A DNA stretch of 64,000 nt from Christensenellales bacterium (GTDB lineage Bacteria; Bacillota; Clostridia; Christensenellales; UBA3700), in contig JBJETR010000041.1 of assembly GCA_051883415.1 (NCBI GenBank), positions 9,642-73,641 of the forward strand, read 5' to 3'. The notes beneath the pieces were generated by a model that saw only the letters and a list, made by a program, of their open reading frames with translations, was not told the origin of the DNA and did no database searches. Made by a program: the position numbers and the translations under genes. Each line of letters begins with the position of its first letter. Within the stretch, counting starts at the first letter, position 1. Positions 1-64,000 of the stretch are shown in pieces.

Positions 1-5
1 CAACC

Positions 6-2408
6 ATGACGGTGCAAGGCAACGTGAGCGACGATGCAGTGATAAAAGCCGTGCAAAAAATCGGCTACGACGCATCTATTAAAAGCGACAAGTCCGACAA
101 AAACACAAAAACAGACGACACTCATAAGCTAAAATCAACCTCCGACTCGCTACTCAAAAAGACAATAGTATCTCTACTGCTCTCCGCTATTTTGATGTAC
201 TTTTCTATGGGCTACGTTATGTGGGGATTTCCGCTTCCCGCAATACTTGCTTCCAACCCCGTGGCTATCGGGCTGATACAACTACTGATTTGCTCTAGCG
301 TGCTCGTAGTCAACCACGGCTTTTTCTCAAGAGGAATAAAGGGACTAATTCATCGTGCGCCCAATATGGATACCCTCATTTCGCTCGGTTCGTTGGCAGG
401 TTATATCTACAGTATAGTGGTGTTATTCTTGATGACAGATAGCCTTGTAAAGGGCGAGATTGACGTGGCAAATCATCATCTACACCAACTATACTTCGAG
501 TCATCGGCAATGATACTTGCCTTGATTTCGCTAGGCAAAACCTTAGAAGCGTATTCTAAGGGCAAAACTGCCGATGCAATATCGGGGCTCATCAAGCTTC
601 GGCCTTCTACTGCCACCCTGCTAAGAGACGGAAAGAGCGAAATCGTCGCAATCGACCAAGTTGCGGTGGGCGATATTTTTGCCGTCAAAGCGGGTGAAAG
701 TATGCCTGTAGACGGAGTTATAGTCAAAGGCTTTGCTTCGGTAGACGAATCGGCTCTCACGGGTGAAAGTATGCCCGTAGACAAACAAGTCGGCGACAAC
801 GTGTCGAGTGCAACTATCAATCTCAACGGATATATAGAATGCAAGGCAACGCGAGTAGGCAAAGATACTACTCTATCCTCGATAATAGCTATGGTCGAGG
901 ACGGCATGGCAACCAAAGCACCTATTGCCAAGCTCGCCGACAAAGTATCGGGCGTCTTCGTGCCGATAGTTATGTTGATAGCTTTAGTCACGACGTTAGT
1001 ATGGCTTTTTGTATCTCATTCCGTCGGCTCTTCCCTTGCCAGAGGCATATCGGTGCTCGTCATCAGTTGTCCATGCGCTCTAGGTTTAGCAACCCCCGTC
1101 GCCATTATGGTGGGCAGTGGTAGAGGCGCAAAGGAAGGAATCTTGTTCAAAAACGCTACTGCGCTGGAGACGTGTGGAAAGACGGCTATAGTTGCGCTTG
1201 ACAAGACGGGAACGCTCACCTACGGCAAGCCTACCGTCACCGACGTAATTGGTATGGCATGCAACGAGGACGAGCTGCTACAATACGCCTACTCTATCGA
1301 AAAATTTAGCGAGCACCCTCTATCCAAGGCAATCGTTGCCAAAGCTCAAGAGGGGCAAATCCAAGCTTTGCACGTGCAAGACTTTACAACGGTGGTAGGC
1401 GGCGGCGTACAAGCTACTAGCGAGGGCAAAATGCTCTACGGTGGCAATGCTCGCTTCGTCTCTCAATACGCCGAAATTACGCAATCCGTCAAAGACACTA
1501 TAGCTCGGCTCTCGGCACAAGGCAAGACTCCTCTTATCTTTGGCAAAGAGTCGGTAATATTGGGCATTATTGCCGTAGCCGATACTATCAAGCAAGATAG
1601 TGCCAAGGCTATCGCTCAATTACATGCGAGCGGTATACGAGTCGTTATGTTGACGGGCGACAACCAAGCTACTGCCGACAAGGTTGCCAAAGAGTGCGGT
1701 ATTGATACCGTCCTTGCCGACTTACTCCCTAACGACAAACTTGACGCCATCAACAGCCTCAAAGAGCAAGGCAAGGTGGCTATGGTCGGCGACGGCATCA
1801 ACGACGCTCCTGCTTTGACTTGCGCAGATATCGGCATTGCCATAGGCGCAGGAAGCGATATTGCCGTGGATAGTGCCGAAGTCGTATTGATGAAAGATAC
1901 CTTGCTTGACGTGCCAAAGGCTTTAAATCTCTCCAAAAGCACCCTCAAAATCATTCGTCAAAACCTATTCTGGGCTTTTATCTACAATCTAGTCGGCATA
2001 CCGCTTGCGGCGGGAATTTTGTCGCCTATAGGTCTTACTCTCAATCCAATGTTCGGCGCCTTAGCGATGAGTTTGTCAAGCACGTGCGTAGTGCTCAACG
2101 CTTTGAGGCTCAACGCCGTTTCTATAACTAACAAATCAAAAACCAATAAAAATGCAAAAAAATCTAATAAAAAAGAGGAAAAAATTATGAAAAAAACAAT
2201 AAAAATCGACGGTATGATGTGCTCTCACTGTCAAGCACACGTGACCGATGCTCTCAATGCAATTCAAGGCGTAGCAAGCGCCGACGTGGATTACAAGCAA
2301 GGCAATGCAATAGTCACCCTCAACGATAACGTGTCAGACGAGACGTTGACCTCAGCCGTTGAAAAAGAAGGCTACAAGGTTATCTCTATCAATCAACAAC
2401 TTGACTAA
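6..2408 (+). CDS. copA: Cu(+)-type P1B heavy-metal ATPase with C-terminal HMA domain (probably 5'-truncated by the window edge)
   Basis: TGES, CPC, DKTGT, SEHP, GDGIND, YN and MSLSS motifs; C-terminal GMMCSHC. Confidence 0.93.
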   Translation: MTVQGNVSDDAVIKAVQKIGYDASIKSDKSDKNTKTDDTHKLKSTSDSLLKKTIVSLLLSAILMYFSMGYVMWGFPLPAILASNPVAIGLIQLLICSSVLVVNHGFFSRGIKGLIHRAPNMDTLISLGSLAGYIYSIVVLFLMTDSLVKGEIDVANHHLHQLYFESSAMILALISLGKTLEAYSKGKTADAISGLIKLRPSTATLLRDGKSEIVAIDQVAVGDIFAVKAGESMPVDGVIVKGFASVDESALTGESMPVDKQVGDNVSSATINLNGYIECKATRVGKDTTLSSIIAMVEDGMATKAPIAKLADKVSGVFVPIVMLIALVTTLVWLFVSHSVGSSLARGISVLVISCPCALGLATPVAIMVGSGRGAKEGILFKNATALETCGKTAIVALDKTGTLTYGKPTVTDVIGMACNEDELLQYAYSIEKFSEHPLSKAIVAKAQEGQIQALHVQDFTTVVGGGVQATSEGKMLYGGNARFVSQYAEITQSVKDTIARLSAQGKTPLIFGKESVILGIIAVADTIKQDSAKAIAQLHASGIRVVMLTGDNQATADKVAKECGIDTVLADLLPNDKLDAINSLKEQGKVAMVGDGINDAPALTCADIGIAIGAGSDIAVDSAEVVLMKDTLLDVPKALNLSKSTLKIIRQNLFWAFIYNLVGIPLAAGILSPIGLTLNPMFGALAMSLSSTCVVLNALRLNAVSITNKSKTNKNAKKSNKKEEKIMKKTIKIDGMMCSHCQAHVTDALNAIQGVASADVDYKQGNAIVTLNDNVSDETLTSAVEKEGYKVISINQQLD

Positions 2409-2429
2409 TACTCGGCATATCAATATAAT
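2401..2429 (+). promoter_or_regulatory. sigmaA-type promoter for the chromate transporter pair
   Basis: TTGACT-N17-TATAAT. Confidence 0.6.
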
Positions 2430-2459
2430 GTAGTTGACGACAAACAACGGGAGCAAATA

Positions 2460-3227
2460 ATGAAGAAGATTCTCAAACTATTTTTGACTATGCTCAAAAT
2501 AGGCGCGTTCACTTTCGGTGGCGGATACGCAATGATTTCTTTGCTAGAAAACGAATTCGTATCCAAAAAGAAGTGGCTAAGCCACGAAGAATTTATGGAT
2601 TTGCTTGCCATTGCGGAGTCTACCCCGGGACCTATCGCCATCAACTCGTCTACTTATATAGGCTACAAGGTTGGCGGTGTTTTGGGCTCGTTTTTTGCGA
2701 CTTTGGGCATGTGTATCCCGTCATTTACAATTATATTCGTTATATCACTGTTCTTTGATAAGTTCCTCTCTCTTTCGATAGTTGCGGCGGCATTTAGAGG
2801 CATTCAAGCGGGCGTCGTGTTCCTTATACTGTCGGCGGGCTTAAAAATGCTCAAAAAACTACCAAAAACACCTTTTAATATAATAATGCTAGTGCTCGTT
2901 TTTGGTTGTATGACCACGCTCGGATTGCTCGCCGTCAACTTCTCTTCGATATTCTACATTTTGATATGCGCTGCACTCGGATTGCTAATATATTGCATCG
3001 GCTATATCAAAACCAAGCAAAAATCAAAAAAAGCCACTCAATCGGTGGGCACAGCGACGCAAAATAGCCAAGAGCAAACTAATAACACTGCCGAAGATAG
3101 CATTGACAATGCCGAGGCAAATCTATCTCAAAACTCCACCGTCGACGCTCCCGGTAGCGACTCGATTGAGACTAATACGACCAAAGAGACCGATTTAGTC
3201 CATGAGGACAAGGAGGATAAAGAATGA
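2460..3227 (+). CDS. chrA: Short-chain chromate transporter (CHR family) subunit with acidic C-terminal tail
   Basis: FGGGYAMI and ESTPGPIAIN motifs. Confidence 0.9.
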   Translation: MKKILKLFLTMLKIGAFTFGGGYAMISLLENEFVSKKKWLSHEEFMDLLAIAESTPGPIAINSSTYIGYKVGGVLGSFFATLGMCIPSFTIIFVISLFFDKFLSLSIVAAAFRGIQAGVVFLILSAGLKMLKKLPKTPFNIIMLVLVFGCMTTLGLLAVNFSSIFYILICAALGLLIYCIGYIKTKQKSKKATQSVGTATQNSQEQTNNTAEDSIDNAEANLSQNSTVDAPGSDSIETNTTKETDLVHEDKEDKE

Positions 3228-3802
3228 GTATCTACTTGCAACTTTTCCTCACTTTCCTCAAAATAGGCGCGGTATCCTTTGGCGGAGGCTATGCGATGAT
3301 TTCTCTCGTAAGAGAAACGTGTATTGCCAACGGCTGGCTAACGGAAGAAGAAATACTCAACTTTATAGCCGTATCAGAGTCTACTCCGGGACCTATCGCT
3401 ATCAATATGGCGACCTTTGTGGGCTCTTCGCAAGGCGGTATATTAGGCTCGTTTTTAGCTACCTTAGGCGTGGTTTTGCCGTCATTCGTCATAATCTTGC
3501 TGGTAGCTGCCGTAATGCGCAACGTACTCAAATACGCAGGCGTCAACCGCACTATCAAATCCGTACAACCAGCAATCGTTGCGATGATACTTTCCACCGC
3601 CCTAACGATGTTTTTGTCAAACGTCTTCAATCTCTCTAACGTATATTCTGCCTTTGAATTCGATTGGAAGTCGCTCATCATATTCGCCGTGGTGGCAATA
3701 GTTGCGGTTGCATACAAAAAGCTACGCAAAAAGAATATTTCGGCAATTTTGCTCATCGTCTTATCGGCAATTTTGGGAATGCTGTTTTTTGGAATCAAAT
3801 AG
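3224..3802 (+). CDS. chrA: Short-chain chromate transporter (CHR family), second subunit
   Basis: FGGGYAMI and ESTPGPIAINMATF motifs; 4-bp overlap with the previous gene. Confidence 0.9.
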   Translation: MSIYLQLFLTFLKIGAVSFGGGYAMISLVRETCIANGWLTEEEILNFIAVSESTPGPIAINMATFVGSSQGGILGSFLATLGVVLPSFVIILLVAAVMRNVLKYAGVNRTIKSVQPAIVAMILSTALTMFLSNVFNLSNVYSAFEFDWKSLIIFAVVAIVAVAYKKLRKKNISAILLIVLSAILGMLFFGIK

Positions 3803-3944
3803 CGTATTGGGCAAATATCCTCAATGCCATTTGCAATAAATAGCAATTAGAGCATATCTAGTTCCTATTTAGACCGTACGCCTTGCCATACTATCCAAGC
3901 AATTGCTTCCAATATAGTTATCTATACTATACTAAGTAACAATC

Positions 3945-3975
3945 AAAAAAGAGGCTCGACAATGGTCAAGCCTCT
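3945..3975. terminator. Intrinsic terminator between convergent chrA and GH3 genes
   Basis: A6-GAGGCTCGAC-AATG-GTCAAGCCTC hairpin. Confidence 0.6.
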
Positions 3976-4024
3976 ATATTTTTAAGATTACCTAAATTAG
4001 GCGTAAATATTGCCCCGTTCCATT

Positions 4025-6442
4025 TTACTGTGCCTTACGAGCTATGTTTTTGAGGATAGTAGCAAGTCCCTTGAAGAAGTGCCCGTTGCACATCATTACC
4101 AAGCCTTCCGCCATATAAGGATTGAGTGCGCCTTGCGAGGTATACGATACGTTTTTGACTCTCGAATATCTCATTGTCTCCACCATCATCACAAGCCCCG
4201 GATCGTCGGCAGGGCATCTCATACCTATTCTCATTCCAAACTTGACTAACGATAAGAAGAAACGTGCAAACTTGCTGGTCTGTTGCATCTCTTCAAAGGT
4301 GTTGTCCGTAGTAAACTGACCTTTGACAGGCAAAATCACTTGAGTATCAATCTTTCTTCCAAGCAAAGTCTCAAATTGCTCTTGAGGAATATCGTTGCCG
4401 TCAGGTTGATAATACCAAGCAAGCGCATCCTTTTGCCCTGCGTATTGCTCGTAGGTATCTCCCTTGATAGTAACGGTTTGTTTGAGCTTTTCGTCCGCAC
4501 TGCTACTTGCCACGATAATATCGTAGTCGGAGCCAACGACGTCAAAAGCGTTTTTATCGGTGATAAAACTGCTAAAGGCGTCCTTATCGAGCGACAACTC
4601 TACTCTAACGCTCTCTCCTGCCTTGACAAGCACCTTGTCGAAGGCTTTGAGTTCTTTGTTTGGCACAAAGATATTGTCGTTGTGTCTATGTACGTAGACT
4701 TGTACGATTTCTTTACCGTCCATCTTGCCGACGTTGCTTACGTTGAAGCTTATGCCTACTTTGCCGTCCTCGTCAAAGGTATTGTCCACCTTGAGGTCAC
4801 TATACTCGAATTTTGTATAAGACAAGCCGTATCCAAACGGATAAGCTACCGCCTTGCCTGCCGTATCAAAGTACCTATAGCCAACGTAGATACCTTCTCT
4901 ATATTGAGTCTTGACAAAGTCGCCGGACAAATCGTTGTAGGACGGAATGTCTTGCAATTCGAGAGGATAGGTCTCTGCAAGTTTTCCGCTTGGGTTTTGC
5001 TTACCGTACAAGAGGTCGTAGGTAGCCGTGCCCACGTTTTGACCGCCGAGATGCATCAAAAGTATCGATTTGACTTTGTCTCTAAACGGCATTGCTATTG
5101 GCGAACCCGTTGCTAGGACAACGATTACTTTGGCACCGCTGTTGGCAAGAGCGTCGATAAGTTGTAGGTGAGCTATAGGCATATCGATGTTCTTTCTATC
5201 GAAGCCCTCTGCCTCATAACTATCCGTCAAACCTGCAAATACTATGACCTTGTCCTTACCCTTAGCCATTTCTACCGCTTGGTCGATGAGCTTAGGATAA
5301 ATCTTGCCGGAATTGTTGATTTTGTAACCGCGAGCATAATCGTACTCTATGCCCTTTTGCTCCAAAACGTCAACGAAGCTCGTCAACTTAGTAGGATTGA
5401 TATGCGAACTTCCCGCACCTTGATAGCGAGGCTTTTTCGCCATTTCGCCCACAACGAGAATCTTGTCGTTATCCGACAACGGCAACGTTTCGTTTTTATT
5501 TTCTAATAGCACTGCGCCTTCTTTGGCAATCTCAGCCGACAAAGCATTGTGTTCATCTGCGTCATAACTATAATCTTTGGAATAGTCAGGCGTTGAGAAT
5601 ATGAGGTCCAGCATTCTATCTACGGCTCTATCGAGCACCTCTTCTTTAAGTGTGCCGTCTTTGACAGCTTGGGCTATAAGTACGTCGTTGTATCCGCCGC
5701 TTCCCGGCATCTCTAGTTCCAACCCTGCGTCGACGCCCTTTGGTCTATCGTTGGTTGCACCCCAGTCGGACATAACTATACCGTCGTAGCCCCATTCCTC
5801 TCTCAAAACGTCGTTGAGATACTTCTTGTTTTCACAAGCATAGACACCGTTGATTTTGTTGTAAGAACACATCAGAGTCTTTGGTTTTCCCTCTTTGACG
5901 GCGTATTCGAATGCTCTAAGATAGATTTCTCTCAACGTTCTCTCGTCAGCCTCGGCACTAACCGTCATACGACGAGTCTCTTGGTTGTTGGCAAAAAAGT
6001 GTTTGAGCGACGTTCCAACGCCGTTGCTTTGCACGCCTTGGATAAAACTTGCGGCAAGCTTTCCTGCTAGTAGCGGATCTTCGGAATAATACTCAAAGTT
6101 GCGTCCGCAAATGCTCGTACGCTTGATATTGACGCCCGGGCCCAAGACTATGCCGACCTTTTCTTTGAGGGCTTCTTCGCCAATAGCCCTACCCATTTTG
6201 CCTATCATTTCCCTATTCCATGTCGAAGCGCAACACGAAGCCGTAGGGAAACAAGTAGAAGCCGCAGACGTGTGCACCGAGTCGCCGTTGCCTTGTTTAC
6301 GCAAGCCGTGAGGTCCGTCCGTCATCATCACCGAAGGAATACCCAATCTCTCGATACCCTTGGTATGCCACATGTCAAGACCGCTACACATACCCGCCTT
6401 TTCTTCCAAAGTCATCTTGTCGATTATTTCTTGATATTTCAT
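4025..6442 (-). CDS. GH3 beta-glucosidase with Fn3-like domain
   Basis: DGPHG, GRNFEYYSEDP, KHF, MSDWGA and YPFGYGLSYT motifs. Confidence 0.93.
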   Translation of the reverse strand: MKYQEIIDKMTLEEKAGMCSGLDMWHTKGIERLGIPSVMMTDGPHGLRKQGNGDSVHTSAASTCFPTASCCASTWNREMIGKMGRAIGEEALKEKVGIVLGPGVNIKRTSICGRNFEYYSEDPLLAGKLAASFIQGVQSNGVGTSLKHFFANNQETRRMTVSAEADERTLREIYLRAFEYAVKEGKPKTLMCSYNKINGVYACENKKYLNDVLREEWGYDGIVMSDWGATNDRPKGVDAGLELEMPGSGGYNDVLIAQAVKDGTLKEEVLDRAVDRMLDLIFSTPDYSKDYSYDADEHNALSAEIAKEGAVLLENKNETLPLSDNDKILVVGEMAKKPRYQGAGSSHINPTKLTSFVDVLEQKGIEYDYARGYKINNSGKIYPKLIDQAVEMAKGKDKVIVFAGLTDSYEAEGFDRKNIDMPIAHLQLIDALANSGAKVIVVLATGSPIAMPFRDKVKSILLMHLGGQNVGTATYDLLYGKQNPSGKLAETYPLELQDIPSYNDLSGDFVKTQYREGIYVGYRYFDTAGKAVAYPFGYGLSYTKFEYSDLKVDNTFDEDGKVGISFNVSNVGKMDGKEIVQVYVHRHNDNIFVPNKELKAFDKVLVKAGESVRVELSLDKDAFSSFITDKNAFDVVGSDYDIIVASSSADEKLKQTVTIKGDTYEQYAGQKDALAWYYQPDGNDIPQEQFETLLGRKIDTQVILPVKGQFTTDNTFEEMQQTSKFARFFLSLVKFGMRIGMRCPADDPGLVMMVETMRYSRVKNVSYTSQGALNPYMAEGLVMMCNGHFFKGLATILKNIARKAQ

Positions 6443-6556
6443 AATTCTCCTAAGCCTTATATTTATATAATATAAGCGAAATATTTAGGTTATAATTTAT
6501 TGTAACATTTTAATGACTATTTTTCAATATGTTTTTGACAATATTTATTTTTCGCT

Positions 6557-7252
6557 CTAATCTTGCTTTTGATTGCCGGCTGCGGGCTTATACGCTTCCA
6601 ACTTATAGATAGGCAGACCTTGCGCAACAAAATTGGACTCATATTCCGTCATCACGTTGTCTACCGTTTGAGATGCATGCAGGTCGAGAGAAACGTCCCT
6701 TAGAATAAATCCCTCCTCCGACAACGTTTGGATAGAATATTCGAACAAGCCTCTATTGTCGGTCTTTTGTACGATTTTGCTACCCTCTTTCATCAATCCT
6801 AGATATATTTTCAAAAATTTTGGATTGGTAAGTCTATGATTGGCATAGGTCTTTTTTGGATAAGGACAAGAAAAGTTGAGGAAAATACCGTCAACCGTGT
6901 CATCGTCCAAAAAGCATTTGAGGTTTTCCGCACTTCCCAATACGAACTTTACGTTGTCAAGTCCTTCGCTCTTGGCTCTCTCACAAGCCGATACTATGAC
7001 GTTAGGCACTTTTTCAAGTGCAATAAAATTGTCACTCGGGTACTTTTTTGCCATTTCACACACAAAAGCACCTTTACCGCAGCCAAGCTCCAAAAACAAT
7101 CTTCCTGGCTTTGCAAATGCCTTGTCGATATCTATCTTAACTTGGTTTTTTCTTGCGGGATTGTAATAAAAGTCACTACCTTCTTTGACTATCAAATAGT
7201 CGTCTACAGCAGCCAATCTTTGTTCTAAATTTTTCTTTTTTCTCAATCTCAT
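6557..7252 (-). CDS. trmB: tRNA (guanine-N7)-methyltransferase
   Basis: LELGCGKG, NFSCPYPK, KTDN and MTEYE motifs. Confidence 0.92.
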   Translation of the reverse strand: MRLRKKKNLEQRLAAVDDYLIVKEGSDFYYNPARKNQVKIDIDKAFAKPGRLFLELGCGKGAFVCEMAKKYPSDNFIALEKVPNVIVSACERAKSEGLDNVKFVLGSAENLKCFLDDDTVDGIFLNFSCPYPKKTYANHRLTNPKFLKIYLGLMKEGSKIVQKTDNRGLFEYSIQTLSEEGFILRDVSLDLHASQTVDNVMTEYESNFVAQGLPIYKLEAYKPAAGNQKQD

Positions 7253-7298
7253 ATTCTCACCAAAAAATAATTATAATTTATTTTTGAAAAATTAAAAG

Positions 7299-9281
7299 TT
7301 ATGCAAGGCTAATTTGCTCGATACGCTTGATTACGTCTTGCATCTTTGGATGATTGGCTATATCGGGATAAGTTGCTATCAGTTTTTGTGCAAGCTCTTT
7401 GCAGTCTTGCAAGGTCTTTGACGTAACTTTGACAGCCGTCGTTCCGCTTTGGTTGAAGCCAAAAAAGTCACCGTAGCCTCTAATTTCTGCATCTTTTTCC
7501 GCAATAGCAAGACCATCGTAATTGTCCCTTATGACAGCCAAACGCTCTTGTTCGTTAGGATTGGCGGTATGCAAGAAGCAATACGATTGCATACCCGCTC
7601 TTCGTCCTACGCGACCTCTTAGCTGGTGAAGTCCCGCCAACCCGAATCTATCGCTATTTAGCACTACCATACAACTTGCTCTCGGACTATCCACGCCAAC
7701 CTCTACTATAGTAGTCGCAATCAGCACGTCAATATTGCCTAAGATAAATTCCTCCATTATGTCGCTCTTTTCTTCTTGCGAGAGTTTACCGTGCAATAGC
7801 GCAACTCTAAGCCCAGCCAATGCACCATCCTTGACTTGTTCGTATAGAGTTTTTGCTCCAAACACAGTCAGCCCGTCACAGTCCTCGATTGCCGGACAAA
7901 CTATATAACATTGCTGACCTTTATCCACGATTTGGCGAATAAATCCGTATAATTTTGGCAATTTTTCATTGCCGATTATATAAGTATGCACCCTTTCTTC
8001 TTCGCTCTTTCGACTCTCAAGCATAGATATTTTGACGTCGCCAAGTAGGCTAATTGCCAGCGTTCTAGGTATTGGAGTTGCACTCATCACCAACGTATCG
8101 ACGCCCATTGCTTTGGTCTCCAACTTACTCTTTTGTCTTACGCCGAATTTGTGCAACTCGTCTATGACAACGTATCTAAGCTTGGCAAATATCACTTTGT
8201 CACCGATGACTGCGTGCGTACCGATGAGAATATCGACTTTGCCGTCAGCACAATCAGCCAAAATACGCCTTTTTTCGCTACTACTAGTCGATGAAGTGAG
8301 CAATTCTATCCTTATATCAACGTCGTCTATCAACTCTTTTGCCGTGTCGTAATGTTGGCGTGCAAGTATCTCGGTCGGTGCCATCATTGCACATTGAAAG
8401 CCGCTCTTGACGACGTAGACCATGCTCAACAAAGCGACTACCGTCTTACCGCTACCCACGTCGCCAACCAACATTCTATTGGTCTTATCTTTGCCTTGAA
8501 GGTCGCTAACAATCTCTTTGAGCGACCTAAGTTGGCTATTGGAAAGGACGTACGGCAACCTTTGAATATAGCCCTCCAAGACGGAAAACGATGCGGTGTA
8601 CGGAGTTTCTTTGCTACGCACGGCGCAATCTCTAGTCAAATAATACGCCGTCATATCGAGAGTCAATCTCTCTTTTTGCATGCGATGAGAAGCTATATAA
8701 ACCTCTTGCATAGTCGACGGGAAGTGCAAGTCGTGCAACGCCTTGGCGTAGTCGGGATAGAGCAAGCCGTCAAGCAAACTCGACGTGTCACAATATTCAA
8801 GCGCTTGTTTGAGCATGCCCTCATAAGTCTTTGGACCTATCTTGCCTTTGAGAGGATAGACGGCAACCACGCCCGTCAAACGACTCTTGTCGCAGCTCTC
8901 AAAACTAGGATTGCTCATATATAGCTTGCCTTTGTCGTCAATCACCTTGCCCCATACTCTATATCTCTGTCCCTCAACTAAATTTTCTCTCAAATACGAA
9001 GCGTTAAACCAAGTGAGTTTCAACCTCGAACTATCGTCCTCGACCACTGCGGAAAAGACGTTGAAATTCCTACTCTTTCTAAAAAGTTTGCTAATGGATA
9101 CGATATTGCCTTCAACCAAGGCATAACTGCCTGCTTCTAAAGCGTAGATAGGAGTGGAGCGAGTCATATCGCAATACGATTTTGGAAAAAACTCAACCAT
9201 ATCTTGCACACTGAAAATGCCCAAGTCATTCAACTTGGACAAAGTCTTTGCTCCCACGCCTTTGATTTGCGACAATTCCAT
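7299..9281 (-). CDS. recG: ATP-dependent DNA helicase RecG
   Basis: GDVGSGKT, MAPTEILA, SATPIPRT and HQLRGRVGR motifs; synteny with fakA. Confidence 0.95.
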   Translation of the reverse strand: MELSQIKGVGAKTLSKLNDLGIFSVQDMVEFFPKSYCDMTRSTPIYALEAGSYALVEGNIVSISKLFRKSRNFNVFSAVVEDDSSRLKLTWFNASYLRENLVEGQRYRVWGKVIDDKGKLYMSNPSFESCDKSRLTGVVAVYPLKGKIGPKTYEGMLKQALEYCDTSSLLDGLLYPDYAKALHDLHFPSTMQEVYIASHRMQKERLTLDMTAYYLTRDCAVRSKETPYTASFSVLEGYIQRLPYVLSNSQLRSLKEIVSDLQGKDKTNRMLVGDVGSGKTVVALLSMVYVVKSGFQCAMMAPTEILARQHYDTAKELIDDVDIRIELLTSSTSSSEKRRILADCADGKVDILIGTHAVIGDKVIFAKLRYVVIDELHKFGVRQKSKLETKAMGVDTLVMSATPIPRTLAISLLGDVKISMLESRKSEEERVHTYIIGNEKLPKLYGFIRQIVDKGQQCYIVCPAIEDCDGLTVFGAKTLYEQVKDGALAGLRVALLHGKLSQEEKSDIMEEFILGNIDVLIATTIVEVGVDSPRASCMVVLNSDRFGLAGLHQLRGRVGRRAGMQSYCFLHTANPNEQERLAVIRDNYDGLAIAEKDAEIRGYGDFFGFNQSGTTAVKVTSKTLQDCKELAQKLIATYPDIANHPKMQDVIKRIEQISLA

Positions 9282-9352
9282 AGATTTATTCTACTACTTT
9301 CGGAGTGTTTTTTCAACAAAAAAAGAGCAAGTCTTACGCTTGCTCCCATCTA

Positions 9353-10981
9353 TTATTCTATTGCTATAAAGTAATGATAATGCGGTTGTCCGCCATAATA
9401 GCATTCGACTTCACAATCCTCGAATTTTTCTTGTATCTCTTCTTTGAGTTCTTCGGCTTGTTCTTTGTCGACGCCCTCGCCATAGTACAAAGTAATTATT
9501 TCGCTATCCTCATCGGCAAGCTTGTCAACAAGCGTCATCGCCGTATCTCTCACACTGTCTGACTTGGCAATTATCTTTTTGCCGTCGAGACCTATAATAT
9601 CGCCTTCCACAATATCAAATCCGTCAAGTTGAGTAGTCCTTACCGCCGTGGTAACTTGGGCACATTTCATATCTCTAAACGCCCTTTTCATCTCTTTTTC
9701 GTTGGCTTTGATATCCATCTCGGGATCGAATACCAACGCCGCACTGAGACCTTGAGCAACCTCTTTGGTTGGTATAACTACGCACTTTTTGGAAGTGAGT
9801 TCGCACGCCTTTTCTGCGGCAAGAATGATATTGCTGTTGTTAGGCAAAATTACTACGTTGTCGGAATTGATTTTTTCGATAGCGTTGAGAATGTCCTCTA
9901 CGCTTGGGTTCATGGTTTGACCGCCCTCGATCACTTCGTCTACGTACATATCCTTGAAGAGTTTGCTAAGTCCGTCGCCGGCACAAATCGCCATCATTGC
10001 AATAGGCTTTTTGTTGGCTTGACGTTGCTTTTGCAACTCTCTGTTTTGCTCAAGCATATTCTCAATCTTAACCTTGTCCAACTCGCCGAGTTGCAAAGCC
10101 CAATACAAGGCTCTGTTAGGTTGATTGGTATGCACGTGTACTTTGATAAGGTGTGTATCACCAATAGCAATAACGCAATCACCAATAGTCATAAGCTTAT
10201 CACGCAACTTTTCAACGTCTTCTTCAGTTACGTGCTTCTTGATATTGATAACAAAGTACTCGGTACAATATGCGAACTTGATATTGTCAAGGTCGTGTTC
10301 GTCGTCGCCGAAAGCGTCAAGTAGTGGCGCAGGGGTTGCCGCCATATCGCCCTCTTGTTCGGCAATCTCTTCCCCTTTGAGCACTTTGAGATAGCCCTCT
10401 AACACTGTAAGAAGTCCTCTACCACCCGCATCTACTACACCCGCTTTCTTGAGTACAGGCAACATCTCAGGCGTCTTTTGAAGGATTTCTTCACCCTTGG
10501 CGATTATTTGTTCAAAAAACGCGATAAAAGAAGAATTTTTGCTCGCTATGCTCATTGCATTTTCGGCAATAAATCTAATCACCGTCAAAATCGTGCCTTC
10601 CTTAGGCTTAGTAACGGCACTGTAAGCCACTTCTCTTGCACAAATAAATGCTTTGGCAAAGGCTTTGGTATTGAGTTGTTTCTCTTCACTCAGAGTCTTG
10701 CACATTCCTTTGACAATTTGGGACAAAATAACGCCCGAATTGCCTCGTGCCCCCTTGAGTGCGCCTCGTGCGAAAGCGTTGAAAAGGTCGCTTGGCTCGT
10801 CTATAACTACGTTTTGAATCTCTTTGACGGCAGATGCCATAGTCATGGACATATTAGTGCCCGTATCGCCGTCAGGAACAGGAAAAACGTTTAAAGAATC
10901 TATCATTGCTTTGTTGGCGCTGAGGTTTTTGTAACCGCCCTCGAACATCTCAGCCAACTTAGCGACGTCTAATATTTTCAT
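9353..10981 (-). CDS. fakA: DAK2-domain fatty acid kinase subunit A (YloV)
   Basis: LNVFPVPDGDTGTNM, GARGNSG and GGQTMNPS motifs. Confidence 0.93.
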   Translation of the reverse strand: MKILDVAKLAEMFEGGYKNLSANKAMIDSLNVFPVPDGDTGTNMSMTMASAVKEIQNVVIDEPSDLFNAFARGALKGARGNSGVILSQIVKGMCKTLSEEKQLNTKAFAKAFICAREVAYSAVTKPKEGTILTVIRFIAENAMSIASKNSSFIAFFEQIIAKGEEILQKTPEMLPVLKKAGVVDAGGRGLLTVLEGYLKVLKGEEIAEQEGDMAATPAPLLDAFGDDEHDLDNIKFAYCTEYFVINIKKHVTEEDVEKLRDKLMTIGDCVIAIGDTHLIKVHVHTNQPNRALYWALQLGELDKVKIENMLEQNRELQKQRQANKKPIAMMAICAGDGLSKLFKDMYVDEVIEGGQTMNPSVEDILNAIEKINSDNVVILPNNSNIILAAEKACELTSKKCVVIPTKEVAQGLSAALVFDPEMDIKANEKEMKRAFRDMKCAQVTTAVRTTQLDGFDIVEGDIIGLDGKKIIAKSDSVRDTAMTLVDKLADEDSEIITLYYGEGVDKEQAEELKEEIQEKFEDCEVECYYGGQPHYHYFIAIE

Positions 10982-10990
10982 ATATCTCCA

Positions 10991-11341
10991 TTATACCTTG
11001 ACTCCGACCACGTTGACAACGACACTCTCAACCCTCATACCGGTATAAGCTTCGACGTTGTATTTGACGGTCTCTTTGATGGAGTCAGTAACTGCCGTTA
11101 TGTTGACGCCCGCGCCAAGCACAACGAACATTTCGATGTTTATTTTGTTTTTGACTGTGGTAACTTTGACGCCTTTGCCGGCAATTTGTTTGTTAAAAAG
11201 CGATTTGATGCTGTCGGTCAAAGTTCTTGAAACCAAATCCATGACTCCATAGCAGTCCATACAAGCATTGGACGCTGTCATGGCAATGGCAGAGTCGGTG
11301 ATAACAATCTTTCCGTAATAATTAGAAGTCGTCACAGCCAT
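10991..11341 (-). CDS. yloU: Asp23/Gls24 family protein (YloU)
   Basis: CYGV and VKYNVEAYTG motifs; located between fakA and rpmB. Confidence 0.88.
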   Translation of the reverse strand: MAVTTSNYYGKIVITDSAIAMTASNACMDCYGVMDLVSRTLTDSIKSLFNKQIAGKGVKVTTVKNKINIEMFVVLGAGVNITAVTDSIKETVKYNVEAYTGMRVESVVVNVVGVKV

Positions 11342-11347
11342 AGTATT

Positions 11348-11376
11348 ATTTTACACTTATGAATACTTATTTGCAA
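11348..11376 (-). promoter_or_regulatory. sigmaA promoter predicting a leaderless yloU-fakA mRNA
   Basis: TTGCAA-N17-TAAAAT, then 6 nt to ATG with no SD. Confidence 0.6.
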
Positions 11377-11520
11377 GCATTTTGGATAATTTAACGCTTT
11401 GCATTATTATTTTATCTATATTTAGTAAAAAAAATTAAAAAATCGTTCAATTTTTCTTGCGTTATTTTTCGGTTGATGATAAGATTACTATTGCAAGATT
11501 TCTAGCAGGAGGTATAGTAT

Positions 11521-11712
11521 ATGTCAAGAGTATGTGCAATTTGCGGAAAAGGACAACAAACAGGCAACCTCGTTAGCCACTCCAACCGTAAAAGCAGAAC
11601 AGCGTGGAGAGCCAACGTTCAAAAGGTGAAAGTTGTCAAAGAAAACGGCGCTACCGAGAGTATGTACGTCTGCACAAGATGTTTGCGTAGCGGTAACGTA
11701 GAACGCGCTTAA
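11521..11712 (+). CDS. rpmB: 50S ribosomal protein L28 (two CxxC)
   Basis: MSRVCAICGK...VSHSNRK...VCTRCLRS; SD GGAGG. Confidence 0.97.
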   Translation: MSRVCAICGKGQQTGNLVSHSNRKSRTAWRANVQKVKVVKENGATESMYVCTRCLRSGNVERA

Positions 11713-11727
11713 TTATTCTGCACAATA

Positions 11728-11756
11728 GAGGACGCCTGTTCAGGCGTCTTTTTTTA
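11728..11756 (+). terminator. rpmB terminator
   Basis: GGACGCCTG-TT-CAGGCGTCT followed by T-run. Confidence 0.8.
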
Positions 11757-11899
11757 TTTTAAACACAAAGAACAAGGAACTTAAAATAGCGTAGCGATAG
11801 GAAAATTCCACAAAAATAAGAAAAATATAATCTAGCTCCTACACCTTGCATTGCAAAGAAGTGAGCTTTTTGATTATTATAATGTTTGCGTTGAAAACA

Positions 11900-12065
11900 G
11901 CGATATTTCGGCTTTTAGTCGAAATGATATAATATTAAACTTAACTTTCCCGATAGGGAAAATATCACTTTACTTTTATGCAAAATATCGCGCCAAAGGC
12001 ATATCACTTGCCGCAAGGCAAATATAGTTGTGGCGCAGCGATAAATCATATCGCTACGCCACTAT
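11900..12065. repeat. Array of short hairpins spaced by ATATC/GATAT units (REP/MITE-like)
   Basis: Hairpins TTTCGGC/GTCGAAA, TTTCCC-GATA-GGGAAA, GCC-AAA-GGC, TTGCC-GCAA-GGCAA and TGGCGCAGCGATA/TATCGCTACGCCA. Confidence 0.55.
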
Positions 12066-12077
12066 GCCCCGTATTTT

Positions 12078-12161
12078 TTATCTTATCAGACACTTTTTAG
12101 GTACTATCAGCCTCAACATTTTTTTGATTAGCTTAGGCGGATTGATACATATTATTCTCAT
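12078..12161 (-). CDS. spoVM: SpoVM-like 27-aa amphipathic peptide (not in ORF track)
   Basis: Hand translation MRIICINPPKLIKKMLRLIVPKKCLIR; SD GGAGG; Pro at position 9; position between rpe and rpmB as in B. subtilis. Confidence 0.75.
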   Translation of the reverse strand: MRIICINPPKLIKKMLRLIVPKKCLIR

Positions 12162-12205
12162 AGCACACCTCCATTGTACAAGGTATGCCGGCAACTAAAT
12201 ATTTG

Positions 12206-12856
12206 TTAATTCAAACAATTCTTGATATCATTAATTGCTTGTGCCGGATCGGACGCACCAAACACGCTGCTACCAGCAACAGCCACGTCAACTCCTCTCT
12301 TAGCCATTTCTTTGACGTTGGAGACGGTGACGCCCCCGTCGAGTTCTATCAAAAATCTACCTTGCGATATTTCTTTTAGTCTATCTATCTTGTCGAGTAC
12401 GCTAGTGATAAACTTTTGACCGCCAAAACCGGGGAACACTCCCATAAGCATAACCACGTCAACCTTGTCTACGTAAGGCAATATCGTATCTACCTCGATA
12501 TCGGGATTGAGCACAAGCCCTGCCTTTTTGCCTTGAGCCCTTATGTAATCGAGCGTTTCGCCTACGTTAGCACAAGTCTCTGCATGAAAGGTCACCACGT
12601 CGGCGCCTGCCTCGATAAATCTCGGAATATAGGTTTCGGGACTATCAATCATGAGGTGCACGTCAAGCACCATATCAGTCTCTTTTCTGATAGCCTTGAC
12701 CATTGGCATGCCAAAGGTGATATTAGGCACGAATTTGCCGTCCATTACGTCACAATGTACCCAATCGGCGCCCCATTTTTTTAGATTCTTTACAGCTTCG
12801 CCCATATAGGCAAAGTCAGCCGACAAAATCGACGGCGCAACTAGTATCTCAGTCAT
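12206..12856 (-). CDS. rpe: Ribulose-phosphate 3-epimerase
   Basis: APSILSADF, HCDVMDG, PGFGGQKF and DGG motifs. Confidence 0.96.
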   Translation of the reverse strand: MTEILVAPSILSADFAYMGEAVKNLKKWGADWVHCDVMDGKFVPNITFGMPMVKAIRKETDMVLDVHLMIDSPETYIPRFIEAGADVVTFHAETCANVGETLDYIRAQGKKAGLVLNPDIEVDTILPYVDKVDVVMLMGVFPGFGGQKFITSVLDKIDRLKEISQGRFLIELDGGVTVSNVKEMAKRGVDVAVAGSSVFGASDPAQAINDIKNCLN

Positions 12857-13742
12857 ATCTTTTTTCCCATCTCCTTTTTATATCCTTATACAATCGAATA
12901 TACCTTTCGTATCTTTCTCTAGACAATTTGCCTTGCTCTACGGCAATCTTGACTCCGCATATTTCTTCGTCGCTGTGCGTACAGCTTCTAAATTTGCAAT
13001 CTACCGCAAACTCATCGAAGTCGGTATAATATCGGTGCAGCGACATAGGATCGACTAGCGGCATCTCTAACATGCTAAACCCGCAAGTGTCGGCAATCTT
13101 TGTGCCGTCCTCAAGCTCTATTATCTCAACGTGACGAGTGGTATTTTTGCCTCTCTCTCCCTTTTTGGACAGCTCTCCAACCTTCATCATCTGCTGACCG
13201 CAAATAGTGTTGACAAGTGACGACTTGCCTACCGCCGACTGTCCCGCAAGGCATACGTATCTACCTCTTATCTTATCCATAAGTAGGTCGATGCCTTGCC
13301 CCGTCCGAGTACTGATGATGATAATATCCGCCATATCTTGATAGTCTTGGACAACCTGTTGCAGTACGTCCTCAGCCCCCTCAAGGTCCGCCTTGTTGAC
13401 GCAAATTATCGGATCTACACCCTGCTCGGCAGCACCAATGATGAGTTTGTCCACCAACAACATATCGGGCTTTGGCACCGGTGCAAGCACAATTACGATA
13501 GCCTCAATATTGCTTATATATGGTCTGACAAGCATACTCTTGCGAGGCAAGACCTCTTCGATCACGCCCTCTTTGTCCGCCACCACCGACACCATATCGC
13601 CGATGTATATTTCGCCACCACGTTTGAGTTTGCCTCTGGCAAAGCACTTGAATATCTCGCCTTGCTCCGTCTTGACGGTATATATGCCTCCCATTCCTTT
13701 GACGACTTGTCCTACAACCTTCTTTTTGATATTACACCTCAC
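12849..13742 (-). CDS. rsgA: Ribosome small subunit-dependent GTPase (CpgA)
   Basis: NKAD, GQSAVGKSS, GKNTTR motifs and CKFRSCTH zinc finger. Confidence 0.95.
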   Translation of the reverse strand: MRCNIKKKVVGQVVKGMGGIYTVKTEQGEIFKCFARGKLKRGGEIYIGDMVSVVADKEGVIEEVLPRKSMLVRPYISNIEAIVIVLAPVPKPDMLLVDKLIIGAAEQGVDPIICVNKADLEGAEDVLQQVVQDYQDMADIIIISTRTGQGIDLLMDKIRGRYVCLAGQSAVGKSSLVNTICGQQMMKVGELSKKGERGKNTTRHVEIIELEDGTKIADTCGFSMLEMPLVDPMSLHRYYTDFDEFAVDCKFRSCTHSDEEICGVKIAVEQGKLSRERYERYIRLYKDIKRRWEKRYD

Positions 13743-14772
13743 CGGATATATATTTTCTTCTAAGCTGACCGCATGCGCCGTCTATATCTGAGCCCATACT
13801 TCTACGAATGGTGCAACTAACGCCGTTTTTCTCCAGCCTTTGCTTAAACTTCTTTATTCTCTCATCATTAGAGCCGTCAAGTCCCTTTTCTTTGACGTAG
13901 TTGAGCCTAATTAAATTGATATGACAAGGCAATCCCTTGACGAGTCTAGACAGTTCGTCGGCACATTCTACGCTGTCGTTGAGTCCGTCCACCATAGAGT
14001 ACTCGAAGATTATTCTTCTACCGCTCTTGTCAAAATAATATTTGACGGCTTGGATAATGTCCTTGACACCGTATTTGTTGGCAACGGGCATAATCTTTTT
14101 TCTAATCTCGTCGTTGGGCGCGTGCAATGATATTGTCAACGTTATACCGTAGTTTTCGTCGGCAAGTCGCTTGATTTTTTCGCACAGTCCGCACGTTGAG
14201 AGCGATACGTTTCTTCTCGATATGTTCAAACCCTTGGTATCACTCACCAATCTCAAAAACTTGGTAGTGTTATCATAGTTGTCCAAAGGCTCGCCGCTAC
14301 CCATAAGCACGATATTGGTTATTGCTCTCTTGTCGTCCGACTTATTGTCGCGATTGACGGCAACCACTTGCGACAATATTTCTCCCGCAGTGAGGTTGCG
14401 AACCAGCCCGCCGAGCCCCGAAGCGCAAAAGGCACAATTCATTCTACACCCCACCTGCGTAGACACGCATATCGTGTTGCCGTACTTATATTTCATCAAC
14501 ACGCCCTCGATGACGTTGTTGTCCCACAGCCTAAATAGATATTTTCTCGTTCCGTCTATCTTAGACTCTACGCAATGCACGATTTCCACGCCTTGTGCCG
14601 TATATCCATCGTCTTTCAAGTGGTTTATCAAAGACTTGGGCAAGTTGATCTCATCGAGCCGTGCGCCCCTATAAAGCCCGTCAAACAGTTGGGTAGCACG
14701 ATAACCGGCTTCCCCCGCTTGAGTTACTATATTTTTGATTTCTTCAAAGGTATAGTCGAGCAATATCTTCAT
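13732..14772 (-). CDS. rlmN: Radical SAM 23S rRNA/tRNA methyltransferase
   Basis: STQVGCRMNCAFC, MGSGEP and GACGQL motifs. Confidence 0.95.
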   Translation of the reverse strand: MKILLDYTFEEIKNIVTQAGEAGYRATQLFDGLYRGARLDEINLPKSLINHLKDDGYTAQGVEIVHCVESKIDGTRKYLFRLWDNNVIEGVLMKYKYGNTICVSTQVGCRMNCAFCASGLGGLVRNLTAGEILSQVVAVNRDNKSDDKRAITNIVLMGSGEPLDNYDNTTKFLRLVSDTKGLNISRRNVSLSTCGLCEKIKRLADENYGITLTISLHAPNDEIRKKIMPVANKYGVKDIIQAVKYYFDKSGRRIIFEYSMVDGLNDSVECADELSRLVKGLPCHINLIRLNYVKEKGLDGSNDERIKKFKQRLEKNGVSCTIRRSMGSDIDGACGQLRRKYISGEV

Positions 14773-14781
14773 GTTATATCA

Positions 14782-16038
14782 TTACTCCGTCTTAGATAAG
14801 TCTTGTTTTCTTGCCAGAACCGCCACAAAAAAGCCGTCGGTGCCTTGGTCGTCTGGCAAATATTGCTTAGAACTCTCCACCGTCCATTCGGGGTTTTCTT
14901 TGACAAATCTACCTACGATATTGTAGTTTTCTTCTCTAAGCAAAGTGCAGGTAGAATATATCACCTTTCCGCCCATTTTGGCGTATTTGCAGGCATTGGT
15001 AAGCAAAGCGTATTGAGTCTTGGTCAACTCTTCCACGCCCTGCATATCCAGGCTAAGGTATATATCAGGTTTCTTTTTGGCTATACCAAGTCCGCTACAA
15101 GGCACGTCGCACAGCACCTTGTCAAAAAGTCCTTCGAATCCCGCCATATATTGCGTAGAATCTTGTTCCATCACCGATATCCCGCTCGCTTGCATACGCT
15201 TGATATAGGATTGTATAAGTTCCACTCTATGAGGATGAAGCTCGCACGCAACGACCTCAACGTTGGGTGCTTGTTCGGCTATATACAACGATTTGCCCCC
15301 GGGTGCCGCACACATATCCAGTACCTTATCTCCACTCCTAATTCGCATTGCTTGCACACAACGCATAGAAGTCACCGATTGTATCGTAATCAAGCCGTTG
15401 TTGAATAGGTCTCTCAGCTTCTTGTCGTTCTTTACCCACATACCGCCACAGTCAGACAAACGGTATTTTATATCCTTGCGATCGCATATTTCACGCAAAT
15501 GTTTAAAGCTCGTGAGTCTGGTATTAGGGCGAATATGTTCTTCTTGCACGCTATTTGAAAGCAAAAACCCTTTGGTCGTATCAAAGCCGTATTGCTTGAC
15601 GTATTTGTTTACTATCCATAGCGGAACAGATGCTTCTACCGCCAATCTCTCCACCCTGTCCTCAGGCAAAGACGGTTTGTTTGCAATATAGTTTTTGAGC
15701 AAACTGTTGACAAAGCCTTTGAGTTGACGTTTGCCTATAAAAGCCGTCAAATCCACCATATTGTCCACTACCGCATAGTTAGGCATAGAATCCATATAAC
15801 TAAGGCAATACATCCCCATTTTGAGCACAATTACCACGCTCGCTTGCGGACGCTTTTTGGCAAGGCAGGACAGATAATATTCGAGTTCCACGTTTCTTTC
15901 CAACACGCCGTACACAAGTTTTGTCACCCAAGCGGCATTGTTGGCGTAGCCCAACTTTTTGCTCAGTTCTATCGATCCAAACGCCTTGTTTTTGAATATA
16001 TTAGACAATACGTCGTAGCTAAGTTGTATATCACTCAT
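14782..16038 (-). CDS. rsmB: 16S rRNA m5C967 methyltransferase (Sun)
   Basis: NusB-like N-terminus; DMCAAPGGK, DVPCSG and YSTC motifs. Confidence 0.93.
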   Translation of the reverse strand: MSDIQLSYDVLSNIFKNKAFGSIELSKKLGYANNAAWVTKLVYGVLERNVELEYYLSCLAKKRPQASVVIVLKMGMYCLSYMDSMPNYAVVDNMVDLTAFIGKRQLKGFVNSLLKNYIANKPSLPEDRVERLAVEASVPLWIVNKYVKQYGFDTTKGFLLSNSVQEEHIRPNTRLTSFKHLREICDRKDIKYRLSDCGGMWVKNDKKLRDLFNNGLITIQSVTSMRCVQAMRIRSGDKVLDMCAAPGGKSLYIAEQAPNVEVVACELHPHRVELIQSYIKRMQASGISVMEQDSTQYMAGFEGLFDKVLCDVPCSGLGIAKKKPDIYLSLDMQGVEELTKTQYALLTNACKYAKMGGKVIYSTCTLLREENYNIVGRFVKENPEWTVESSKQYLPDDQGTDGFFVAVLARKQDLSKTE

Positions 16039-16949
16039 TGCACAATAGTTCCGTTTTGTATCTTTATGCCCGCAACAAAGCTTGCGGTATCCATTCTTCT
16101 TTTGCCTTCGAGTTGCACCTCGAGCGCTTCGATAGCACCGTCACCGCAACCTATTTTCATACTTTTGCCTATAATTTGGATTTCTCCGATTCCCAATTGG
16201 TCTTGGACAGCCTTTGCTCGCCAAATCTTGAAGATTTTGCCGTCGAGACGGCAGTATGCCGACGGCCAAGGATTCATTCCTCTAATTTTGCATACAATTT
16301 CTTTTGCACTACAATTCCAATCTATTTTGCCGTCCTCTTTGCTAAGCATCGGATAATGTGTAGCCTTGGAATGGTCTTGAGGAGTGAATACCGCTCGTCC
16401 GCTCTCAATAAGCTCTAAGCCCTCTACCAAAGCCTCCGCACCGAGTTTGGCAAGTCTATCGAAGAGTTCTCCCGCCGTCTCTTGCTCGCCGATATCTACG
16501 GACTTTTGGAGCAATACGTCTCCGCTATCCACTTGCAACGCCGTACGCATAATCGACACCCCCGTGTGCTTTTGCCCCGTCAAAATCGCCCATTGGATAG
16601 GGCTGGATCCTCTAAACAAGGGCAACAACGAAGCGTGCACGTTGATGACGCCATGCTTAGGAATATCGAGTATACTCTGCGAGATAATTTGTCCGTAAGC
16701 ACAGGTAACCATAACGTCGGGAGCAAGGCTAGCCAAAATTTCTTCTCCCTCATCTTTGATTTTTTGGAACTGCAAGACGTTGAGTCCTAAGTCGAGCGCC
16801 CGCTGTTTGACGGGGCTGAAAGTTATCTCTCGACGGTTGCGTTCTTTGTCGGGTTGAGTGACTACTGCCAATATCTCGTGTCCTGCGTCGTAGACTGCTT
16901 GGAGCGATTCTACCGCAAAGTCGGGAGTGCCCAAAAATACTATCTTCAT
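16035..16949 (-). CDS. fmt: Methionyl-tRNA formyltransferase
   Basis: FLGTPDFA, VTQPD and NVHASLLP motifs. Confidence 0.97.
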   Translation of the reverse strand: MKIVFLGTPDFAVESLQAVYDAGHEILAVVTQPDKERNRREITFSPVKQRALDLGLNVLQFQKIKDEGEEILASLAPDVMVTCAYGQIISQSILDIPKHGVINVHASLLPLFRGSSPIQWAILTGQKHTGVSIMRTALQVDSGDVLLQKSVDIGEQETAGELFDRLAKLGAEALVEGLELIESGRAVFTPQDHSKATHYPMLSKEDGKIDWNCSAKEIVCKIRGMNPWPSAYCRLDGKIFKIWRAKAVQDQLGIGEIQIIGKSMKIGCGDGAIEALEVQLEGKRRMDTASFVAGIKIQNGTIVQ

Positions 16950-17392
16950 TATTTCTTATACTCCTTGTCGTAGAAGAGTATGCCGTCGAGGTGGTCTATC
17001 TCGTGACAACATGCCCTAGCAATCAACTCCTCGGCTTGCAAAGACATATGATTGCCATATCTGTCTTGATATTCTACCGTAACTTTGTATGGTCTTGCCA
17101 CGTTACAGCTACGTCCCGGCACACTCAAACAGCCCTCGGGACCTACCTGCTCACCCTCGGTAGCCACTATGACGGGATTGACGAGTTCTACGTAGAAGTC
17201 GTCGACCTCGACCACCGCTAGTCTTCTATTGATACCCACTTGCGGTCCTGCCAAGCCAACTCCGTCGGCATCTATCATGGTTTGCCTCATATCGTCGAGC
17301 AACTTGCCCAATTTTGCATCAAAAACCGTTACTTCTCTGCTCTTTTTACGCAAAGAAGCTTGTCCGTCCTTTACAATATCTCTGAGTGCCAT
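16949..17392 (-). CDS. def: Peptide deformylase
   Basis: GVGLAGPQ, EGCLS and HEIDH motifs. Confidence 0.97.
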   Translation of the reverse strand: MALRDIVKDGQASLRKKSREVTVFDAKLGKLLDDMRQTMIDADGVGLAGPQVGINRRLAVVEVDDFYVELVNPVIVATEGEQVGPEGCLSVPGRSCNVARPYKVTVEYQDRYGNHMSLQAEELIARACCHEIDHLDGILFYDKEYKK

Positions 17393-17400
17393 ACTTCCTC

Positions 17401-19590
17401 CTAATTCATAGCTTTGGGATCAACCTCGACGAAAACCGAGGTATTTTTGACAGTATTGTCACCCGCCGCACGATATATCTCTTTTATTATTTCTCTTTCG
17501 TTTTGCCTCTTGAATCGGGCAATAATCTGATATCTATATTTGTTTTGTATCCTTGCTACGGGAGATTTCATAGCTTGCATATACAAAAAGTCGTCTTGTC
17601 TATTCTTATACAACTTTTGCATATCTGCGTACACGCCCTTAGCTAATTGAATAACCTTATCCTCGTCCTCACCGCTCATCAGCACCCTTACAATGGTAGA
17701 AAACGGCGGGAATTGAGCCGTCTTTCTATTATTTAACTCTTTGGCTATAAATCCCTCGTAATCGCCGTCCACGGCAAAACGATATACGTAATGGTTAGGC
17801 GAATAGGTCTGCAAAAAAACCCTGCCCGGCTTTTCTCCTCTACCAGCTCTACCCGCAATTTGCGTGACGAGTTGATACGTCCTTTCCTCCGACCTATATT
17901 CGGAATTATATAAGCTGATATCCGCATCGAGAATGCCTACGAGCGTCACGTTGCTAAAGTCATGCCCCTTGGCTATCATCTGCGTGCCCACCAAAATTTG
18001 TGCTTTTTGCGCCTCAAACGCAGACAAAATGTCCAGATAAGCCGTTTTGGTGGTGGTCGTTTCGTTATCCATTCTCAACACGCTGACGTCAGGAAGCATT
18101 TTCTTTATCTCTTCCACAACCCTTTGCGTGCCAACTTTACCGTATTTAATATTTTCGCTTCCGCATGACGGACAACGGTCGAGCATTCTATACCTTTTGC
18201 CACAATAGTGACATTTGAGAAGGTTGTCAGCCGAATGATAGGTAAGTGATACGTCGCAATCTTCGCACTTGGCAACGTATCCGCACTTACGACACATGAC
18301 GAAGGAGCTGTGACCTCTGCGATTGAGAAAAATCATCGCTTGTTCTCCACGTGATATAGTCTCGATGAGCGCCTTGCGTAACTGCACCGAAAAAATGCCT
18401 ACGTTGCCACCGATAATCTCTTGTGACATATCTACTATCTTGATTGTAGGCAAACCGTTAGAGCTTATTCTACGAGTCATTTTGACGAGTTGATATTCGC
18501 CGTCGGTCGCCAATTTGTAACTCTCAAGCGACGGTGTGGCACTGCCGAGTATTATCTTAGCACCGTTGTAGCTTGCCCTAAACTGCGCGATATCTATCGT
18601 CTTGTATCTTGGATTGGAATCGCTGACGTAACTGCCGTCATGCTCTTCGTCTATGATTATCAATCCGACGTTTTCGACAGGTGCAAAGATAGCCGATCTT
18701 GCACCCACTACGATTTTGGCTTGTCCATCGTGGAGCTTCTTCCATTCGTCGAATCTCTCTCCGTCCGATAGCCCGCTGTGTATCATAGCTACAGTGTCGC
18801 CAAAATAGGCTCTAAAGTTTTTGAGCATCTGCGGTGTAAGAGCAATCTCAGGGACGAGCATAATGCAACTTTTGCCTTGTTGAAGCATTCGAGATATGCT
18901 CTCTATGTACACCATAGTTTTACCCGAACCCGTCACGCCGTGCAAGAGAACAGTCGTCTTGTCGGTGTTCTCTATCACGCTCAAAGCTCGTAGCTGGTCG
19001 TCGCTAAGATTCACTTGTTTTTTTTGTCCGACTATCTCGCCAAAAGGCGTACGGGAGAGTTGCTTATTCTTCTTGACGACGATACCCGCCCTAAGTAGCG
19101 AGTTGACTGCCGAAGCTCCGAACTCATCGTTGATTTCACTCAAAAACCTACCGCCGTCTTTTAGACTATCTACGATTTGCTTTTGCGTTTTGGCTCTAGC
19201 CGACAACGACTCTACCGCATCTTGATAATCTATCGCAAGCTCTACAAATAGCCGTGTCAGTTCTTTGACTTTGCCACCTCTAAGTTTTGGAGGCAAAAAT
19301 AGCCTAAGGCTGTCGCAATATCTGATAAACATATTGTCTTTCATATATTGCATAAGCTCGAGCATCTCGGGTTTAACACAAGTAAAATCGTCCAATTTTC
19401 TTATTATGGGTTTTAGATTATCTCTGTCACTTCGCTCTACTATATCAATGCAAAAACCCTCAAGTCTTTGTGCTCCAAAGGGGACTAGCACTCTGTCGCC
19501 CTTGTTAAGACACAAATCTGAGGGGATGGAATAATCGAATATTTTGTCTACTTCTTGACTGCTTATATCTACGACAACCCTTGCTATCAT
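17401..19590 (-). CDS. priA: Primosomal protein N'
   Basis: GVTGSGKT, DEEH, four CxxC and QIAGRAGR. Confidence 0.97.
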   Translation of the reverse strand: MIARVVVDISSQEVDKIFDYSIPSDLCLNKGDRVLVPFGAQRLEGFCIDIVERSDRDNLKPIIRKLDDFTCVKPEMLELMQYMKDNMFIRYCDSLRLFLPPKLRGGKVKELTRLFVELAIDYQDAVESLSARAKTQKQIVDSLKDGGRFLSEINDEFGASAVNSLLRAGIVVKKNKQLSRTPFGEIVGQKKQVNLSDDQLRALSVIENTDKTTVLLHGVTGSGKTMVYIESISRMLQQGKSCIMLVPEIALTPQMLKNFRAYFGDTVAMIHSGLSDGERFDEWKKLHDGQAKIVVGARSAIFAPVENVGLIIIDEEHDGSYVSDSNPRYKTIDIAQFRASYNGAKIILGSATPSLESYKLATDGEYQLVKMTRRISSNGLPTIKIVDMSQEIIGGNVGIFSVQLRKALIETISRGEQAMIFLNRRGHSSFVMCRKCGYVAKCEDCDVSLTYHSADNLLKCHYCGKRYRMLDRCPSCGSENIKYGKVGTQRVVEEIKKMLPDVSVLRMDNETTTTKTAYLDILSAFEAQKAQILVGTQMIAKGHDFSNVTLVGILDADISLYNSEYRSEERTYQLVTQIAGRAGRGEKPGRVFLQTYSPNHYVYRFAVDGDYEGFIAKELNNRKTAQFPPFSTIVRVLMSGEDEDKVIQLAKGVYADMQKLYKNRQDDFLYMQAMKSPVARIQNKYRYQIIARFKRQNEREIIKEIYRAAGDNTVKNTSVFVEVDPKAMN

Positions 19591-20771
19591 AACTTGATTA
19601 TCTCGCTTGCTATCACGTGGGCAAGCTTACTCTTAAGCACCTTTTCACTCTCAAAAATCTTACCTTGGCTAGTAAAAATACTTATCACGTTGGTATCGCT
19701 ATCAAAGCCCGCCCCTTCCTTGGTCACGTCGTTTGCAACTACCATATCGGCATTTTTCTTGACTCTCTTTTGCTCGGCGTACTCGTCCAGATTGGTAGTT
19801 TCGGCACAAAAAATCACCAATTTTTTGTCGCCCTTTGCTCTACCTACAGCCTCGGCAATGTCGGGGTTCTTTTCCAACTCCAGCGTCACGCTATCGCCCT
19901 TGATTTTGTTGTCGTACCTATTCTTTGGTCTATAATCGCTAGGTGCCGCCGCCTTGATAACGACGTCGACGTCGCTCAAATTGTTCATCACGGCATCATA
20001 CATGTCTACCGTGGTCTTGACTCTCACCACTTGGTGCAGATAGTCGGGAATTTCTACGCTAACTATGCCCGCTACCAAAGTGACCTTTCCGCCTCTCCTG
20101 GTAATGGCTTTGGCTAGTTCTATACCCATTTTTCCGCTTGAGCGATTGGTTATAAAGCGTACTCCGTCGATATTCTCTTGAGTTGCGCCTGCAGTAACCA
20201 GCACTCTTTTGCCTGCATAATCTTGCTTAGGTAATACCGTCTTGATTACCACGTCTACTATATCGCTCGGCTGGGCCATCTTACCTCGTCCGCTGTCGCC
20301 GCACGCAAGTCTACCCTCTATCGCATCTACAAAAATATATCCCTTGTCTTTGAGAGTAGCTATATTGCTCTGTGTGGTAGGATTGTCGTACATTGCCGTA
20401 TTCATTGCGGGTGCAATGATGACGGGGCATTTGAGTGCAAGTACCGTGGTTGTAAGCATATCGTCCGCCACTCCCGTGGCAAGCTTGGCAATCACGTTGG
20501 CTGTCGCAGGGGCTATCACGCATACGTCGGCTTTTTTGGCAAGCGAAATATGTTCAACTTCCCACTCTCGGTCACGGTTGAACATGTCGCTTACGCAAGG
20601 TCTGTTTGACAATGTTTCAAAGGTGAGAGGCGCAACAAATTGGGTGGCATTGGCGGTCATAACGACGTCGACGCCCGCCTCCAACTTTTTGAGCCTTGAC
20701 ACTATCTCACAAGACTTGTAACAGGCTATTCCACCCGTAACTCCTAGTAATACGTTGATACCCTTAAGCAT
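19587..20771 (-). CDS. coaBC: Phosphopantothenoylcysteine decarboxylase/ligase
   Basis: TGGIACYK, APAMN, LACGDSG and NRSSGKMG motifs. Confidence 0.96.
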   Translation of the reverse strand: MLKGINVLLGVTGGIACYKSCEIVSRLKKLEAGVDVVMTANATQFVAPLTFETLSNRPCVSDMFNRDREWEVEHISLAKKADVCVIAPATANVIAKLATGVADDMLTTTVLALKCPVIIAPAMNTAMYDNPTTQSNIATLKDKGYIFVDAIEGRLACGDSGRGKMAQPSDIVDVVIKTVLPKQDYAGKRVLVTAGATQENIDGVRFITNRSSGKMGIELAKAITRRGGKVTLVAGIVSVEIPDYLHQVVRVKTTVDMYDAVMNNLSDVDVVIKAAAPSDYRPKNRYDNKIKGDSVTLELEKNPDIAEAVGRAKGDKKLVIFCAETTNLDEYAEQKRVKKNADMVVANDVTKEGAGFDSDTNVISIFTSQGKIFESEKVLKSKLAHVIASEIIKL

Positions 20772-20773
20772 AC

Positions 20774-20974
20774 TTATACGTTTTCTCTCTTGACTACGAT
20801 TTTGCCTTCGTAAATCTCTTTGGCTGCAATAGAGATGGACTTTTCGCCCGTATCTTGGTAGAGATTAGGATTTTGGCTATCGAGCTGTCTTGCTCTCTTG
20901 GCTACTGCGCACACGAGAGCATATCTGCACTCTGCTTTTTTGATAAGTTTGTCGATTGGTGGATCTATCATCAT
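20774..20974 (-). CDS. rpoZ: RNA polymerase omega subunit
   Basis: RYALVCAVAKRARQL; located between gmk and coaBC. Confidence 0.92.
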   Translation of the reverse strand: MMIDPPIDKLIKKAECRYALVCAVAKRARQLDSQNPNLYQDTGEKSISIAAKEIYEGKIVVKRENV

Positions 20975-21600
20975 AGGTCGTTACCTCCATATATTAAGTT
21001 ATCTATAAATTTTTTGTTGTTTTCTACCCTACACTTTTGAGCTTTGATGATACTAATAATATCTTCCGCGCCCTTTTCGGCATCCTCGTTGACTACAATG
21101 TAGTCGTAGAAGACGGCTTGCTTTATCTCGTCTATAGCCGACTCGATACGCACTTTGAGTTGTTCTTCAGTCTCGGTGTCTCTGCCTCTTAGTCTTTCTT
21201 CTATCGTCGAACGGTTGACGGGAGTGAGGAATATCATCACTGCTTGAGGAAACTTGTTTTTGATATCGAGCGCCCCTTTGACGTCAATCTCCAACACCAC
21301 GTCGTATCCCTCTTCGAGCTTATCCAGCACCTTTTGCTTAGGCGTTCCGTAATAGTTGCCGTACACTTGTTGATGCTCCAGGAGCTCGCCTGCCACCAGC
21401 ATCTCTTTGAACCTGTCTTTGGTGACGAAATAATAGTTGACGCCGTCCACTTCCCCCGGTCTTGACTCACGCGTCGTCACAGACACGGAATATTGAAGAT
21501 TGGGATAATTGCGTATGGCGTGTGCCAACACAGTACCTTTTCCTGCGCCGGAAGGTCCCGACACTACTACAAGCAAACCTTTTTTTCTCTCGTTGGACAT
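20971..21600 (-). CDS. gmk: Guanylate kinase
   Basis: GPSGAGKGT, TTRESRPGEVDG and NYYGT motifs. Confidence 0.97.
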   Translation of the reverse strand: MSNERKKGLLVVVSGPSGAGKGTVLAHAIRNYPNLQYSVSVTTRESRPGEVDGVNYYFVTKDRFKEMLVAGELLEHQQVYGNYYGTPKQKVLDKLEEGYDVVLEIDVKGALDIKNKFPQAVMIFLTPVNRSTIEERLRGRDTETEEQLKVRIESAIDEIKQAVFYDYIVVNEDAEKGAEDIISIIKAQKCRVENNKKFIDNLIYGGNDL

Positions 21601-21610
21601 AGCGAATTCC

Positions 21611-22492
21611 TTATTCTATGTTTTGTATTTGCTCTCTGATTTTTTCTATCAGATTTTTCAGACCAAGCACCTTGTCGGTGACGTTGACGTTGCAACATTT
21701 GCTACCGATAGTGTTGCTTTCTCTATTCATTTCTTGCACGATAAAGTCGAGTTTTTTGCCTACCGCTCCGCCCTCTTGGACGATTTGGTCAAAGTGAATA
21801 AGGTGTGCCTTGAGTCTTGTAATCTCTTCGTCTACGCACACTTTGTCACTATAAAAAGCCACTTCGTTGAGCAGTCTTGTCTCATCTATTTGTACGCCTT
21901 GCAAGCTTTCTTCTATCCTATCTTTGAGTTTAGCTTTGTGCTCGCTTACCATATCGGGAGCGTACTTCTCTATCTCGTCGACTAATCCCTTGAGCTCCTT
22001 ATTCTTGGCAAGCAAGTCTTGCATGATAAGTCCGCCTTCCTTCTCTCTCATAGCGTTGAGATTGTCAAGAGCCGTGATAGTCGCTTGCTCGACGAGCTTA
22101 GCTAGCGTCTCTTCATTTTGCTCGTTAGGTTGCGTATTGATAACCTCGGGCATACGCATAATCTCGGCTGTGCCGATATTGTTGACGCAACCCGTAGCAT
22201 TGGCAATTTCCCCTGCTATAGCGTAATATCTCTTGGCAAGCTCTATATCCGCCGTGACGCCTGCCTTGCACTCTCTATTGTCCTCGTAGTTGACGAAGAC
22301 GTCAAAGTGACCTCTCACCGCCTTACTCTTGATAAGTCTACGCACGAGGTCTTCGGCAAATGTAAATCCCTTAGGGAGCTTGACTCCCAAATCCAAAAAT
22401 CTGTGGTTGACGGTCTTGATTTCTATCGTGACTTTTTGGCTATCTATTTCGCTTACGCCCTTACCGTAGCCCGTCATACTAAAAATACGCAT
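21611..22492 (-). CDS. yloC: YicC/YloC family endoribonuclease
   Basis: SMTGYG, VNHRFLD, QEMNRE and REQIQNIE motifs. Confidence 0.94.
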   Translation of the reverse strand: MRIFSMTGYGKGVSEIDSQKVTIEIKTVNHRFLDLGVKLPKGFTFAEDLVRRLIKSKAVRGHFDVFVNYEDNRECKAGVTADIELAKRYYAIAGEIANATGCVNNIGTAEIMRMPEVINTQPNEQNEETLAKLVEQATITALDNLNAMREKEGGLIMQDLLAKNKELKGLVDEIEKYAPDMVSEHKAKLKDRIEESLQGVQIDETRLLNEVAFYSDKVCVDEEITRLKAHLIHFDQIVQEGGAVGKKLDFIVQEMNRESNTIGSKCCNVNVTDKVLGLKNLIEKIREQIQNIE

Positions 22493-22619
22493 ATATGCCT
22501 CGTATTATTTTATTTACAATAATATAGCACATTATTAAAATATTTACAAGAAAAATTATATAATAAAGGAAAATGAGAGCCTTATCGACTCTCATTGTAT
22601 ATTAAACCACACGTTACGG

Positions 22620-24173
22620 TTAGACGTTCTTTTCTTTTGTATTGTATGGCAAGAATGCTCCCGTCAATACGAAGAATATAGCGGCTATTACAGCTCCGCC
22701 TACCGCAATTGCATAATCTCCTCTAAGACCGTTGTCGCCTATATAGTACTGCATCAACAATACAAATGCTATTGTACCTACCAAAGCCACGAACGATAAT
22801 ATAACGCTTATAGACTTGGCAATTGTGACAGATATAGATTTCTTATTCTCTCCCAACGAGAAAATCGAACATATCAGCACCAATCCCAGCAACGTCGTCG
22901 CAGCGATGCTAATTATCGATATGAGCGAGAACCAATGCACGTCGTTCATTATCGAATATTCTCCAATAATTCTATATACTAAATAATTATTCATTCCAAA
23001 GGCTTCGCCTTCTTGGACGTCTCTTCGAGTATACATAGAGCTTATATCTTCCAAAATTAGTTCTGCTCCCTTAGGATAATTGTTAGCCTCATAATATTCG
23101 ACCATACTCTCGTCAAAATAATTGAATACACCAAATCCCGTATTCATCGTTGCGTCCTTTGCAATACTCTTGAAAGTAAAGGACACGAAACCGCCCGACA
23201 TACACCCTATTGCGACAATTAGCATCACGGCTGTGATTGCCTTCAATATCAGAGTTTTACGATTTATTCTTATCTTATCTACAACGACGCCTTCAATAAA
23301 CTTTGCAATTCCCAAAACCGCGATCAAGATTATTGCGACAATCAAACCGTATCCTGCCTGCAAATTGTATGCAAATACACCACAAGCTCCTTTGTTGATA
23401 ACAACTGTCAGTCCTAATACAAACAATATTTTTGCTATGCCTATGGTATTTTTATTGTTCTTGTCAACGTTCTTCTCGTCTATTGCCCTTATAAGCCATA
23501 TCAATGCAACGAACACTCCGACAATCGAGGTTAGAATATAAAGCATCAGACTTATAGCACCTATATGTTGTGCCACGGTTGCGCTAAACTCACTGCTTCG
23601 CATATATAGGCGCATAGAAGTATAAGAACTCAGCACCAACACATCCTCTGCCGATTCCTCGTCGCCTCTAAGTATGTATTTAGATAATTCTGCCGTTTGA
23701 TCGACAAAATCTTTGTAGACGTCGTCTTGTTGCTGTTCCTTCTCGGTATTGTCCACAAAAGAATCAAAATATAACGTAAGCACTTTGATAGAATCTATCT
23801 CCAAATCATTATCAATTGACATATCAGCCGTATCGTACTTGCATTCTATCTTATATATTGGAGCAAACACCATACATAAGCAAACTATCATTACAGCCAA
23901 AAATACTGCACTTTGAATTATTTTCCTGGCTTTAGATTGACTATATTTTGGACGAAGGGTGACTCTCTCTTTGTTCTCCATCAATATCGAGTTGCTCTCT
24001 TCAATATACTTATTGGAACCTTCTTCGCTTTGGTCTACTTGTTGTTTTTCTTTAATCTCTTTGACATCGTTTAGCTTTTCTTCTTCATTGACGTCTTTAG
24101 AAACTCTTGTCCCACAAAAGGCACAATAATTGGCGTCATCTCGTATCTCTTTTCCACAATTGTAACAAAACAT
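22620..24173 (-). CDS. Zinc-ribbon-domain multi-pass membrane protein (start adjusted to ATG 24173)
   Basis: MFCYNCG...YCAFCG N-terminus; about 10 hydrophobic segments; SD AGGTGA. Confidence 0.75.
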   Translation of the reverse strand: MFCYNCGKEIRDDANYCAFCGTRVSKDVNEEEKLNDVKEIKEKQQVDQSEEGSNKYIEESNSILMENKERVTLRPKYSQSKARKIIQSAVFLAVMIVCLCMVFAPIYKIECKYDTADMSIDNDLEIDSIKVLTLYFDSFVDNTEKEQQQDDVYKDFVDQTAELSKYILRGDEESAEDVLVLSSYTSMRLYMRSSEFSATVAQHIGAISLMLYILTSIVGVFVALIWLIRAIDEKNVDKNNKNTIGIAKILFVLGLTVVINKGACGVFAYNLQAGYGLIVAIILIAVLGIAKFIEGVVVDKIRINRKTLILKAITAVMLIVAIGCMSGGFVSFTFKSIAKDATMNTGFGVFNYFDESMVEYYEANNYPKGAELILEDISSMYTRRDVQEGEAFGMNNYLVYRIIGEYSIMNDVHWFSLISIISIAATTLLGLVLICSIFSLGENKKSISVTIAKSISVILSFVALVGTIAFVLLMQYYIGDNGLRGDYAIAVGGAVIAAIFFVLTGAFLPYNTKEKNV

Positions 24174-24204
24174 ATTAACCTCACCTTGCAACGTTAGTAT
24201 TTTT

Positions 24205-24234
24205 ATTATATCTACCTATTACTTTCTTTGTCAA
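24205..24234 (-). promoter_or_regulatory. sigmaA promoter of the large zinc-ribbon gene
   Basis: TTGACA-N18-TATAAT. Confidence 0.65.
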
Positions 24235-24260
24235 GACCAATTATCACTACTATTTGTACC

Positions 24261-24292
24261 TCTCTCGACACCTTTGCCAATATATGCGATAT
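24261..24292 (+). repeat. Exact 32-bp copy of the XRE gene segment 25335-25366 (gene remnant)
   Basis: TCTCTCGACACCTTTGCCAATATATGCGATAT at both positions. Confidence 0.9.
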
Positions 24293-24362
24293 AAAAATAT
24301 TATAAGAAGAAAGGACGTGGACGTCCTTCCTTATTCAAATGCTTTAATAAATATGCAGCGAT

Positions 24363-24734
24363 TTACCTATAATACCAATACATATTGGAAATATAATATC
24401 TAATCGTATCAATACCACTATACATCTCACTAAACAACACGTAGAATAATATTCCAAGTGACAAAACGCTTAGACATATAGCGGCGATACACAATTTAGC
24501 GGCTTTCCAATTATTATCTTTGATTGCAATGGGCTTAAATCCCATACCCATTACTAATCCGAAGAGTGGTGCAATAAATGCTAGCACCAACGAAGCTATC
24601 GACCAACCAACTAGGACGGAGCCTTTCTCTTTTTTGATTACTTTGCGCTCAACGTAATTGTCGGTAGCGCAACCGCAATTGGGACAAATAACTGCATCGT
24701 CGTCTATCTCTTTGCCACACTTTTTACAAAACAT
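24363..24734 (-). CDS. Small zinc-ribbon plus 2-TM membrane protein
   Basis: MFCKKCGKEIDDDAVICPNCG; two hydrophobic helices; SD GGAGG. Confidence 0.8.
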   Translation of the reverse strand: MFCKKCGKEIDDDAVICPNCGCATDNYVERKVIKKEKGSVLVGWSIASLVLAFIAPLFGLVMGMGFKPIAIKDNNWKAAKLCIAAICLSVLSLGILFYVLFSEMYSGIDTIRYYISNMYWYYR

Positions 24735-24748
24735 ACTCTACCTCCAAA

Positions 24749-25102
24749 TCAAAAAGTGCCTATCATACCTACAAGTGCAACCGAATATACGATTGAGAAA
24801 ATGATAGTCAAAACAAAACACGCTACGCTTATCCAAATAGCCGCCGTGCATTTCTTCCTCGACGATTCGTCATCAATAGCAACTGCCTTAGGACGATAAA
24901 TTAGTCCCATAATAAACCCGACTAACGGAATAAAGAAGGACATAACCAACGCAATAATAGACATAGTATTTACGTTGTTACTGTCATCGACGTTACTTTT
25001 CGGTTTAGTATTTGACCGATTATAATTACTAGTCGGCACCCCACAATTTGGACAAATGACTGCGTCGTCACTTATCTCTTTGCCACATTTTGAACAAAAC
25101 AT
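24749..25102 (-). CDS. Small zinc-ribbon plus 2-TM membrane protein (paralog)
   Basis: MFCSKCGKEISDDAVICPNCG; two hydrophobic helices; SD AGGAGG. Confidence 0.8.
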   Translation of the reverse strand: MFCSKCGKEISDDAVICPNCGVPTSNYNRSNTKPKSNVDDSNNVNTMSIIALVMSFFIPLVGFIMGLIYRPKAVAIDDESSRKKCTAAIWISVACFVLTIIFSIVYSVALVGMIGTF

Positions 25103-25134
25103 AGATTATCCTCCTAATCCTTGGTAATAATTAT

Positions 25135-25196
25135 ATTATAATGGCACACTGTGCCTTTGTCAAGATAAAAATTGCACATTGTGCTATTATTTGAAT
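25135..25196. promoter_or_regulatory. Overlapping divergent promoters with two GCACA-N-TGTGC operators
   Basis: Minus strand TTGACA-N17-TATAAT; plus strand AAGATA-N17-TATTAT with extended TG; palindromes at 25143-25155 and 25174-25184. Confidence 0.7.
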
Positions 25197-25409
25197 ATGC
25201 AAAAAATCGAAGATATTCAAAAAAGACTGCGAGAAGCAATACAATGCAGTAATATAAGTCAAAAAGAACTTGCTCAACGGCTAGGCATCAATCCCTCTAC
25301 CGTCAGCAAGTATATGCGACTTGATAAATATCCATCTCTCGACACCTTTGCCAATATATGCGATATTCTTGACGTGTCCGCTGACGAAATTTTGGGGCTA
25401 AAAGACTAA
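25197..25409 (+). CDS. XRE-family HTH regulator (probably leaderless, start ATG 25197)
   Basis: SQKELAQRLGINPSTVSKY...LDVSADEILG. Confidence 0.88.
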   Translation: MQKIEDIQKRLREAIQCSNISQKELAQRLGINPSTVSKYMRLDKYPSLDTFANICDILDVSADEILGLKD

Positions 25410-25414
25410 AAAAA

Positions 25415-25436
25415 CTCAATACGTATCAACAAAAAC
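25415..25436 (-). repeat. 22-bp dispersed palindromic motif, copy 1 (reverse orientation)
   Basis: Reverse complement GTTTTTGTTGATACGTATTGAG. Confidence 0.7.
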
Positions 25437-25458
25437 GCAGTCTTTCGACTGCGTTTTT
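25431..25458. terminator. Bidirectional terminator
   Basis: AAAAACGCAGTC-TTTC-GACTGCGTTTTT. Confidence 0.85.
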
Positions 25459-25482
25459 GATTGCTAAATCAAAGCGTATTGA

Positions 25483-26984
25483 TTATTTGTAATATTGGTT
25501 AAATACGTAATACTTTTCGCTACCGTCGGTGGTAGTTACCTTATAAATCGTCTTATTTGAACCATCGGATGTCCAGTAATTATCAATTGCGTTGATACTT
25601 TGCACGTTATCTATCACTTGTCTCTCGAGTGCGTAGAAGTATACCTTTTTACCTACTTGGTAGTAATCACTTCTAAACGTTACGCTCTCGCCTGCTCCCA
25701 CAGTAATCTCTCGTTCCGAGCCCTTGGCAATATCGTATATATAATATCTGATTTTGTCAACGTCGTCCTTATCTTGCTTGGAATATAACAGTTTACCGTC
25801 AAAACTAATATCTACGTCTAAGACGTCTTCGTCAATTATGATATCTCCATTCAAAGTATAAGCTTTGCCATCAATCATAACCATGTCAAGAAAGACGAAC
25901 GCATTTACCCCCTTGGATATAGTAAAGATACATTCTTTGTCTTCAAATAGACTAACGTCCGTAGTATTGCTCAATAGAAGTTGAGGTTTGCCGCCTACTC
26001 CAATAGATATAGATGCCTCATTTGCACCCTTAAGCATCTTCTGGAGATCTATTTTGACGGTCAAATTGCCCACAACGTCAAAGCCGAAAGATTGCACGTA
26101 TGGTGCGGTAGTTTGCTTGTCTACAATATTGCACACTTTTAGTATTACACTATCATCGAACTCCTCTACTACGTCGGCTATATAATAATTAAACTTAATC
26201 TCTTTACTCTTGCCCGACTTGATATCATAGACGTACGTATTGAGATTGCATTTTGTTCCTTCTATATACAAATCGAATTTTCGTTGTCGTCATAGGTTGG
26301 AGTCAAATATTGGAAAATCTTCTTGTTGGCAATTGTAACTTCTTCCGTAGGTACAGCGCTATTTAACAAATCAAAATCGACTTTTGGGAACAATGAACCT
26401 ACGTATTCACCTTGTTGGGTATAATACTTATATCCGCCGCTCACTTCTTTTTCTTGATAATCACCGCATTCATACGTATCTCCATAGCTCACTCTTTCTT
26501 CAAAAGCTTTGCTTGAAGTTTTGATTTGTCCGTCAGGTGCAACGTAGTAAGTGGTATTGGACTCAGTTGCATAAAACTCCTTACCGTTGACGCTGCCCTC
26601 TACACCGGACACGACGTTGCCTTTAGCTCCCGTCAAGATATATTTGTCTTGTTCATTGATTTGATAGTACAATCCATCGTTTATCTTGATGAACTCCAAT
26701 GTAGAGGTATTAATACTTGTATTAGTTTCAAAATTGAACAAAGTATAATAAGTCTTACCTGTCGTTGATAGAGTATACCTAAATACAGCTAGCCCAAAAT
26801 CGTCTATGCCGCCTGTCATTATAGCCCCTTCCTCTACGTTGAGCCCTGTCAATTCTTGCAAAGAAAATGCCAGCTCTTTTTGTTCGCCGAAGAGCTTGTT
26901 GACGTCTTGATTGCTGCAACCTGCCAAACTTATCGTCAAAACTATGACTAAACAGATAAGTATAGCAACCGAAATCTTTTTCAT
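25483..26984 (-). pseudogene. Lipoprotein of about 500 aa split by a 1-bp frameshift near 26278-26281 (or a sequencing error)
   Basis: Signal peptide with lipobox LAGC in 26262-26984; adding one A to GAAAATTC joins it in frame to 25483-26271 (DDNEKFDLYIEGTK); no SD seen for the second ORF. Confidence 0.6.
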
Positions 26985-27117
26985 AATTCTCTCCTTTTTT
27001 GCGCTTTTGCGCTTTTTCTACATTATACTAGATAATTATTTTTATGTCAATATGTTTCAAAAAATAACAAAAAATTCGGACGCCTTGGCGTCCGTTTTCA
27101 ATACTCTAACTCATAAT

Positions 27118-29064
27118 TTACTCTTGTCCTATCATAGTTAGCAACTCTGCTTCGTCTATAATTTTGATACCTAATTTGATAGCTTTGTCCAGCTTTGAGC
27201 CTGCATCTTCGCCTGCAACAACCAAATTGACGGCTTTAGATACGCTGTCGGCAGTCTTTCCGCCATTCTCCTCTATCAACTGCTTGGCTTGCGAACGCTT
27301 GAGCGTAGGGAGCGAACCCGTAAGTACTACGACGTAGCCCGTCATTGCCCCGCTCCTTACTTCCTCCTCTTTGATTTTGACACCCAAAGAGTACAATTCT
27401 TCTATTGCTTTGACGTGGTCAGGGTTGGCGAAATATTCAATGACGCTCTTAGCCATTATCTCGCCAAAGTCCTCGATTGCAGTCAAATCTTCCATACAAG
27501 CCCTTTGAAGATTTTCCATACTGCCGAATTTTTCTGCCAACTGTTTAGAAGCCTTCTTGCCGATATTGGCTATGCCAAGTGCAAAAATCAACCTCGCAAG
27601 AGTGGTGTTTTTGCTGTCGTCAATAGCAGTGAGAATATTGTTGATTTTGGTTGCTTTAAAGCCCTCTATTCCTTCAAAGTCCTCAGCCTCCAATCTATAG
27701 ATATCTACAAAATTGCTCAGCACGCCCTCTTCCATCAGCGTCTCTATTGTCTTCTCGCTAAGCCCCTCGATATTCATCGCTTCTTTGCTGACGAAGTGCG
27801 TCAAAGCCGACACGACGGCGGGAACGCAATTTTTGTAATTGGTACATTTGACGAATGCGCCTTGCCACTCAACGGGACTGCCGCAAGCAGGACATACGGT
27901 AGGTTTGTCAATCTCTTTTGAGTTAGGATAATGCTCCGCCACACCCATTATCTCGGGAATGACGTCGTTGGACCTACGCACGAACACGCGACTACCTATT
28001 TTGATATCCTTGCGCAATATTTCGCTATAATTGTTGAGAGTCGCTCTCGACACGGTTACGCCCGCCAGCTCCACAGGCTCCAATATCGCAAGGGGATTGA
28101 GTTTGCCCGTCCTCGACACTTGCCATACCACGTCTTTGACGATAGTGGTCGCCTCTTGAGCGGGATATTTGAACGCCATAGCCCACCTAGGGAATTTTTC
28201 GGTGAAGCCTAGCCTCTCTCTCGTAGCCACGTCATCGACTTTGATTACTGCTCCGTCTATGAGGAAGTCAAGGCTGTCCCTGCTCTCGCCAATAGCGTCA
28301 ACGCCTGCGATAACGTCGTCAATATTGTCATATAACTCAAATTTTCCGCTCACTCTAAACTTGTTATCACGCAAAAACTTTATCATATCACTGCCACTCT
28401 CAAACGGCTTGTCGATAAAATTGACGTTGTACACGTTGACTTCGAGATTCCTCTCGGCAGTAACCTTGGGATCGAGATTTCGTATAGCTCCCGCCACGCC
28501 GTTGCGAGCGTTTTTTAGAGGTGTAACCCCCTCTTTGGCATTGTATTTTTCCAATTCGGATAGACGCATTATGCCCTCGCCTTGCACTTCCAATACGCCC
28601 TTATAATCAATCTTTAGAGGCACCGACTTGATGGTTTTGACTTGCGCAGTGACGTCCTCGCCTTCTACGCCGTTGCCTCGAGTTGCGCCCCTGACCAGCT
28701 CGCCGTTTTCGTAAGTGAGGTTGATAGTCAATCCGTCATATTTGTATTCCAAAGAACAAGTCGGCAACTTGCCGTCCGCCGTCTTGAGCTTTTCTAGCCA
28801 TGCTCTAAGCTCTTCTTTGCTCTGACACTTGTCAAGGCTGTACAACCTACCCAAATGACGTACACTCTCAAATTTACTCAGAGGCTGACCTCCGACTCTT
28901 ACGGTAGGAGAATCGGCAAGCACGATGCCACTCTCCTTTTCCATTGCCACTAGTTGGTCGTAGAGTCTATCGTACTCAACGTCGGCTATAGTCGGCTCGT
29001 CTAGCACGTAATATTGATAAGCATATCGGTTGAGCTTGTCAACCAAAGCTCTCATCTCGTCCAT
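27118..29064 (-). CDS. ligA: NAD-dependent DNA ligase
   Basis: EYKYDG, TRGNG, PRWAMAFK, zinc finger and BRCT domain. Confidence 0.97.
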   Translation of the reverse strand: MDEMRALVDKLNRYAYQYYVLDEPTIADVEYDRLYDQLVAMEKESGIVLADSPTVRVGGQPLSKFESVRHLGRLYSLDKCQSKEELRAWLEKLKTADGKLPTCSLEYKYDGLTINLTYENGELVRGATRGNGVEGEDVTAQVKTIKSVPLKIDYKGVLEVQGEGIMRLSELEKYNAKEGVTPLKNARNGVAGAIRNLDPKVTAERNLEVNVYNVNFIDKPFESGSDMIKFLRDNKFRVSGKFELYDNIDDVIAGVDAIGESRDSLDFLIDGAVIKVDDVATRERLGFTEKFPRWAMAFKYPAQEATTIVKDVVWQVSRTGKLNPLAILEPVELAGVTVSRATLNNYSEILRKDIKIGSRVFVRRSNDVIPEIMGVAEHYPNSKEIDKPTVCPACGSPVEWQGAFVKCTNYKNCVPAVVSALTHFVSKEAMNIEGLSEKTIETLMEEGVLSNFVDIYRLEAEDFEGIEGFKATKINNILTAIDDSKNTTLARLIFALGIANIGKKASKQLAEKFGSMENLQRACMEDLTAIEDFGEIMAKSVIEYFANPDHVKAIEELYSLGVKIKEEEVRSGAMTGYVVVLTGSLPTLKRSQAKQLIEENGGKTADSVSKAVNLVVAGEDAGSKLDKAIKLGIKIIDEAELLTMIGQE

Positions 29065-29082
29065 AATCTCTCCTTAATTTGC

Positions 29083-29104
29083 ATTTTTGTCGATACGTAT
29101 CGAC
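29083..29104 (+). repeat. 22-bp dispersed palindromic motif, copy 2
   Basis: ATTTTTGTCGATACGTATCGAC in the pcrA-ligA spacer; perfect 16-bp palindrome. Confidence 0.85.
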
Positions 29105-29106
29105 TT

Positions 29107-31290
29107 TTAGCCCTCTATAATCTCTATTGGTGCCAATCGCATGTTGAAAGTTTTTACACCTAGTCCCGCAAATTCTATCCTTGCATTTTCGCCAAGTATC
29201 TCCACTATTTTGCCCTCGCCGAACCTCGAATGTCTAACAATTTGTCCCTCTTTGAACTTGGACAACTCTCGTCCCTTCTCTACGCATGGGCGAGCCGTGG
29301 CAAAGGCAGGCGTAGGTTTGCTGATAGTAGTATAATCAATCTTGCTCTTAGGTGCTTCGTAATACTGACCGTAAGGCTTTTTGTCCTCACGTTCTTTTTC
29401 CAGACCGCCCTCTTTCAAAAATCTACTTGCTAAGCCGTACTCTCTATGTCCGTAACGAAAACGGCTAAATGCGTTGGTGAGATAGAGTCTTTCTTTGGCT
29501 CTGGTCACCGCAACGTACATAATACGTCTTTCTTCTTGCAAAGCTTCGTCGTCGGCAAGAGCAGTGGTTACGGGAAAGAGCCCGTCCTCTAGTCCTACAA
29601 CGAATACACACCTAAATTCCAAGCCCTTGACTCCATGCACCGTAGCCAAAGTAACGCTATTCTCGTCGTCGCTTCTATCGTTGTCCGTCAATAGAGAAAC
29701 AGACTGCAAAAAGTCCTCAAGCATAGGATTTTCGTTGTCACGACAATATTCTTTGACTGCCGTAACGAAATCGTCGATATTGTCAAGACGGTTGGCGTCC
29801 TCAGCCACCTTTTTGTCGTAAGCCGATTCAAAATCAATTATTTCCCTTGCTTGGTCAATAAAACCGCCTAGAGGCATATCTTTTACGCTCTCCAATCTTA
29901 TTATCACGTCGCTGAACTTGGCAATATTGTTGGCTGTCGCCGACGGAAGTCCCAAAGCATGCACCTTCTTGATAGCGTCGTACAACCTAAGTCCATTCTC
30001 CTGCGCCGCTTGCATTATCTTAGAAATCGCACCGTCACCTATTCCCCTCTTAGGCGTGTTGATAACCCTCAATATACTCTCACTGTCGCTAGGATTGGCA
30101 ACAAATTTGAGATAAGCCAAAAAGTCTTTGATTTCCTTTCTATCAAAGAACTTGTTACCACCCACTACCTTGTACGGATAGTTGTATAGAGCCAGCTTCT
30201 CTTCGAAAGAACGAGATATGGCGTTGGCACGATATAGTACGGCAAAGTCGCTGAAACTGTAGCCGTTGTAGCGCATGAGTGCAGTGATTTGCTCGATTAC
30301 GTAGTCGGCTTCGGTTTTTTCATCGCTCAAAGAACGGTAAATTACCCCCGTTCCCTTGCTTCCCTCGGTCCAAAGATTTTTTTCCACTCTGCCGCTGTTG
30401 TTGGCAATGATTTTGTTGGCAACCGCTAGGATATTGCCCGTAGAACGATAGTTTTGTTCCAATTTATACAGTCTACAACCTGCGAACTCCTGGTGGAACT
30501 TCTTGACGTTATGCACCTCTGCCCAACGCCAGCCGTATATACTTTGGTCGTCGTCACCCACGGCAAAAACGTTGCCGTACTTCATTGAGAGCATGCGAAC
30601 AAGCATATATTGAATGCGGTTGGTGTCTTGGAATTCGTCAACATGGATGTATTGGAATCTCTCTTGGTACTTATTGAGGATATCCGGACGAGAGGTAAAA
30701 AGCTTGACGGTCTTGAGTAGCAAATCGTCAAAATCGAGAGCGTTGTTGTCCACCAATGTCTGCTCGTATATCTTGTAAATCTCAGTTATCAACGAGCTAT
30801 TGTGCTCTATCTTAATCCTTTCGCCATAGGCTTCGGGGGCAAGAGCGTGGTTCTTGGCGTTGGAGATATGCCAACGCACCGTCTTATAAAAATCCTTCTC
30901 GGTGTCCATACCGATATCGCCGATAATACGCTTGACTATCTTGGTACAATCGGCGTCGTCATATATGGTAAAGTTGGGACTAAAGCCCTCGATATTCTCT
31001 ATCTCCGCACGCAAAATGCGAGCACAAAGCGCATGAAAAGTCGAGATAGTCACTTCGCTTCTGCCCGTCACTTGATATACTCTCTCCTTCATCTCGCCCG
31101 CCGCCTTGTTGGTAAAAGTGATGGCAAGGATGTGATGAGGAGCTACGCCCTTTTCTTCGATAAGATATGCTATACGATAGGTAAGCACACGGGTTTTTCC
31201 GCTACCTGCGCCTGCCAAAACCAACACGGCGCCTTCGGTGTCAAGGACGGGTTTTAGCTGTTCGGGATTGAGCAATTTGGTATAATCCAT
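29107..31290 (-). CDS. pcrA: UvrD/PcrA helicase (start adjusted to ATG 31290)
   Basis: AGAGSGKT, TFTNKAA, DEFQD, QNYRS, KGLEF and YVAVTRA motifs; SD GGAGG. Confidence 0.95.
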   Translation of the reverse strand: MDYTKLLNPEQLKPVLDTEGAVLVLAGAGSGKTRVLTYRIAYLIEEKGVAPHHILAITFTNKAAGEMKERVYQVTGRSEVTISTFHALCARILRAEIENIEGFSPNFTIYDDADCTKIVKRIIGDIGMDTEKDFYKTVRWHISNAKNHALAPEAYGERIKIEHNSSLITEIYKIYEQTLVDNNALDFDDLLLKTVKLFTSRPDILNKYQERFQYIHVDEFQDTNRIQYMLVRMLSMKYGNVFAVGDDDQSIYGWRWAEVHNVKKFHQEFAGCRLYKLEQNYRSTGNILAVANKIIANNSGRVEKNLWTEGSKGTGVIYRSLSDEKTEADYVIEQITALMRYNGYSFSDFAVLYRANAISRSFEEKLALYNYPYKVVGGNKFFDRKEIKDFLAYLKFVANPSDSESILRVINTPKRGIGDGAISKIMQAAQENGLRLYDAIKKVHALGLPSATANNIAKFSDVIIRLESVKDMPLGGFIDQAREIIDFESAYDKKVAEDANRLDNIDDFVTAVKEYCRDNENPMLEDFLQSVSLLTDNDRSDDENSVTLATVHGVKGLEFRCVFVVGLEDGLFPVTTALADDEALQEERRIMYVAVTRAKERLYLTNAFSRFRYGHREYGLASRFLKEGGLEKEREDKKPYGQYYEAPKSKIDYTTISKPTPAFATARPCVEKGRELSKFKEGQIVRHSRFGEGKIVEILGENARIEFAGLGVKTFNMRLAPIEIIEG

Positions 31291-31350
31291 ACTTCCTCCA
31301 AAGTCATGATTTATTATACCATATCGCCAAGTGATTATCAATCACTTATA

Positions 31351-31671
31351 CTATTTTGTAATCTTTTCTTTGACGTATCTATCCTTAAGTTTCTTGTACC
31401 ACTTAGACATCTGCAAGACCATACGTTGTTTGTTGACTTCGTCGTCGACTTTGACAATATAGAGGTCGTCGATAATTCTTCCGATAGGATTGGTAGTGAC
31501 TTCTTGTCCTTCCATCATCTTTTCCACAGTCTTGTACGCCATATCTTCACGCGACTTGTAAAAAGAACGAGCAATTATTTCTTTTCGTTGCTCCTTTTCG
31601 TGCTTTGCTTGCAATCGAATTTTGGCTTGTTTTGCCAAAAAATGCAAAGAAGAATCATGAGAGTCTTGCAT
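31351..31671 (-). CDS. Hypothetical 106-aa basic protein
   Basis: ORF with SD AGGAGG; no family recognised. Confidence 0.65.
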   Translation of the reverse strand: MQDSHDSSLHFLAKQAKIRLQAKHEKEQRKEIIARSFYKSREDMAYKTVEKMMEGQEVTTNPIGRIIDDLYIVKVDDEVNKQRMVLQMSKWYKKLKDRYVKEKITK

Positions 31672-32083
31672 ATATCCTCCTAAAAAAACGTATTATATTC
31701 AATTTTGTACGTGAATTACTTTTGATATCTATATAATACTATTTTTGTCGCTTTGTTGCAAGCAAAATTTGAATATTTTTCAAATAATCAAAAAATAGTC
31801 CAAACCCCCGATTTTTCGATAAAATACGCCATTTCAAAGATATATTTTTAGCGATTTTTGCAATTTTTTGTCATATTATGTATAATTATTGATAATAAAT
31901 TTGAATTTTGTTCAAATATTGGATACAACTTTCTTTTGAATATAAATGATTTGTTCACCAACCTTAGATACACTCCGACCAATATCGCTTGACGACTCTG
32001 TATTTGATGCTATGCCAGACCAATCCTAATACAGCTATGTCAACAAGCATATTGTTGCAACTCAATACTCTAATAAATAATCA

Positions 32084-32105
32084 ACCCGCAACTATCGTTG
32101 CGGGT
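32084..32105 (-). terminator. rpsU terminator hairpin
   Basis: ACCCGCAAC-TATC-GTTGCGGGT. Confidence 0.7.
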
Positions 32106-32111
32106 ATGACT

Positions 32112-32288
32112 TTAGGCTTTGTTTCTCTTGCGGGCTGCTTCTGCCTTCTTCTTACGCTTTACGCTTGGTTTTTCATAGGCTTCACGCTTACGCAATTCTC
32201 CAATAATGCCGTCTCTAGCGCATTTACGCTTAAATCTTCTGATAGCACTATCCAAAGACTCGTTTTCTCCAACTTTTACCGTAGACAT
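32112..32288 (-). CDS. rpsU: 30S ribosomal protein S21 (not in ORF track)
   Basis: Hand translation [58 protein letters not shown]. Confidence 0.97.
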
Positions 32289-32371
32289 GATTTCGCCCCC
32301 TTTCCGCTAGCCGGAAATATTCTTCTATATCTTACCCTAATATCTTAGACTTGTCAAACGATTTTTAGTCG

Positions 32372-32710
32372 TTAACCCATTTTTTCGTCAAGTTGTCTAC
32401 CGCCAAGCAAATGCAAGTGCAAGTGCTCTACGCTTTGACAGCCGTGTTTGCCCTTGTTGGTTATTATTCTAAAGCCCTCGTCAAGCCCATTGTCCTTGGC
32501 AATCTCGGCAAGCTTCTTGACCATTTTGCCTACGACCACCGCTCTATCGTCGTTGAGTTCAGCGACCGAAGCAAAGTGCTCCTTTGGTATAGCAAGCAAA
32601 TGTACCGGCGCTTGCGGATTGACGTCTTTGATGACTATAAACTCTTCATCCTCGTATACTTTGCTGCTTGGGATTTCCCCTTTGATTATTTTACAAAAAA
32701 TACAATCCAT
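32372..32710 (-). CDS. hit: Histidine triad nucleotide-binding protein
   Basis: DCIFCKI and HLHLHLLGG motifs. Confidence 0.94.
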   Translation of the reverse strand: MDCIFCKIIKGEIPSSKVYEDEEFIVIKDVNPQAPVHLLAIPKEHFASVAELNDDRAVVVGKMVKKLAEIAKDNGLDEGFRIITNKGKHGCQSVEHLHLHLLGGRQLDEKMG

Positions 32711-32749
32711 ATTATTCTCCTTTGCGGGCAAATCATATCTTTGCCCTCA

Positions 32750-33994
32750 TTATTTTATTGGTTTACACACCAAAATATCGTCTATTATTTTTTCACCTAT
32801 CGCTTGCACGAGTCGGTCGGTATCAACGCCTATCACTTTACATCTGATATACTCTCTGCTGTAGCCCTCGGCGTACTTGCCGTCGCTGACTTCCGTCAAA
32901 ATCTCTACTTCTTTGCCGATAAACTTGCTAAGATATTCTTGCTTGCACTTGCCTACAACCACGCCAAGACTCTCTTTTCTTAGTTTTACACTTTCCCCGT
33001 CCACTCTCTTCATCTTGCTAGCAACCGTACCTTTGCGAGAAGAATAAGGAAAAACGTGTACTTGCCCAAAGCACACCTTAGCCACGAAGTTTTCCGTTTC
33101 TAGAGCTTGCTCTTGCGTCTCGGTAGGGAATCCTACGATTACGTCGGTGGTGATATTGGCGTCAGGGTAATACTTACGCACTAGCTCTACCTTGTCGAGA
33201 TATTGAGCAGTGACGTATTTTCTATTCATCTTTTTGAGTACGCCGTCGCTTCCACTCTGCAAACTAAGGTGGAATTGAGGACAAAAACTCTTTAGTTTTT
33301 GCGTAGCCGTCAACAGCTCGTCCGTAATTGCGGACCACTCCAACGAGCCAAGTCTTATGCGACACTCTACGTCCGTCAAAGCCTCGATAAGCTCGGTGAG
33401 CGAAGTCCCCGTATCCAAGCCAAACGACGACATATCTATGCCCGTCAAGACTATTTCGTGGCAAGAATTTTGTAGTCTACGGCACTCGTCCACCACCGAG
33501 GATAGACTGCGCGAGCGACTTCTACCTCTAAGATAAGGGATAAGACAGTAGGAACAAAAGTTGTTGCATCCGTCTTGTATCTTGACGTATGCCCTCGTCC
33601 TCTCGACGATAGCCTCAAAGTCGTCCTCATATTGCGTAGGCAATGCGCTAACCACCACGCCCGTATCTTGCAATTTATCCACCAGACTTGCCTTGTCGGC
33701 AACACCCGACACGTAGGTAACGCCCTTTTTGGTCTCAAACTGCTCGGCGTTGTTTTGCGAGGCGCAACCGCATACTACTATCTTGGCATCGGGATTGCAC
33801 GCTAAGCACCTAGACACGTATTGTCTGGACTTACGCTCCGCCTCGTTGGTGACGGCGCAAGTGTTGAGAATATATACCTCTGCCCATTGCAAGTCCTCGA
33901 CCACCTCGTGTCCTCTCTTTCTAAGCTCTCCCGTCAAGCAGTCGCACTCGTATTGGTTGACCTTGCAACCGAGGTTGCATACGGCGATTTTCAT
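32750..33994 (-). CDS. mtaB: tRNA t6A37 methylthiotransferase (start adjusted)
   Basis: LGCKVNQYE, NTCAVT and QDGCNNFCSYC motifs; synteny. Confidence 0.92.
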   Translation of the reverse strand: MKIAVCNLGCKVNQYECDCLTGELRKRGHEVVEDLQWAEVYILNTCAVTNEAERKSRQYVSRCLACNPDAKIVVCGCASQNNAEQFETKKGVTYVSGVADKASLVDKLQDTGVVVSALPTQYEDDFEAIVERTRAYVKIQDGCNNFCSYCLIPYLRGRSRSRSLSSVVDECRRLQNSCHEIVLTGIDMSSFGLDTGTSLTELIEALTDVECRIRLGSLEWSAITDELLTATQKLKSFCPQFHLSLQSGSDGVLKKMNRKYVTAQYLDKVELVRKYYPDANITTDVIVGFPTETQEQALETENFVAKVCFGQVHVFPYSSRKGTVASKMKRVDGESVKLRKESLGVVVGKCKQEYLSKFIGKEVEILTEVSDGKYAEGYSREYIRCKVIGVDTDRLVQAIGEKIIDDILVCKPIK

Positions 33995-34719
33995 ATATTC
34001 ATCTCTCCCGACTCGTACTCTATCAAGGCGCAAGTGGCTATAGCGGCTGTTTCGCACCTCAATATACGCTTGCCGAGGCTAACTATATTGGCACCGGCTG
34101 CTCTTGCTCTTGCTACTTCGCTCTCGTCAAATCCGCCCTCGCTTCCAATGATTATTGCGATAGACTTCGCCTCTCTAAGTCCCTCGATATCTCCTATTCT
34201 GCCCACGGTAGCGTTTTCGTAAGGCATAACGACTATATCGCATTGGGAGGCAATATCCAACATATCGTCGTAATCGACTATCTCGCCTACCGTTACTCTC
34301 ATGCTTCGTCCACACTGTTTGCAAGCCTGCAAAGCAATCTTATCCAATCGCTCCTTATTAAACTTGCTCTCAGTCACGTATTGCGAGCGAAAAGGCAAAA
34401 TTTCGCTCACTCCGAGTTCTACGCCTTTTTGAATGATAATATCGAGTTTGTCACCCTTAGGCAAGGCTTGACAAAGCACAATCTTCTTATTAGGTTCGGC
34501 TTGATTGACTACGACTTGGTCTATCTTGGCTATAGCGTAGTCCTTGTTGATAGCCGTGATAGTACACTCGTATTCCGTAGGCTCGTCCAGACACACAATC
34601 GCCTTGTAGCCTACCTTATAACGCAAAACCTTGGTGAGATGAATAAACTCATCGCCACGTATAATTATCTCGTCCTCTCGTCTATCGCACGCCTCTACAA
34701 AAAATCTTCTTATTTCCAT
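33991..34719 (-). CDS. rsmE: 16S rRNA m3U1498 methyltransferase (start adjusted)
   Basis: HLTKVLR, QKGVELG, IGSEGGF and LGKRILRCETA motifs. Confidence 0.94.
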   Translation of the reverse strand: MEIRRFFVEACDRREDEIIIRGDEFIHLTKVLRYKVGYKAIVCLDEPTEYECTITAINKDYAIAKIDQVVVNQAEPNKKIVLCQALPKGDKLDIIIQKGVELGVSEILPFRSQYVTESKFNKERLDKIALQACKQCGRSMRVTVGEIVDYDDMLDIASQCDIVVMPYENATVGRIGDIEGLREAKSIAIIIGSEGGFDESEVARARAAGANIVSLGKRILRCETAAIATCALIEYESGEMNI

Positions 34720-35639
34720 TGTACCGTCATACGCAAAGCAACCCACTCGCCTTGCTCTATCCTCTCCACTATTTGATAGCCTTTACTCTCAAAGGCACTC
34801 TCTACGTCGGACTTTCTATCCTTGATTATACCCGAAACAATCACGTCTTTTCCTCTCTTGACGTATTTGCCAAGGTCGTTAGATAAGCCTATAAGCACGT
34901 CTGCGGTAATGTTGGCTATCACCACGTCGTATTTAGACGAAGTCTTGTCCAAAAGGTTGGCACTATCCACGTTCATCTTGTCTGCCACGCCGTTGAGAAG
35001 AGCGTTTTCGTTGGCTACCCTCACTGCCTCTAGGTCTATGTCGTAGGCATCTACCTTATCTGCACCCAATTTGACGGCTACGATGCCGAGTATTCCGCTA
35101 CCCGTACCCACGTCAACCACGCTCTTGCCTTCGAGTCCTATGCTCTGCATGAGGCGTATACACATAGACGTCGTCTCGTGTTGCCCCGAACCAAATGCCG
35201 TGCCCGCGTCTATCAGCACCGTCTTGTCGTCCACTTCGCCCTCTATCCAACTTGGACGCACCGTTATCTCACCGAGGGTGATTGGCTTTTGCGTCTCTTT
35301 CCACTTCTCCACCCAATCGTTGTCGTCGGTCTCGGCTATGCTATAGCTTAGTTCTCCCAAGTCAAAAGGACAATTATCTCGCAAAAATTGTATTCTCTCA
35401 TCCAATCGTGCAAGTATATCTTCCAATTCGTCGGGCGTAAAGTAACCTTTGACGTACACGTCCTCACCTTGATTTAGCACCTCGTCCGACACGTAGTCGT
35501 ACAATACCTCTCCCTCCAATTCCTTAAAGTCGTTGAGGTCGTATATTCCCACGCCCTTAGAGCCCAACTCTTGCATTATGTCCGCCACCAATTCGCTGGC
35601 TTCGCTCGTCGTTTTGATTGCAATTTCTTTGAATATCAT
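34710..35639 (-). CDS. prmA: Ribosomal protein L11 methyltransferase
   Basis: AFGSGQHETT, DVGTGSGIL and ANI motifs. Confidence 0.95.
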   Translation of the reverse strand: MIFKEIAIKTTSEASELVADIMQELGSKGVGIYDLNDFKELEGEVLYDYVSDEVLNQGEDVYVKGYFTPDELEDILARLDERIQFLRDNCPFDLGELSYSIAETDDNDWVEKWKETQKPITLGEITVRPSWIEGEVDDKTVLIDAGTAFGSGQHETTSMCIRLMQSIGLEGKSVVDVGTGSGILGIVAVKLGADKVDAYDIDLEAVRVANENALLNGVADKMNVDSANLLDKTSSKYDVVIANITADVLIGLSNDLGKYVKRGKDVIVSGIIKDRKSDVESAFESKGYQIVERIEQGEWVALRMTVQWK

Positions 35640-35746
35640 AGTGACTTAATTATAATATAAGGCAATCGCAAAATCAAGTGATAACTATATTTTGAAATAA
35701 CAAAGACGCCCCCTACCGAGTGCGTCTTGTATAGTTATTGTTGATA

Positions 35747-38164
35747 TTATTCTTTAGCAATATCTCCGTCAGTGCAATGGATGACGTAGTTGCCTGTACC
35801 GTTATCCCAAAGTTTCATTTTATCTATTGCATTCCACTGTTCCATAGTACCCTGAAAAATTATGGTTGTAAGATTGCTACAATTATTGAAAGCATAAGAA
35901 AAAATTCTCGTTACACTGTTCGGTATAGTAATAGTTGTCAATTCACTACAATCTGAGAATGCATAAGTAGCAATACTAATTACTGACCTACCACAGTAAG
36001 TGTTAGCGATAATTAGCTCACTTTGAGGCTTTTTATATCCTGAAACAATATAGACGTCGTCATCTTGGCTATAAATTACATCTGTCCACTCCAAATTTCC
36101 GTCGTCACAAATTACGGTATATTCTGCGGTATTGTTGTCCCAATCTTTACCCTTACTTATTGATGCCCACCTTTTTATTGTTCCATCAAATATTATAGTT
36201 TCCAAGCTACTACAGTCCTTAAACGCTTCGGCACCTATACTCTTTACGCTACTTGCAATAGTAATTTGCGTAAGATTACTGCAATTACGGAATGCACCCG
36301 CCCCAATACTATTTACCCCATAAGGCACGTAGACTTCCGTAATATTGGAGCTGCTGCTAAACGCATCTTCGCCTATACTTTTTACAAATTCTCCGTTGTA
36401 ATTGTCCGGAATCTCTATCTCGCTTAGGTCCATTCCGATAAGTCTAAAACCAACAACCTCATATCCATCGTCTTTGTGCACCAAGTTATAATATTTTGCA
36501 ATGCTATCCTTTTGAATTTGTCCATCATCGCACTCAACGACATACTCTGCAGTAAAGTAATCCCAACCATAAACCTTATATACTTCGTTCCAATCAGACA
36601 TTGTCCCTAGATAATTGATTGTAGTGAGTTTTGTGCAGAGCATAAAGGCAGACGTTTCTATATAATCAACGCTTTCGGCTATCGTTACGTCTTCTAGGTT
36701 TTCACATTGCCAAAACGCACGATAACCAATACTCTCCACACCTTTTGGTATAACTATACCTGTAAGATTATTACACCCAAAAAAAGCATTTTGTGCGATG
36801 CTCGTAACGCTTCCTCCTGTTGGTATTACACTATTTTGACATCCCTGCAAGAGAGTTTTGCTTTCGGTTTCTATTAAACAATTGCCACTGCTATGATATC
36901 TCGTATTGTTAACGTCAACTTTTATACTTTTAAGACTTCTACAATTGCGAAAAACTGTTTCGCCTATGCTGGTCACACTCGCAGGTATGCTAATGTTTTG
37001 TAGGCTAGAGCAACCGCTAAACACCTCTTCACCTATACTTTTCACACCATTTGGCATGTTAATCTTCTCTAAATCAACACAACCTACAAATGCAAAATCA
37101 TCTATATCTATGATACTGTCAGGCAATATTACGTTTTTTATTTTCGGATTGTTAAAATATTCGTAGTTAAAATTGCAATATATTCCAAGTATTGCCCAAT
37201 AATTACCAAACGCAAATTGATTAATCTTTGTAATATTATTAGGCAAAGTCAAATTGGTTGCCTGTCCTGTATAACCTAGTAGCATACTCTCCTCATCGCC
37301 GGAATAAATAATATATCCGTTTTGGTCTGTAGTAAGATTAGAATGGATATCATCCGTATACACGTTTTTTGCATAATAAGCTACACTACCATTACTTGAC
37401 TCGCCTGCAACAATATCAAGGGAAGACTTATTACATACCTCTAGCAAATTACAACACCCTTCAAAAGCTCCGTATCCGACACTTTCCAACCTTTTTCCTA
37501 AAGTTACTTTAGTCAATTTTACGCATGAACCAAATGCACCTTCACCTATATAAGTTACAGCGTTAGGTATAATTATGGTTGTTAGACTACTGCAAAAATA
37601 GAATGCTATATCCCCTATACTAGTTATAGTATCAGGCAAAGTCAAATTCGTCAGCCCACTGCAACCCAAAAATACACCTTCCCCTATACTCGTTATGCTA
37701 TCAGGAATACTGACGCTAATCAATCCTGAGCACATTGCAAATCCTGCCATTGACTCATCTTCAATCTTTATACTAGTCACAGCCTTTCCGTTATATTCAG
37801 AAGGGATAGTCAAAACACCCTTTTGGATGGTTTGATTAATAGAAATATTTTTTAAATATGTGTTATATGAAAATATTGAGACAAAATCATACAAGGACAT
37901 ACATCGCACCAAACCATACCCCTCTTCAGTAAGCCCTGTTACGACATAACTATTGCCTTCAAGTTTATACGTAAGGTATTGTGAAACGTCTATATATGAT
38001 TCGTGCTCATTGTTTTCCGTACCCGAATTACTGTCACCTTTCCAATTGTCACTAGAACCATCATCAATATTATCTTTGTTGTTGTTCTTACAAGCAACAA
38101 GCAAAAACGTCGAAACAACAAGCACTATAACTACCAACAAAATAAACAAACTTCGTCTTTTCAT
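35747..38164 (-). CDS. BspA-type leucine-rich-repeat (LRR_5) surface lipoprotein
   Basis: Lipobox LVAC; many IPxSVTSIGxxAFxxCxxL repeats; visibly AT-richer than neighbours. Confidence 0.9.
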   Translation of the reverse strand: MKRRSLFILLVVIVLVVSTFLLVACKNNNKDNIDDGSSDNWKGDSNSGTENNEHESYIDVSQYLTYKLEGNSYVVTGLTEEGYGLVRCMSLYDFVSIFSYNTYLKNISINQTIQKGVLTIPSEYNGKAVTSIKIEDESMAGFAMCSGLISVSIPDSITSIGEGVFLGCSGLTNLTLPDTITSIGDIAFYFCSSLTTIIIPNAVTYIGEGAFGSCVKLTKVTLGKRLESVGYGAFEGCCNLLEVCNKSSLDIVAGESSNGSVAYYAKNVYTDDIHSNLTTDQNGYIIYSGDEESMLLGYTGQATNLTLPNNITKINQFAFGNYWAILGIYCNFNYEYFNNPKIKNVILPDSIIDIDDFAFVGCVDLEKINMPNGVKSIGEEVFSGCSSLQNISIPASVTSIGETVFRNCRSLKSIKVDVNNTRYHSSGNCLIETESKTLLQGCQNSVIPTGGSVTSIAQNAFFGCNNLTGIVIPKGVESIGYRAFWQCENLEDVTIAESVDYIETSAFMLCTKLTTINYLGTMSDWNEVYKVYGWDYFTAEYVVECDDGQIQKDSIAKYYNLVHKDDGYEVVGFRLIGMDLSEIEIPDNYNGEFVKSIGEDAFSSSSNITEVYVPYGVNSIGAGAFRNCSNLTQITIASSVKSIGAEAFKDCSSLETIIFDGTIKRWASISKGKDWDNNTAEYTVICDDGNLEWTDVIYSQDDDVYIVSGYKKPQSELIIANTYCGRSVISIATYAFSDCSELTTITIPNSVTRIFSYAFNNCSNLTTIIFQGTMEQWNAIDKMKLWDNGTGNYVIHCTDGDIAKE

Positions 38165-38183
38165 AATTCCACCTACCTACCTA

Positions 38184-38212
38184 ATTATAATAACGCAACA
38201 TTATTTTGTCAA
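38184..38212 (-). promoter_or_regulatory. Consensus sigmaA promoter of the LRR gene
   Basis: TTGACA-N17-TATAAT. Confidence 0.75.
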
Positions 38213-38244
38213 CTTCAAAATTTGGCACATCGCTATATTCTAAT

Positions 38245-38279
38245 AATAATTAGAAGTCAAGACAAAAGTTCTAATTATT
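38245..38279. promoter_or_regulatory. Inverted-repeat operator in the XRE divergent promoter
   Basis: AATAATTAGAA-N13-TTCTAATTATT. Confidence 0.6.
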
Positions 38280-38293
38280 GTTAATATTTGGAT

Positions 38294-38530
38294 ATGAATG
38301 AAATACAAAAAATCTTTGATTTTGACATCAAAATATTTGCCGAGAGGCTAAAAGAATTGCGTATCGAAAAGGGCGTTGGACAAAACAAACTTGCCGAAGA
38401 CCTCGACTTGTCCAATGCAAGTATCAGTTATTGGGAAAACGCAAAGCAAGAGCCTACCGCCTCGGCGATATACAAGCTTGCTAAGTATTTCAACGTTTCT
38501 ACCGATTATCTCTTGGGTTTATCCGATTGA
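38294..38530 (+). CDS. XRE-family HTH regulator (probably leaderless, start ATG 38294)
   Basis: FAERLKELRIEKGVGQNKLA...ISYWEN...FNVSTDYLLG. Confidence 0.9.
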   Translation: MNEIQKIFDFDIKIFAERLKELRIEKGVGQNKLAEDLDLSNASISYWENAKQEPTASAIYKLAKYFNVSTDYLLGLSD

Positions 38531-38592
38531 CTTGTCGCCGTTGGCGGCTTTTTTTATAAAAGAACTCGCCTTGTTGCCAAAGCGAGTATTAT

Positions 38593-39717
38593 TTATTTTT
38601 TGTTATATTTTTTGATAAGCGGATACTGTGAGTCGCTAAGACTGTCCTCAAACTCTCTAAGCAATTTGAGTTGTTTGCTTGATAGGTTCTTAGGCGTCTC
38701 GACCTTGATTGTCACGTAGAGGTCACCGTAGGAGTCTTTTCGTAGCATCTTCATTCCGTAACCCTTGAGCCTTATCTTGGTGCCCGATTGAGTACCTTGA
38801 GGGACCTTGAATTTTGCTATTCCCTTCAAGGTTTTGATTTCTACCTCCACCCCGCAAGCGGCATCGTAATAGCCTATAGGATATTCGGTGTGTAGGTCGG
38901 AGCCGACACGTTTGAAGTCAGGACTATCCACAACGTAGAGAACAAGGACAAGATTACCCTTAGGTCCGCCGTTGCGACCACAGTTACCTTCGCCTCTTAT
39001 AGTCATATTGATACCGGTGTCTACGCCAGCAGGTATGTTGACGGTTACGCTAGCTTCCTTTCTCACGTAGCCTGCGCCGCGACAAGACGAGCATTTTTCT
39101 TCTACGATTTTACCCTTACCGCCACAATAAGGACATACAGTCTGCACGATTTGTTGTCCAAATAAAGTGTTCTGAGTCTTACGAATAGTGCCCGTGCCGT
39201 TACAATGAGGACAAACCTTGACGGATGAGCCTGACTTAGCGCCCGAGCCTCCGCAAGAAGAACACGTCTCGTCACGATTAACCCTTATCGTCTTTTTGAC
39301 GCCGTTGTAGGCTTCCTCAAAGCTCAAAGTAACCTTGACTTGAATATCGTCCCCCTGTCTTGGCGCATTAGGATTGCTACGACCGCCACCGCCAAAACCG
39401 CCGAAGAAGGAATTGAGTATATCCCCTAAGTCACTGCTGAAACCACCTGCGTCGCCACCGCCAAAGCCACCAAAGCCTTGAGGTCCGTTTTCGTCGCCGT
39501 ATTGGTCGTAATTAGCCCTCTTATCCTTGTCGCTTAGCACTTCGTAAGCGTGGTTGATTTCTTTAAATTTAGCTTCGGCGTCCTTTTTCTCCGCCTCGGT
39601 TGCGTTAGCAAACCTATCGGGGTGCAATTTGATAGCTAATTTTCTATAAGCCTTTTTGATTTCGTCCTCACTTGCACCTTTGGACACGCCTAAAATTTCG
39701 TATAAATCCTTTGCCAT
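38593..39717 (-). CDS. dnaJ: Chaperone DnaJ
   Basis: HPD motif, G/F-rich region and four CxxCxGxG. Confidence 0.97.
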
Positions 39718-39777
39718 AATTTCTCCAAAAACGTAGCCTACGCTATGATAGGCTACGTTGATGCGCAGTATTTTGTA

Positions 39778-41613
39778 TTACTTGTTGTCGTCGCCGTCGA
39801 TGATTATATCGTCCGGGTTGACTTCTCCGTTGTTTTCTGCACCTGCTCCCGCATTAGCGTTAGCTTGCTCTTGAGCGGCTTGATAGAGCTTGGTGAAGAT
39901 AGGAGCGTTGGCTTTGCTCATCTCGTCGATGATAGCTCTTACCTTTTCTGCATCGTCGGCTGTTGCCAACTCTTCTTTTGCCTTTTTGAGTGCCTCTTCG
40001 AGAGTCTTCTTGTCATCTTCGGTGAGCTTATCGCCGGCTTCTTCCATAGCTTTCTCGGTAGCAAAAATCATTTGGTCTGCGTCGTTCTTAGCATCGACGA
40101 GGTCCTTACGCTTTTTGTCCTCTTCGGCATACTTCTCGGCTTCTTTGATGGCCTTGTCGATGTCGTCGTCGCTGAGATTGGTAGAAGAGGTAATGGTTAC
40201 GCTTTGCTTTTTGCCCGTGCCCTTGTCCACTGCCGTAACGTTGACTATACCGTTGGCGTCGATATCGAAGGTAACTTCGATTTGAGGGATTCCTCTTGGA
40301 GCAGGCGGAATACCGTCGAGTTGGAATCTACCAAGTTCCTTATTGTCGTTAGCCATAGATCTCTCGCCTTGCAAAACTCTAATGTCTACGGCTGTCTGGT
40401 TGTTGGCTGCCGTGGAGAAAATTTGAGATTTGCTAGTAGGAATGGTGGTATTTCTATCGATAAGCTTAGTAAATACACCACCCATAGTTTCGATACCGAG
40501 GCTAAGTGGAGTTACGTCGAGCAATACCACGTCTTTGACGTCGCCTGCCAATACGCCGCCTTGGATAGCCGCACCCAAAGCCACGCACTCGTCAGGGTTG
40601 ATACCCTTGAAAGGCTCTTTGCCCGTAATATTCTTGACGGCTTCGATGACTGCAGGTATTCTCGTAGAGCCACCCACCAAGATAACCTTAGCAAGGTCTT
40701 TAGCTTCCAACTTAGCGTCTGCTAGAGCCTTTTTGAGAGGAATGAGCGTCCTGGATACTAGTGAGCTGGTGAGTGCGTCAAACTTAGCTCTGGTGAGGTC
40801 CATATCGATATGCTTAGGACCTTCTGCCGTCATGGTGATGAACGGCAAATTGATGTTGGTCTTAGTCACGCCCGACAATTCAATTTTTGCCTTTTCTGCC
40901 GCTTCTTTGATTCTTTGCATAGTTGCAGGATCGGTAGGAAGCTTGATGCCTTCGGTTCTTTCGAATTCGTCAATGATATACTTGACGATTGCATTGTCAA
41001 AGTCGTCACCACCCAGCATTGTGTCGCCGTTGGTTGACAAAACTTCGAATACGCCGTCCTCAATCTCCAAAATAGACACGTCGAACGTACCGCCGCCGAG
41101 GTCATAAATCAATACCTTTTGACCTTGGTTTTCTGCTTTATCCAAGCCGTAAGCGAGCGCTGCCGCCGTTGGCTCGTTGATAATTCTCAATACTTCGAGA
41201 CCTGCGATTTTGCCTGCGTCCTTGGTAGCCTGTCTTTGGCTGTCGGAGAAGTATGCAGGTACGGTGATAACGGCTTGCGTTACCTTTTGACCGAGGAAGG
41301 ACTCAGCGTCCTCTTTGAGTTTGGTCAAAATCATTGCGCTTATCTCTTGTGGAGAATACTTCTTGTCGTCAATCTCCACCTTGTAATCGCTACCCATATG
41401 TCTTTTGATAGAGCTTACCGTACGCTTAGCGTTGGCAATAGCCTGTCTTTTTGCTACTTGACCTACCAATCTTTCACCGTCTTTAGCAAAGCCGACTACG
41501 GAAGGAGTCGTTCTAGAGCCTTCCTTGTTAGCAATAACGGTCGCTTCACCGCCTTCCATAACTGCTACGCAAGAGTTGGTTGTTCCAAGGTCAATACCTA
41601 TTATTTTTCCCAT
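39778..41613 (-). CDS. dnaK: Chaperone DnaK
   Basis: [15 protein letters not shown] and DLGGGTFD motifs. Confidence 0.99.
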
Positions 41614-41641
41614 ATATTTATCTCCTTTTGATATATTTCTA

Positions 41642-42160
41642 TTATTTCGCTACGACCACCATGCTATGTCTTAGCACGATATCTTTGCGCTTGTAACCCT
41701 TTTTGATTTCGCCCACGACTTTACCCGCATTATCGGGATCGTCTACGCTTTGCACGGCTTCGTGCAAGTTGGGGTTGAACTCTTGCCCCATTGCCTCGAT
41801 TGCCGTTACGTCATACTTGGCAAGTATGTCCATGAATGTCTTTTTGGTCAGTTCGATGCCCCTTCTTTGAGCTTCGTCCTTTTGTGCCATAATAGCCATA
41901 TCCAAAAAGTCCGCTACCTGCAACATATCTTCAATCACACTGTCCACACCGTCGTTGTATCTTTGAAGCGACAAGCTTTGATTTCTCTTTTTGTAGTTGT
42001 CAAAGTCGGCTTGAAGTCTGAGATATTGACTGTTGAGAGCGTCATACTTTTGCTGTGCTTCGTCTTTGACCTCTTCCGTCACCGCTTCTTTATACTCAAA
42101 GCTTGTTGCCTCTTCGGCGTTTTGATTGATATTTTCTTCGTTGTTCTTCTTCTTTGCCAT
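41642..42160 (-). CDS. grpE: Nucleotide exchange factor GrpE
   Basis: [21 protein letters not shown] and KGY...LRHSMV motifs. Confidence 0.95.
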
Positions 42161-42162
42161 AA

Positions 42163-43176
42163 TTATTCCTTTTTGTTGTCTTGCAGCAATATGCCCAATT
42201 CTTTTAGCACACCCAAGACTTTTTTGTAATCCATTCTTTCGGGACCTATTACGCCTACGCGCCCCACTTCTTTGCCGTTGATATTGTACTTGGCGGTTAT
42301 CAACGCCATATTGGCAAGGTCGGCATTATCCTCGCTACCTATCCTTACGCAATACTCAATATCGCCTTCGCCTTCCATCAGTCCACACAACTTTTCTCTG
42401 TGCGATACTACCGACATAAACTGACGCACGTTGTCCACGTCCTTGTACTCGGGATATTCGAATATTTTGTCAGTACCTTCTACGTACAACTGATCTTCGG
42501 TAGCGTTCTTGAAGTCCATTACGAAAGCAATAACTTGCTCGTATATACTTCTAAAAGCTTCCAGCTCTTTGTCCAAACAGTCTTCTCCGTTGGTAACCTC
42601 TGCTATACTCTTGCCCACGAAGGCTTTACGCAACAGTCCGCCCGCAACTTCGATAAAGTTTTCTTTGACGTCGTGAGGTAGGTCGATTTGCTTGTTTTTG
42701 ATGACGCCGTTGTCCGTCACGATGAGCACTAGTGCGGTATTGTCGTACATATCGATTATTTTGATATCTTTGATGACGATATTATCTGCGCTTGTAATCA
42801 TCAACATCGACGTATAATTGGTGATATCGCTGACGATTTTTGCACCGTTTTTGACCACCTCTTGCACCGATTGAAACTTTTCGTTGACAATCTCTCTAAT
42901 CTGAGTGCTGTCGATATCCGAACTATCAAGGATATTTTCCACGTAATATTTGTACGCCTTGGACGATGGTATTCTACCCGCACTTACGTGAGGCTGAGTC
43001 AAATATCCCATCTCTTCAAGCATCGACAACTCGCTTCTTATAGTAGCCGTCGACACCTCCGGCAAATATTGTTTTTGGATTGCCGCAGACGAAATAGGCT
43101 CAACGTCATTGATATAGCTATCAATGAGCGCCTTAAGTATCTTCCTTTTTCTTTCCGTAAGATTTGTTTCTCCCAT
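42163..43176 (-). CDS. hrcA: Heat-inducible repressor HrcA (start adjusted to ATG 43176)
   Basis: STATIRSE, QPHVSAGRIPS and IGPERMDY motifs. Confidence 0.95.
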   Translation of the reverse strand: MGETNLTERKRKILKALIDSYINDVEPISSAAIQKQYLPEVSTATIRSELSMLEEMGYLTQPHVSAGRIPSSKAYKYYVENILDSSDIDSTQIREIVNEKFQSVQEVVKNGAKIVSDITNYTSMLMITSADNIVIKDIKIIDMYDNTALVLIVTDNGVIKNKQIDLPHDVKENFIEVAGGLLRKAFVGKSIAEVTNGEDCLDKELEAFRSIYEQVIAFVMDFKNATEDQLYVEGTDKIFEYPEYKDVDNVRQFMSVVSHREKLCGLMEGEGDIEYCVRIGSEDNADLANMALITAKYNINGKEVGRVGVIGPERMDYKKVLGVLKELGILLQDNKKE

Positions 43177-43186
43177 TTTCGTCCTC

Positions 43187-43236
43187 TTGGCAGTCATCGC
43201 CTGTGATTGTTAGCACTCGCATATCTCGACTGCTAA
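43187..43236. promoter_or_regulatory. CIRCE element (43210-43236) plus an overlapping degenerate second copy (43187-43213)
   Basis: TTAGCACTC-N9-GACTGCTAA; TTGGCAGTC-N9-GATTGTTAG; TTGACA-N16-TATAAT promoter at 43241-43268. Confidence 0.85.
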
Positions 43237-43355
43237 AATCATTATACTACATATTATGTCACTGTCAAGGTTTTTTAGTAAAAAATTATGTAAAATCAAT
43301 GTCAAACGCAAAAAAATACCACGCCTTGTCGGCGTGGCTTTTCTTTTTTATATTA

Positions 43356-43685
43356 TTATTTCTTTTTAAAGGTTGCAATTCCGAGCACTTCAAGATCGCC
43401 GTCTTCGTTGATGTAAGCAAAAGGAGTTTCGGTCTTTTCGCCGTCTTTTTCGGTTACTTCATACACGTATTCTACACCCTTATCGTTCTTTTTAGTGGTG
43501 TACTTAAACTCTTCGGTTCTGCTAAATCCCATAATAGAAATCTTAACTTCAGCCTTGCCGAAAGCACCAAGCTTTACGTAAGAGTCGCCGTTTTCGTAAG
43601 TGCCGTTTACACAGCCTGCAAACACGAACAAGCAAGATACGAGCATAACTGCTACGAGTGTTGCAACAACAATTTTCTTTGCCAT
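43356..43685 (-). CDS. Small lipoprotein
   Basis: Signal peptide with FAGC followed by VNGTY; SD GGAGG. Confidence 0.75.
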   Translation of the reverse strand: MAKKIVVATLVAVMLVSCLFVFAGCVNGTYENGDSYVKLGAFGKAEVKISIMGFSRTEEFKYTTKKNDKGVEYVYEVTEKDGEKTETPFAYINEDGDLEVLGIATFKKK

Positions 43686-43898
43686 TTTTTGTTCCTCCAA
43701 AATATTTGTTTATACATACATTATATACTTTGTAAAGTTTTTGTCAACCAATTTTACTAAAGTTCAAATTTTATTCAATTTTTCTTTAATCTCCATAGAA
43801 AAAGTGATTGTGCACTCTTCTTGTTCAGTTTATGATTATTGTCACGATTAGTTGACCATAAGTATCAAAAAAGGACTAGCGAGATAGTCCTTATTATA

Positions 43899-44171
43899 TT
43901 ATTCCGATTTATGCTCATCTTTATTGTCGTCGTCTTCGTCTATCGCCCTATTGTCCTTGATAGTTTCGTCGTAGATCTTGACAATTCTAGGCGGTTCGTA
44001 TTCGGGATTTTTTTCGATAATATTCTCCCTCATCTTGACCTTAAAGCGGTTGCTCTTGGTAAATAGCACACATATAATAATCACCACTGCAACAAGCACT
44101 GCCAACAAAAGATAAAAAAATATATTGCCTATACTCTCAACCGCTTTGAGCGGAGCCGCCAAATATTGCAT
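43899..44171 (-). CDS. Hypothetical single-TM protein
   Basis: One hydrophobic helix; acidic tail; SD GAGGTG. Confidence 0.6.
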   Translation of the reverse strand: MQYLAAPLKAVESIGNIFFYLLLAVLVAVVIIICVLFTKSNRFKVKMRENIIEKNPEYEPPRIVKIYDETIKDNRAIDEDDDNKDEHKSE

Positions 44172-44323
44172 AATTCACCTCTAATCCATTATATCATATA
44201 TGTCGATAAGGTAAAGTAAATAATAAGTAAAAAGCATATATCAGCCCAAAATTAAAATATTTATAGACAAGTCGAAAAAATTATATTATACTTTATAATA
44301 TAGTAAATTCTTAGGAGGAAAAT

Positions 44324-45559
44324 ATGAATATCGACAGCCAAAAGCGACAAGAAACCGTAGACTTCATGCAGTCGGAAATCAAACACATCATCACCGAGTA
44401 CGGCGATAGAGATCCGGGCAACGTGGGAGAAATCAAGGCTCTAGCCCACATGCAAGAGCAACTAGGCGAATATTGCGACGAAGTTAGGTCGGAGACTTTC
44501 CCTGTTCACCCTCATGCATTTTTCGGTTGGACGTACTTTATAATCACCTTCCTGATTTTGGCACAAATACTTATGTTTTTTAGTCCTATTTTTGCAATAC
44601 TCAGTATCATAATTGCCGTTGTGCCAATGTTGATGGAATTCGTATTCTACAAGCCTTTTATCGATCCACTCTTCGAGAAGCGTACTTCGGGCAACGTTTG
44701 GGGCACGCTTAAGCCAAGCGGTGAAGTAAAGCGCCGTATCGTCCTAAACGGTCACTCCGACGCCGTGTACGAATGGCATTGGCACAGAATAGGCGGATAT
44801 AAGCTCTTCCTTACCTCCATCATTATCCCTGTCATCGGTCTTATCTACTTGCTTGCATTGTCAATCATAATATGTATAGTCAACGGACCGATTGGCGTAC
44901 CTCAAGGTTGGACTCTCTACGCTCTTATCGCTTCGGTCATCTTCGAGCCTTTCTTCATCTGTTTCTACTTCTTCTCCGACACCAAGACGGTAGTTCCCGG
45001 TGCCAATGACAACCTCACGGCATGCGAAATGGCTATCGGTACCGTCAAGGCACTCAAAGAAAGCGGTATTCGTATGGAGAACACCGAAGTCGTAGCACTC
45101 ATCACGGGTAGCGAGGAAGCGGGACTGAGAGGCGCTAAGTTCTTTATGAAAAACAATCCCGAGTACGGTCTAGAGGAGGGCATCGAAACGATTTTCGTCA
45201 CATTCGAGACGTTGAGAGAACTAGACCACCTAGTCATCTACAATAGGGACATGAACGGCATTACCAAAAACGACGACGCCGTATCATTGCTAGCCAAACA
45301 AGCGGGCGAAAAGAACGGCATGAACCTAACCTACGGCTCGGTATTTGCAGGTGCAACAGATGCGGCGGCATTCTCGCAAGCAGGTCGCAAGGCAACTTGC
45401 TTCGCTGCAATGGCTCCCGAGGTCAAAGACTACTACCACACTCGTAGAGATAATTGGGACAATCTTAGCCCCGAATGTCTTGCCAAAGTCTTCGATATCA
45501 CCCTCGATATGATAGAAGAATTTGACAAAAACGGTCTGCCAACTGTAGAAAAAAAATAA
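44324..45559 (+). CDS. M28-family metallopeptidase with membrane segments
   Basis: GHSDA, GANDN, GSEEAGLRG, TDA and YHTRRD motifs. Confidence 0.85.
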   Translation: MNIDSQKRQETVDFMQSEIKHIITEYGDRDPGNVGEIKALAHMQEQLGEYCDEVRSETFPVHPHAFFGWTYFIITFLILAQILMFFSPIFAILSIIIAVVPMLMEFVFYKPFIDPLFEKRTSGNVWGTLKPSGEVKRRIVLNGHSDAVYEWHWHRIGGYKLFLTSIIIPVIGLIYLLALSIIICIVNGPIGVPQGWTLYALIASVIFEPFFICFYFFSDTKTVVPGANDNLTACEMAIGTVKALKESGIRMENTEVVALITGSEEAGLRGAKFFMKNNPEYGLEEGIETIFVTFETLRELDHLVIYNRDMNGITKNDDAVSLLAKQAGEKNGMNLTYGSVFAGATDAAAFSQAGRKATCFAAMAPEVKDYYHTRRDNWDNLSPECLAKVFDITLDMIEEFDKNGLPTVEKK

Positions 45560-45588
45560 TTCCGATTTCAATTTAACAAAACACGAAG

Positions 45589-45619
45589 ATCTCGCTTTGA
45601 ATAAAGGCGAGATTTTTTT
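45589..45619 (+). terminator. Terminator
   Basis: ATCTCGCTTT-GAAT-AAAGGCGAGAT followed by T-run. Confidence 0.75.
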
Positions 45620-45724
45620 GACCAAATTTACAAAACGTTAATATATTGTCAAAAAAATTTAAACAAACGGATTTTATAATAACCTTGCCAACGCCTAAGT
45701 GCATATTTATAAAAGGTTATTTGC

Positions 45725-46381
45725 ATGGACAAAACGAAAGAACAAAAATTAAGACAAGTTAAAAAACCTCTCACTATATTCGGAGTAGAAGTCGTGTATC
45801 TTTGCGTGCTTGGCATAGCAACGGCTTTTTTGGGTTGGCTTGCCGAAAACGTAGTCAAATTGATATCGAGTGGTACCTTCGATTGTAGATTTCATCTGTT
45901 GCCGTTTATTTCACCTTATGCTTTGATAGTATTTGCCGTACATATAGTTTTTGGCAATCCCGACCAAATCGCTCCGTTCGGCAAACGAATTTTTCATCAC
46001 GACAACCCCTATAGCAAAATTTTATCCAACCTATTGGTGTTAGTTACTATATACGTATTCGTGTTTTTCGGGGAACTTATCGTCGGCAATCTATGGGAGA
46101 TACTCTTTAGCGTCAAATTGTGGAACTATTCCTCTTCCCCGCTTCACTTTACGCAATACGCGGGACTGATACCTACTTTGGGTTACGGAACGGGAGCATA
46201 TCTCTTGTTTCGATTTGTCTACACTCCGTCGTTGAAGCTTTTGCAACGTAATATGAAACATAAAACGGCATTGATTTTATCTTGCACGTTGGGGGTAATG
46301 ATTGTCGTCGACACGTTGATTATGATACTTGTGACCGCAATTACCAGGCAAGCACCGATGTATTGGTCTGTCCAATTTTAG
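45725..46381 (+). CDS. Membrane protein, putative ABC-transporter permease (CmpB/DUF1113-like)
   Basis: FLGWLAEN, PFISPY and KLWNYS pattern. Confidence 0.6.
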   Translation: MDKTKEQKLRQVKKPLTIFGVEVVYLCVLGIATAFLGWLAENVVKLISSGTFDCRFHLLPFISPYALIVFAVHIVFGNPDQIAPFGKRIFHHDNPYSKILSNLLVLVTIYVFVFFGELIVGNLWEILFSVKLWNYSSSPLHFTQYAGLIPTLGYGTGAYLLFRFVYTPSLKLLQRNMKHKTALILSCTLGVMIVVDTLIMILVTAITRQAPMYWSVQF

Positions 46382-46528
46382 TAAGCAAACAGTTCTATCA
46401 AAAAATTTTTTGGTGCAAAAAGATTTACAAAACTTTAAAGTTTTAACAAAAAAATCTAAACAAGCAAATTTTATACTATAGTCAGATAAGTCAAAACGAC
46501 TTATTAAAAACACAAAAGGAGTATTATT

Positions 46529-46780
46529 ATGGGAATTAAAAAATTTTTTCAAAAAGCCTTCAAGGATATGAAGGAAAGCGCAAAAGCACAACACGAAGTT
46601 GACAAAGCTGAGTTCGAGGCAGTCAAAGCGGAATCAAAGGCTAATTGGGAAGAAGCCAAAGCAATGAGCAAGCCTGAAACTCGCAAGGCTTTGATGCAAC
46701 AAGAAAGAGACGAGAAAATCCAGCAAGCCAACGCCCGAAAAGCAGCCGCCGAGCAGCGTATACAATCAACAAAGAAATAA
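46529..46780 (+). CDS. Hypothetical 83-aa charged helical protein
   Basis: SD AAGGAG; A/E/K-rich. Confidence 0.7.
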   Translation: MGIKKFFQKAFKDMKESAKAQHEVDKAEFEAVKAESKANWEEAKAMSKPETRKALMQQERDEKIQQANARKAAAEQRIQSTKK

Positions 46781-46816
46781 CACTATCGCCACAATTTTAT
46801 ATAAGTCAATTATGTA

Positions 46817-46834
46817 GGCAACCTTACGGTTGCC
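46817..46834. terminator. Hairpin between convergent small genes
   Basis: GGCAACC-TTAC-GGTTGCC. Confidence 0.6.
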
Positions 46835-46843
46835 CTTTGACTA

Positions 46844-46990
46844 TTACTCGCATTTGGTAAAAGTCGTGTTGTTGCAATTAGGACAAGGTGGCATTTTGTC
46901 GTCTGAACCAAGTCTCAAATCGAAACCGCAGTTGTTGCAAGAATAGCAACCCTTGCCCGGTTTTTCACCCGTATTAACTTTGTTTGCCAT
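46844..46990 (-). CDS. 48-aa zinc-ribbon protein (not in ORF track)
   Basis: MANKVNTGEKPGKGCYSCNNCGFDLRLGSDDKMPPCPNCNNTTFTKCE; SD AAGGAGG. Confidence 0.8.
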   Translation of the reverse strand: MANKVNTGEKPGKGCYSCNNCGFDLRLGSDDKMPPCPNCNNTTFTKCE

Positions 46991-47105
46991 TTTAGTTCCT
47001 CCTTATTTTGATTGCACTAAAATTATTGCAAAAAAATAATAATATATACCGCCTGCCAAAATATCCTTGCGGCATAGCGGTATATATCAAAAACGTCAGA
47101 TTAGT

Positions 47106-48410
47106 CTAGGCGATAGTCACGTCTTTTATTTCGGTATAGTTTTGGCTAACTTTTCCCCAAGAGTCTATAGCATAGACTTTGACGGAATAAGTGCCTTGTG
47201 CTTTATTCAAAACCTCGATTTTCGGCATAGAAGCCATATCGTCTATTCCGTTGTAAAAATCGCTGAAATACAACTGTTCGCTTCCGTCGCTCCACACCAT
47301 CTTATAGCTATGCACGAAGTCGTCGTCTTGACCTGCGGCAAATTGCAGATAGGTCTTGCCCGCTTCTATCACACTCATACCCGTCGCCTCTGTCATCTCG
47401 GGTGCAACGTTGACGGCTTCTCTTTCGGCAAAGGTATAGGTAAATCCCTCCTTGGTCAGAGGTATTGGCAAAACCCACGGAGTCTTTTCCTCCTTACCGC
47501 TGTCACCGTATACTTCAGCAAAGTTGTATCTGTGTATTTCAATTTTGTCAGCATATACGTCCATGATAAAGCCCATAGGAGTAGCATCTGCATTAGGAGG
47601 AATGGAGCCGTTTTCTTTACCTCTTTCCAATTCCGTATAAGACACCGATTGAGTAGTGATGCTGGTATAATCACGTTGATGTATAGATCTTTCGTCCAAG
47701 ATAGAATAGTGAGAGTGCCCGCTAAAATTGACTACTTGAGGATAATCCTTCAGTACTTCGTCAAGGCTTTTGTCACCCCAATCGTCACTACCGTACATCG
47801 TATCCATAGCGCCGTTATGCGTAGTAATAAAAATAGGCTTATTAGGATCGTCTGCTACGGCTTTGTCTATTTCTTGCTTGAGCCACTTTTTCATATATTT
47901 ATATCCGTTGTCCATTATTCCCGTGGCAGGAGACGCACCGATAAAGTGATACCCGTTTACAACGTAGTGAGTGAACGGACTCGTGCCGACAATCTTTTCG
48001 AAGCGGCTACGGCAACTAATCGGCGCACCGTTTTCCCAATAGTCGTGATTGCCCATAATAGTCTGAATGATTGGACGAGAAGCTTCATCGGGGAAGACTG
48101 TTTCTATGCCTTTGACGTAAAGTTCATAAGCAGGCTTCTTGCACAAATCACCCACGTCTCCACCAAACAAAATCATATCTACGTTATTATTTTTAAGAAC
48201 AGTCAAAGCGTTTTTGTAATTGTAGTATTGCCAATCTTCCTCTCCGCTAGGCGGCAATTGAGAATCGGAAATAATACCTACTCTCAACACTTCGCAATCG
48301 ATATTGAAAGTTTCAATCTTCGTCTTCTCGTTGACGTCACACGCCGTTAGTATCGTTGCCATAATTACTATCATTACTACCGTGGCAACGATTTTTGCAA
48401 ATTTTTTCAT
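47106..48410 (-). CDS. Calcineurin-like metallophosphoesterase lipoprotein
   Basis: Lipobox LTAC; SDSQ, GDVGD, GNHD and SGHSH motifs. Confidence 0.88.
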   Translation of the reverse strand: MKKFAKIVATVVMIVIMATILTACDVNEKTKIETFNIDCEVLRVGIISDSQLPPSGEEDWQYYNYKNALTVLKNNNVDMILFGGDVGDLCKKPAYELYVKGIETVFPDEASRPIIQTIMGNHDYWENGAPISCRSRFEKIVGTSPFTHYVVNGYHFIGASPATGIMDNGYKYMKKWLKQEIDKAVADDPNKPIFITTHNGAMDTMYGSDDWGDKSLDEVLKDYPQVVNFSGHSHYSILDERSIHQRDYTSITTQSVSYTELERGKENGSIPPNADATPMGFIMDVYADKIEIHRYNFAEVYGDSGKEEKTPWVLPIPLTKEGFTYTFAEREAVNVAPEMTEATGMSVIEAGKTYLQFAAGQDDDFVHSYKMVWSDGSEQLYFSDFYNGIDDMASMPKIEVLNKAQGTYSVKVYAIDSWGKVSQNYTEIKDVTIA

Positions 48411-48468
48411 AAATTCCTCCCGTTTATCTTAATTATATCCATACCGTATTTTCTACGGCGTCAACCAA

Positions 48469-50496
48469 TTATTTTTGTACTTTGAGCTCAAAGTCAAACA
48501 ATGCGTTTTCCTCATACCATAGAGGGAAGTTGGTACCCCAAACGTTATCCAAAAGTATAAACGCAAGCCCCTTGTCAAAATCTGCAACCTCGTTGTCAAA
48601 ATGTAGAATATTGCCTCCGTCACTTGCCACCAAAGCCGCTTGAGTACTGCTGAGGGTATACGTATCGTCACCTACGCCAAACTCGGCACGCTCTATAGCG
48701 GACAATTTCCGTCCACCATTGGATACGACGGAACGAGGATTGATTTTTTTGCCAATCTTGACGTACGATATACCTTGCGTAGCAGGATAAAAATGCGTAG
48801 CAATGCTTTCCGTCGTTCTTACGGCGTCCTTGCCCGTCCACGCCAATTGCACTTTGAGTCCGTCATTGCTCAGTCGATATATTATTTTGACGTTGCGTGG
48901 TGCTCCCAACTCGTTGCACAAAACTTCGTCGCACGCCATATCGAGTGAGATTATGACCTCATTATCCTCCTTTTTGACCATTGCATTAGTCGCTCGGTAC
49001 TCGAACAAGCCTTGCGGATAATCGTTTTGCTTATTGAGCGATGGACGCAGATAGTCGTGCAAAGCCCATGGAACACTCAGACGCATATAATGTCTTTGCC
49101 AATATGCATAGTCCTCATTGCCGTAAGAGCGATAGGTCATTATAGGTCTATCTTGTGCATCAAGTATCTTATTTCCGTTGCGACTAAGCGTGATACCGCC
49201 AAGTTTATTGACACTCAAGCAATATTTCCCAAAGTCAACTTGTGTATCAAACTCATAGGCAACGTCCACGTCAACGTTAGGAAGTTGAGAAGGTCTCAAT
49301 TTTTCCAACAAACAACGAGCTTCTTCGGCATGACTTTTGTCCAGCGCTTGCACAGCCGCCTCAACGTATGCTCTTTGTTCTGTCCAACTCCTTTCCATAA
49401 CAGAATAAGCATAAGACTTGTTGCCAAACTTGTTGTCAATCCAGCCCAAAAAACTGAATGGAAAAGCGTTAAAAGGGTTTTGTATCTTTACTTTATCCCT
49501 TTGCCTTGCTTGTGTAAACTTGTCCTTGGTATAGTTTTCGGTATCGGCAAGGTGCGTCTTCATATCAAGTCCCCAAGTATGCTCGGCTACACATAACAGC
49601 GAATCGGCAAATTTCTTATATTCTTCGCTGTCCTTGCTCATGCTACCGTCTACAAGCCACTTATTTTTGAGACTACACAGCGTACGAAAAGCCGCTATCT
49701 TGTAAGGATCGGTTGCCGCACCGTGAATCCACGTATCGCCTATTTCGCCCTCGTATACAGGCAATTTGTCCTTTACTTCCCACAACTTTTCCGCTATGTC
49801 GTCAAGACGACCTGCTCTTACTTTATAATCTTGGTATTGAGATTGAATTCTTTTCAACTTGCTTAAGACTTTGTTTTGTCTTCTCACTCCTCCGTTGTCA
49901 TGAGCGTGGTCAAAGTACAATATTTGGTCGGTATAAGGAACTTCAAATACTCCGCCGTAACCCTTATCGTATATCACGACGACTTCCGCGTCTCCGTATT
50001 TCCAAACAAAGCAAGGCTCCACTTCAGGGACTGCGGCAGCTCCGTTGATACCGATATGTAACAGCTTGATGCCGTGTTTGGCAAGCATAGGCACAAGGGC
50101 AACGGTATGTCCCGGCACGTCGGTCATTTTAGCGGCTATTGTCTTTCTTCCGCTTATTTGGTCGAGTCTATCAACTATGCTAAGTCCATAGTCCAACAAG
50201 TCCTCGTCCAACAACTCTGTGTGAGTGGTAAAAGGCATTGCGTGAGCTACGAGATAGCCTTTTTGCAAGGCTTGCGTTACCTTTTTGTTCAACTCTACGC
50301 CGCTATCCAAGGCTTCTTTGACGAGCCACGAGCCCAAAGTCCATACGAACTTTTTTTCACCGTCACTATTGAGTTTTTCTGCCAAATCAATCGCCGACGG
50401 AATGAACTCTCTTAGATATTTTTCTTTGACGTTGCAAGCAAAATCGGTAAAGCCTAAATCAAGATGCGCCTTTGATATAACAATTACTTCTTTCAT
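48469..50496 (-). CDS. DUF5054-like putative glycoside hydrolase
   Basis: KAHLDLGFTD, MTDVPGHT, EIGDTWIHG, EHTWG and NVWGTNFPLW motifs. Confidence 0.7.
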   Translation of the reverse strand: MKEVIVISKAHLDLGFTDFACNVKEKYLREFIPSAIDLAEKLNSDGEKKFVWTLGSWLVKEALDSGVELNKKVTQALQKGYLVAHAMPFTTHTELLDEDLLDYGLSIVDRLDQISGRKTIAAKMTDVPGHTVALVPMLAKHGIKLLHIGINGAAAVPEVEPCFVWKYGDAEVVVIYDKGYGGVFEVPYTDQILYFDHAHDNGGVRRQNKVLSKLKRIQSQYQDYKVRAGRLDDIAEKLWEVKDKLPVYEGEIGDTWIHGAATDPYKIAAFRTLCSLKNKWLVDGSMSKDSEEYKKFADSLLCVAEHTWGLDMKTHLADTENYTKDKFTQARQRDKVKIQNPFNAFPFSFLGWIDNKFGNKSYAYSVMERSWTEQRAYVEAAVQALDKSHAEEARCLLEKLRPSQLPNVDVDVAYEFDTQVDFGKYCLSVNKLGGITLSRNGNKILDAQDRPIMTYRSYGNEDYAYWQRHYMRLSVPWALHDYLRPSLNKQNDYPQGLFEYRATNAMVKKEDNEVIISLDMACDEVLCNELGAPRNVKIIYRLSNDGLKVQLAWTGKDAVRTTESIATHFYPATQGISYVKIGKKINPRSVVSNGGRKLSAIERAEFGVGDDTYTLSSTQAALVASDGGNILHFDNEVADFDKGLAFILLDNVWGTNFPLWYEENALFDFELKVQK

Positions 50497-50510
50497 ATTC
50501 TCTCCTTATA

Positions 50511-51254
50511 TCAAAACAATATCGCTTGGTCCGTGACAAAAAATCCGACTATCATCACCACGACTACACACACCGCAAGCACCACCGATTGCAACGCAAC
50601 GTGAGTATGTGACGTAATAGCAATCTCTTGAGCGTCTTCGTCGCTATGAAGCATAATCCTCGCCGTGGCTACGCCGAACAACACAACTGTTAAGACGCTG
50701 GCAACTACCACAAAAGATAGATTAAAATACGTTACGATTATCGCAATTACGCTTTCTACCACACAACACGCCGTCACTGCTATCGCTCTATTTGAGTTAC
50801 CGTTAGAAGTCAGCATGATATAGCTGCCAATCTCAAAGCTCAATACCGCCACCGTAATTGTTGCAAATACTATGACCGCAATCAAATTGAATGACGTTAC
50901 GTTTTGTAGGTTTTGATCGGGTGCTAGCAGTTGTATATTGTAGGGGGTAAAAATCAACGTGACTGCTAGACACACCGACGCTACAAGACAAGCAATATTC
51001 ACCGTTTTGTGAGTGATTTTTTTACGTAGCAAAAACACTCCTAATGCTCCCACTGCCACGCCTACGGCAAGCAAAATCGGAACGAGCGTCGATATTGACA
51101 GTCGCTCCATGCCAAGCCTGCCAAAGGTAAATGCGGCGTTGATATTGTCGTATATATATCGACGCAACTGAGCGCAAATTATAAGTAATATCAAACTTGC
51201 AACAAAGGCTGCAACGTAACCTAGAAAGTCGAAAATCTTAGCTCTTTTATTCAT
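50511..51254 (-). CDS. Multi-pass membrane protein
   Basis: About 7 hydrophobic segments; translationally coupled to the GH18 gene. Confidence 0.65.
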   Translation of the reverse strand: MNKRAKIFDFLGYVAAFVASLILLIICAQLRRYIYDNINAAFTFGRLGMERLSISTLVPILLAVGVAVGALGVFLLRKKITHKTVNIACLVASVCLAVTLIFTPYNIQLLAPDQNLQNVTSFNLIAVIVFATITVAVLSFEIGSYIMLTSNGNSNRAIAVTACCVVESVIAIIVTYFNLSFVVVASVLTVVLFGVATARIMLHSDEDAQEIAITSHTHVALQSVVLAVCVVVVMIVGFFVTDQAILF

Positions 51255-52644
51255 AAACCACCTCGCTGAAAGCCTCTCTCGCCTTGCCAATCTGCGCCGT
51301 TAGCGATAGAGGATTATTCATTGGCACGTCTTCGTCTTGTGCAAAAGTCATTATACCACCCAAGCCTTTCAAAATTGCATACACCGTCTTATCTCTAACC
51401 GTTGTAGGCGTATTGAACCACACGTGATTTTGATACATTATAAACTCGTCGGGCTCAAACTTAGAGTCGTTGTAATTGTACCATTCTCCTCTGCCGTCAC
51501 TTGGTCTTCCATAGTAAGAAATGCCAAGGAAGATTTGCTCGGGCTTAAATCCTCTGCCCATCATATATCTTACTGCGCTGTCAGCACTACCCGCATAGGA
51601 ATTGTTGTCGCCGTTGTGGTCAAACAAGTCGTAAGCCATTACTTGCAAATAATCTATCGCCTCGACTGCATCTTTAGACAGTTGAACACCCCAAGGTGAC
51701 AGAGCAACCGAAAGCTTTTTGCCATGCTTGGACAATTCCGTCTTCAACTTAACCAAAAAGTCGCTATAGAGTTGATATTCTTTGGCATTGGCAGGATATT
51801 CCCAGTCAAAGTCCGCTCCATCGGTGCCTGTTGCCAAAACTCTCTCGACAACGTTGTTCACAGCGTCATTCATGTGATTTCTTAGCATATCCGCCATATT
51901 GTCGGGTGATAGAGGTGGAAAAATAGTAAGATAGATTTTGACGTCCCTATCCGCAATCAAGTCTCTCAATATTGCAAGTTCCGCGTCTGCACGCTTGCCA
52001 AAGCCGTCGGAGCCGATGCCGTCTTCGATATTGCCTTGTCCGTCAAATCTACCGTATGCAATCAACTGTACGTCGGTCACCACGTCGAAACAAGCAGCGT
52101 CGATTTGCCCGTTCCTCAAAGAGCCGGGCGTTATGTATGAAGTTACTCTAAGCTTCTCCTCTCTCTCCCTCTTGTCGAGATTGAATATCTTGACGTCGGC
52201 AATGGAAACCACGTTTTTGAATTGGTCGAAAGTTATTTTAATTTTGTCCGTTTTGACGGTATAGAAGGTCGCCAAACGATTGATACCTATTTCGTTTTGT
52301 CTATACTTGAGTACCCATTCGCCGCCTTCCATTGTATAAATAGAGAACTGCTTGACGTTGTGTCCGATTTCGTTGAGAAGCAAAGCGTTGACTTCTTTTG
52401 GTTCTCCAAAATCCACTATGGCTTGACTTCCTACGGTTGCAAAAGTCCAAGACGTCATCTTGTTGTTGTCAAAAGCCGACTTGCATCCCACGCCGCCCTG
52501 TATATTGGCGCCTATCGCAAGGTTTGTTTCCGTCACATTCAGTCCGTCGTCACGATTGAGCGCAACGCCGAAGAAAATCAGTAACGAACATAGCATGACC
52601 GCTACGATAATTAGCGGCAATGCTTTCTGCAATACTTTCCTCAT
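51247..52644 (-). CDS. GH18 chitinase/endo-N-acetylglucosaminidase-like enzyme with N-terminal anchor and discoidin-like module
   Basis: DGADFDWEYP (intact DxDxE), MAYD and LGGIM motifs. Confidence 0.85.
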   Translation of the reverse strand: MRKVLQKALPLIIVAVMLCSLLIFFGVALNRDDGLNVTETNLAIGANIQGGVGCKSAFDNNKMTSWTFATVGSQAIVDFGEPKEVNALLLNEIGHNVKQFSIYTMEGGEWVLKYRQNEIGINRLATFYTVKTDKIKITFDQFKNVVSIADVKIFNLDKREREEKLRVTSYITPGSLRNGQIDAACFDVVTDVQLIAYGRFDGQGNIEDGIGSDGFGKRADAELAILRDLIADRDVKIYLTIFPPLSPDNMADMLRNHMNDAVNNVVERVLATGTDGADFDWEYPANAKEYQLYSDFLVKLKTELSKHGKKLSVALSPWGVQLSKDAVEAIDYLQVMAYDLFDHNGDNNSYAGSADSAVRYMMGRGFKPEQIFLGISYYGRPSDGRGEWYNYNDSKFEPDEFIMYQNHVWFNTPTTVRDKTVYAILKGLGGIMTFAQDEDVPMNNPLSLTAQIGKAREAFSEVVYE

Positions 52645-52721
52645 AATTTTCTCCTTATTTTGCGGGCAAAGTCGTACTTTATCCCGTTGATTTCAAATAT
52701 CGTTTTAATCAATACTAGATG

Positions 52722-52743
52722 ATTTTTGCCGATACGTATCGAG
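52722..52743 (+). repeat. 22-bp dispersed palindromic motif, copy 3
   Basis: ATTTTTGCCGATACGTATCGAG abutting the antiporter stop codon. Confidence 0.85.
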
Positions 52744-54015
52744 TTATTTGCTCAATTTAGTCTTATATATCAATCGACCAAAATTCACCTTGTTACTCTC
52801 TCCGCCTATTTCGCCCGCCCATTCAAAGCCTTTCTTGGCGACAAAAACCGCTATAAGCTCGTTGATGACCGCCGCGGCGGCTATCGTTCCTTGAATAATC
52901 TTGGCACTATCGGGATCGGCAGGCATCAATACCGACACAGCTATGCCTGTAAATACCAACGATACGCCTGAATGTGTCAACAAAGTAAATCCCAGATACT
53001 TTCTTACGGCTGTCGGTGCTTTGGTAATCGTAGCTCCCAAACTAGCCCCGCCGTATTTACCTACCGCTCTGACAACAATATAAACCAAAGTGTACACACC
53101 TGCACCCGCTATCGAACGCCAATCTAAACCCGCCCCCAAATTGAAAATTACGACTACTATAGCCAAATTGAGTATAGGTTGGAATAATTTGATTATCTCC
53201 TCCAATCTCTCTTTGGAGACCACGTTGGCAATGGCTGCAAAAAATGCCATTCCCATCATCATAAAGTTGAGGATAGGAGCGGGCATTACGTAAACGTTAA
53301 GCAGATATCCTACTGCCACCGTTGCGACTATTCCTATAGCCGTCGTCAACAAAGTTACGACACCGTTCATCTTGCGACGAAGTATTAGCCCTACAACCAC
53401 TCCGACAATCGCACCGATAGCAAGTGGCAAAATTATTGCCAAAACTATGGCATAAGCGGGAAGCCCACCTCTGCTCACTCGCCCCGCAACCAAACTTATA
53501 CACGTAAAGAACACCACTACTCCGACGATATCGTCCAATGCTGCCATAGGCACTAAGGTATCGGTGACAGGTCCTTTGGTATTATATTCTTTGACTATCG
53601 ACAAGGCGGGAGCAGGTGCGGTAGCAAGTGCGATACTGCCGAATATAAAAGCCAAATACAAAGGCACTTGCATAAAATAAAATATTACGCAAAATACACA
53701 CGACACCAATGCAAACGTGCCCAATGACTGAACCAGCGTCGTCACAATCAATACCTTGCCCGACTTTTTGAGTTTGCTCCACACCAATTCTCCGCCAATC
53801 ATCAAACCCACGACGCATTCGAGCGTCTTTTCTAAGTTTTGATACCAATTAGCTTCGAGCACGGTATTGTCAACAATGCTCATGGCGTATGGTCCCAACA
53901 ACATACCGCCAATCAAAAAACCGAGGATAGCCGGCAATTTGATTTTGGTTACGGCTATTCCGATAAGGTAACTTGTGCCTGCGGCTACTGCTAAAGATAA
54001 TATTCCTTGTATCAT
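52744..54015 (-). CDS. Cation:proton antiporter
   Basis: ATAPA, ALDD and RAVGK motifs; about 12 TM. Confidence 0.85.
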   Translation of the reverse strand: MIQGILSLAVAAGTSYLIGIAVTKIKLPAILGFLIGGMLLGPYAMSIVDNTVLEANWYQNLEKTLECVVGLMIGGELVWSKLKKSGKVLIVTTLVQSLGTFALVSCVFCVIFYFMQVPLYLAFIFGSIALATAPAPALSIVKEYNTKGPVTDTLVPMAALDDIVGVVVFFTCISLVAGRVSRGGLPAYAIVLAIILPLAIGAIVGVVVGLILRRKMNGVVTLLTTAIGIVATVAVGYLLNVYVMPAPILNFMMMGMAFFAAIANVVSKERLEEIIKLFQPILNLAIVVVIFNLGAGLDWRSIAGAGVYTLVYIVVRAVGKYGGASLGATITKAPTAVRKYLGFTLLTHSGVSLVFTGIAVSVLMPADPDSAKIIQGTIAAAAVINELIAVFVAKKGFEWAGEIGGESNKVNFGRLIYKTKLSK

Positions 54016-54016
54016 T

Positions 54017-54622
54017 TTATTGTTTGTCGGCTATTATACCGTACGTCATATATTCGATAAATTTAGGCAAAATCTCCTCGTGCTTGGCAACTATAACTTC
54101 TATCGCTTCACCCGAAAAAAGCATATTGGCAAAATAGTCGTTGAACATTTCTTGAAGTGTGTGAAAATATCCTTCGGCATCTTGCTTGCTCACGCCCTCA
54201 CGCAAAGTTAGCCTTTCTATCATTCCAAAATATATTTTGTCGTTGAGTTCATCAAAATTCTTCCTTAAAACTTTGATAGGAAGCTCAAGCTTTGGCGGTG
54301 GCTGTATCACCGCTTCAAATATAATTCTACAAAGGTCGCTATGCTCTTGCAAAAAGCCTAATCTTGCCTCAAGATAACTCTTGACGTCACTATCAGCACC
54401 CTTTTGCTTGATATAGTCGTCAAACAAGTCAAACGCCCTTTCTACAACTTGCAAATACACGTCCTCTTTGCCATTGTAATTGTGATACAACAAGCCCTTA
54501 GGGATACCGCTGGCACAAATATTATTTAGTGTACCCTTTTTATAGCCGTTTTTGCCAAATTCTCGTATTGCGGCATTGATGATTCTTTCTTTCGACAATT
54601 GCGTTTTTTGTTGCTTTTGCAT
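54017..54622 (-). CDS. TetR-family regulator
   Basis: N-terminal HTH with GIPKGLLYHNYNGKE. Confidence 0.9.
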   Translation of the reverse strand: MQKQQKTQLSKERIINAAIREFGKNGYKKGTLNNICASGIPKGLLYHNYNGKEDVYLQVVERAFDLFDDYIKQKGADSDVKSYLEARLGFLQEHSDLCRIIFEAVIQPPPKLELPIKVLRKNFDELNDKIYFGMIERLTLREGVSKQDAEGYFHTLQEMFNDYFANMLFSGEAIEVIVAKHEEILPKFIEYMTYGIIADKQ

Positions 54623-54630
54623 ACATTACC

Positions 54631-54656
54631 TATTATAGACCGTTTAGTCTATAATA
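54631..54656. promoter_or_regulatory. Probable TetR autoregulatory operator
   Basis: TATTATAGAC-N6-GTCTATAATA overlapping the -10 of TTGACA-N17-TATTAT. Confidence 0.75.
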
Positions 54657-54773
54657 GTACACATAAAGTGTTTTGTCAATAGAGCAACGACAAATTGCAA
54701 CTAATGATTAGCAAATTTCAAAAGTTATCGCCCAACGATTTACATATTGCAATTATGGTGATAAAATCGAGTT

Positions 54774-55343
54774 ATGAGAAACAAAAATAACGAAGAAACG
54801 CTCAACAAAAAACCTAGTAAAATCAAAAGAATATTTGCAATTTTCTATTTTGCTACTACCATTGCCTCATTGTTGCTTTACACCGCAACGGCAATCAAAG
54901 ACGTGGTCAAAGAGGGTTGGACTCCAATCAATATCGCCATTGCGGCTTTTATCGGGCTGAGCTATATGATTTTGTTTGCTTGCATTGTGCTATCTAAAAA
55001 CATAGCGGGTGCAAAAACCACCCATGCCAAAGCAAAAAAATTGCTAAAGCTTGGCAAAAAGGTCATCAAAATAGTACACGCCGTACCTACCGTGATGATA
55101 CTCTTCGCAACTACCCCGGCTGACTTCCTTGATTTCGTATCCCGAGCATTTTCCGTACTAGCCTTGATAATGCACCTCATCAGCCTTATCAATACCGTCA
55201 ATATGATGATTACCAAACTAATCGTCAAAAAGGTAGCCAAAAAAGGAAAAGAAAAAATCAGCGCCAAAATCGCAAGTTTCAAAAATAACGCCGAAGAAGG
55301 CGAGCAAGAATCACTACCTCTTGCCGACAGTGACGAACAATAA
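54774..55343 (+). CDS. Hypothetical membrane protein (probably leaderless)
   Basis: 3-4 TM; TTTACA-N17-TAAAAT-N6-ATG. Confidence 0.65.
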   Translation: MRNKNNEETLNKKPSKIKRIFAIFYFATTIASLLLYTATAIKDVVKEGWTPINIAIAAFIGLSYMILFACIVLSKNIAGAKTTHAKAKKLLKLGKKVIKIVHAVPTVMILFATTPADFLDFVSRAFSVLALIMHLISLINTVNMMITKLIVKKVAKKGKEKISAKIASFKNNAEEGEQESLPLADSDEQ

Positions 55344-55359
55344 AATCATTGCAATGCAA

Positions 55360-55388
55360 CAAAAAGACGAGATATACTCGTCTTTTTG
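55360..55388. terminator. Bidirectional terminator
   Basis: AAAAAGACGAG-ATATA-CTCGTCTTTTT. Confidence 0.8.
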
Positions 55389-55454
55389 CTTGCCATCTTC
55401 GTTATGCGTAACTTAATTATCTTCTTGCGTAATTTGTTAATTGTTCTAAAATAA

Positions 55455-56585
55455 TTAATCAAAAATCAGCTTAGATATTATCGAATTCATTACTCCCATA
55501 TATTCTTCTTTGATTGACATCCGCTCTTGCGACAGGTTGAGATATTGTTGAACGGTTTGCAATTTTTGTCGATACGTATCGAGAAAATCAATATCAAAGT
55601 CGCTATTAAATCTATCAATATCCATGCCTTCGTCCATACGCAAGCCAAGCATAATTCGCTCGTCCATCATATCCTTTAGGCTCAATTTTTGTTCGAGTTT
55701 TTGAGCTAATTCTCCGTTGTCAATCTTGTCGTAGTATTCTTCAGAGTCACTTGGATTGTACAGTCTACGATTGCCTATCAAGCTATGTGCTCCAAGCCCT
55801 AGTCCAACGTATTGCTTACACTGCCAATATTTGAGATTGTGCTTACTTTCTTTGCCCTCACAACAAAAATTGCTCACTTCGTAGCGGTGAAAGCCTATAT
55901 CTTCTAATCTCGATTTGATATGCTCGTACATATCGCAAGTGGCGTCCTCGTCGGGTAAATCAAGCTGTCCTCGTTGCATAGAAGTGTACATTGCCGTTCC
56001 TTCTTCTAGCTTGAGCATATACGCCGACACGTGCCCTACGCCGTTATCTCTCACTATTTTCACAAACTCATCAATATCCTCAATCGTTTGCTTTGGCAAA
56101 CCCAGCATTGCGTCAACGCTACAATCCAGACCGCTCTCCACCACCCACTTGATAGCTTGCATTGCTTGCTCGGGCGTATGCCTTCTGCCTATTGCTCTGG
56201 CAACGTCGGGATTGAAGGTCTGTACTCCTATGCTCACCCTAGTTACGCCCATTCTCTTATATGCGATGATTTTTGCCTCGTCCACCGAACAAGGATTGAC
56301 TTCAACGGTAAATTCTCGGATATCACACTTGAGCGCCTTTCGTAGATTAAAGACTATATGCCCTAGCTGCTTTGCACTCAATACCGACGGAGTTCCTCCA
56401 CCGATATATATCGTGTCGACGACATAGTGATATTTGATTTGTCTAGCAAGTAGCTTGATTTCTTTGACTACCGCTTCCACGTATCTGTCTATTTGCTCTT
56501 GCTTGGCAATAGACGATACAAAGTCGCAATAATGGCACCTAGACAAGCAAAACGGGATATGAATATAAACGCCGATATTTTCCAT
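55455..56585 (-). CDS. hemW: Radical SAM heme chaperone HemW
   Basis: YIHIPFCLSRCHYCDF, GGGTPS, YEVSN and HNLKYW motifs. Confidence 0.93.
   Translation of the reverse strand: MENIGVYIHIPFCLSRCHYCDFVSSIAKQEQIDRYVEAVVKEIKLLARQIKYHYVVDTIYIGGGTPSVLSAKQLGHIVFNLRKALKCDIREFTVEVNPCSVDEAKIIAYKRMGVTRVSIGVQTFNPDVARAIGRRHTPEQAMQAIKWVVESGLDCSVDAMLGLPKQTIEDIDEFVKIVRDNGVGHVSAYMLKLEEGTAMYTSMQRGQLDLPDEDATCDMYEHIKSRLEDIGFHRYEVSNFCCEGKESKHNLKYWQCKQYVGLGLGAHSLIGNRRLYNPSDSEEYYDKIDNGELAQKLEQKLSLKDMMDERIMLGLRMDEGMDIDRFNSDFDIDFLDTYRQKLQTVQQYLNLSQERMSIKEEYMGVMNSIISKLIFD
55562..55583 (+). repeat. 22-bp dispersed palindromic motif, copy 4 (inside hemW)
   Basis: ATTTTTGTCGATACGTATCGAG; encodes LDTYRQK. Confidence 0.85.
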
Positions 56586-58387
56586 TATTTGTCAAATTTG
56601 AGAATGCTCATAAAGGCTTCGCTAGGCAGCTGCACGCTACCCACCTGTCTCATTCTCTTTTTGCCTTCTTTTTGTTTTTCCAACAATTTCTTTTTACGCG
56701 TTATGTCACCGCCGTAGCACTTGGCAAGCACGTCCTTTCGCATTGCTTTGACGGTTTCTCTTGCAATGACCTTGCCTCCTATAGATGCTTGAATAGGTAT
56801 CTCGAACATCTGACGTGGGATAACTTCTTTGAGCTTTTCGGCAATGGCTCTGCCCCTTGCGTATGCCTTGTCCTTATGCACGATGAGCGAAAGTGCGTCG
56901 CACACCTCGCCGTTGAGCATGATATCTAGCTTGACAAGGTCGCTCTTTTTGTACCCCACAATCTCGTAGTCAAGCGAAGCGTAACCCTTGGTACGCGATT
57001 TGAGAGAATCGAAAAAGTCGTAGACTATCTCATTGAGCGGGATAGAATACTCTATCCTAACACGAGTAGCCTCGAGATATGTCAGGTCTACAAACTCTCC
57101 TCGCTTGTCTTGGCACAATTCCATAATAGTGCCCACGTACTCGGGCGGAGTAAATAGGAAGGCTTTGACCACCGGCTCTTGCATCTCGGCTATTTCACTT
57201 GCCGGTGGCAGGTTGCTCGGATTGGATATAAGTTCGATATCTCCGTTGGTCTTGACAACTTGATAGGATACGCTCGGCGCAGTCGTAACGAGGTCGAGGT
57301 CAAACTCTCTCTCCAACCTCTCTTCGATAATTTCCATGTGGAGCAAGCCCAAAAATCCACATCTAAAGCCAAAGCCTAGCGCCGTTGATACCTCGGGCTC
57401 GTACACCAAAGAAGCGTCGTTGAGCTTAAGCTTTTCAAGAGCGTCCTTGAGGTCGTTGTACTTAGCTCCGTCGGCAGGATAGATACCGCTATACACCATT
57501 GGCGCAACCTCCTTGTAGCCTGCGAGAGGCTCGGTCACGCCACCCTCGGCAAGGGTAATGGTATCGCCGACTTTGGTATCCGACACGTTTTTGATACTAG
57601 CACATAGATATCCTACGTCACCAGCCGAAAGACTGTCTTGCGGTTGCATCTTGGGCACGAATACACCCACTTCCGTCACGTCAAAGACTTTGCCCGTAGA
57701 CATCATTTTGATTTTGTCGCCCGCCTTGACTTCGCCGTCGAACACTCTTATAAATGATATTGCACCCTTATAACTGTCGTAATACGAGTCGAATATCAAC
57801 GCCTTGAGAGGTGCGTCCATATTGCCGTTTGGCGGTGGCAACAAGGTGATGACTTGCTCTAGCACCTTCTCTATGCCTATGCCTTCTTTAGCCGACACTA
57901 GAGGTGCGTCGGAAGCGTCAAGCCCTATGACGTCCTCAATCTCCATTTTTACCTCGTCGGGGCGAGCCGACGGAAGGTCGATTTTGTTGATGACGGGTAT
58001 AATCTCGAGGTCGTTGTCCAAAGCGAGATATACGTTGGTCAAAGTTTGCGCTTCTATGCCCTGCGAAGCGTCCACGATAAGTATAGCCCCCTCGCACGCC
58101 TTGAGCGAGCGGGAAACCTCGTAGGTAAAATCGACGTGCCCCGGCGTGTCGATGAGGTTGAGCTCGTACTCTTCTCCGTCGTAGACGTAGTTCATTTTGA
58201 CGGGGGTAAGTTTGATAGTGATACCTCTCTCCCTCTCTATATCCATACTGTCAAGCAGCTGCTCTTTGGCATCTCTCTTGGCAACGGTGCTCGTCACGTC
58301 CATGATTCTATCGGCAAGCGTACTCTTGCCGTGGTCGATATGGGCTACGATACAAAAATTTCTTATCTTCGATTGGTCTTTGGGCAT
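56585..58387 (-). CDS. lepA: Elongation factor 4
   Basis: [23 protein letters not shown] and [10 protein letters not shown] motifs. Confidence 0.98.
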
Positions 58388-58479
58388 ATTGCAACCTTTT
58401 GTCAGTTTTTAATTATTATATAAAAATATATGGATTTTAGCAATAGAATTTTGTATAATATAGCAAAAGAGGTATTAGT

Positions 58480-59088
58480 ATGAAGATAGAAAGACTTATC
58501 GACAATCTTAGTTCCAAAGGCTTTATCGCCCACTATTGCGAGGACGAAAAGCAAGCAAACGACCTCGTACTCGACTTGATTGAGCAAGGTCAAAGCGTAG
58601 GCATAGGCGGTAGTATGACAGTCAAACAATTGGGGATAGACATATTGTTGCAAAACAAAGGCGTGGAAGTACTCTCACACGCGCTAGTCAGCGACGACAA
58701 AAAGCCTAATCTCTACGAATACGCCAGGCACGCGGATTGGTATATGTCCTCCGCCAATGCTATCACACAGAAGGGCGATATAGTCAACATCGACGGCACT
58801 GCCAATAGAGTTTCGACGTTGATTTTCGGTGTGCCAAATATTATCTATCTCGTTGGCAAAAACAAGATAGTAGACAATATAGACCAAGCCATAGAACGCA
58901 TAAAAACCGTTACGTGTCCACAAAATGCCGAAAGATTGGATAGAAAAACCCCTTGTCGTTACACCGGCAAATGCGGGGATTGTAGCGGAATAGATTGCAT
59001 GTGCAACGTCACCACGATCGTGCACCACCCTACAAAACTGCAAAAGCAAGTGCACGTTATCATCATTGACAAGGAGCTGGGTTATTGA
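58480..59088 (+). CDS. LUD-domain (lactate utilization-like) protein
   Basis: GGSMT, NIDGTANRV and TPC..TGKCxDC motifs. Confidence 0.8.
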   Translation: MKIERLIDNLSSKGFIAHYCEDEKQANDLVLDLIEQGQSVGIGGSMTVKQLGIDILLQNKGVEVLSHALVSDDKKPNLYEYARHADWYMSSANAITQKGDIVNIDGTANRVSTLIFGVPNIIYLVGKNKIVDNIDQAIERIKTVTCPQNAERLDRKTPCRYTGKCGDCSGIDCMCNVTTIVHHPTKLQKQVHVIIIDKELGY

Positions 59089-59831
59089 TGAAAGATACTA
59101 GTTGGCTTTTGGGCGTGCCTATCGCTCACAGAGGACTGCACGACAATAAGACTTTGCCCGAAAATAGTATGGGCGCCTTTGAGAACGCCGTATCTCACGG
59201 CTACGGAATCGAGTTCGACGTCTATCTCACCCTTGATAACAAATTGATTATTCACCACGATATGACCTTGCAGCGTTCGTGTGGCAAAAAGATTAAAGCC
59301 TACAAAATCAATTCCGACAGACTGCAAGACTACAAGTTGATGAATACCCAATACTCTATTCCGCTATTGTCCGACTTACTAAATTTGGTACAAGGCAAAG
59401 TTCCCCTTATTTTGGAAATCAAAGCCACCAACAGAGTCAAATCCACTTGCTCAGCCGTGTACGAAGCTATCAAGGACTACCCCGGCAATATTTGCATAGA
59501 GTCTTTTGACAATCGCATTGTCGATTGGTGGCACAACAATCACCCCGAATACGTGTTGGGACAGCTGTATAGTACAATCAACTTCTATCGTGCAATTCAA
59601 CGCAGACTCAAGCAATATCGTAAAGTCGACTTTTTGGCTGTGGGAGTCAAAAACTTAAAAGAAGACTACTTCCGCTCCGTCAAAGCCGAATGCCCCGAAA
59701 AGTTGATCATCAACTGGACGCTACGCACCACAGAGCAATTGCAAGACGCTTTAGCATACGCCGACAACTATATTTTTGAGAGCAATATTAAATCTGACGA
59801 GTATATAACGCCCCCTTCCCTCACACACTAA
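59085..59831 (+). CDS. Glycerophosphodiester phosphodiesterase
   Basis: AHRG, PENS, EFDV, HD and EIK motifs. Confidence 0.9.
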   Translation: MMKDTSWLLGVPIAHRGLHDNKTLPENSMGAFENAVSHGYGIEFDVYLTLDNKLIIHHDMTLQRSCGKKIKAYKINSDRLQDYKLMNTQYSIPLLSDLLNLVQGKVPLILEIKATNRVKSTCSAVYEAIKDYPGNICIESFDNRIVDWWHNNHPEYVLGQLYSTINFYRAIQRRLKQYRKVDFLAVGVKNLKEDYFRSVKAECPEKLIINWTLRTTEQLQDALAYADNYIFESNIKSDEYITPPSLTH

Positions 59832-59847
59832 ATGCGGGAGGTGGATT

Positions 59848-59982
59848 ATGAAAATATCGACTGTAATAGGTCTTGGCACAGGCATGATATTGGGCTATAT
59901 CGGTGGCAACGTAATGTCGGGATCTTTTAAGAGAAGAAGCAAAAAGATGCTTAGAGATAAGATTGTTGAGCTTCTCGATTGA
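59848..59982 (+). CDS. 44-aa single-TM peptide (not in ORF track)
   Basis: MKISTVIGLGTGMILGYIGGNVMSGSFKRRSKKMLRDKIVELLD; SD GGAGGTG. Confidence 0.7.
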   Translation: MKISTVIGLGTGMILGYIGGNVMSGSFKRRSKKMLRDKIVELLD

Positions 59983-60219
59983 CGTATTGCATAGATTAGA
60001 GCATTATAAGTTGCCCTAATACTGCCAACCAAAAAATGCACCCTACGGGGTGTATTTTGTTTACATTTCCAATGGGAGATTACTCTTCAAGACCTAAGCC
60101 TTTGACTCTACATTATAGCTACTCATAATAACGCATCAAGGAATCTATAACTTGTCAAAAGAATAAAAAATGCACCCAACAATGCTAAGCTTGCTAGGTG
60201 CAGTGGTCATTATCGTCTT

Positions 60220-60591
60220 TTATTTGTCTTGTCTACTACGATAGTCCTCGATAGCCTTTTTGATTGCCTCTTCTGCAAGGACGGAACAATGAATCTTTTG
60301 TGGAGGCAAACCCTCCAACACCTCGACCACCTTTTTGTTGGTGAGCTGAAGAGCCTCGTCAACCGTCATACCCTTGACCATTTCCGTTGCGGTTGAGCTG
60401 GTTGCTATGGCTGCCGCGCAACCAAAAGTCCTAAATTTGGCGTCGACGATTACGTCGTCTTTGATTTTTAGGCTAATCTCCATTATATCTCCGCAACTTG
60501 CGTTGCCTACCTTGCCCACTCCGTCGGCGTCTTCGATGAAGCCCACGTTCTTTGGATGTGCGAATGCTTCCATTACTTTGTCGTTATACAT
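60220..60591 (-). CDS. iscU: Fe-S scaffold IscU/NifU (start adjusted)
   Basis: GNASCGD, FGC and KIHCS motifs. Confidence 0.95.
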   Translation of the reverse strand: MYNDKVMEAFAHPKNVGFIEDADGVGKVGNASCGDIMEISLKIKDDVIVDAKFRTFGCAAAIATSSTATEMVKGMTVDEALQLTNKKVVEVLEGLPPQKIHCSVLAEEAIKKAIEDYRSRQDK

Positions 60592-61774
60592 ATATCTTTT
60601 CTCCTTTGATTTCTTTGAATAGTGGCGACATATCTCTGAGATTGCCGATGATAGACACAAGTTGGTCTATGACGTATTGCGTTTGTTCCATAGTGTTAGA
60701 CTTGCCAAAACTAAAGCGTATCGTGCCATGTGCTATCTCAATAGGCACGCCTATCGACAACATCACGTAAGACGGCTCAAGCGAGCCCGACGAACAAGCC
60801 GAACCGCTAGACACCCTTATGCCTTGCATATCCAGCCTCATCAAAATCGACTCTCCCTCGACGTACTCGAAGCTAAAACTTGCGTTATTTGCCAAACGTT
60901 TGCTCATGTCTTTAGGTCCGTTGAAGTAGATATGAGGTATCTTCTCCAAGACTTGGGCTACAAAATAATCTCGTAGCTTAGCGATATGCTCGTTGTTGGC
61001 TTGCATACCCTCTACGGCAAGCTCTATTGCCTTGCCCATGCCTACGATAGCGGGAGTATTGATAGTACCTGCACGCATATTGCGTTCCTGCTCTCCGCCG
61101 TCCATGAATTTACCTATTCTCAATCCGTTGCGTTTGTATAGTACTCCCACACCCTTAGGTCCGTAGAACTTGTGCCCGCTCATAGACAACATATCTATAT
61201 TCATTGCCTTGACGTCGATAGGCACGTTACCCACGGCTTGCACGGCGTCGGTATGAAAAGCAATCTTATGTTTTTTGGCTATAGCTCCAATCTCTGCAAT
61301 AGGTTGTATTGCGCCCATCTCGTTGTTGGCAAACATGACAGATATGAGAATGGTACGCTCGGTGATTGCATCTTCCAACTGCTTGGTAGATATAATGCCC
61401 TCGCTATCCACGTCAAGATACGTCACCTCGAAGCCTTGTTTCTCCAAAGCCTTGCAAGTCTGAATTACAGCAGGGTGTTCTATCTTGGTGGTGATGATAT
61501 GATTACCCTTATCCTTGTGCATCTCTGCCATACCTTTGATAGCCCAATTATCCGACTCGCTACCACCCGAAGTAAAATACACTTCGCTAGGTAGACAACC
61601 TATCGCTTTGGCAATTCTTTCTCTTGCGATATCTACCGCCTTCAACGATTCTCTACCCGCCTTGTGTTGCGAAGACGCATTGCCAAACACCTCGGTAAAG
61701 TACGGCAACATCTCTTGCAAAACAATCGGATCGGTATAAGTCGTTGCCGAATGATCCAAATATATTTCTTCCAT
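60584..61774 (-). CDS. iscS: Cysteine desulfurase IscS/NifS (start adjusted)
   Basis: YLDHSATT, SGHKFYGPKG and SSGSAC motifs. Confidence 0.96.
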   Translation of the reverse strand: MEEIYLDHSATTYTDPIVLQEMLPYFTEVFGNASSQHKAGRESLKAVDIARERIAKAIGCLPSEVYFTSGGSESDNWAIKGMAEMHKDKGNHIITTKIEHPAVIQTCKALEKQGFEVTYLDVDSEGIISTKQLEDAITERTILISVMFANNEMGAIQPIAEIGAIAKKHKIAFHTDAVQAVGNVPIDVKAMNIDMLSMSGHKFYGPKGVGVLYKRNGLRIGKFMDGGEQERNMRAGTINTPAIVGMGKAIELAVEGMQANNEHIAKLRDYFVAQVLEKIPHIYFNGPKDMSKRLANNASFSFEYVEGESILMRLDMQGIRVSSGSACSSGSLEPSYVMLSIGVPIEIAHGTIRFSFGKSNTMEQTQYVIDQLVSIIGNLRDMSPLFKEIKGEKIYV

Positions 61775-62196
61775 TATTCCCTCGCAATAACGCTTGCCAA
61801 GGACATAGAATCCAAGCAATCGTTGATAGTTTTGTATAGTTTGTCCCACACGCTGTGGGTGGTGCAATGGCAACTCTCGCTGTTGCCACATTGTTTGCTA
61901 CATTCTCCCGACACGCAGTCGACTATCACTAGTCCGTCTTCCAACGCTCTAAGGATTTCGCCTACGCTTATATCCTCGGCGTTGCGGGGCAAAACGTATC
62001 CACCGCCCGCACCCCTAGACGAAGCTACCAATTCCGCCTTTTTGAGAGCGGAAAACAGTTGCTCCAAATACTTATCGCTTACGCCAATATCCTCGGCAAT
62101 GCTACTTAGCGCAACGACCTTGTCGTCGTAGGCTTGTCTTTCTGCCAGACAGCACATTGCTTTGAGTCCGTATCTTGCTTTGGAAGATAACTTCAT
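61774..62196 (-). CDS. iscR: Rrf2-family Fe-S regulator (start adjusted)
   Basis: YLEQLF and SRGAGGGY motifs; C-terminal Cys cluster; upstream of iscS. Confidence 0.88.
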   Translation of the reverse strand: MKLSSKARYGLKAMCCLAERQAYDDKVVALSSIAEDIGVSDKYLEQLFSALKKAELVASSRGAGGGYVLPRNAEDISVGEILRALEDGLVIVDCVSGECSKQCGNSESCHCTTHSVWDKLYKTINDCLDSMSLASVIARE

Positions 62197-62202
62197 AATA
62201 TC

Positions 62203-62287
62203 TCCTACTTGTTTACTAGGAATAGTGTACAATTATATTGTCGCATTGTCAAACGATTTTATACAATTCCTATAAATTTGGTAGGAA
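62203..62287. promoter_or_regulatory. Two TCCTA-N9-TAGGA operators flanking the iscR promoter
   Basis: Sites at 62203-62221 and 62267-62287; TTGACA-N17-TACACT between them. Confidence 0.7.
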
Positions 62288-62458
62288 ATCAATAATATGT
62301 GATTTTTGATTACAATCTTTTCAATAAATAGATTTGTATAACAAATAATATTTTGTAAAAAAATTGACACTTACAATCTATCGTGATAAAATTTTTGTAT
62401 AAAGGTAATGCTAAATTGCTATACCCCCAAGACCGAAAGATAAAAGAAGGACGTTGGT

Positions 62459-63031
62459 ATGTGTTGGCTTATTATAGAAACTGCTGCAGGTTTATTTGTA
62501 ATGGGTTTGGGTGCCCTTGCTGCTCAATCGGGCGCGGCATGGGCTCTTTTAGAAATCCCGTGCTATATCATAGGCGGACTTATTGCCGCTCCGGGCGCAA
62601 TATTATTATTGAGGAGTATATTAAGTCCTATTTTTAGTTTAATCTTCGGCGTACGTAAGTCTTCGCGTGATAAGTCCGACAAAAAGGGAGACAAAAGTAG
62701 TTCTAACGATCTCTCTAACGAAAATAAAAATGAAAACACAGAACTAAAAGAACCCGATAGCCACGTGGAATATTTGATTTGCAACGAAATTACAAAAAGG
62801 CTACCTCCGGTAACCCCGTCTACGGGATTATATTGCACAATCTATAGCGATTCGGCTTCTTTGAGCGGAACGATTACCTTGTGGTATTCCACCGACGTCG
62901 ATAAAGTAAGAAGTGCAATCAGTGACGGTTTCAACTCTGCCCTCCAAAAAGCAGCAGACAAGGGCTACGACGTCTACAATATATCCGGTTTGGACGTCAG
63001 CGGAGTTACTTTGCAAGTCGCCTCAACGTAA
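62459..63031 (+). CDS. Hypothetical membrane protein
   Basis: 2 N-terminal TM; upstream TTGACA-N17-TAAAAT; downstream terminator. Confidence 0.6.
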   Translation: MCWLIIETAAGLFVMGLGALAAQSGAAWALLEIPCYIIGGLIAAPGAILLLRSILSPIFSLIFGVRKSSRDKSDKKGDKSSSNDLSNENKNENTELKEPDSHVEYLICNEITKRLPPVTPSTGLYCTIYSDSASLSGTITLWYSTDVDKVRSAISDGFNSALQKAADKGYDVYNISGLDVSGVTLQVAST

Positions 63032-63050
63032 CGCTCACCAAAATAACACA

Positions 63051-63077
63051 AAAAGACCGCCAAAACAGCGGTCTTTT
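63051..63077. terminator. Bidirectional terminator
   Basis: AAAAGACCGC-N7-GCGGTCTTTT. Confidence 0.8.
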
Positions 63078-63104
63078 GCATAATAAGTCTTAGTCAATAT
63101 TACG

Positions 63105-63521
63105 TCAATCCCAATAACTTAATTTGTTGATATGCGCGGGATTTGCTTTATTCTCCTCTTCGTTATCCTCAATAATTCCGTCGTTACAAGTAATGCTCAC
63201 GTCCTTACACTTTATCCAGTTAGTATAACTTTCTTTGTAACTGCATTCCACCGGCGCATTGTGATAATAGTAACCATACCAATCGTGTTTGATGGTGATA
63301 TCTTCCCTAAAACCCTTCTTTATCTTTTTCCAATCGGCAACGCTACCTTCGTAAAAAACATGCACGCTTGTCTCTTTTGCGTCTTCTAAAACCGCCCATT
63401 GCAATTCTACCACCGAAGAAGGAATATACAGTTCCACCTCCGAGCAATTTTCTGCACTTAGTTCTCCGCACTTGACAACGTATTGTCCGCTATCTAACTT
63501 TATTATCTTTTTATCTACCAT
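63105..63521 (-). CDS. Hypothetical protein with a BspA-LRR cap-like motif
   Basis: YIPSSV...VFYEGSVADWKKIKKG...ITCNDG. Confidence 0.6.
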   Translation of the reverse strand: MVDKKIIKLDSGQYVVKCGELSAENCSEVELYIPSSVVELQWAVLEDAKETSVHVFYEGSVADWKKIKKGFREDITIKHDWYGYYYHNAPVECSYKESYTNWIKCKDVSITCNDGIIEDNEEENKANPAHINKLSYWD

Positions 63522-63770
63522 ACTCCACCTTTCCATTTGTTACGTGATTGTCGGTAATTGCATAATCATTGACTTATTATTGGGATTTGTATAACTACAA
63601 TATACCACTTTTTTTGTTTGACTTGCAATATTTTATCCAAAAATCCAAAAACATTGGGGCTCAATTTTGGCAAGTGACTTTTATGAGCAAAGTGGTCGGC
63701 ATTTTTGCCGACCACTGTTGTAACTTCTATTCTATTAGTATTTTTACCTAAATATAGTGACTTGTTTTTT

Positions 63771-63792
63771 ATTTTTGTCGACACGTATCGGG
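63771..63792 (+). repeat. 22-bp dispersed palindromic motif, copy 5
   Basis: ATTTTTGTCGACACGTATCGGG abutting the glyA stop codon. Confidence 0.8.
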
Positions 63793-64000
63793 TTATCTCA
63801 ATACGTCGCTTTCATACAAAGGATATTTTTTGCAAAGCTCAGCGACTTTAGCCGAACATCTCTCGATAGCCTCTTCGCCGTTGTCTACGAGGTCTACTAT
63901 GCACTCGGCGATTACTTCCATATCCTCTTCTTTCATTCCTCTGGAGGTTACGGCAGGAGTGCCGAGTCTTAGTCCGCTAGTCACGAACGGAGATTGTTTG
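63793..64000 (-). CDS. glyA: Serine hydroxymethyltransferase, 3' end (partial)
   Basis: [19 protein letters not shown]...LCKKYPLY. Confidence 0.93.

What the first reader, a model, noticed from the sequence alone, without database searches (positions are those of the whole stretch)
25415..63792. Dispersed 22-bp palindrome-plus-A-tract motif in five copies: candidate chromosome-wide protein-binding signal
Seen: consensus ATTTTTGTCGATACGTATCGAG at 29083, 52722, 55562 and 63771, and reversed at 25415. It is a 14-16-bp palindrome centred on ACGT with a one-sided T5/A5 tail. Four copies start 0-5 nt after a stop codon (pcrA, antiporter, glyA, XRE) and one lies inside hemW coding sequence. The A-tract is always 3' relative to the host gene, so it is not that gene's terminator U-tract. 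Differences within the 14-bp core are all transitions. The genes are functionally unrelated, and two copies (inside hemW; between convergent genes) are not at promoters, which argues against an ordinary regulon operator. Known: parS (TGTTTCACGTGAAACA), Noc NBS, RacA ram, RefZ RBM and matS are dispersed palindromes, but none matches this sequence. Inference: a site for chromosome organisation, segregation or nucleoid occlusion, a polar site, or a DNA-uptake-like signal that I do not recognise.
Basis: partly seen in the sequence, partly recalled or inferred. Interest (0 to 1): 0.85.

Follow-up and report, generated by a model that had tools for sequence, protein, structure and literature searches.

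The report
Genus-wide conserved 26-bp palindromic signal
The five copies belong to a family of about 70 to 150 short DNA signals, found only in one genus of uncultured gut Clostridia and kept almost unchanged wherever they lie, and whatever reads them is still unknown.

Summary
All 5 copies lie at the stated coordinates.

**The unit.** It is larger than described: a 16-bp perfect palindrome, GTCGATACGTATCGAC, with an A5 or T5 tract on both sides, 26 bp in all. It can be read as two inverted polar half-units, A4-5 plus STCGATAC.

**Abundance.**
- The 1.53-Mb genome holds about 71 full sites.
- It holds 88 exact half-units, against 0 for the reversed control.
- All 6 congeners hold 43-88 half-units; 35 genomes of 10 sister genera hold 0-8.

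**Conservation.**
- 54 of 56 mappable sites sit at the same place in a species about 12% diverged.
- Third codon positions inside in-gene units are 95.5% identical, against 74% in the flanks. This holds in all frames and on both strands.

This points to a double-stranded DNA signal, most likely a protein-binding site. Full A5...T5 palindromes at gene ends also look like bidirectional terminators.

**Candidate readers tested and not found:** REP-associated transposase, LacI family, ParB/Noc paralogue, HU paralogue, NusG paralogue, CRP/FNR family, competence pilus. There is no replication-strand skew.

The reader protein and the function remain unknown.

The parts
25410..25435 (+). Copy 1. In the sense of the upstream HTH_3 gene it reads A6, CTCAATACGTATCAAC, A5. 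It has one canonical half-unit and one variant half.
   Evidence: the site at C41:35056. Kept at the same place in G004.
25437..25459 (.). Conventional A-tract / GC hairpin / T-tract terminator directly after copy 1 (GCAGTC...GACTGC, then GTTTTTG).
   Evidence: Sequence. The fold of the downstream 60 nt gives -19.2 kcal/mol. It is not listed by the consensus scan.
29084..29109 (-). Copy 2, a perfect 16-bp palindrome between the UvrD/PcrA stop (2 nt away) and the LigA start (24 nt away). On the sense (-) strand it reads CTAAAA, core, AAAAAT, then the ribosome-binding site.
   Evidence: Present in 4 of 4 genus genomes shown and in 0 of 21 genomes of 10 other genera, where the stop is followed directly by the ribosome-binding site.
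52723..52748 (-). Copy 3, directly after the TAA stop of the Na+/H+ exchanger gene and 83 nt before the GH18 gene start.
   Evidence: Present in G001; the spacer in G005 is shorter and lacks it. In my scripts this gene was mislabelled 'glyA-like'. Pfam identifies it as Na_H_Exchanger.
55563..55588 (-). Copy 4, inside the hemW-like gene (codons CTC GAT ACG TAT CGA CAA AAA, encoding LDTYRQK). It is the only site of the genome with T-tract first and A-tract last, so it has no canonical half-unit.
   Evidence: Kept in G001, G004 (with one synonymous change in the centre), G005 and G006. Absent in G003 and in 16 outgroup genomes, with no indel.
63772..63797 (-). Copy 5, directly after the TAA stop of glyA (SHMT). 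The gene runs off the window end.
   Evidence: Kept in G004 and G006.

Best explanation
The five copies are members of a genus-specific family of double-stranded DNA signals.

The functional unit is 26 bp: two inverted half-units, each A4-5 followed by STCGATAC, abutting at a central CG. This places two A/T tracts 21 bp apart, about two helical turns.

Most likely mechanism (inferred): a sequence-specific protein, probably a dimer, reads the 8-bp half-site by base contacts. It needs the narrow-groove, bendable A/T tracts on both flanks. One canonical half-unit suffices, and the second half may be degenerate.

Shown:
- Sites are kept by purifying selection wherever they lie: after stop codons, between cistrons, before ribosome-binding sites, and inside genes in any frame and on either strand.

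Inferred:
- Transcription shapes where and how sites are tolerated. Full A5...T5 palindromes sit mainly between convergent genes, where they also look like bidirectional terminators.
- Inside operons the downstream tract is A5, so the sense transcript has a hairpin without a U-tract and is not terminated.

What the protein-site system does for the cell is not shown. Possibilities include nucleoid organisation, insulation against read-through or antisense transcription, or marking of own DNA.
For: 1. Abundance and phylogenetic limits.
- About 71 full sites.
- 88 exact AAAA-STCGATAC units, against 0 for the reversed control and 7 with a TTTT flank.
- 43-88 units in 6 of 6 genus genomes, against 0-8 in 35 genomes of 10 other genera.

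2. Selection.
- 54 of 56 mappable G000 sites and 53 of 55 mappable G004 sites are at the orthologous place.
- The 26-bp unit is 95-96% identical, against 60-78% for adjacent positions.
- Several sites persist in the most distant congeners.

3. DNA level rather than RNA or peptide level.
- 22 in-gene units are 98.9% identical in the 12-mer, 96.6% in the next 8 nt and 94.5% in the distal tract, against 87% in the flanks.
- Third codon positions are identical at 171 of 179 (95.5%), against 870 of 1176 (74%) in the flanks.
- All three frames are used, with 14 units sense and 7 antisense to the gene.
- The 7 antisense units are 172 of 175 identical (my sum).

4. Half-units. 35 of 88 units lack the palindromic partner but keep an A/T tract at the same spacing. 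This fits one strong and one weak half-site.

5. At least one canonical half is needed. Site classes are canonical/canonical 27, canonical/variant 34, variant/variant 1.

6. Sequence, not pairing, is conserved. The outer pair shows all four G/C combinations. The core hairpin is only -5.2 kcal/mol, against a median of -12.7 for the genome's other predicted terminators.

7. Origin by substitution. The hemW copy arose by substitutions without an indel.
Against: - No reader protein was found. LacI HTH: 0. ParB_N: 1 only. HU: at most 1 per genome across the family. NusG: 1 everywhere. Crp-type HTH: 0 in G000, G001 and G006. The neighbouring HTH_3 protein has no close orthologue in G003 and G006.
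- Sites are about 13-fold enriched in non-coding DNA (58 of 88 units in about 13% of the genome).
- Next to solid gene ends the A-tract is on the gene side in 33 cases, against 3 weak exceptions. A purely symmetric DNA site does not predict this. My explanation, avoidance of sense termination plus a preference for two canonical halves, is inference.
- In canonical/variant sites the tolerated changes are almost all purine transitions on one strand. This looks strand-specific.
- The conservation figures carry an ascertainment bias, because orthologues were located by searching for the motif.
- Gene calls come from a crude caller of my own. Some sites labelled 'CDS' are really just upstream of a start codon.
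Confidence: 0.4

Rival explanations
1. RNA-level element. This would be a REP-like stem-loop in 3' UTRs and intercistronic spacers that acts as a bidirectional or antisense-facing intrinsic terminator, or as an mRNA end-protecting or processing hairpin, perhaps read by an RNA-binding protein.
For: - Location: 20 convergent, 23 tandem and only 4 divergent intergenic contexts, against a background of 124/704/128.
- Stops lie 0-44 nt upstream, with A5 always on the gene side: 18 A..A, 15 A..T, and 3 weak T..T.
- The class that cannot terminate in either direction is nearly absent (1 of 71).
- Full palindromes with flanks fold at -11.3 kcal/mol.
- 16 of 34 canonical/variant sites are followed within 60 nt by a fold of -14 kcal/mol or stronger. 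By eye these are mostly conventional terminators, which places the core inside the 3' UTR.
- Precedent: uptake-sequence pairs serving as terminators (PMC1852404; passages read).
Against: - In-gene units antisense to the mRNA are as conserved as sense ones, including at synonymous sites.
- 35 half-units cannot form the hairpin.
- The core hairpin is weak (-5.2 kcal/mol), and variants reach -2 to 0.
- There is no compensatory pattern at the outer pairs.
- The consensus scan flags 0 of the 5 window copies as terminator-like.
- Some full A5...T5 sites lie 18-25 nt before a start codon with no room for a promoter, so they cannot be efficient terminators.
Confidence: 0.25
2. Relic of a miniature mobile element (REP/REPIN- or MITE-like) that spread in the ancestor of the genus and is now immobile, with sequence maintenance by some unknown homogenising process.
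For: - Dispersed, genus-limited and mostly extragenic.
- At pcrA-ligA the element is a net gain of about 20-28 nt in a spacer that in 21 outgroup genomes holds only the ribosome-binding site.
- Recurrent sub-types exist: centre ACAT with a flank starting with A; the ...ATAC-AGGTCG... form; and the GTTGAT...ATTGA form.
- The genome carries another abundant stacked intergenic repeat family.
Against: - No Y1/RAYT transposase in 0 of 6 genus genomes.
- No turnover between species about 12% apart (54 of 56 and 53 of 55).
- The hemW copy arose by substitutions, not insertion.
- Neutral relics would have decayed like their flanks.
- No longer parent element was seen. The 26-bp unit has no extended flanking similarity.
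Confidence: 0.15
3. ParB/Noc-, SlmA- or MatP-like chromosome segregation or occlusion site. This is a special case of the best explanation, with a defined cell-cycle role.
For: - 16-bp palindrome centred on ACGT.
- Tens to about 150 sites scattered over all large contigs.
- Conserved inside genes too.
Against: - Only one ParB_N protein, with its own parS-like pair near it.
- Strong non-coding enrichment is not typical of such sites (recalled, not tested).
- Spacing is Poisson-like (CV 1.02), with no obvious desert in a 12-contig assembly. Ori and ter could not be placed.
Confidence: 0.07
4. DNA uptake signal analogous to DUS/USS.
For: - A polar 12-13-nt unit on both strands, with inverted pairs in terminator-like configuration and genus-level 'dialects' (centre ACAT in G002).
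- In-gene origin by substitution.
- ComEC and DprA are present.
- 0 exact hits in 2.9 million viral contigs (about 1 expected by chance by my estimate, so this is weak).
Against: - T2SSF (ComGB/PilC) was found in 0 of 6 genus genomes.
- Density is about 1 per 9-17 kb, against roughly 1 per kb for known uptake signals (PMC1852404: generally 1,000 or more copies; passages read).
- ComEC is shared with 9 of 11 genera of the family, most of which lack the motif.
Confidence: 0.04

Closest known systems
REP / BIME (REPIN) elements of Proteobacteria
   Same: Short palindromes dispersed mostly just after stop codons and between cistrons. They are species- or genus-specific, vertically inherited at orthologous places, and can affect termination or mRNA ends (abstracts listed; otherwise recalled).
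   Different: - No RAYT in 0 of 6 genomes.
- A perfect 16-bp palindrome with obligatory A/T tracts, and no GTAG/CGTC tag (tag as given in the abstract of PMC3733652).
- About 30 conserved units inside genes, and half-units without a hairpin.
- No turnover seen.
DNA uptake sequences (DUS of Neisseriaceae, USS of Pasteurellaceae)
   Same: A polar core with A/T-rich flanks, inverted pairs in the A-tail/T-tail configuration forming terminator-like hairpins, lineage dialects, and occurrence inside genes (PMC1852404, passages read; abstracts).
   Different: About ten-fold lower density. No pilus platform protein in the genus. Gram-positive lineage. The half-site is tied to a fixed partner tract 21 bp away.
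Chromosomal protein-binding palindromes (parS, Noc NBS, SlmA SBS, matS)
   Same: 12-16-bp palindromes in tens of copies per chromosome, conserved irrespective of coding context, and read by a dimeric DNA-binding protein (recalled).
   Different: No paralogous ParB. Strong bias to gene 3' ends. Flanking A/T tracts are part of the conserved unit.
LacI-family operator in Actinobacteria
   Same: The identical 16-mer occurs in pairs about 1.1 kb apart, or about 35 bp apart, next to LacI-family regulator and sugar-binding-protein genes in Streptomyces, Nonomuraea and others.
   Different: No A/T tracts there, and 2-3 copies per locus. This genome has no LacI-type HTH at all. The resemblance is coincidental or convergent.

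Membership tests
REP/REPIN-RAYT system | Single-copy Y1 (RAYT) transposase in the genome | tested here: not met
   PF01797: 0 of 1 and 0 of 5 congeners. Controls hit in 6 of 14 genomes. Genomes are 89-97% complete.
REP/REPIN-RAYT system | Short palindromes, extragenic, many copies | tested here: inconclusive
   52 of 71 full sites are intergenic, but 30 of 88 units are inside genes. Copy number of about 70-150 is low for REPs (recalled).
REP/REPIN-RAYT system | Unpaired GTAG or CGTC tag at one end | tested here: not met
   The flanks are A5 or T5. The tag definition is taken from the abstract of PMC3733652.
DUS/USS uptake signals | Type IV pilus or competence pseudopilus machinery | tested here: not met
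   T2SSF PF00482: 0 of 6 genus genomes. ComEC and DprA are present.
DUS/USS uptake signals | Hundreds to thousands of copies, about 1 per kb | tested here: not met
   88 exact units in 1.53 Mb. About 154 loci in 1.43 Mb at up to 1 mismatch.
DUS/USS uptake signals | Preferential uptake of motif-bearing DNA | not testable with these tools
   Needs a transformation or uptake assay.
ParB-parS / Noc-NBS | A dedicated ParB-family protein | tested here: not met
   One ParB_N gene (C12:19853-20128).
ParB-parS / Noc-NBS | Position relative to ori or ter | tested here: inconclusive
   Draft assemblies only. Spacing is Poisson-like, CV 1.02, largest gap 62 kb.
Intrinsic terminators | Stable hairpin followed by a U-tract downstream of a gene, in the sense direction | tested here: inconclusive
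   Met in form by the 27 A..T sites (-11.3 kcal/mol with flanks). Not met by the 34 A..A/T..T sites in the sense direction. 0 of 5 window copies are flagged.
Polar replichore motifs (Chi, KOPS) | Orientation skew with the replication direction | tested here: not met
   Unpaired units in G004: 28 with and 28 against the sign of local GC skew (my tally).
LacI-family operator | A LacI-type HTH regulator in the genome | tested here: not met
   PF00356: 0 matches, 19 candidates scored.
CRP/FNR-family site | A Crp-type HTH regulator present throughout the genus | tested here: not met
   PF13545: 0 in G000, G001 and G006; 2 in G003. The resemblance of the core to FNR-type boxes is recalled, not tested.

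The most novel reading that the evidence does not exclude
A previously unknown kind of chromosome-wide 'own DNA' signal in a Gram-positive anaerobe. It would be a 13-nt polar word (an A-tract plus an 8-mer), usually paired into a 26-bp palindrome, created by both insertion and point substitution, even at the cost of amino-acid changes. It would be held by selection at about 100-150 places and read by a genus-specific factor of no known family, for example to insulate transcription units or to mark self DNA against a nuclease or defence system.
Probability: 0.15. Interest if true: 0.85.

Novelty: new variant of a known kind. Interest (0 to 1): 0.6.

Why it matters
Dispersed short signals such as REP, uptake sequences, Chi, parS and NBS each revealed a piece of chromosome biology. 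Almost all were found in cultured Proteobacteria or Bacilli.

Here an uncultured gut Clostridia genus carries a signal with unusually clean evidence of selection. Synonymous sites are frozen in any frame and on either strand, and positions are conserved across the whole genus. Yet it fails the membership test of every family checked.

Finding its reader would add either a new nucleoid or transcription-insulating protein or a new self-marking system. The 26-mer is also a ready bait for DNA-affinity or DAP-seq experiments, and a genus-diagnostic marker for metagenomes.

Tried and rejected
**Tested ideas that failed**
- Chance: rejected.
- Longer repeat or IS end: the alignment of the five copies with 80-nt flanks shows no similarity beyond the unit. 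A search for isolated half-sites bracketing a gene found a half-unit class instead.
- REP/RAYT: no Y1 transposase.
- LacI operator: the same 16-mer flanks LacI genes in Actinobacteria, but this genome has no LacI HTH.
- ParB/Noc paralogue: none.
- IHF/HU paralogue: none.
- NusG paralogue reading the non-template strand: none.
- CRP/FNR: absent from 3 of 4 genus genomes sampled.
- The adjacent 70-aa HTH_3 protein as reader: it is 99-100% identical in G001, G004 and G005 but has no close orthologue in G003 and G006, which carry 76-77 units.
- Replication polarity: none.
- Read-through or recoding tag: the stop-to-core distances fall in all three phases (my reading).
- Peptide motif: all frames and both strands are used.

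**Blanks**
- Known RNA family: none.
- Literature string search for CGATACGTATCG: 0 papers.
- Viral contigs: 0 hits.
- RNA evidence: no RNA holder was listed for window 50000-59999.

**Unfinished**
- Phyletic profiling for a genus-specific reader. The comparison was not made.
- Supplementary files were not consulted.

**An idea abandoned along the way**
- G-U wobble as proof of a sense-strand RNA hairpin. The changes tolerated on one strand include mid-stem A-C mismatches on that same strand. The pattern is strand-specific but does not preserve pairing there.

**An error of mine**
- In some searches I labelled the gene at 52744-54015 'glyA-like'. Pfam shows a Na+/H+ exchanger. glyA is the gene at 63793 onward.

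Full report
**1. The observation**

The 22-mer occurs 5 times in the window at the stated coordinates, with 0-3 mismatches. Shuffles give 0.01 expected, and 0 of 100 reach 5. The 14-bp core alone at 3 mismatches is not significant in the window (5 against 2.85), so the case rests on near-exactness and on the genome.

Aligning the copies with 80-nt flanks shows nothing conserved beyond the unit.

- a UvrD/PcrA helicase stop 2 nt from the copy;
- a Na+/H+ exchanger stop 0 nt from the copy;
- the SHMT (glyA) stop 0 nt from the copy;
- the stop of a 70-aa HTH_3 protein 5 nt from the copy;
- one copy inside the radical-SAM/HemN_C gene.

**2. What the unit really is**

The window lies in a 1.53-Mb, 72-contig, 44% G+C assembly.

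Genome-wide the perfect 16-bp palindrome GTCGATACGTATCGAC occurs 9/12/28/44 times at 0/1/2/3 mismatches. Three Markov simulations give 0/0/0-3/8-14.

Every good copy has a 5-nt A- or T-tract on both sides. Of 71 credible sites (out of 93 hits):
- 27 are A..T;
- 19 are A..A;
- 15 are T..T;
- 1 is T..A, the hemW copy;
- 9 have one unclear flank.

Strand-neutrally, a half-site is either 'canonical' (A5 then STCGATAC, 94 halves) or 'variant' (T5 then the 8-mer, 38 halves). Variant halves are enriched for GACAC (8 of 38 against 4 of 94) and GATAT (7 of 38 against 1 of 94).

Sites with two variant halves are depleted: 1 seen against about 5 expected under independence (my arithmetic).

The polar 12-mer AAAA-STCGATAC occurs 88 times exactly. 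The reversed control gives 0, and the TTTT-flanked version gives 7. Of the 88:
- 53 are followed by the palindromic partner (up to 2 mismatches);
- 35 are followed by another 8-mer, often RTRTCG-like or the recurrent AGGTCG form, and then an A/T tract at the same spacing.

**3. Phylogenetic limits**

- The exact 14-mer is present 5-20 times in 7 of 7 genomes of the genus, G000 included. It occurs once in 1 of 12 genomes of other genera of the family, and in 0 of 12 genomes of other families.
- The 12-mer unit occurs 43-88 times in 6 of 6 genus genomes. It occurs 0-8 times in 35 genomes of 10 other genera, where the reversed control gives 0-4.
- All three distant congeners have 42-77 sites at up to 3 mismatches. 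G002 has a dialect in which the centre reads ACAT and the 3' flank starts with A.
- In the scan of one genome per species, the loci that carry the 16-mer with the same A/T flanks have record titles naming uncultured Clostridia or Christensenellales MAGs.
- The other hits are single chance-level copies, apart from paired copies in Actinobacteria. Those lie next to LacI-family regulator and sugar-binding-protein genes.

**4. Where the sites lie**

With a crude gene caller of my own (1293 genes, 87% coding), 52 of 71 full sites are intergenic. Of the 88 units, 58 are intergenic.

Intergenic contexts are 20 convergent, 23 tandem and 4 divergent, plus 5 at contig ends. The background of intergenic regions is 124, 704 and 128.

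Using ORFs directly, where a well-scoring ORF ends within 44 nt of the core, the flank on the gene side is A5. The counts are 18 A..A, 15 A..T, 2 with an unclear second flank, and only 3 T..T. All three T..T cases have weak ORF scores of 8-20. The stop is often a TAA fused to the A-tract.

About 14 sites lie 18-83 nt upstream of a start codon with a ribosome-binding site, in the same orientation. These include full A5...T5 sites with no room for a promoter.

Neighbouring genes are unrelated in function: DNA ligase, DapA, a hexapeptide transferase, a GNAT, an ammonium transporter-PII fusion, and a SpoVT/AbrB-type protein.

In 16 of 34 A..A/T..T sites, the 60 nt after the core fold at -14 kcal/mol or stronger. 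By eye these are conventional A-tract/hairpin/T-tract terminators, as at window 25437-25459.

**5. Conservation**

I fetched the whole of congener G004 (1.43 Mb). It has 66 sites with the same class spectrum: A..T 25, T..T 16, A..A 14, T..A 1.

- Of 71 G000 sites, 56 could be mapped by both flanks, and 54 keep the motif at the same place and in the same class.
- In reverse, 53 of 55 mappable G004 sites are kept. Both 'absent' cases are diverged copies.
- The 5+16+5 unit is 95-96% identical, against 60-78% for adjacent positions. The comparison is ungapped and carries an ascertainment caveat.
- Sites at C36:57075, C36:60132 and C36:49897 persist in G005, G003 and/or G002, at 65-80% DNA identity.

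The decisive result is inside genes, for 22 mappable in-gene units:
- the 12-mer is 98.9% identical;
- the following 8 nt are 96.6% identical;
- the distal tract is 94.5% identical;
- the flanking coding sequence is 87% identical.

Third codon positions within the unit are identical at 171 of 179, against 870 of 1176 in the flanks. All three frames occur, with 14 units sense and 7 antisense to the gene, and the encoded peptides differ. The seven antisense units are 172 of 175 identical (my sum). This is selection on nucleotides, not on peptide, and not on the mRNA strand alone.

**6. Origin**

- At the pcrA-ligA junction the element is present in G000, G001, G003 and G006 (and in G004). It is absent in 21 genomes of 10 other genera, where the stop is followed at once by the ribosome-binding site. 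This is a net gain of about 20-28 nt at the base of the genus.
- The hemW copy has no indel against G003 or 16 outgroup genomes. It arose by substitutions that changed several residues. One outgroup (G012) has a 13-of-16 look-alike at the same codons.
- Both insertion-like and substitution-like origins therefore occur.

**7. Tests of known kinds**

| Kind tested | Result |
|---|---|
| RAYT (Y1 transposase) | 0 of 6 genus genomes |
| LacI HTH | 0 |
| ParB_N | 1 gene, with two parS-like sites about 9 kb away |
| HU family | at most 1 per genome in 26 genomes |
| NusG | 1 in each of 26 genomes |
| Crp-type HTH | 0 in G000, G001 and G006 |
| ComEC | in G000, in 3 of 3 congeners sampled and in 9 of 11 genera |
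| DprA | present |
| T2SSF (ComGB/PilC) | 0 of 6 genus genomes |
| Orientation against GC skew in G004 | 28 with, 28 against (my tally) |
| Spacing | mean 8.8 kb, CV 1.02, about 154 loci |
| Rfam | nothing at gathering threshold in the window and one further locus; nothing at E up to 10 around copy 2 |
| Terminator consensus scan | 0 of 5 window copies flagged |

Hairpin energies:
- core alone: -5.2 kcal/mol;
- core with T-tract flanks: -6.4;
- full A6...T6 form: -11.3;
- median of the other predicted terminators: -12.7.

In 7 of the 358 gene ends with a predicted terminator, the best prediction is the motif.

**8. Reading**

The signal is real, ancient within the genus, and under strong purifying selection as DNA sequence. 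Constraint at synonymous sites on either strand, and conserved half-units that cannot fold, argue against a purely RNA-level or hairpin-level function. They favour recognition of duplex DNA by a protein.

The inferred mode of recognition is base read-out of the 8-bp half-site, together with a requirement for A/T tracts two helical turns apart. One strong half and one weak half suffice.

The bias to gene 3' ends and the 'A5 on the gene side' rule can be explained by interference with transcription:
- A palindrome followed by T5 in the sense direction looks like a terminator. It is tolerated, or exploited, at the ends of transcription units, where the fully canonical A5...T5 form is found.
- Inside operons only the A5...A5 form keeps one canonical half without creating a sense terminator.

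This part is inference. The strand-specific pattern of tolerated purine transitions is not explained by it.

The RNA/terminator rival keeps a substantial share. A mobile-relic origin is compatible with either function.

I found no reader protein.

**9. Verdict**

It fails the membership tests of all families checked, so I file it as a new variant of the known kind 'dispersed conserved palindromic genome signals', with an unknown reader.

Noticed in passing
G000 contigs, e.g. C40:29400-30400, C40:39700-41000, C12:62350-63200, C57:7200-8000; one word at window about 39600 (C41:49241): A second, more abundant family of stacked short intergenic repeats. Words such as GTGGCAATCTCA occur 74 times, CGCAATGACATA 62 times and TTGCTAACGCAA 35 times. 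Blocks of 200-240 bp are 85-98% alike. Clusters often lie within a few hundred bases of a palindrome site. No Rfam match in C40:20001-40000.
   Followed up: partly
L004:4878-6034, L040:5897-5945, and similar loci L010, L013, L018, L054: In Streptomyces, Nonomuraea and other Actinobacteria the identical 16-mer, or a one-base variant, occurs in pairs about 1.1 kb or about 35 bp apart. The pairs bracket or precede a LacI-family regulator gene next to a sugar ABC-transporter binding protein. This is probably that regulator's operator.
   Followed up: partly
window 25197-25409 (+): The 70-aa HTH_3 (Cro/CI-type) protein is 100% identical in G004 and G005 and 99% in G001, although these genomes are 10-25% diverged in DNA. 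It has no close orthologue in G003 and G006. This suggests a recently exchanged or mobile gene.
   Followed up: partly
L292 (G012, another genus), hemW codons aligned to window 55568-55583: An outgroup hemW carries a 13-of-16 look-alike of the palindrome (peptide FVDKYRG) at the very codons where the genus has the motif. The F-[LV]-D-x-Y-R context seems pre-adapted to it.
   Followed up: no
They are presumably the real partition sites.
   Followed up: no
window 63798-63809: A degenerate partial second copy (CTCAATACGTCG) lies 5 nt beyond copy 5, inside the last codons of glyA. The motif TTATC(G/T) recurs just after several other copies.
   Followed up: no
L307:2925-2960 (G008, sister genus): The single exact copy in a sister genus has the same build (A6, then CTCGATACGTATCGA, then AAAC) in a 550-bp intergenic region, with a half-like word 50 nt further on. 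The word may predate its expansion in the genus.
   Followed up: no
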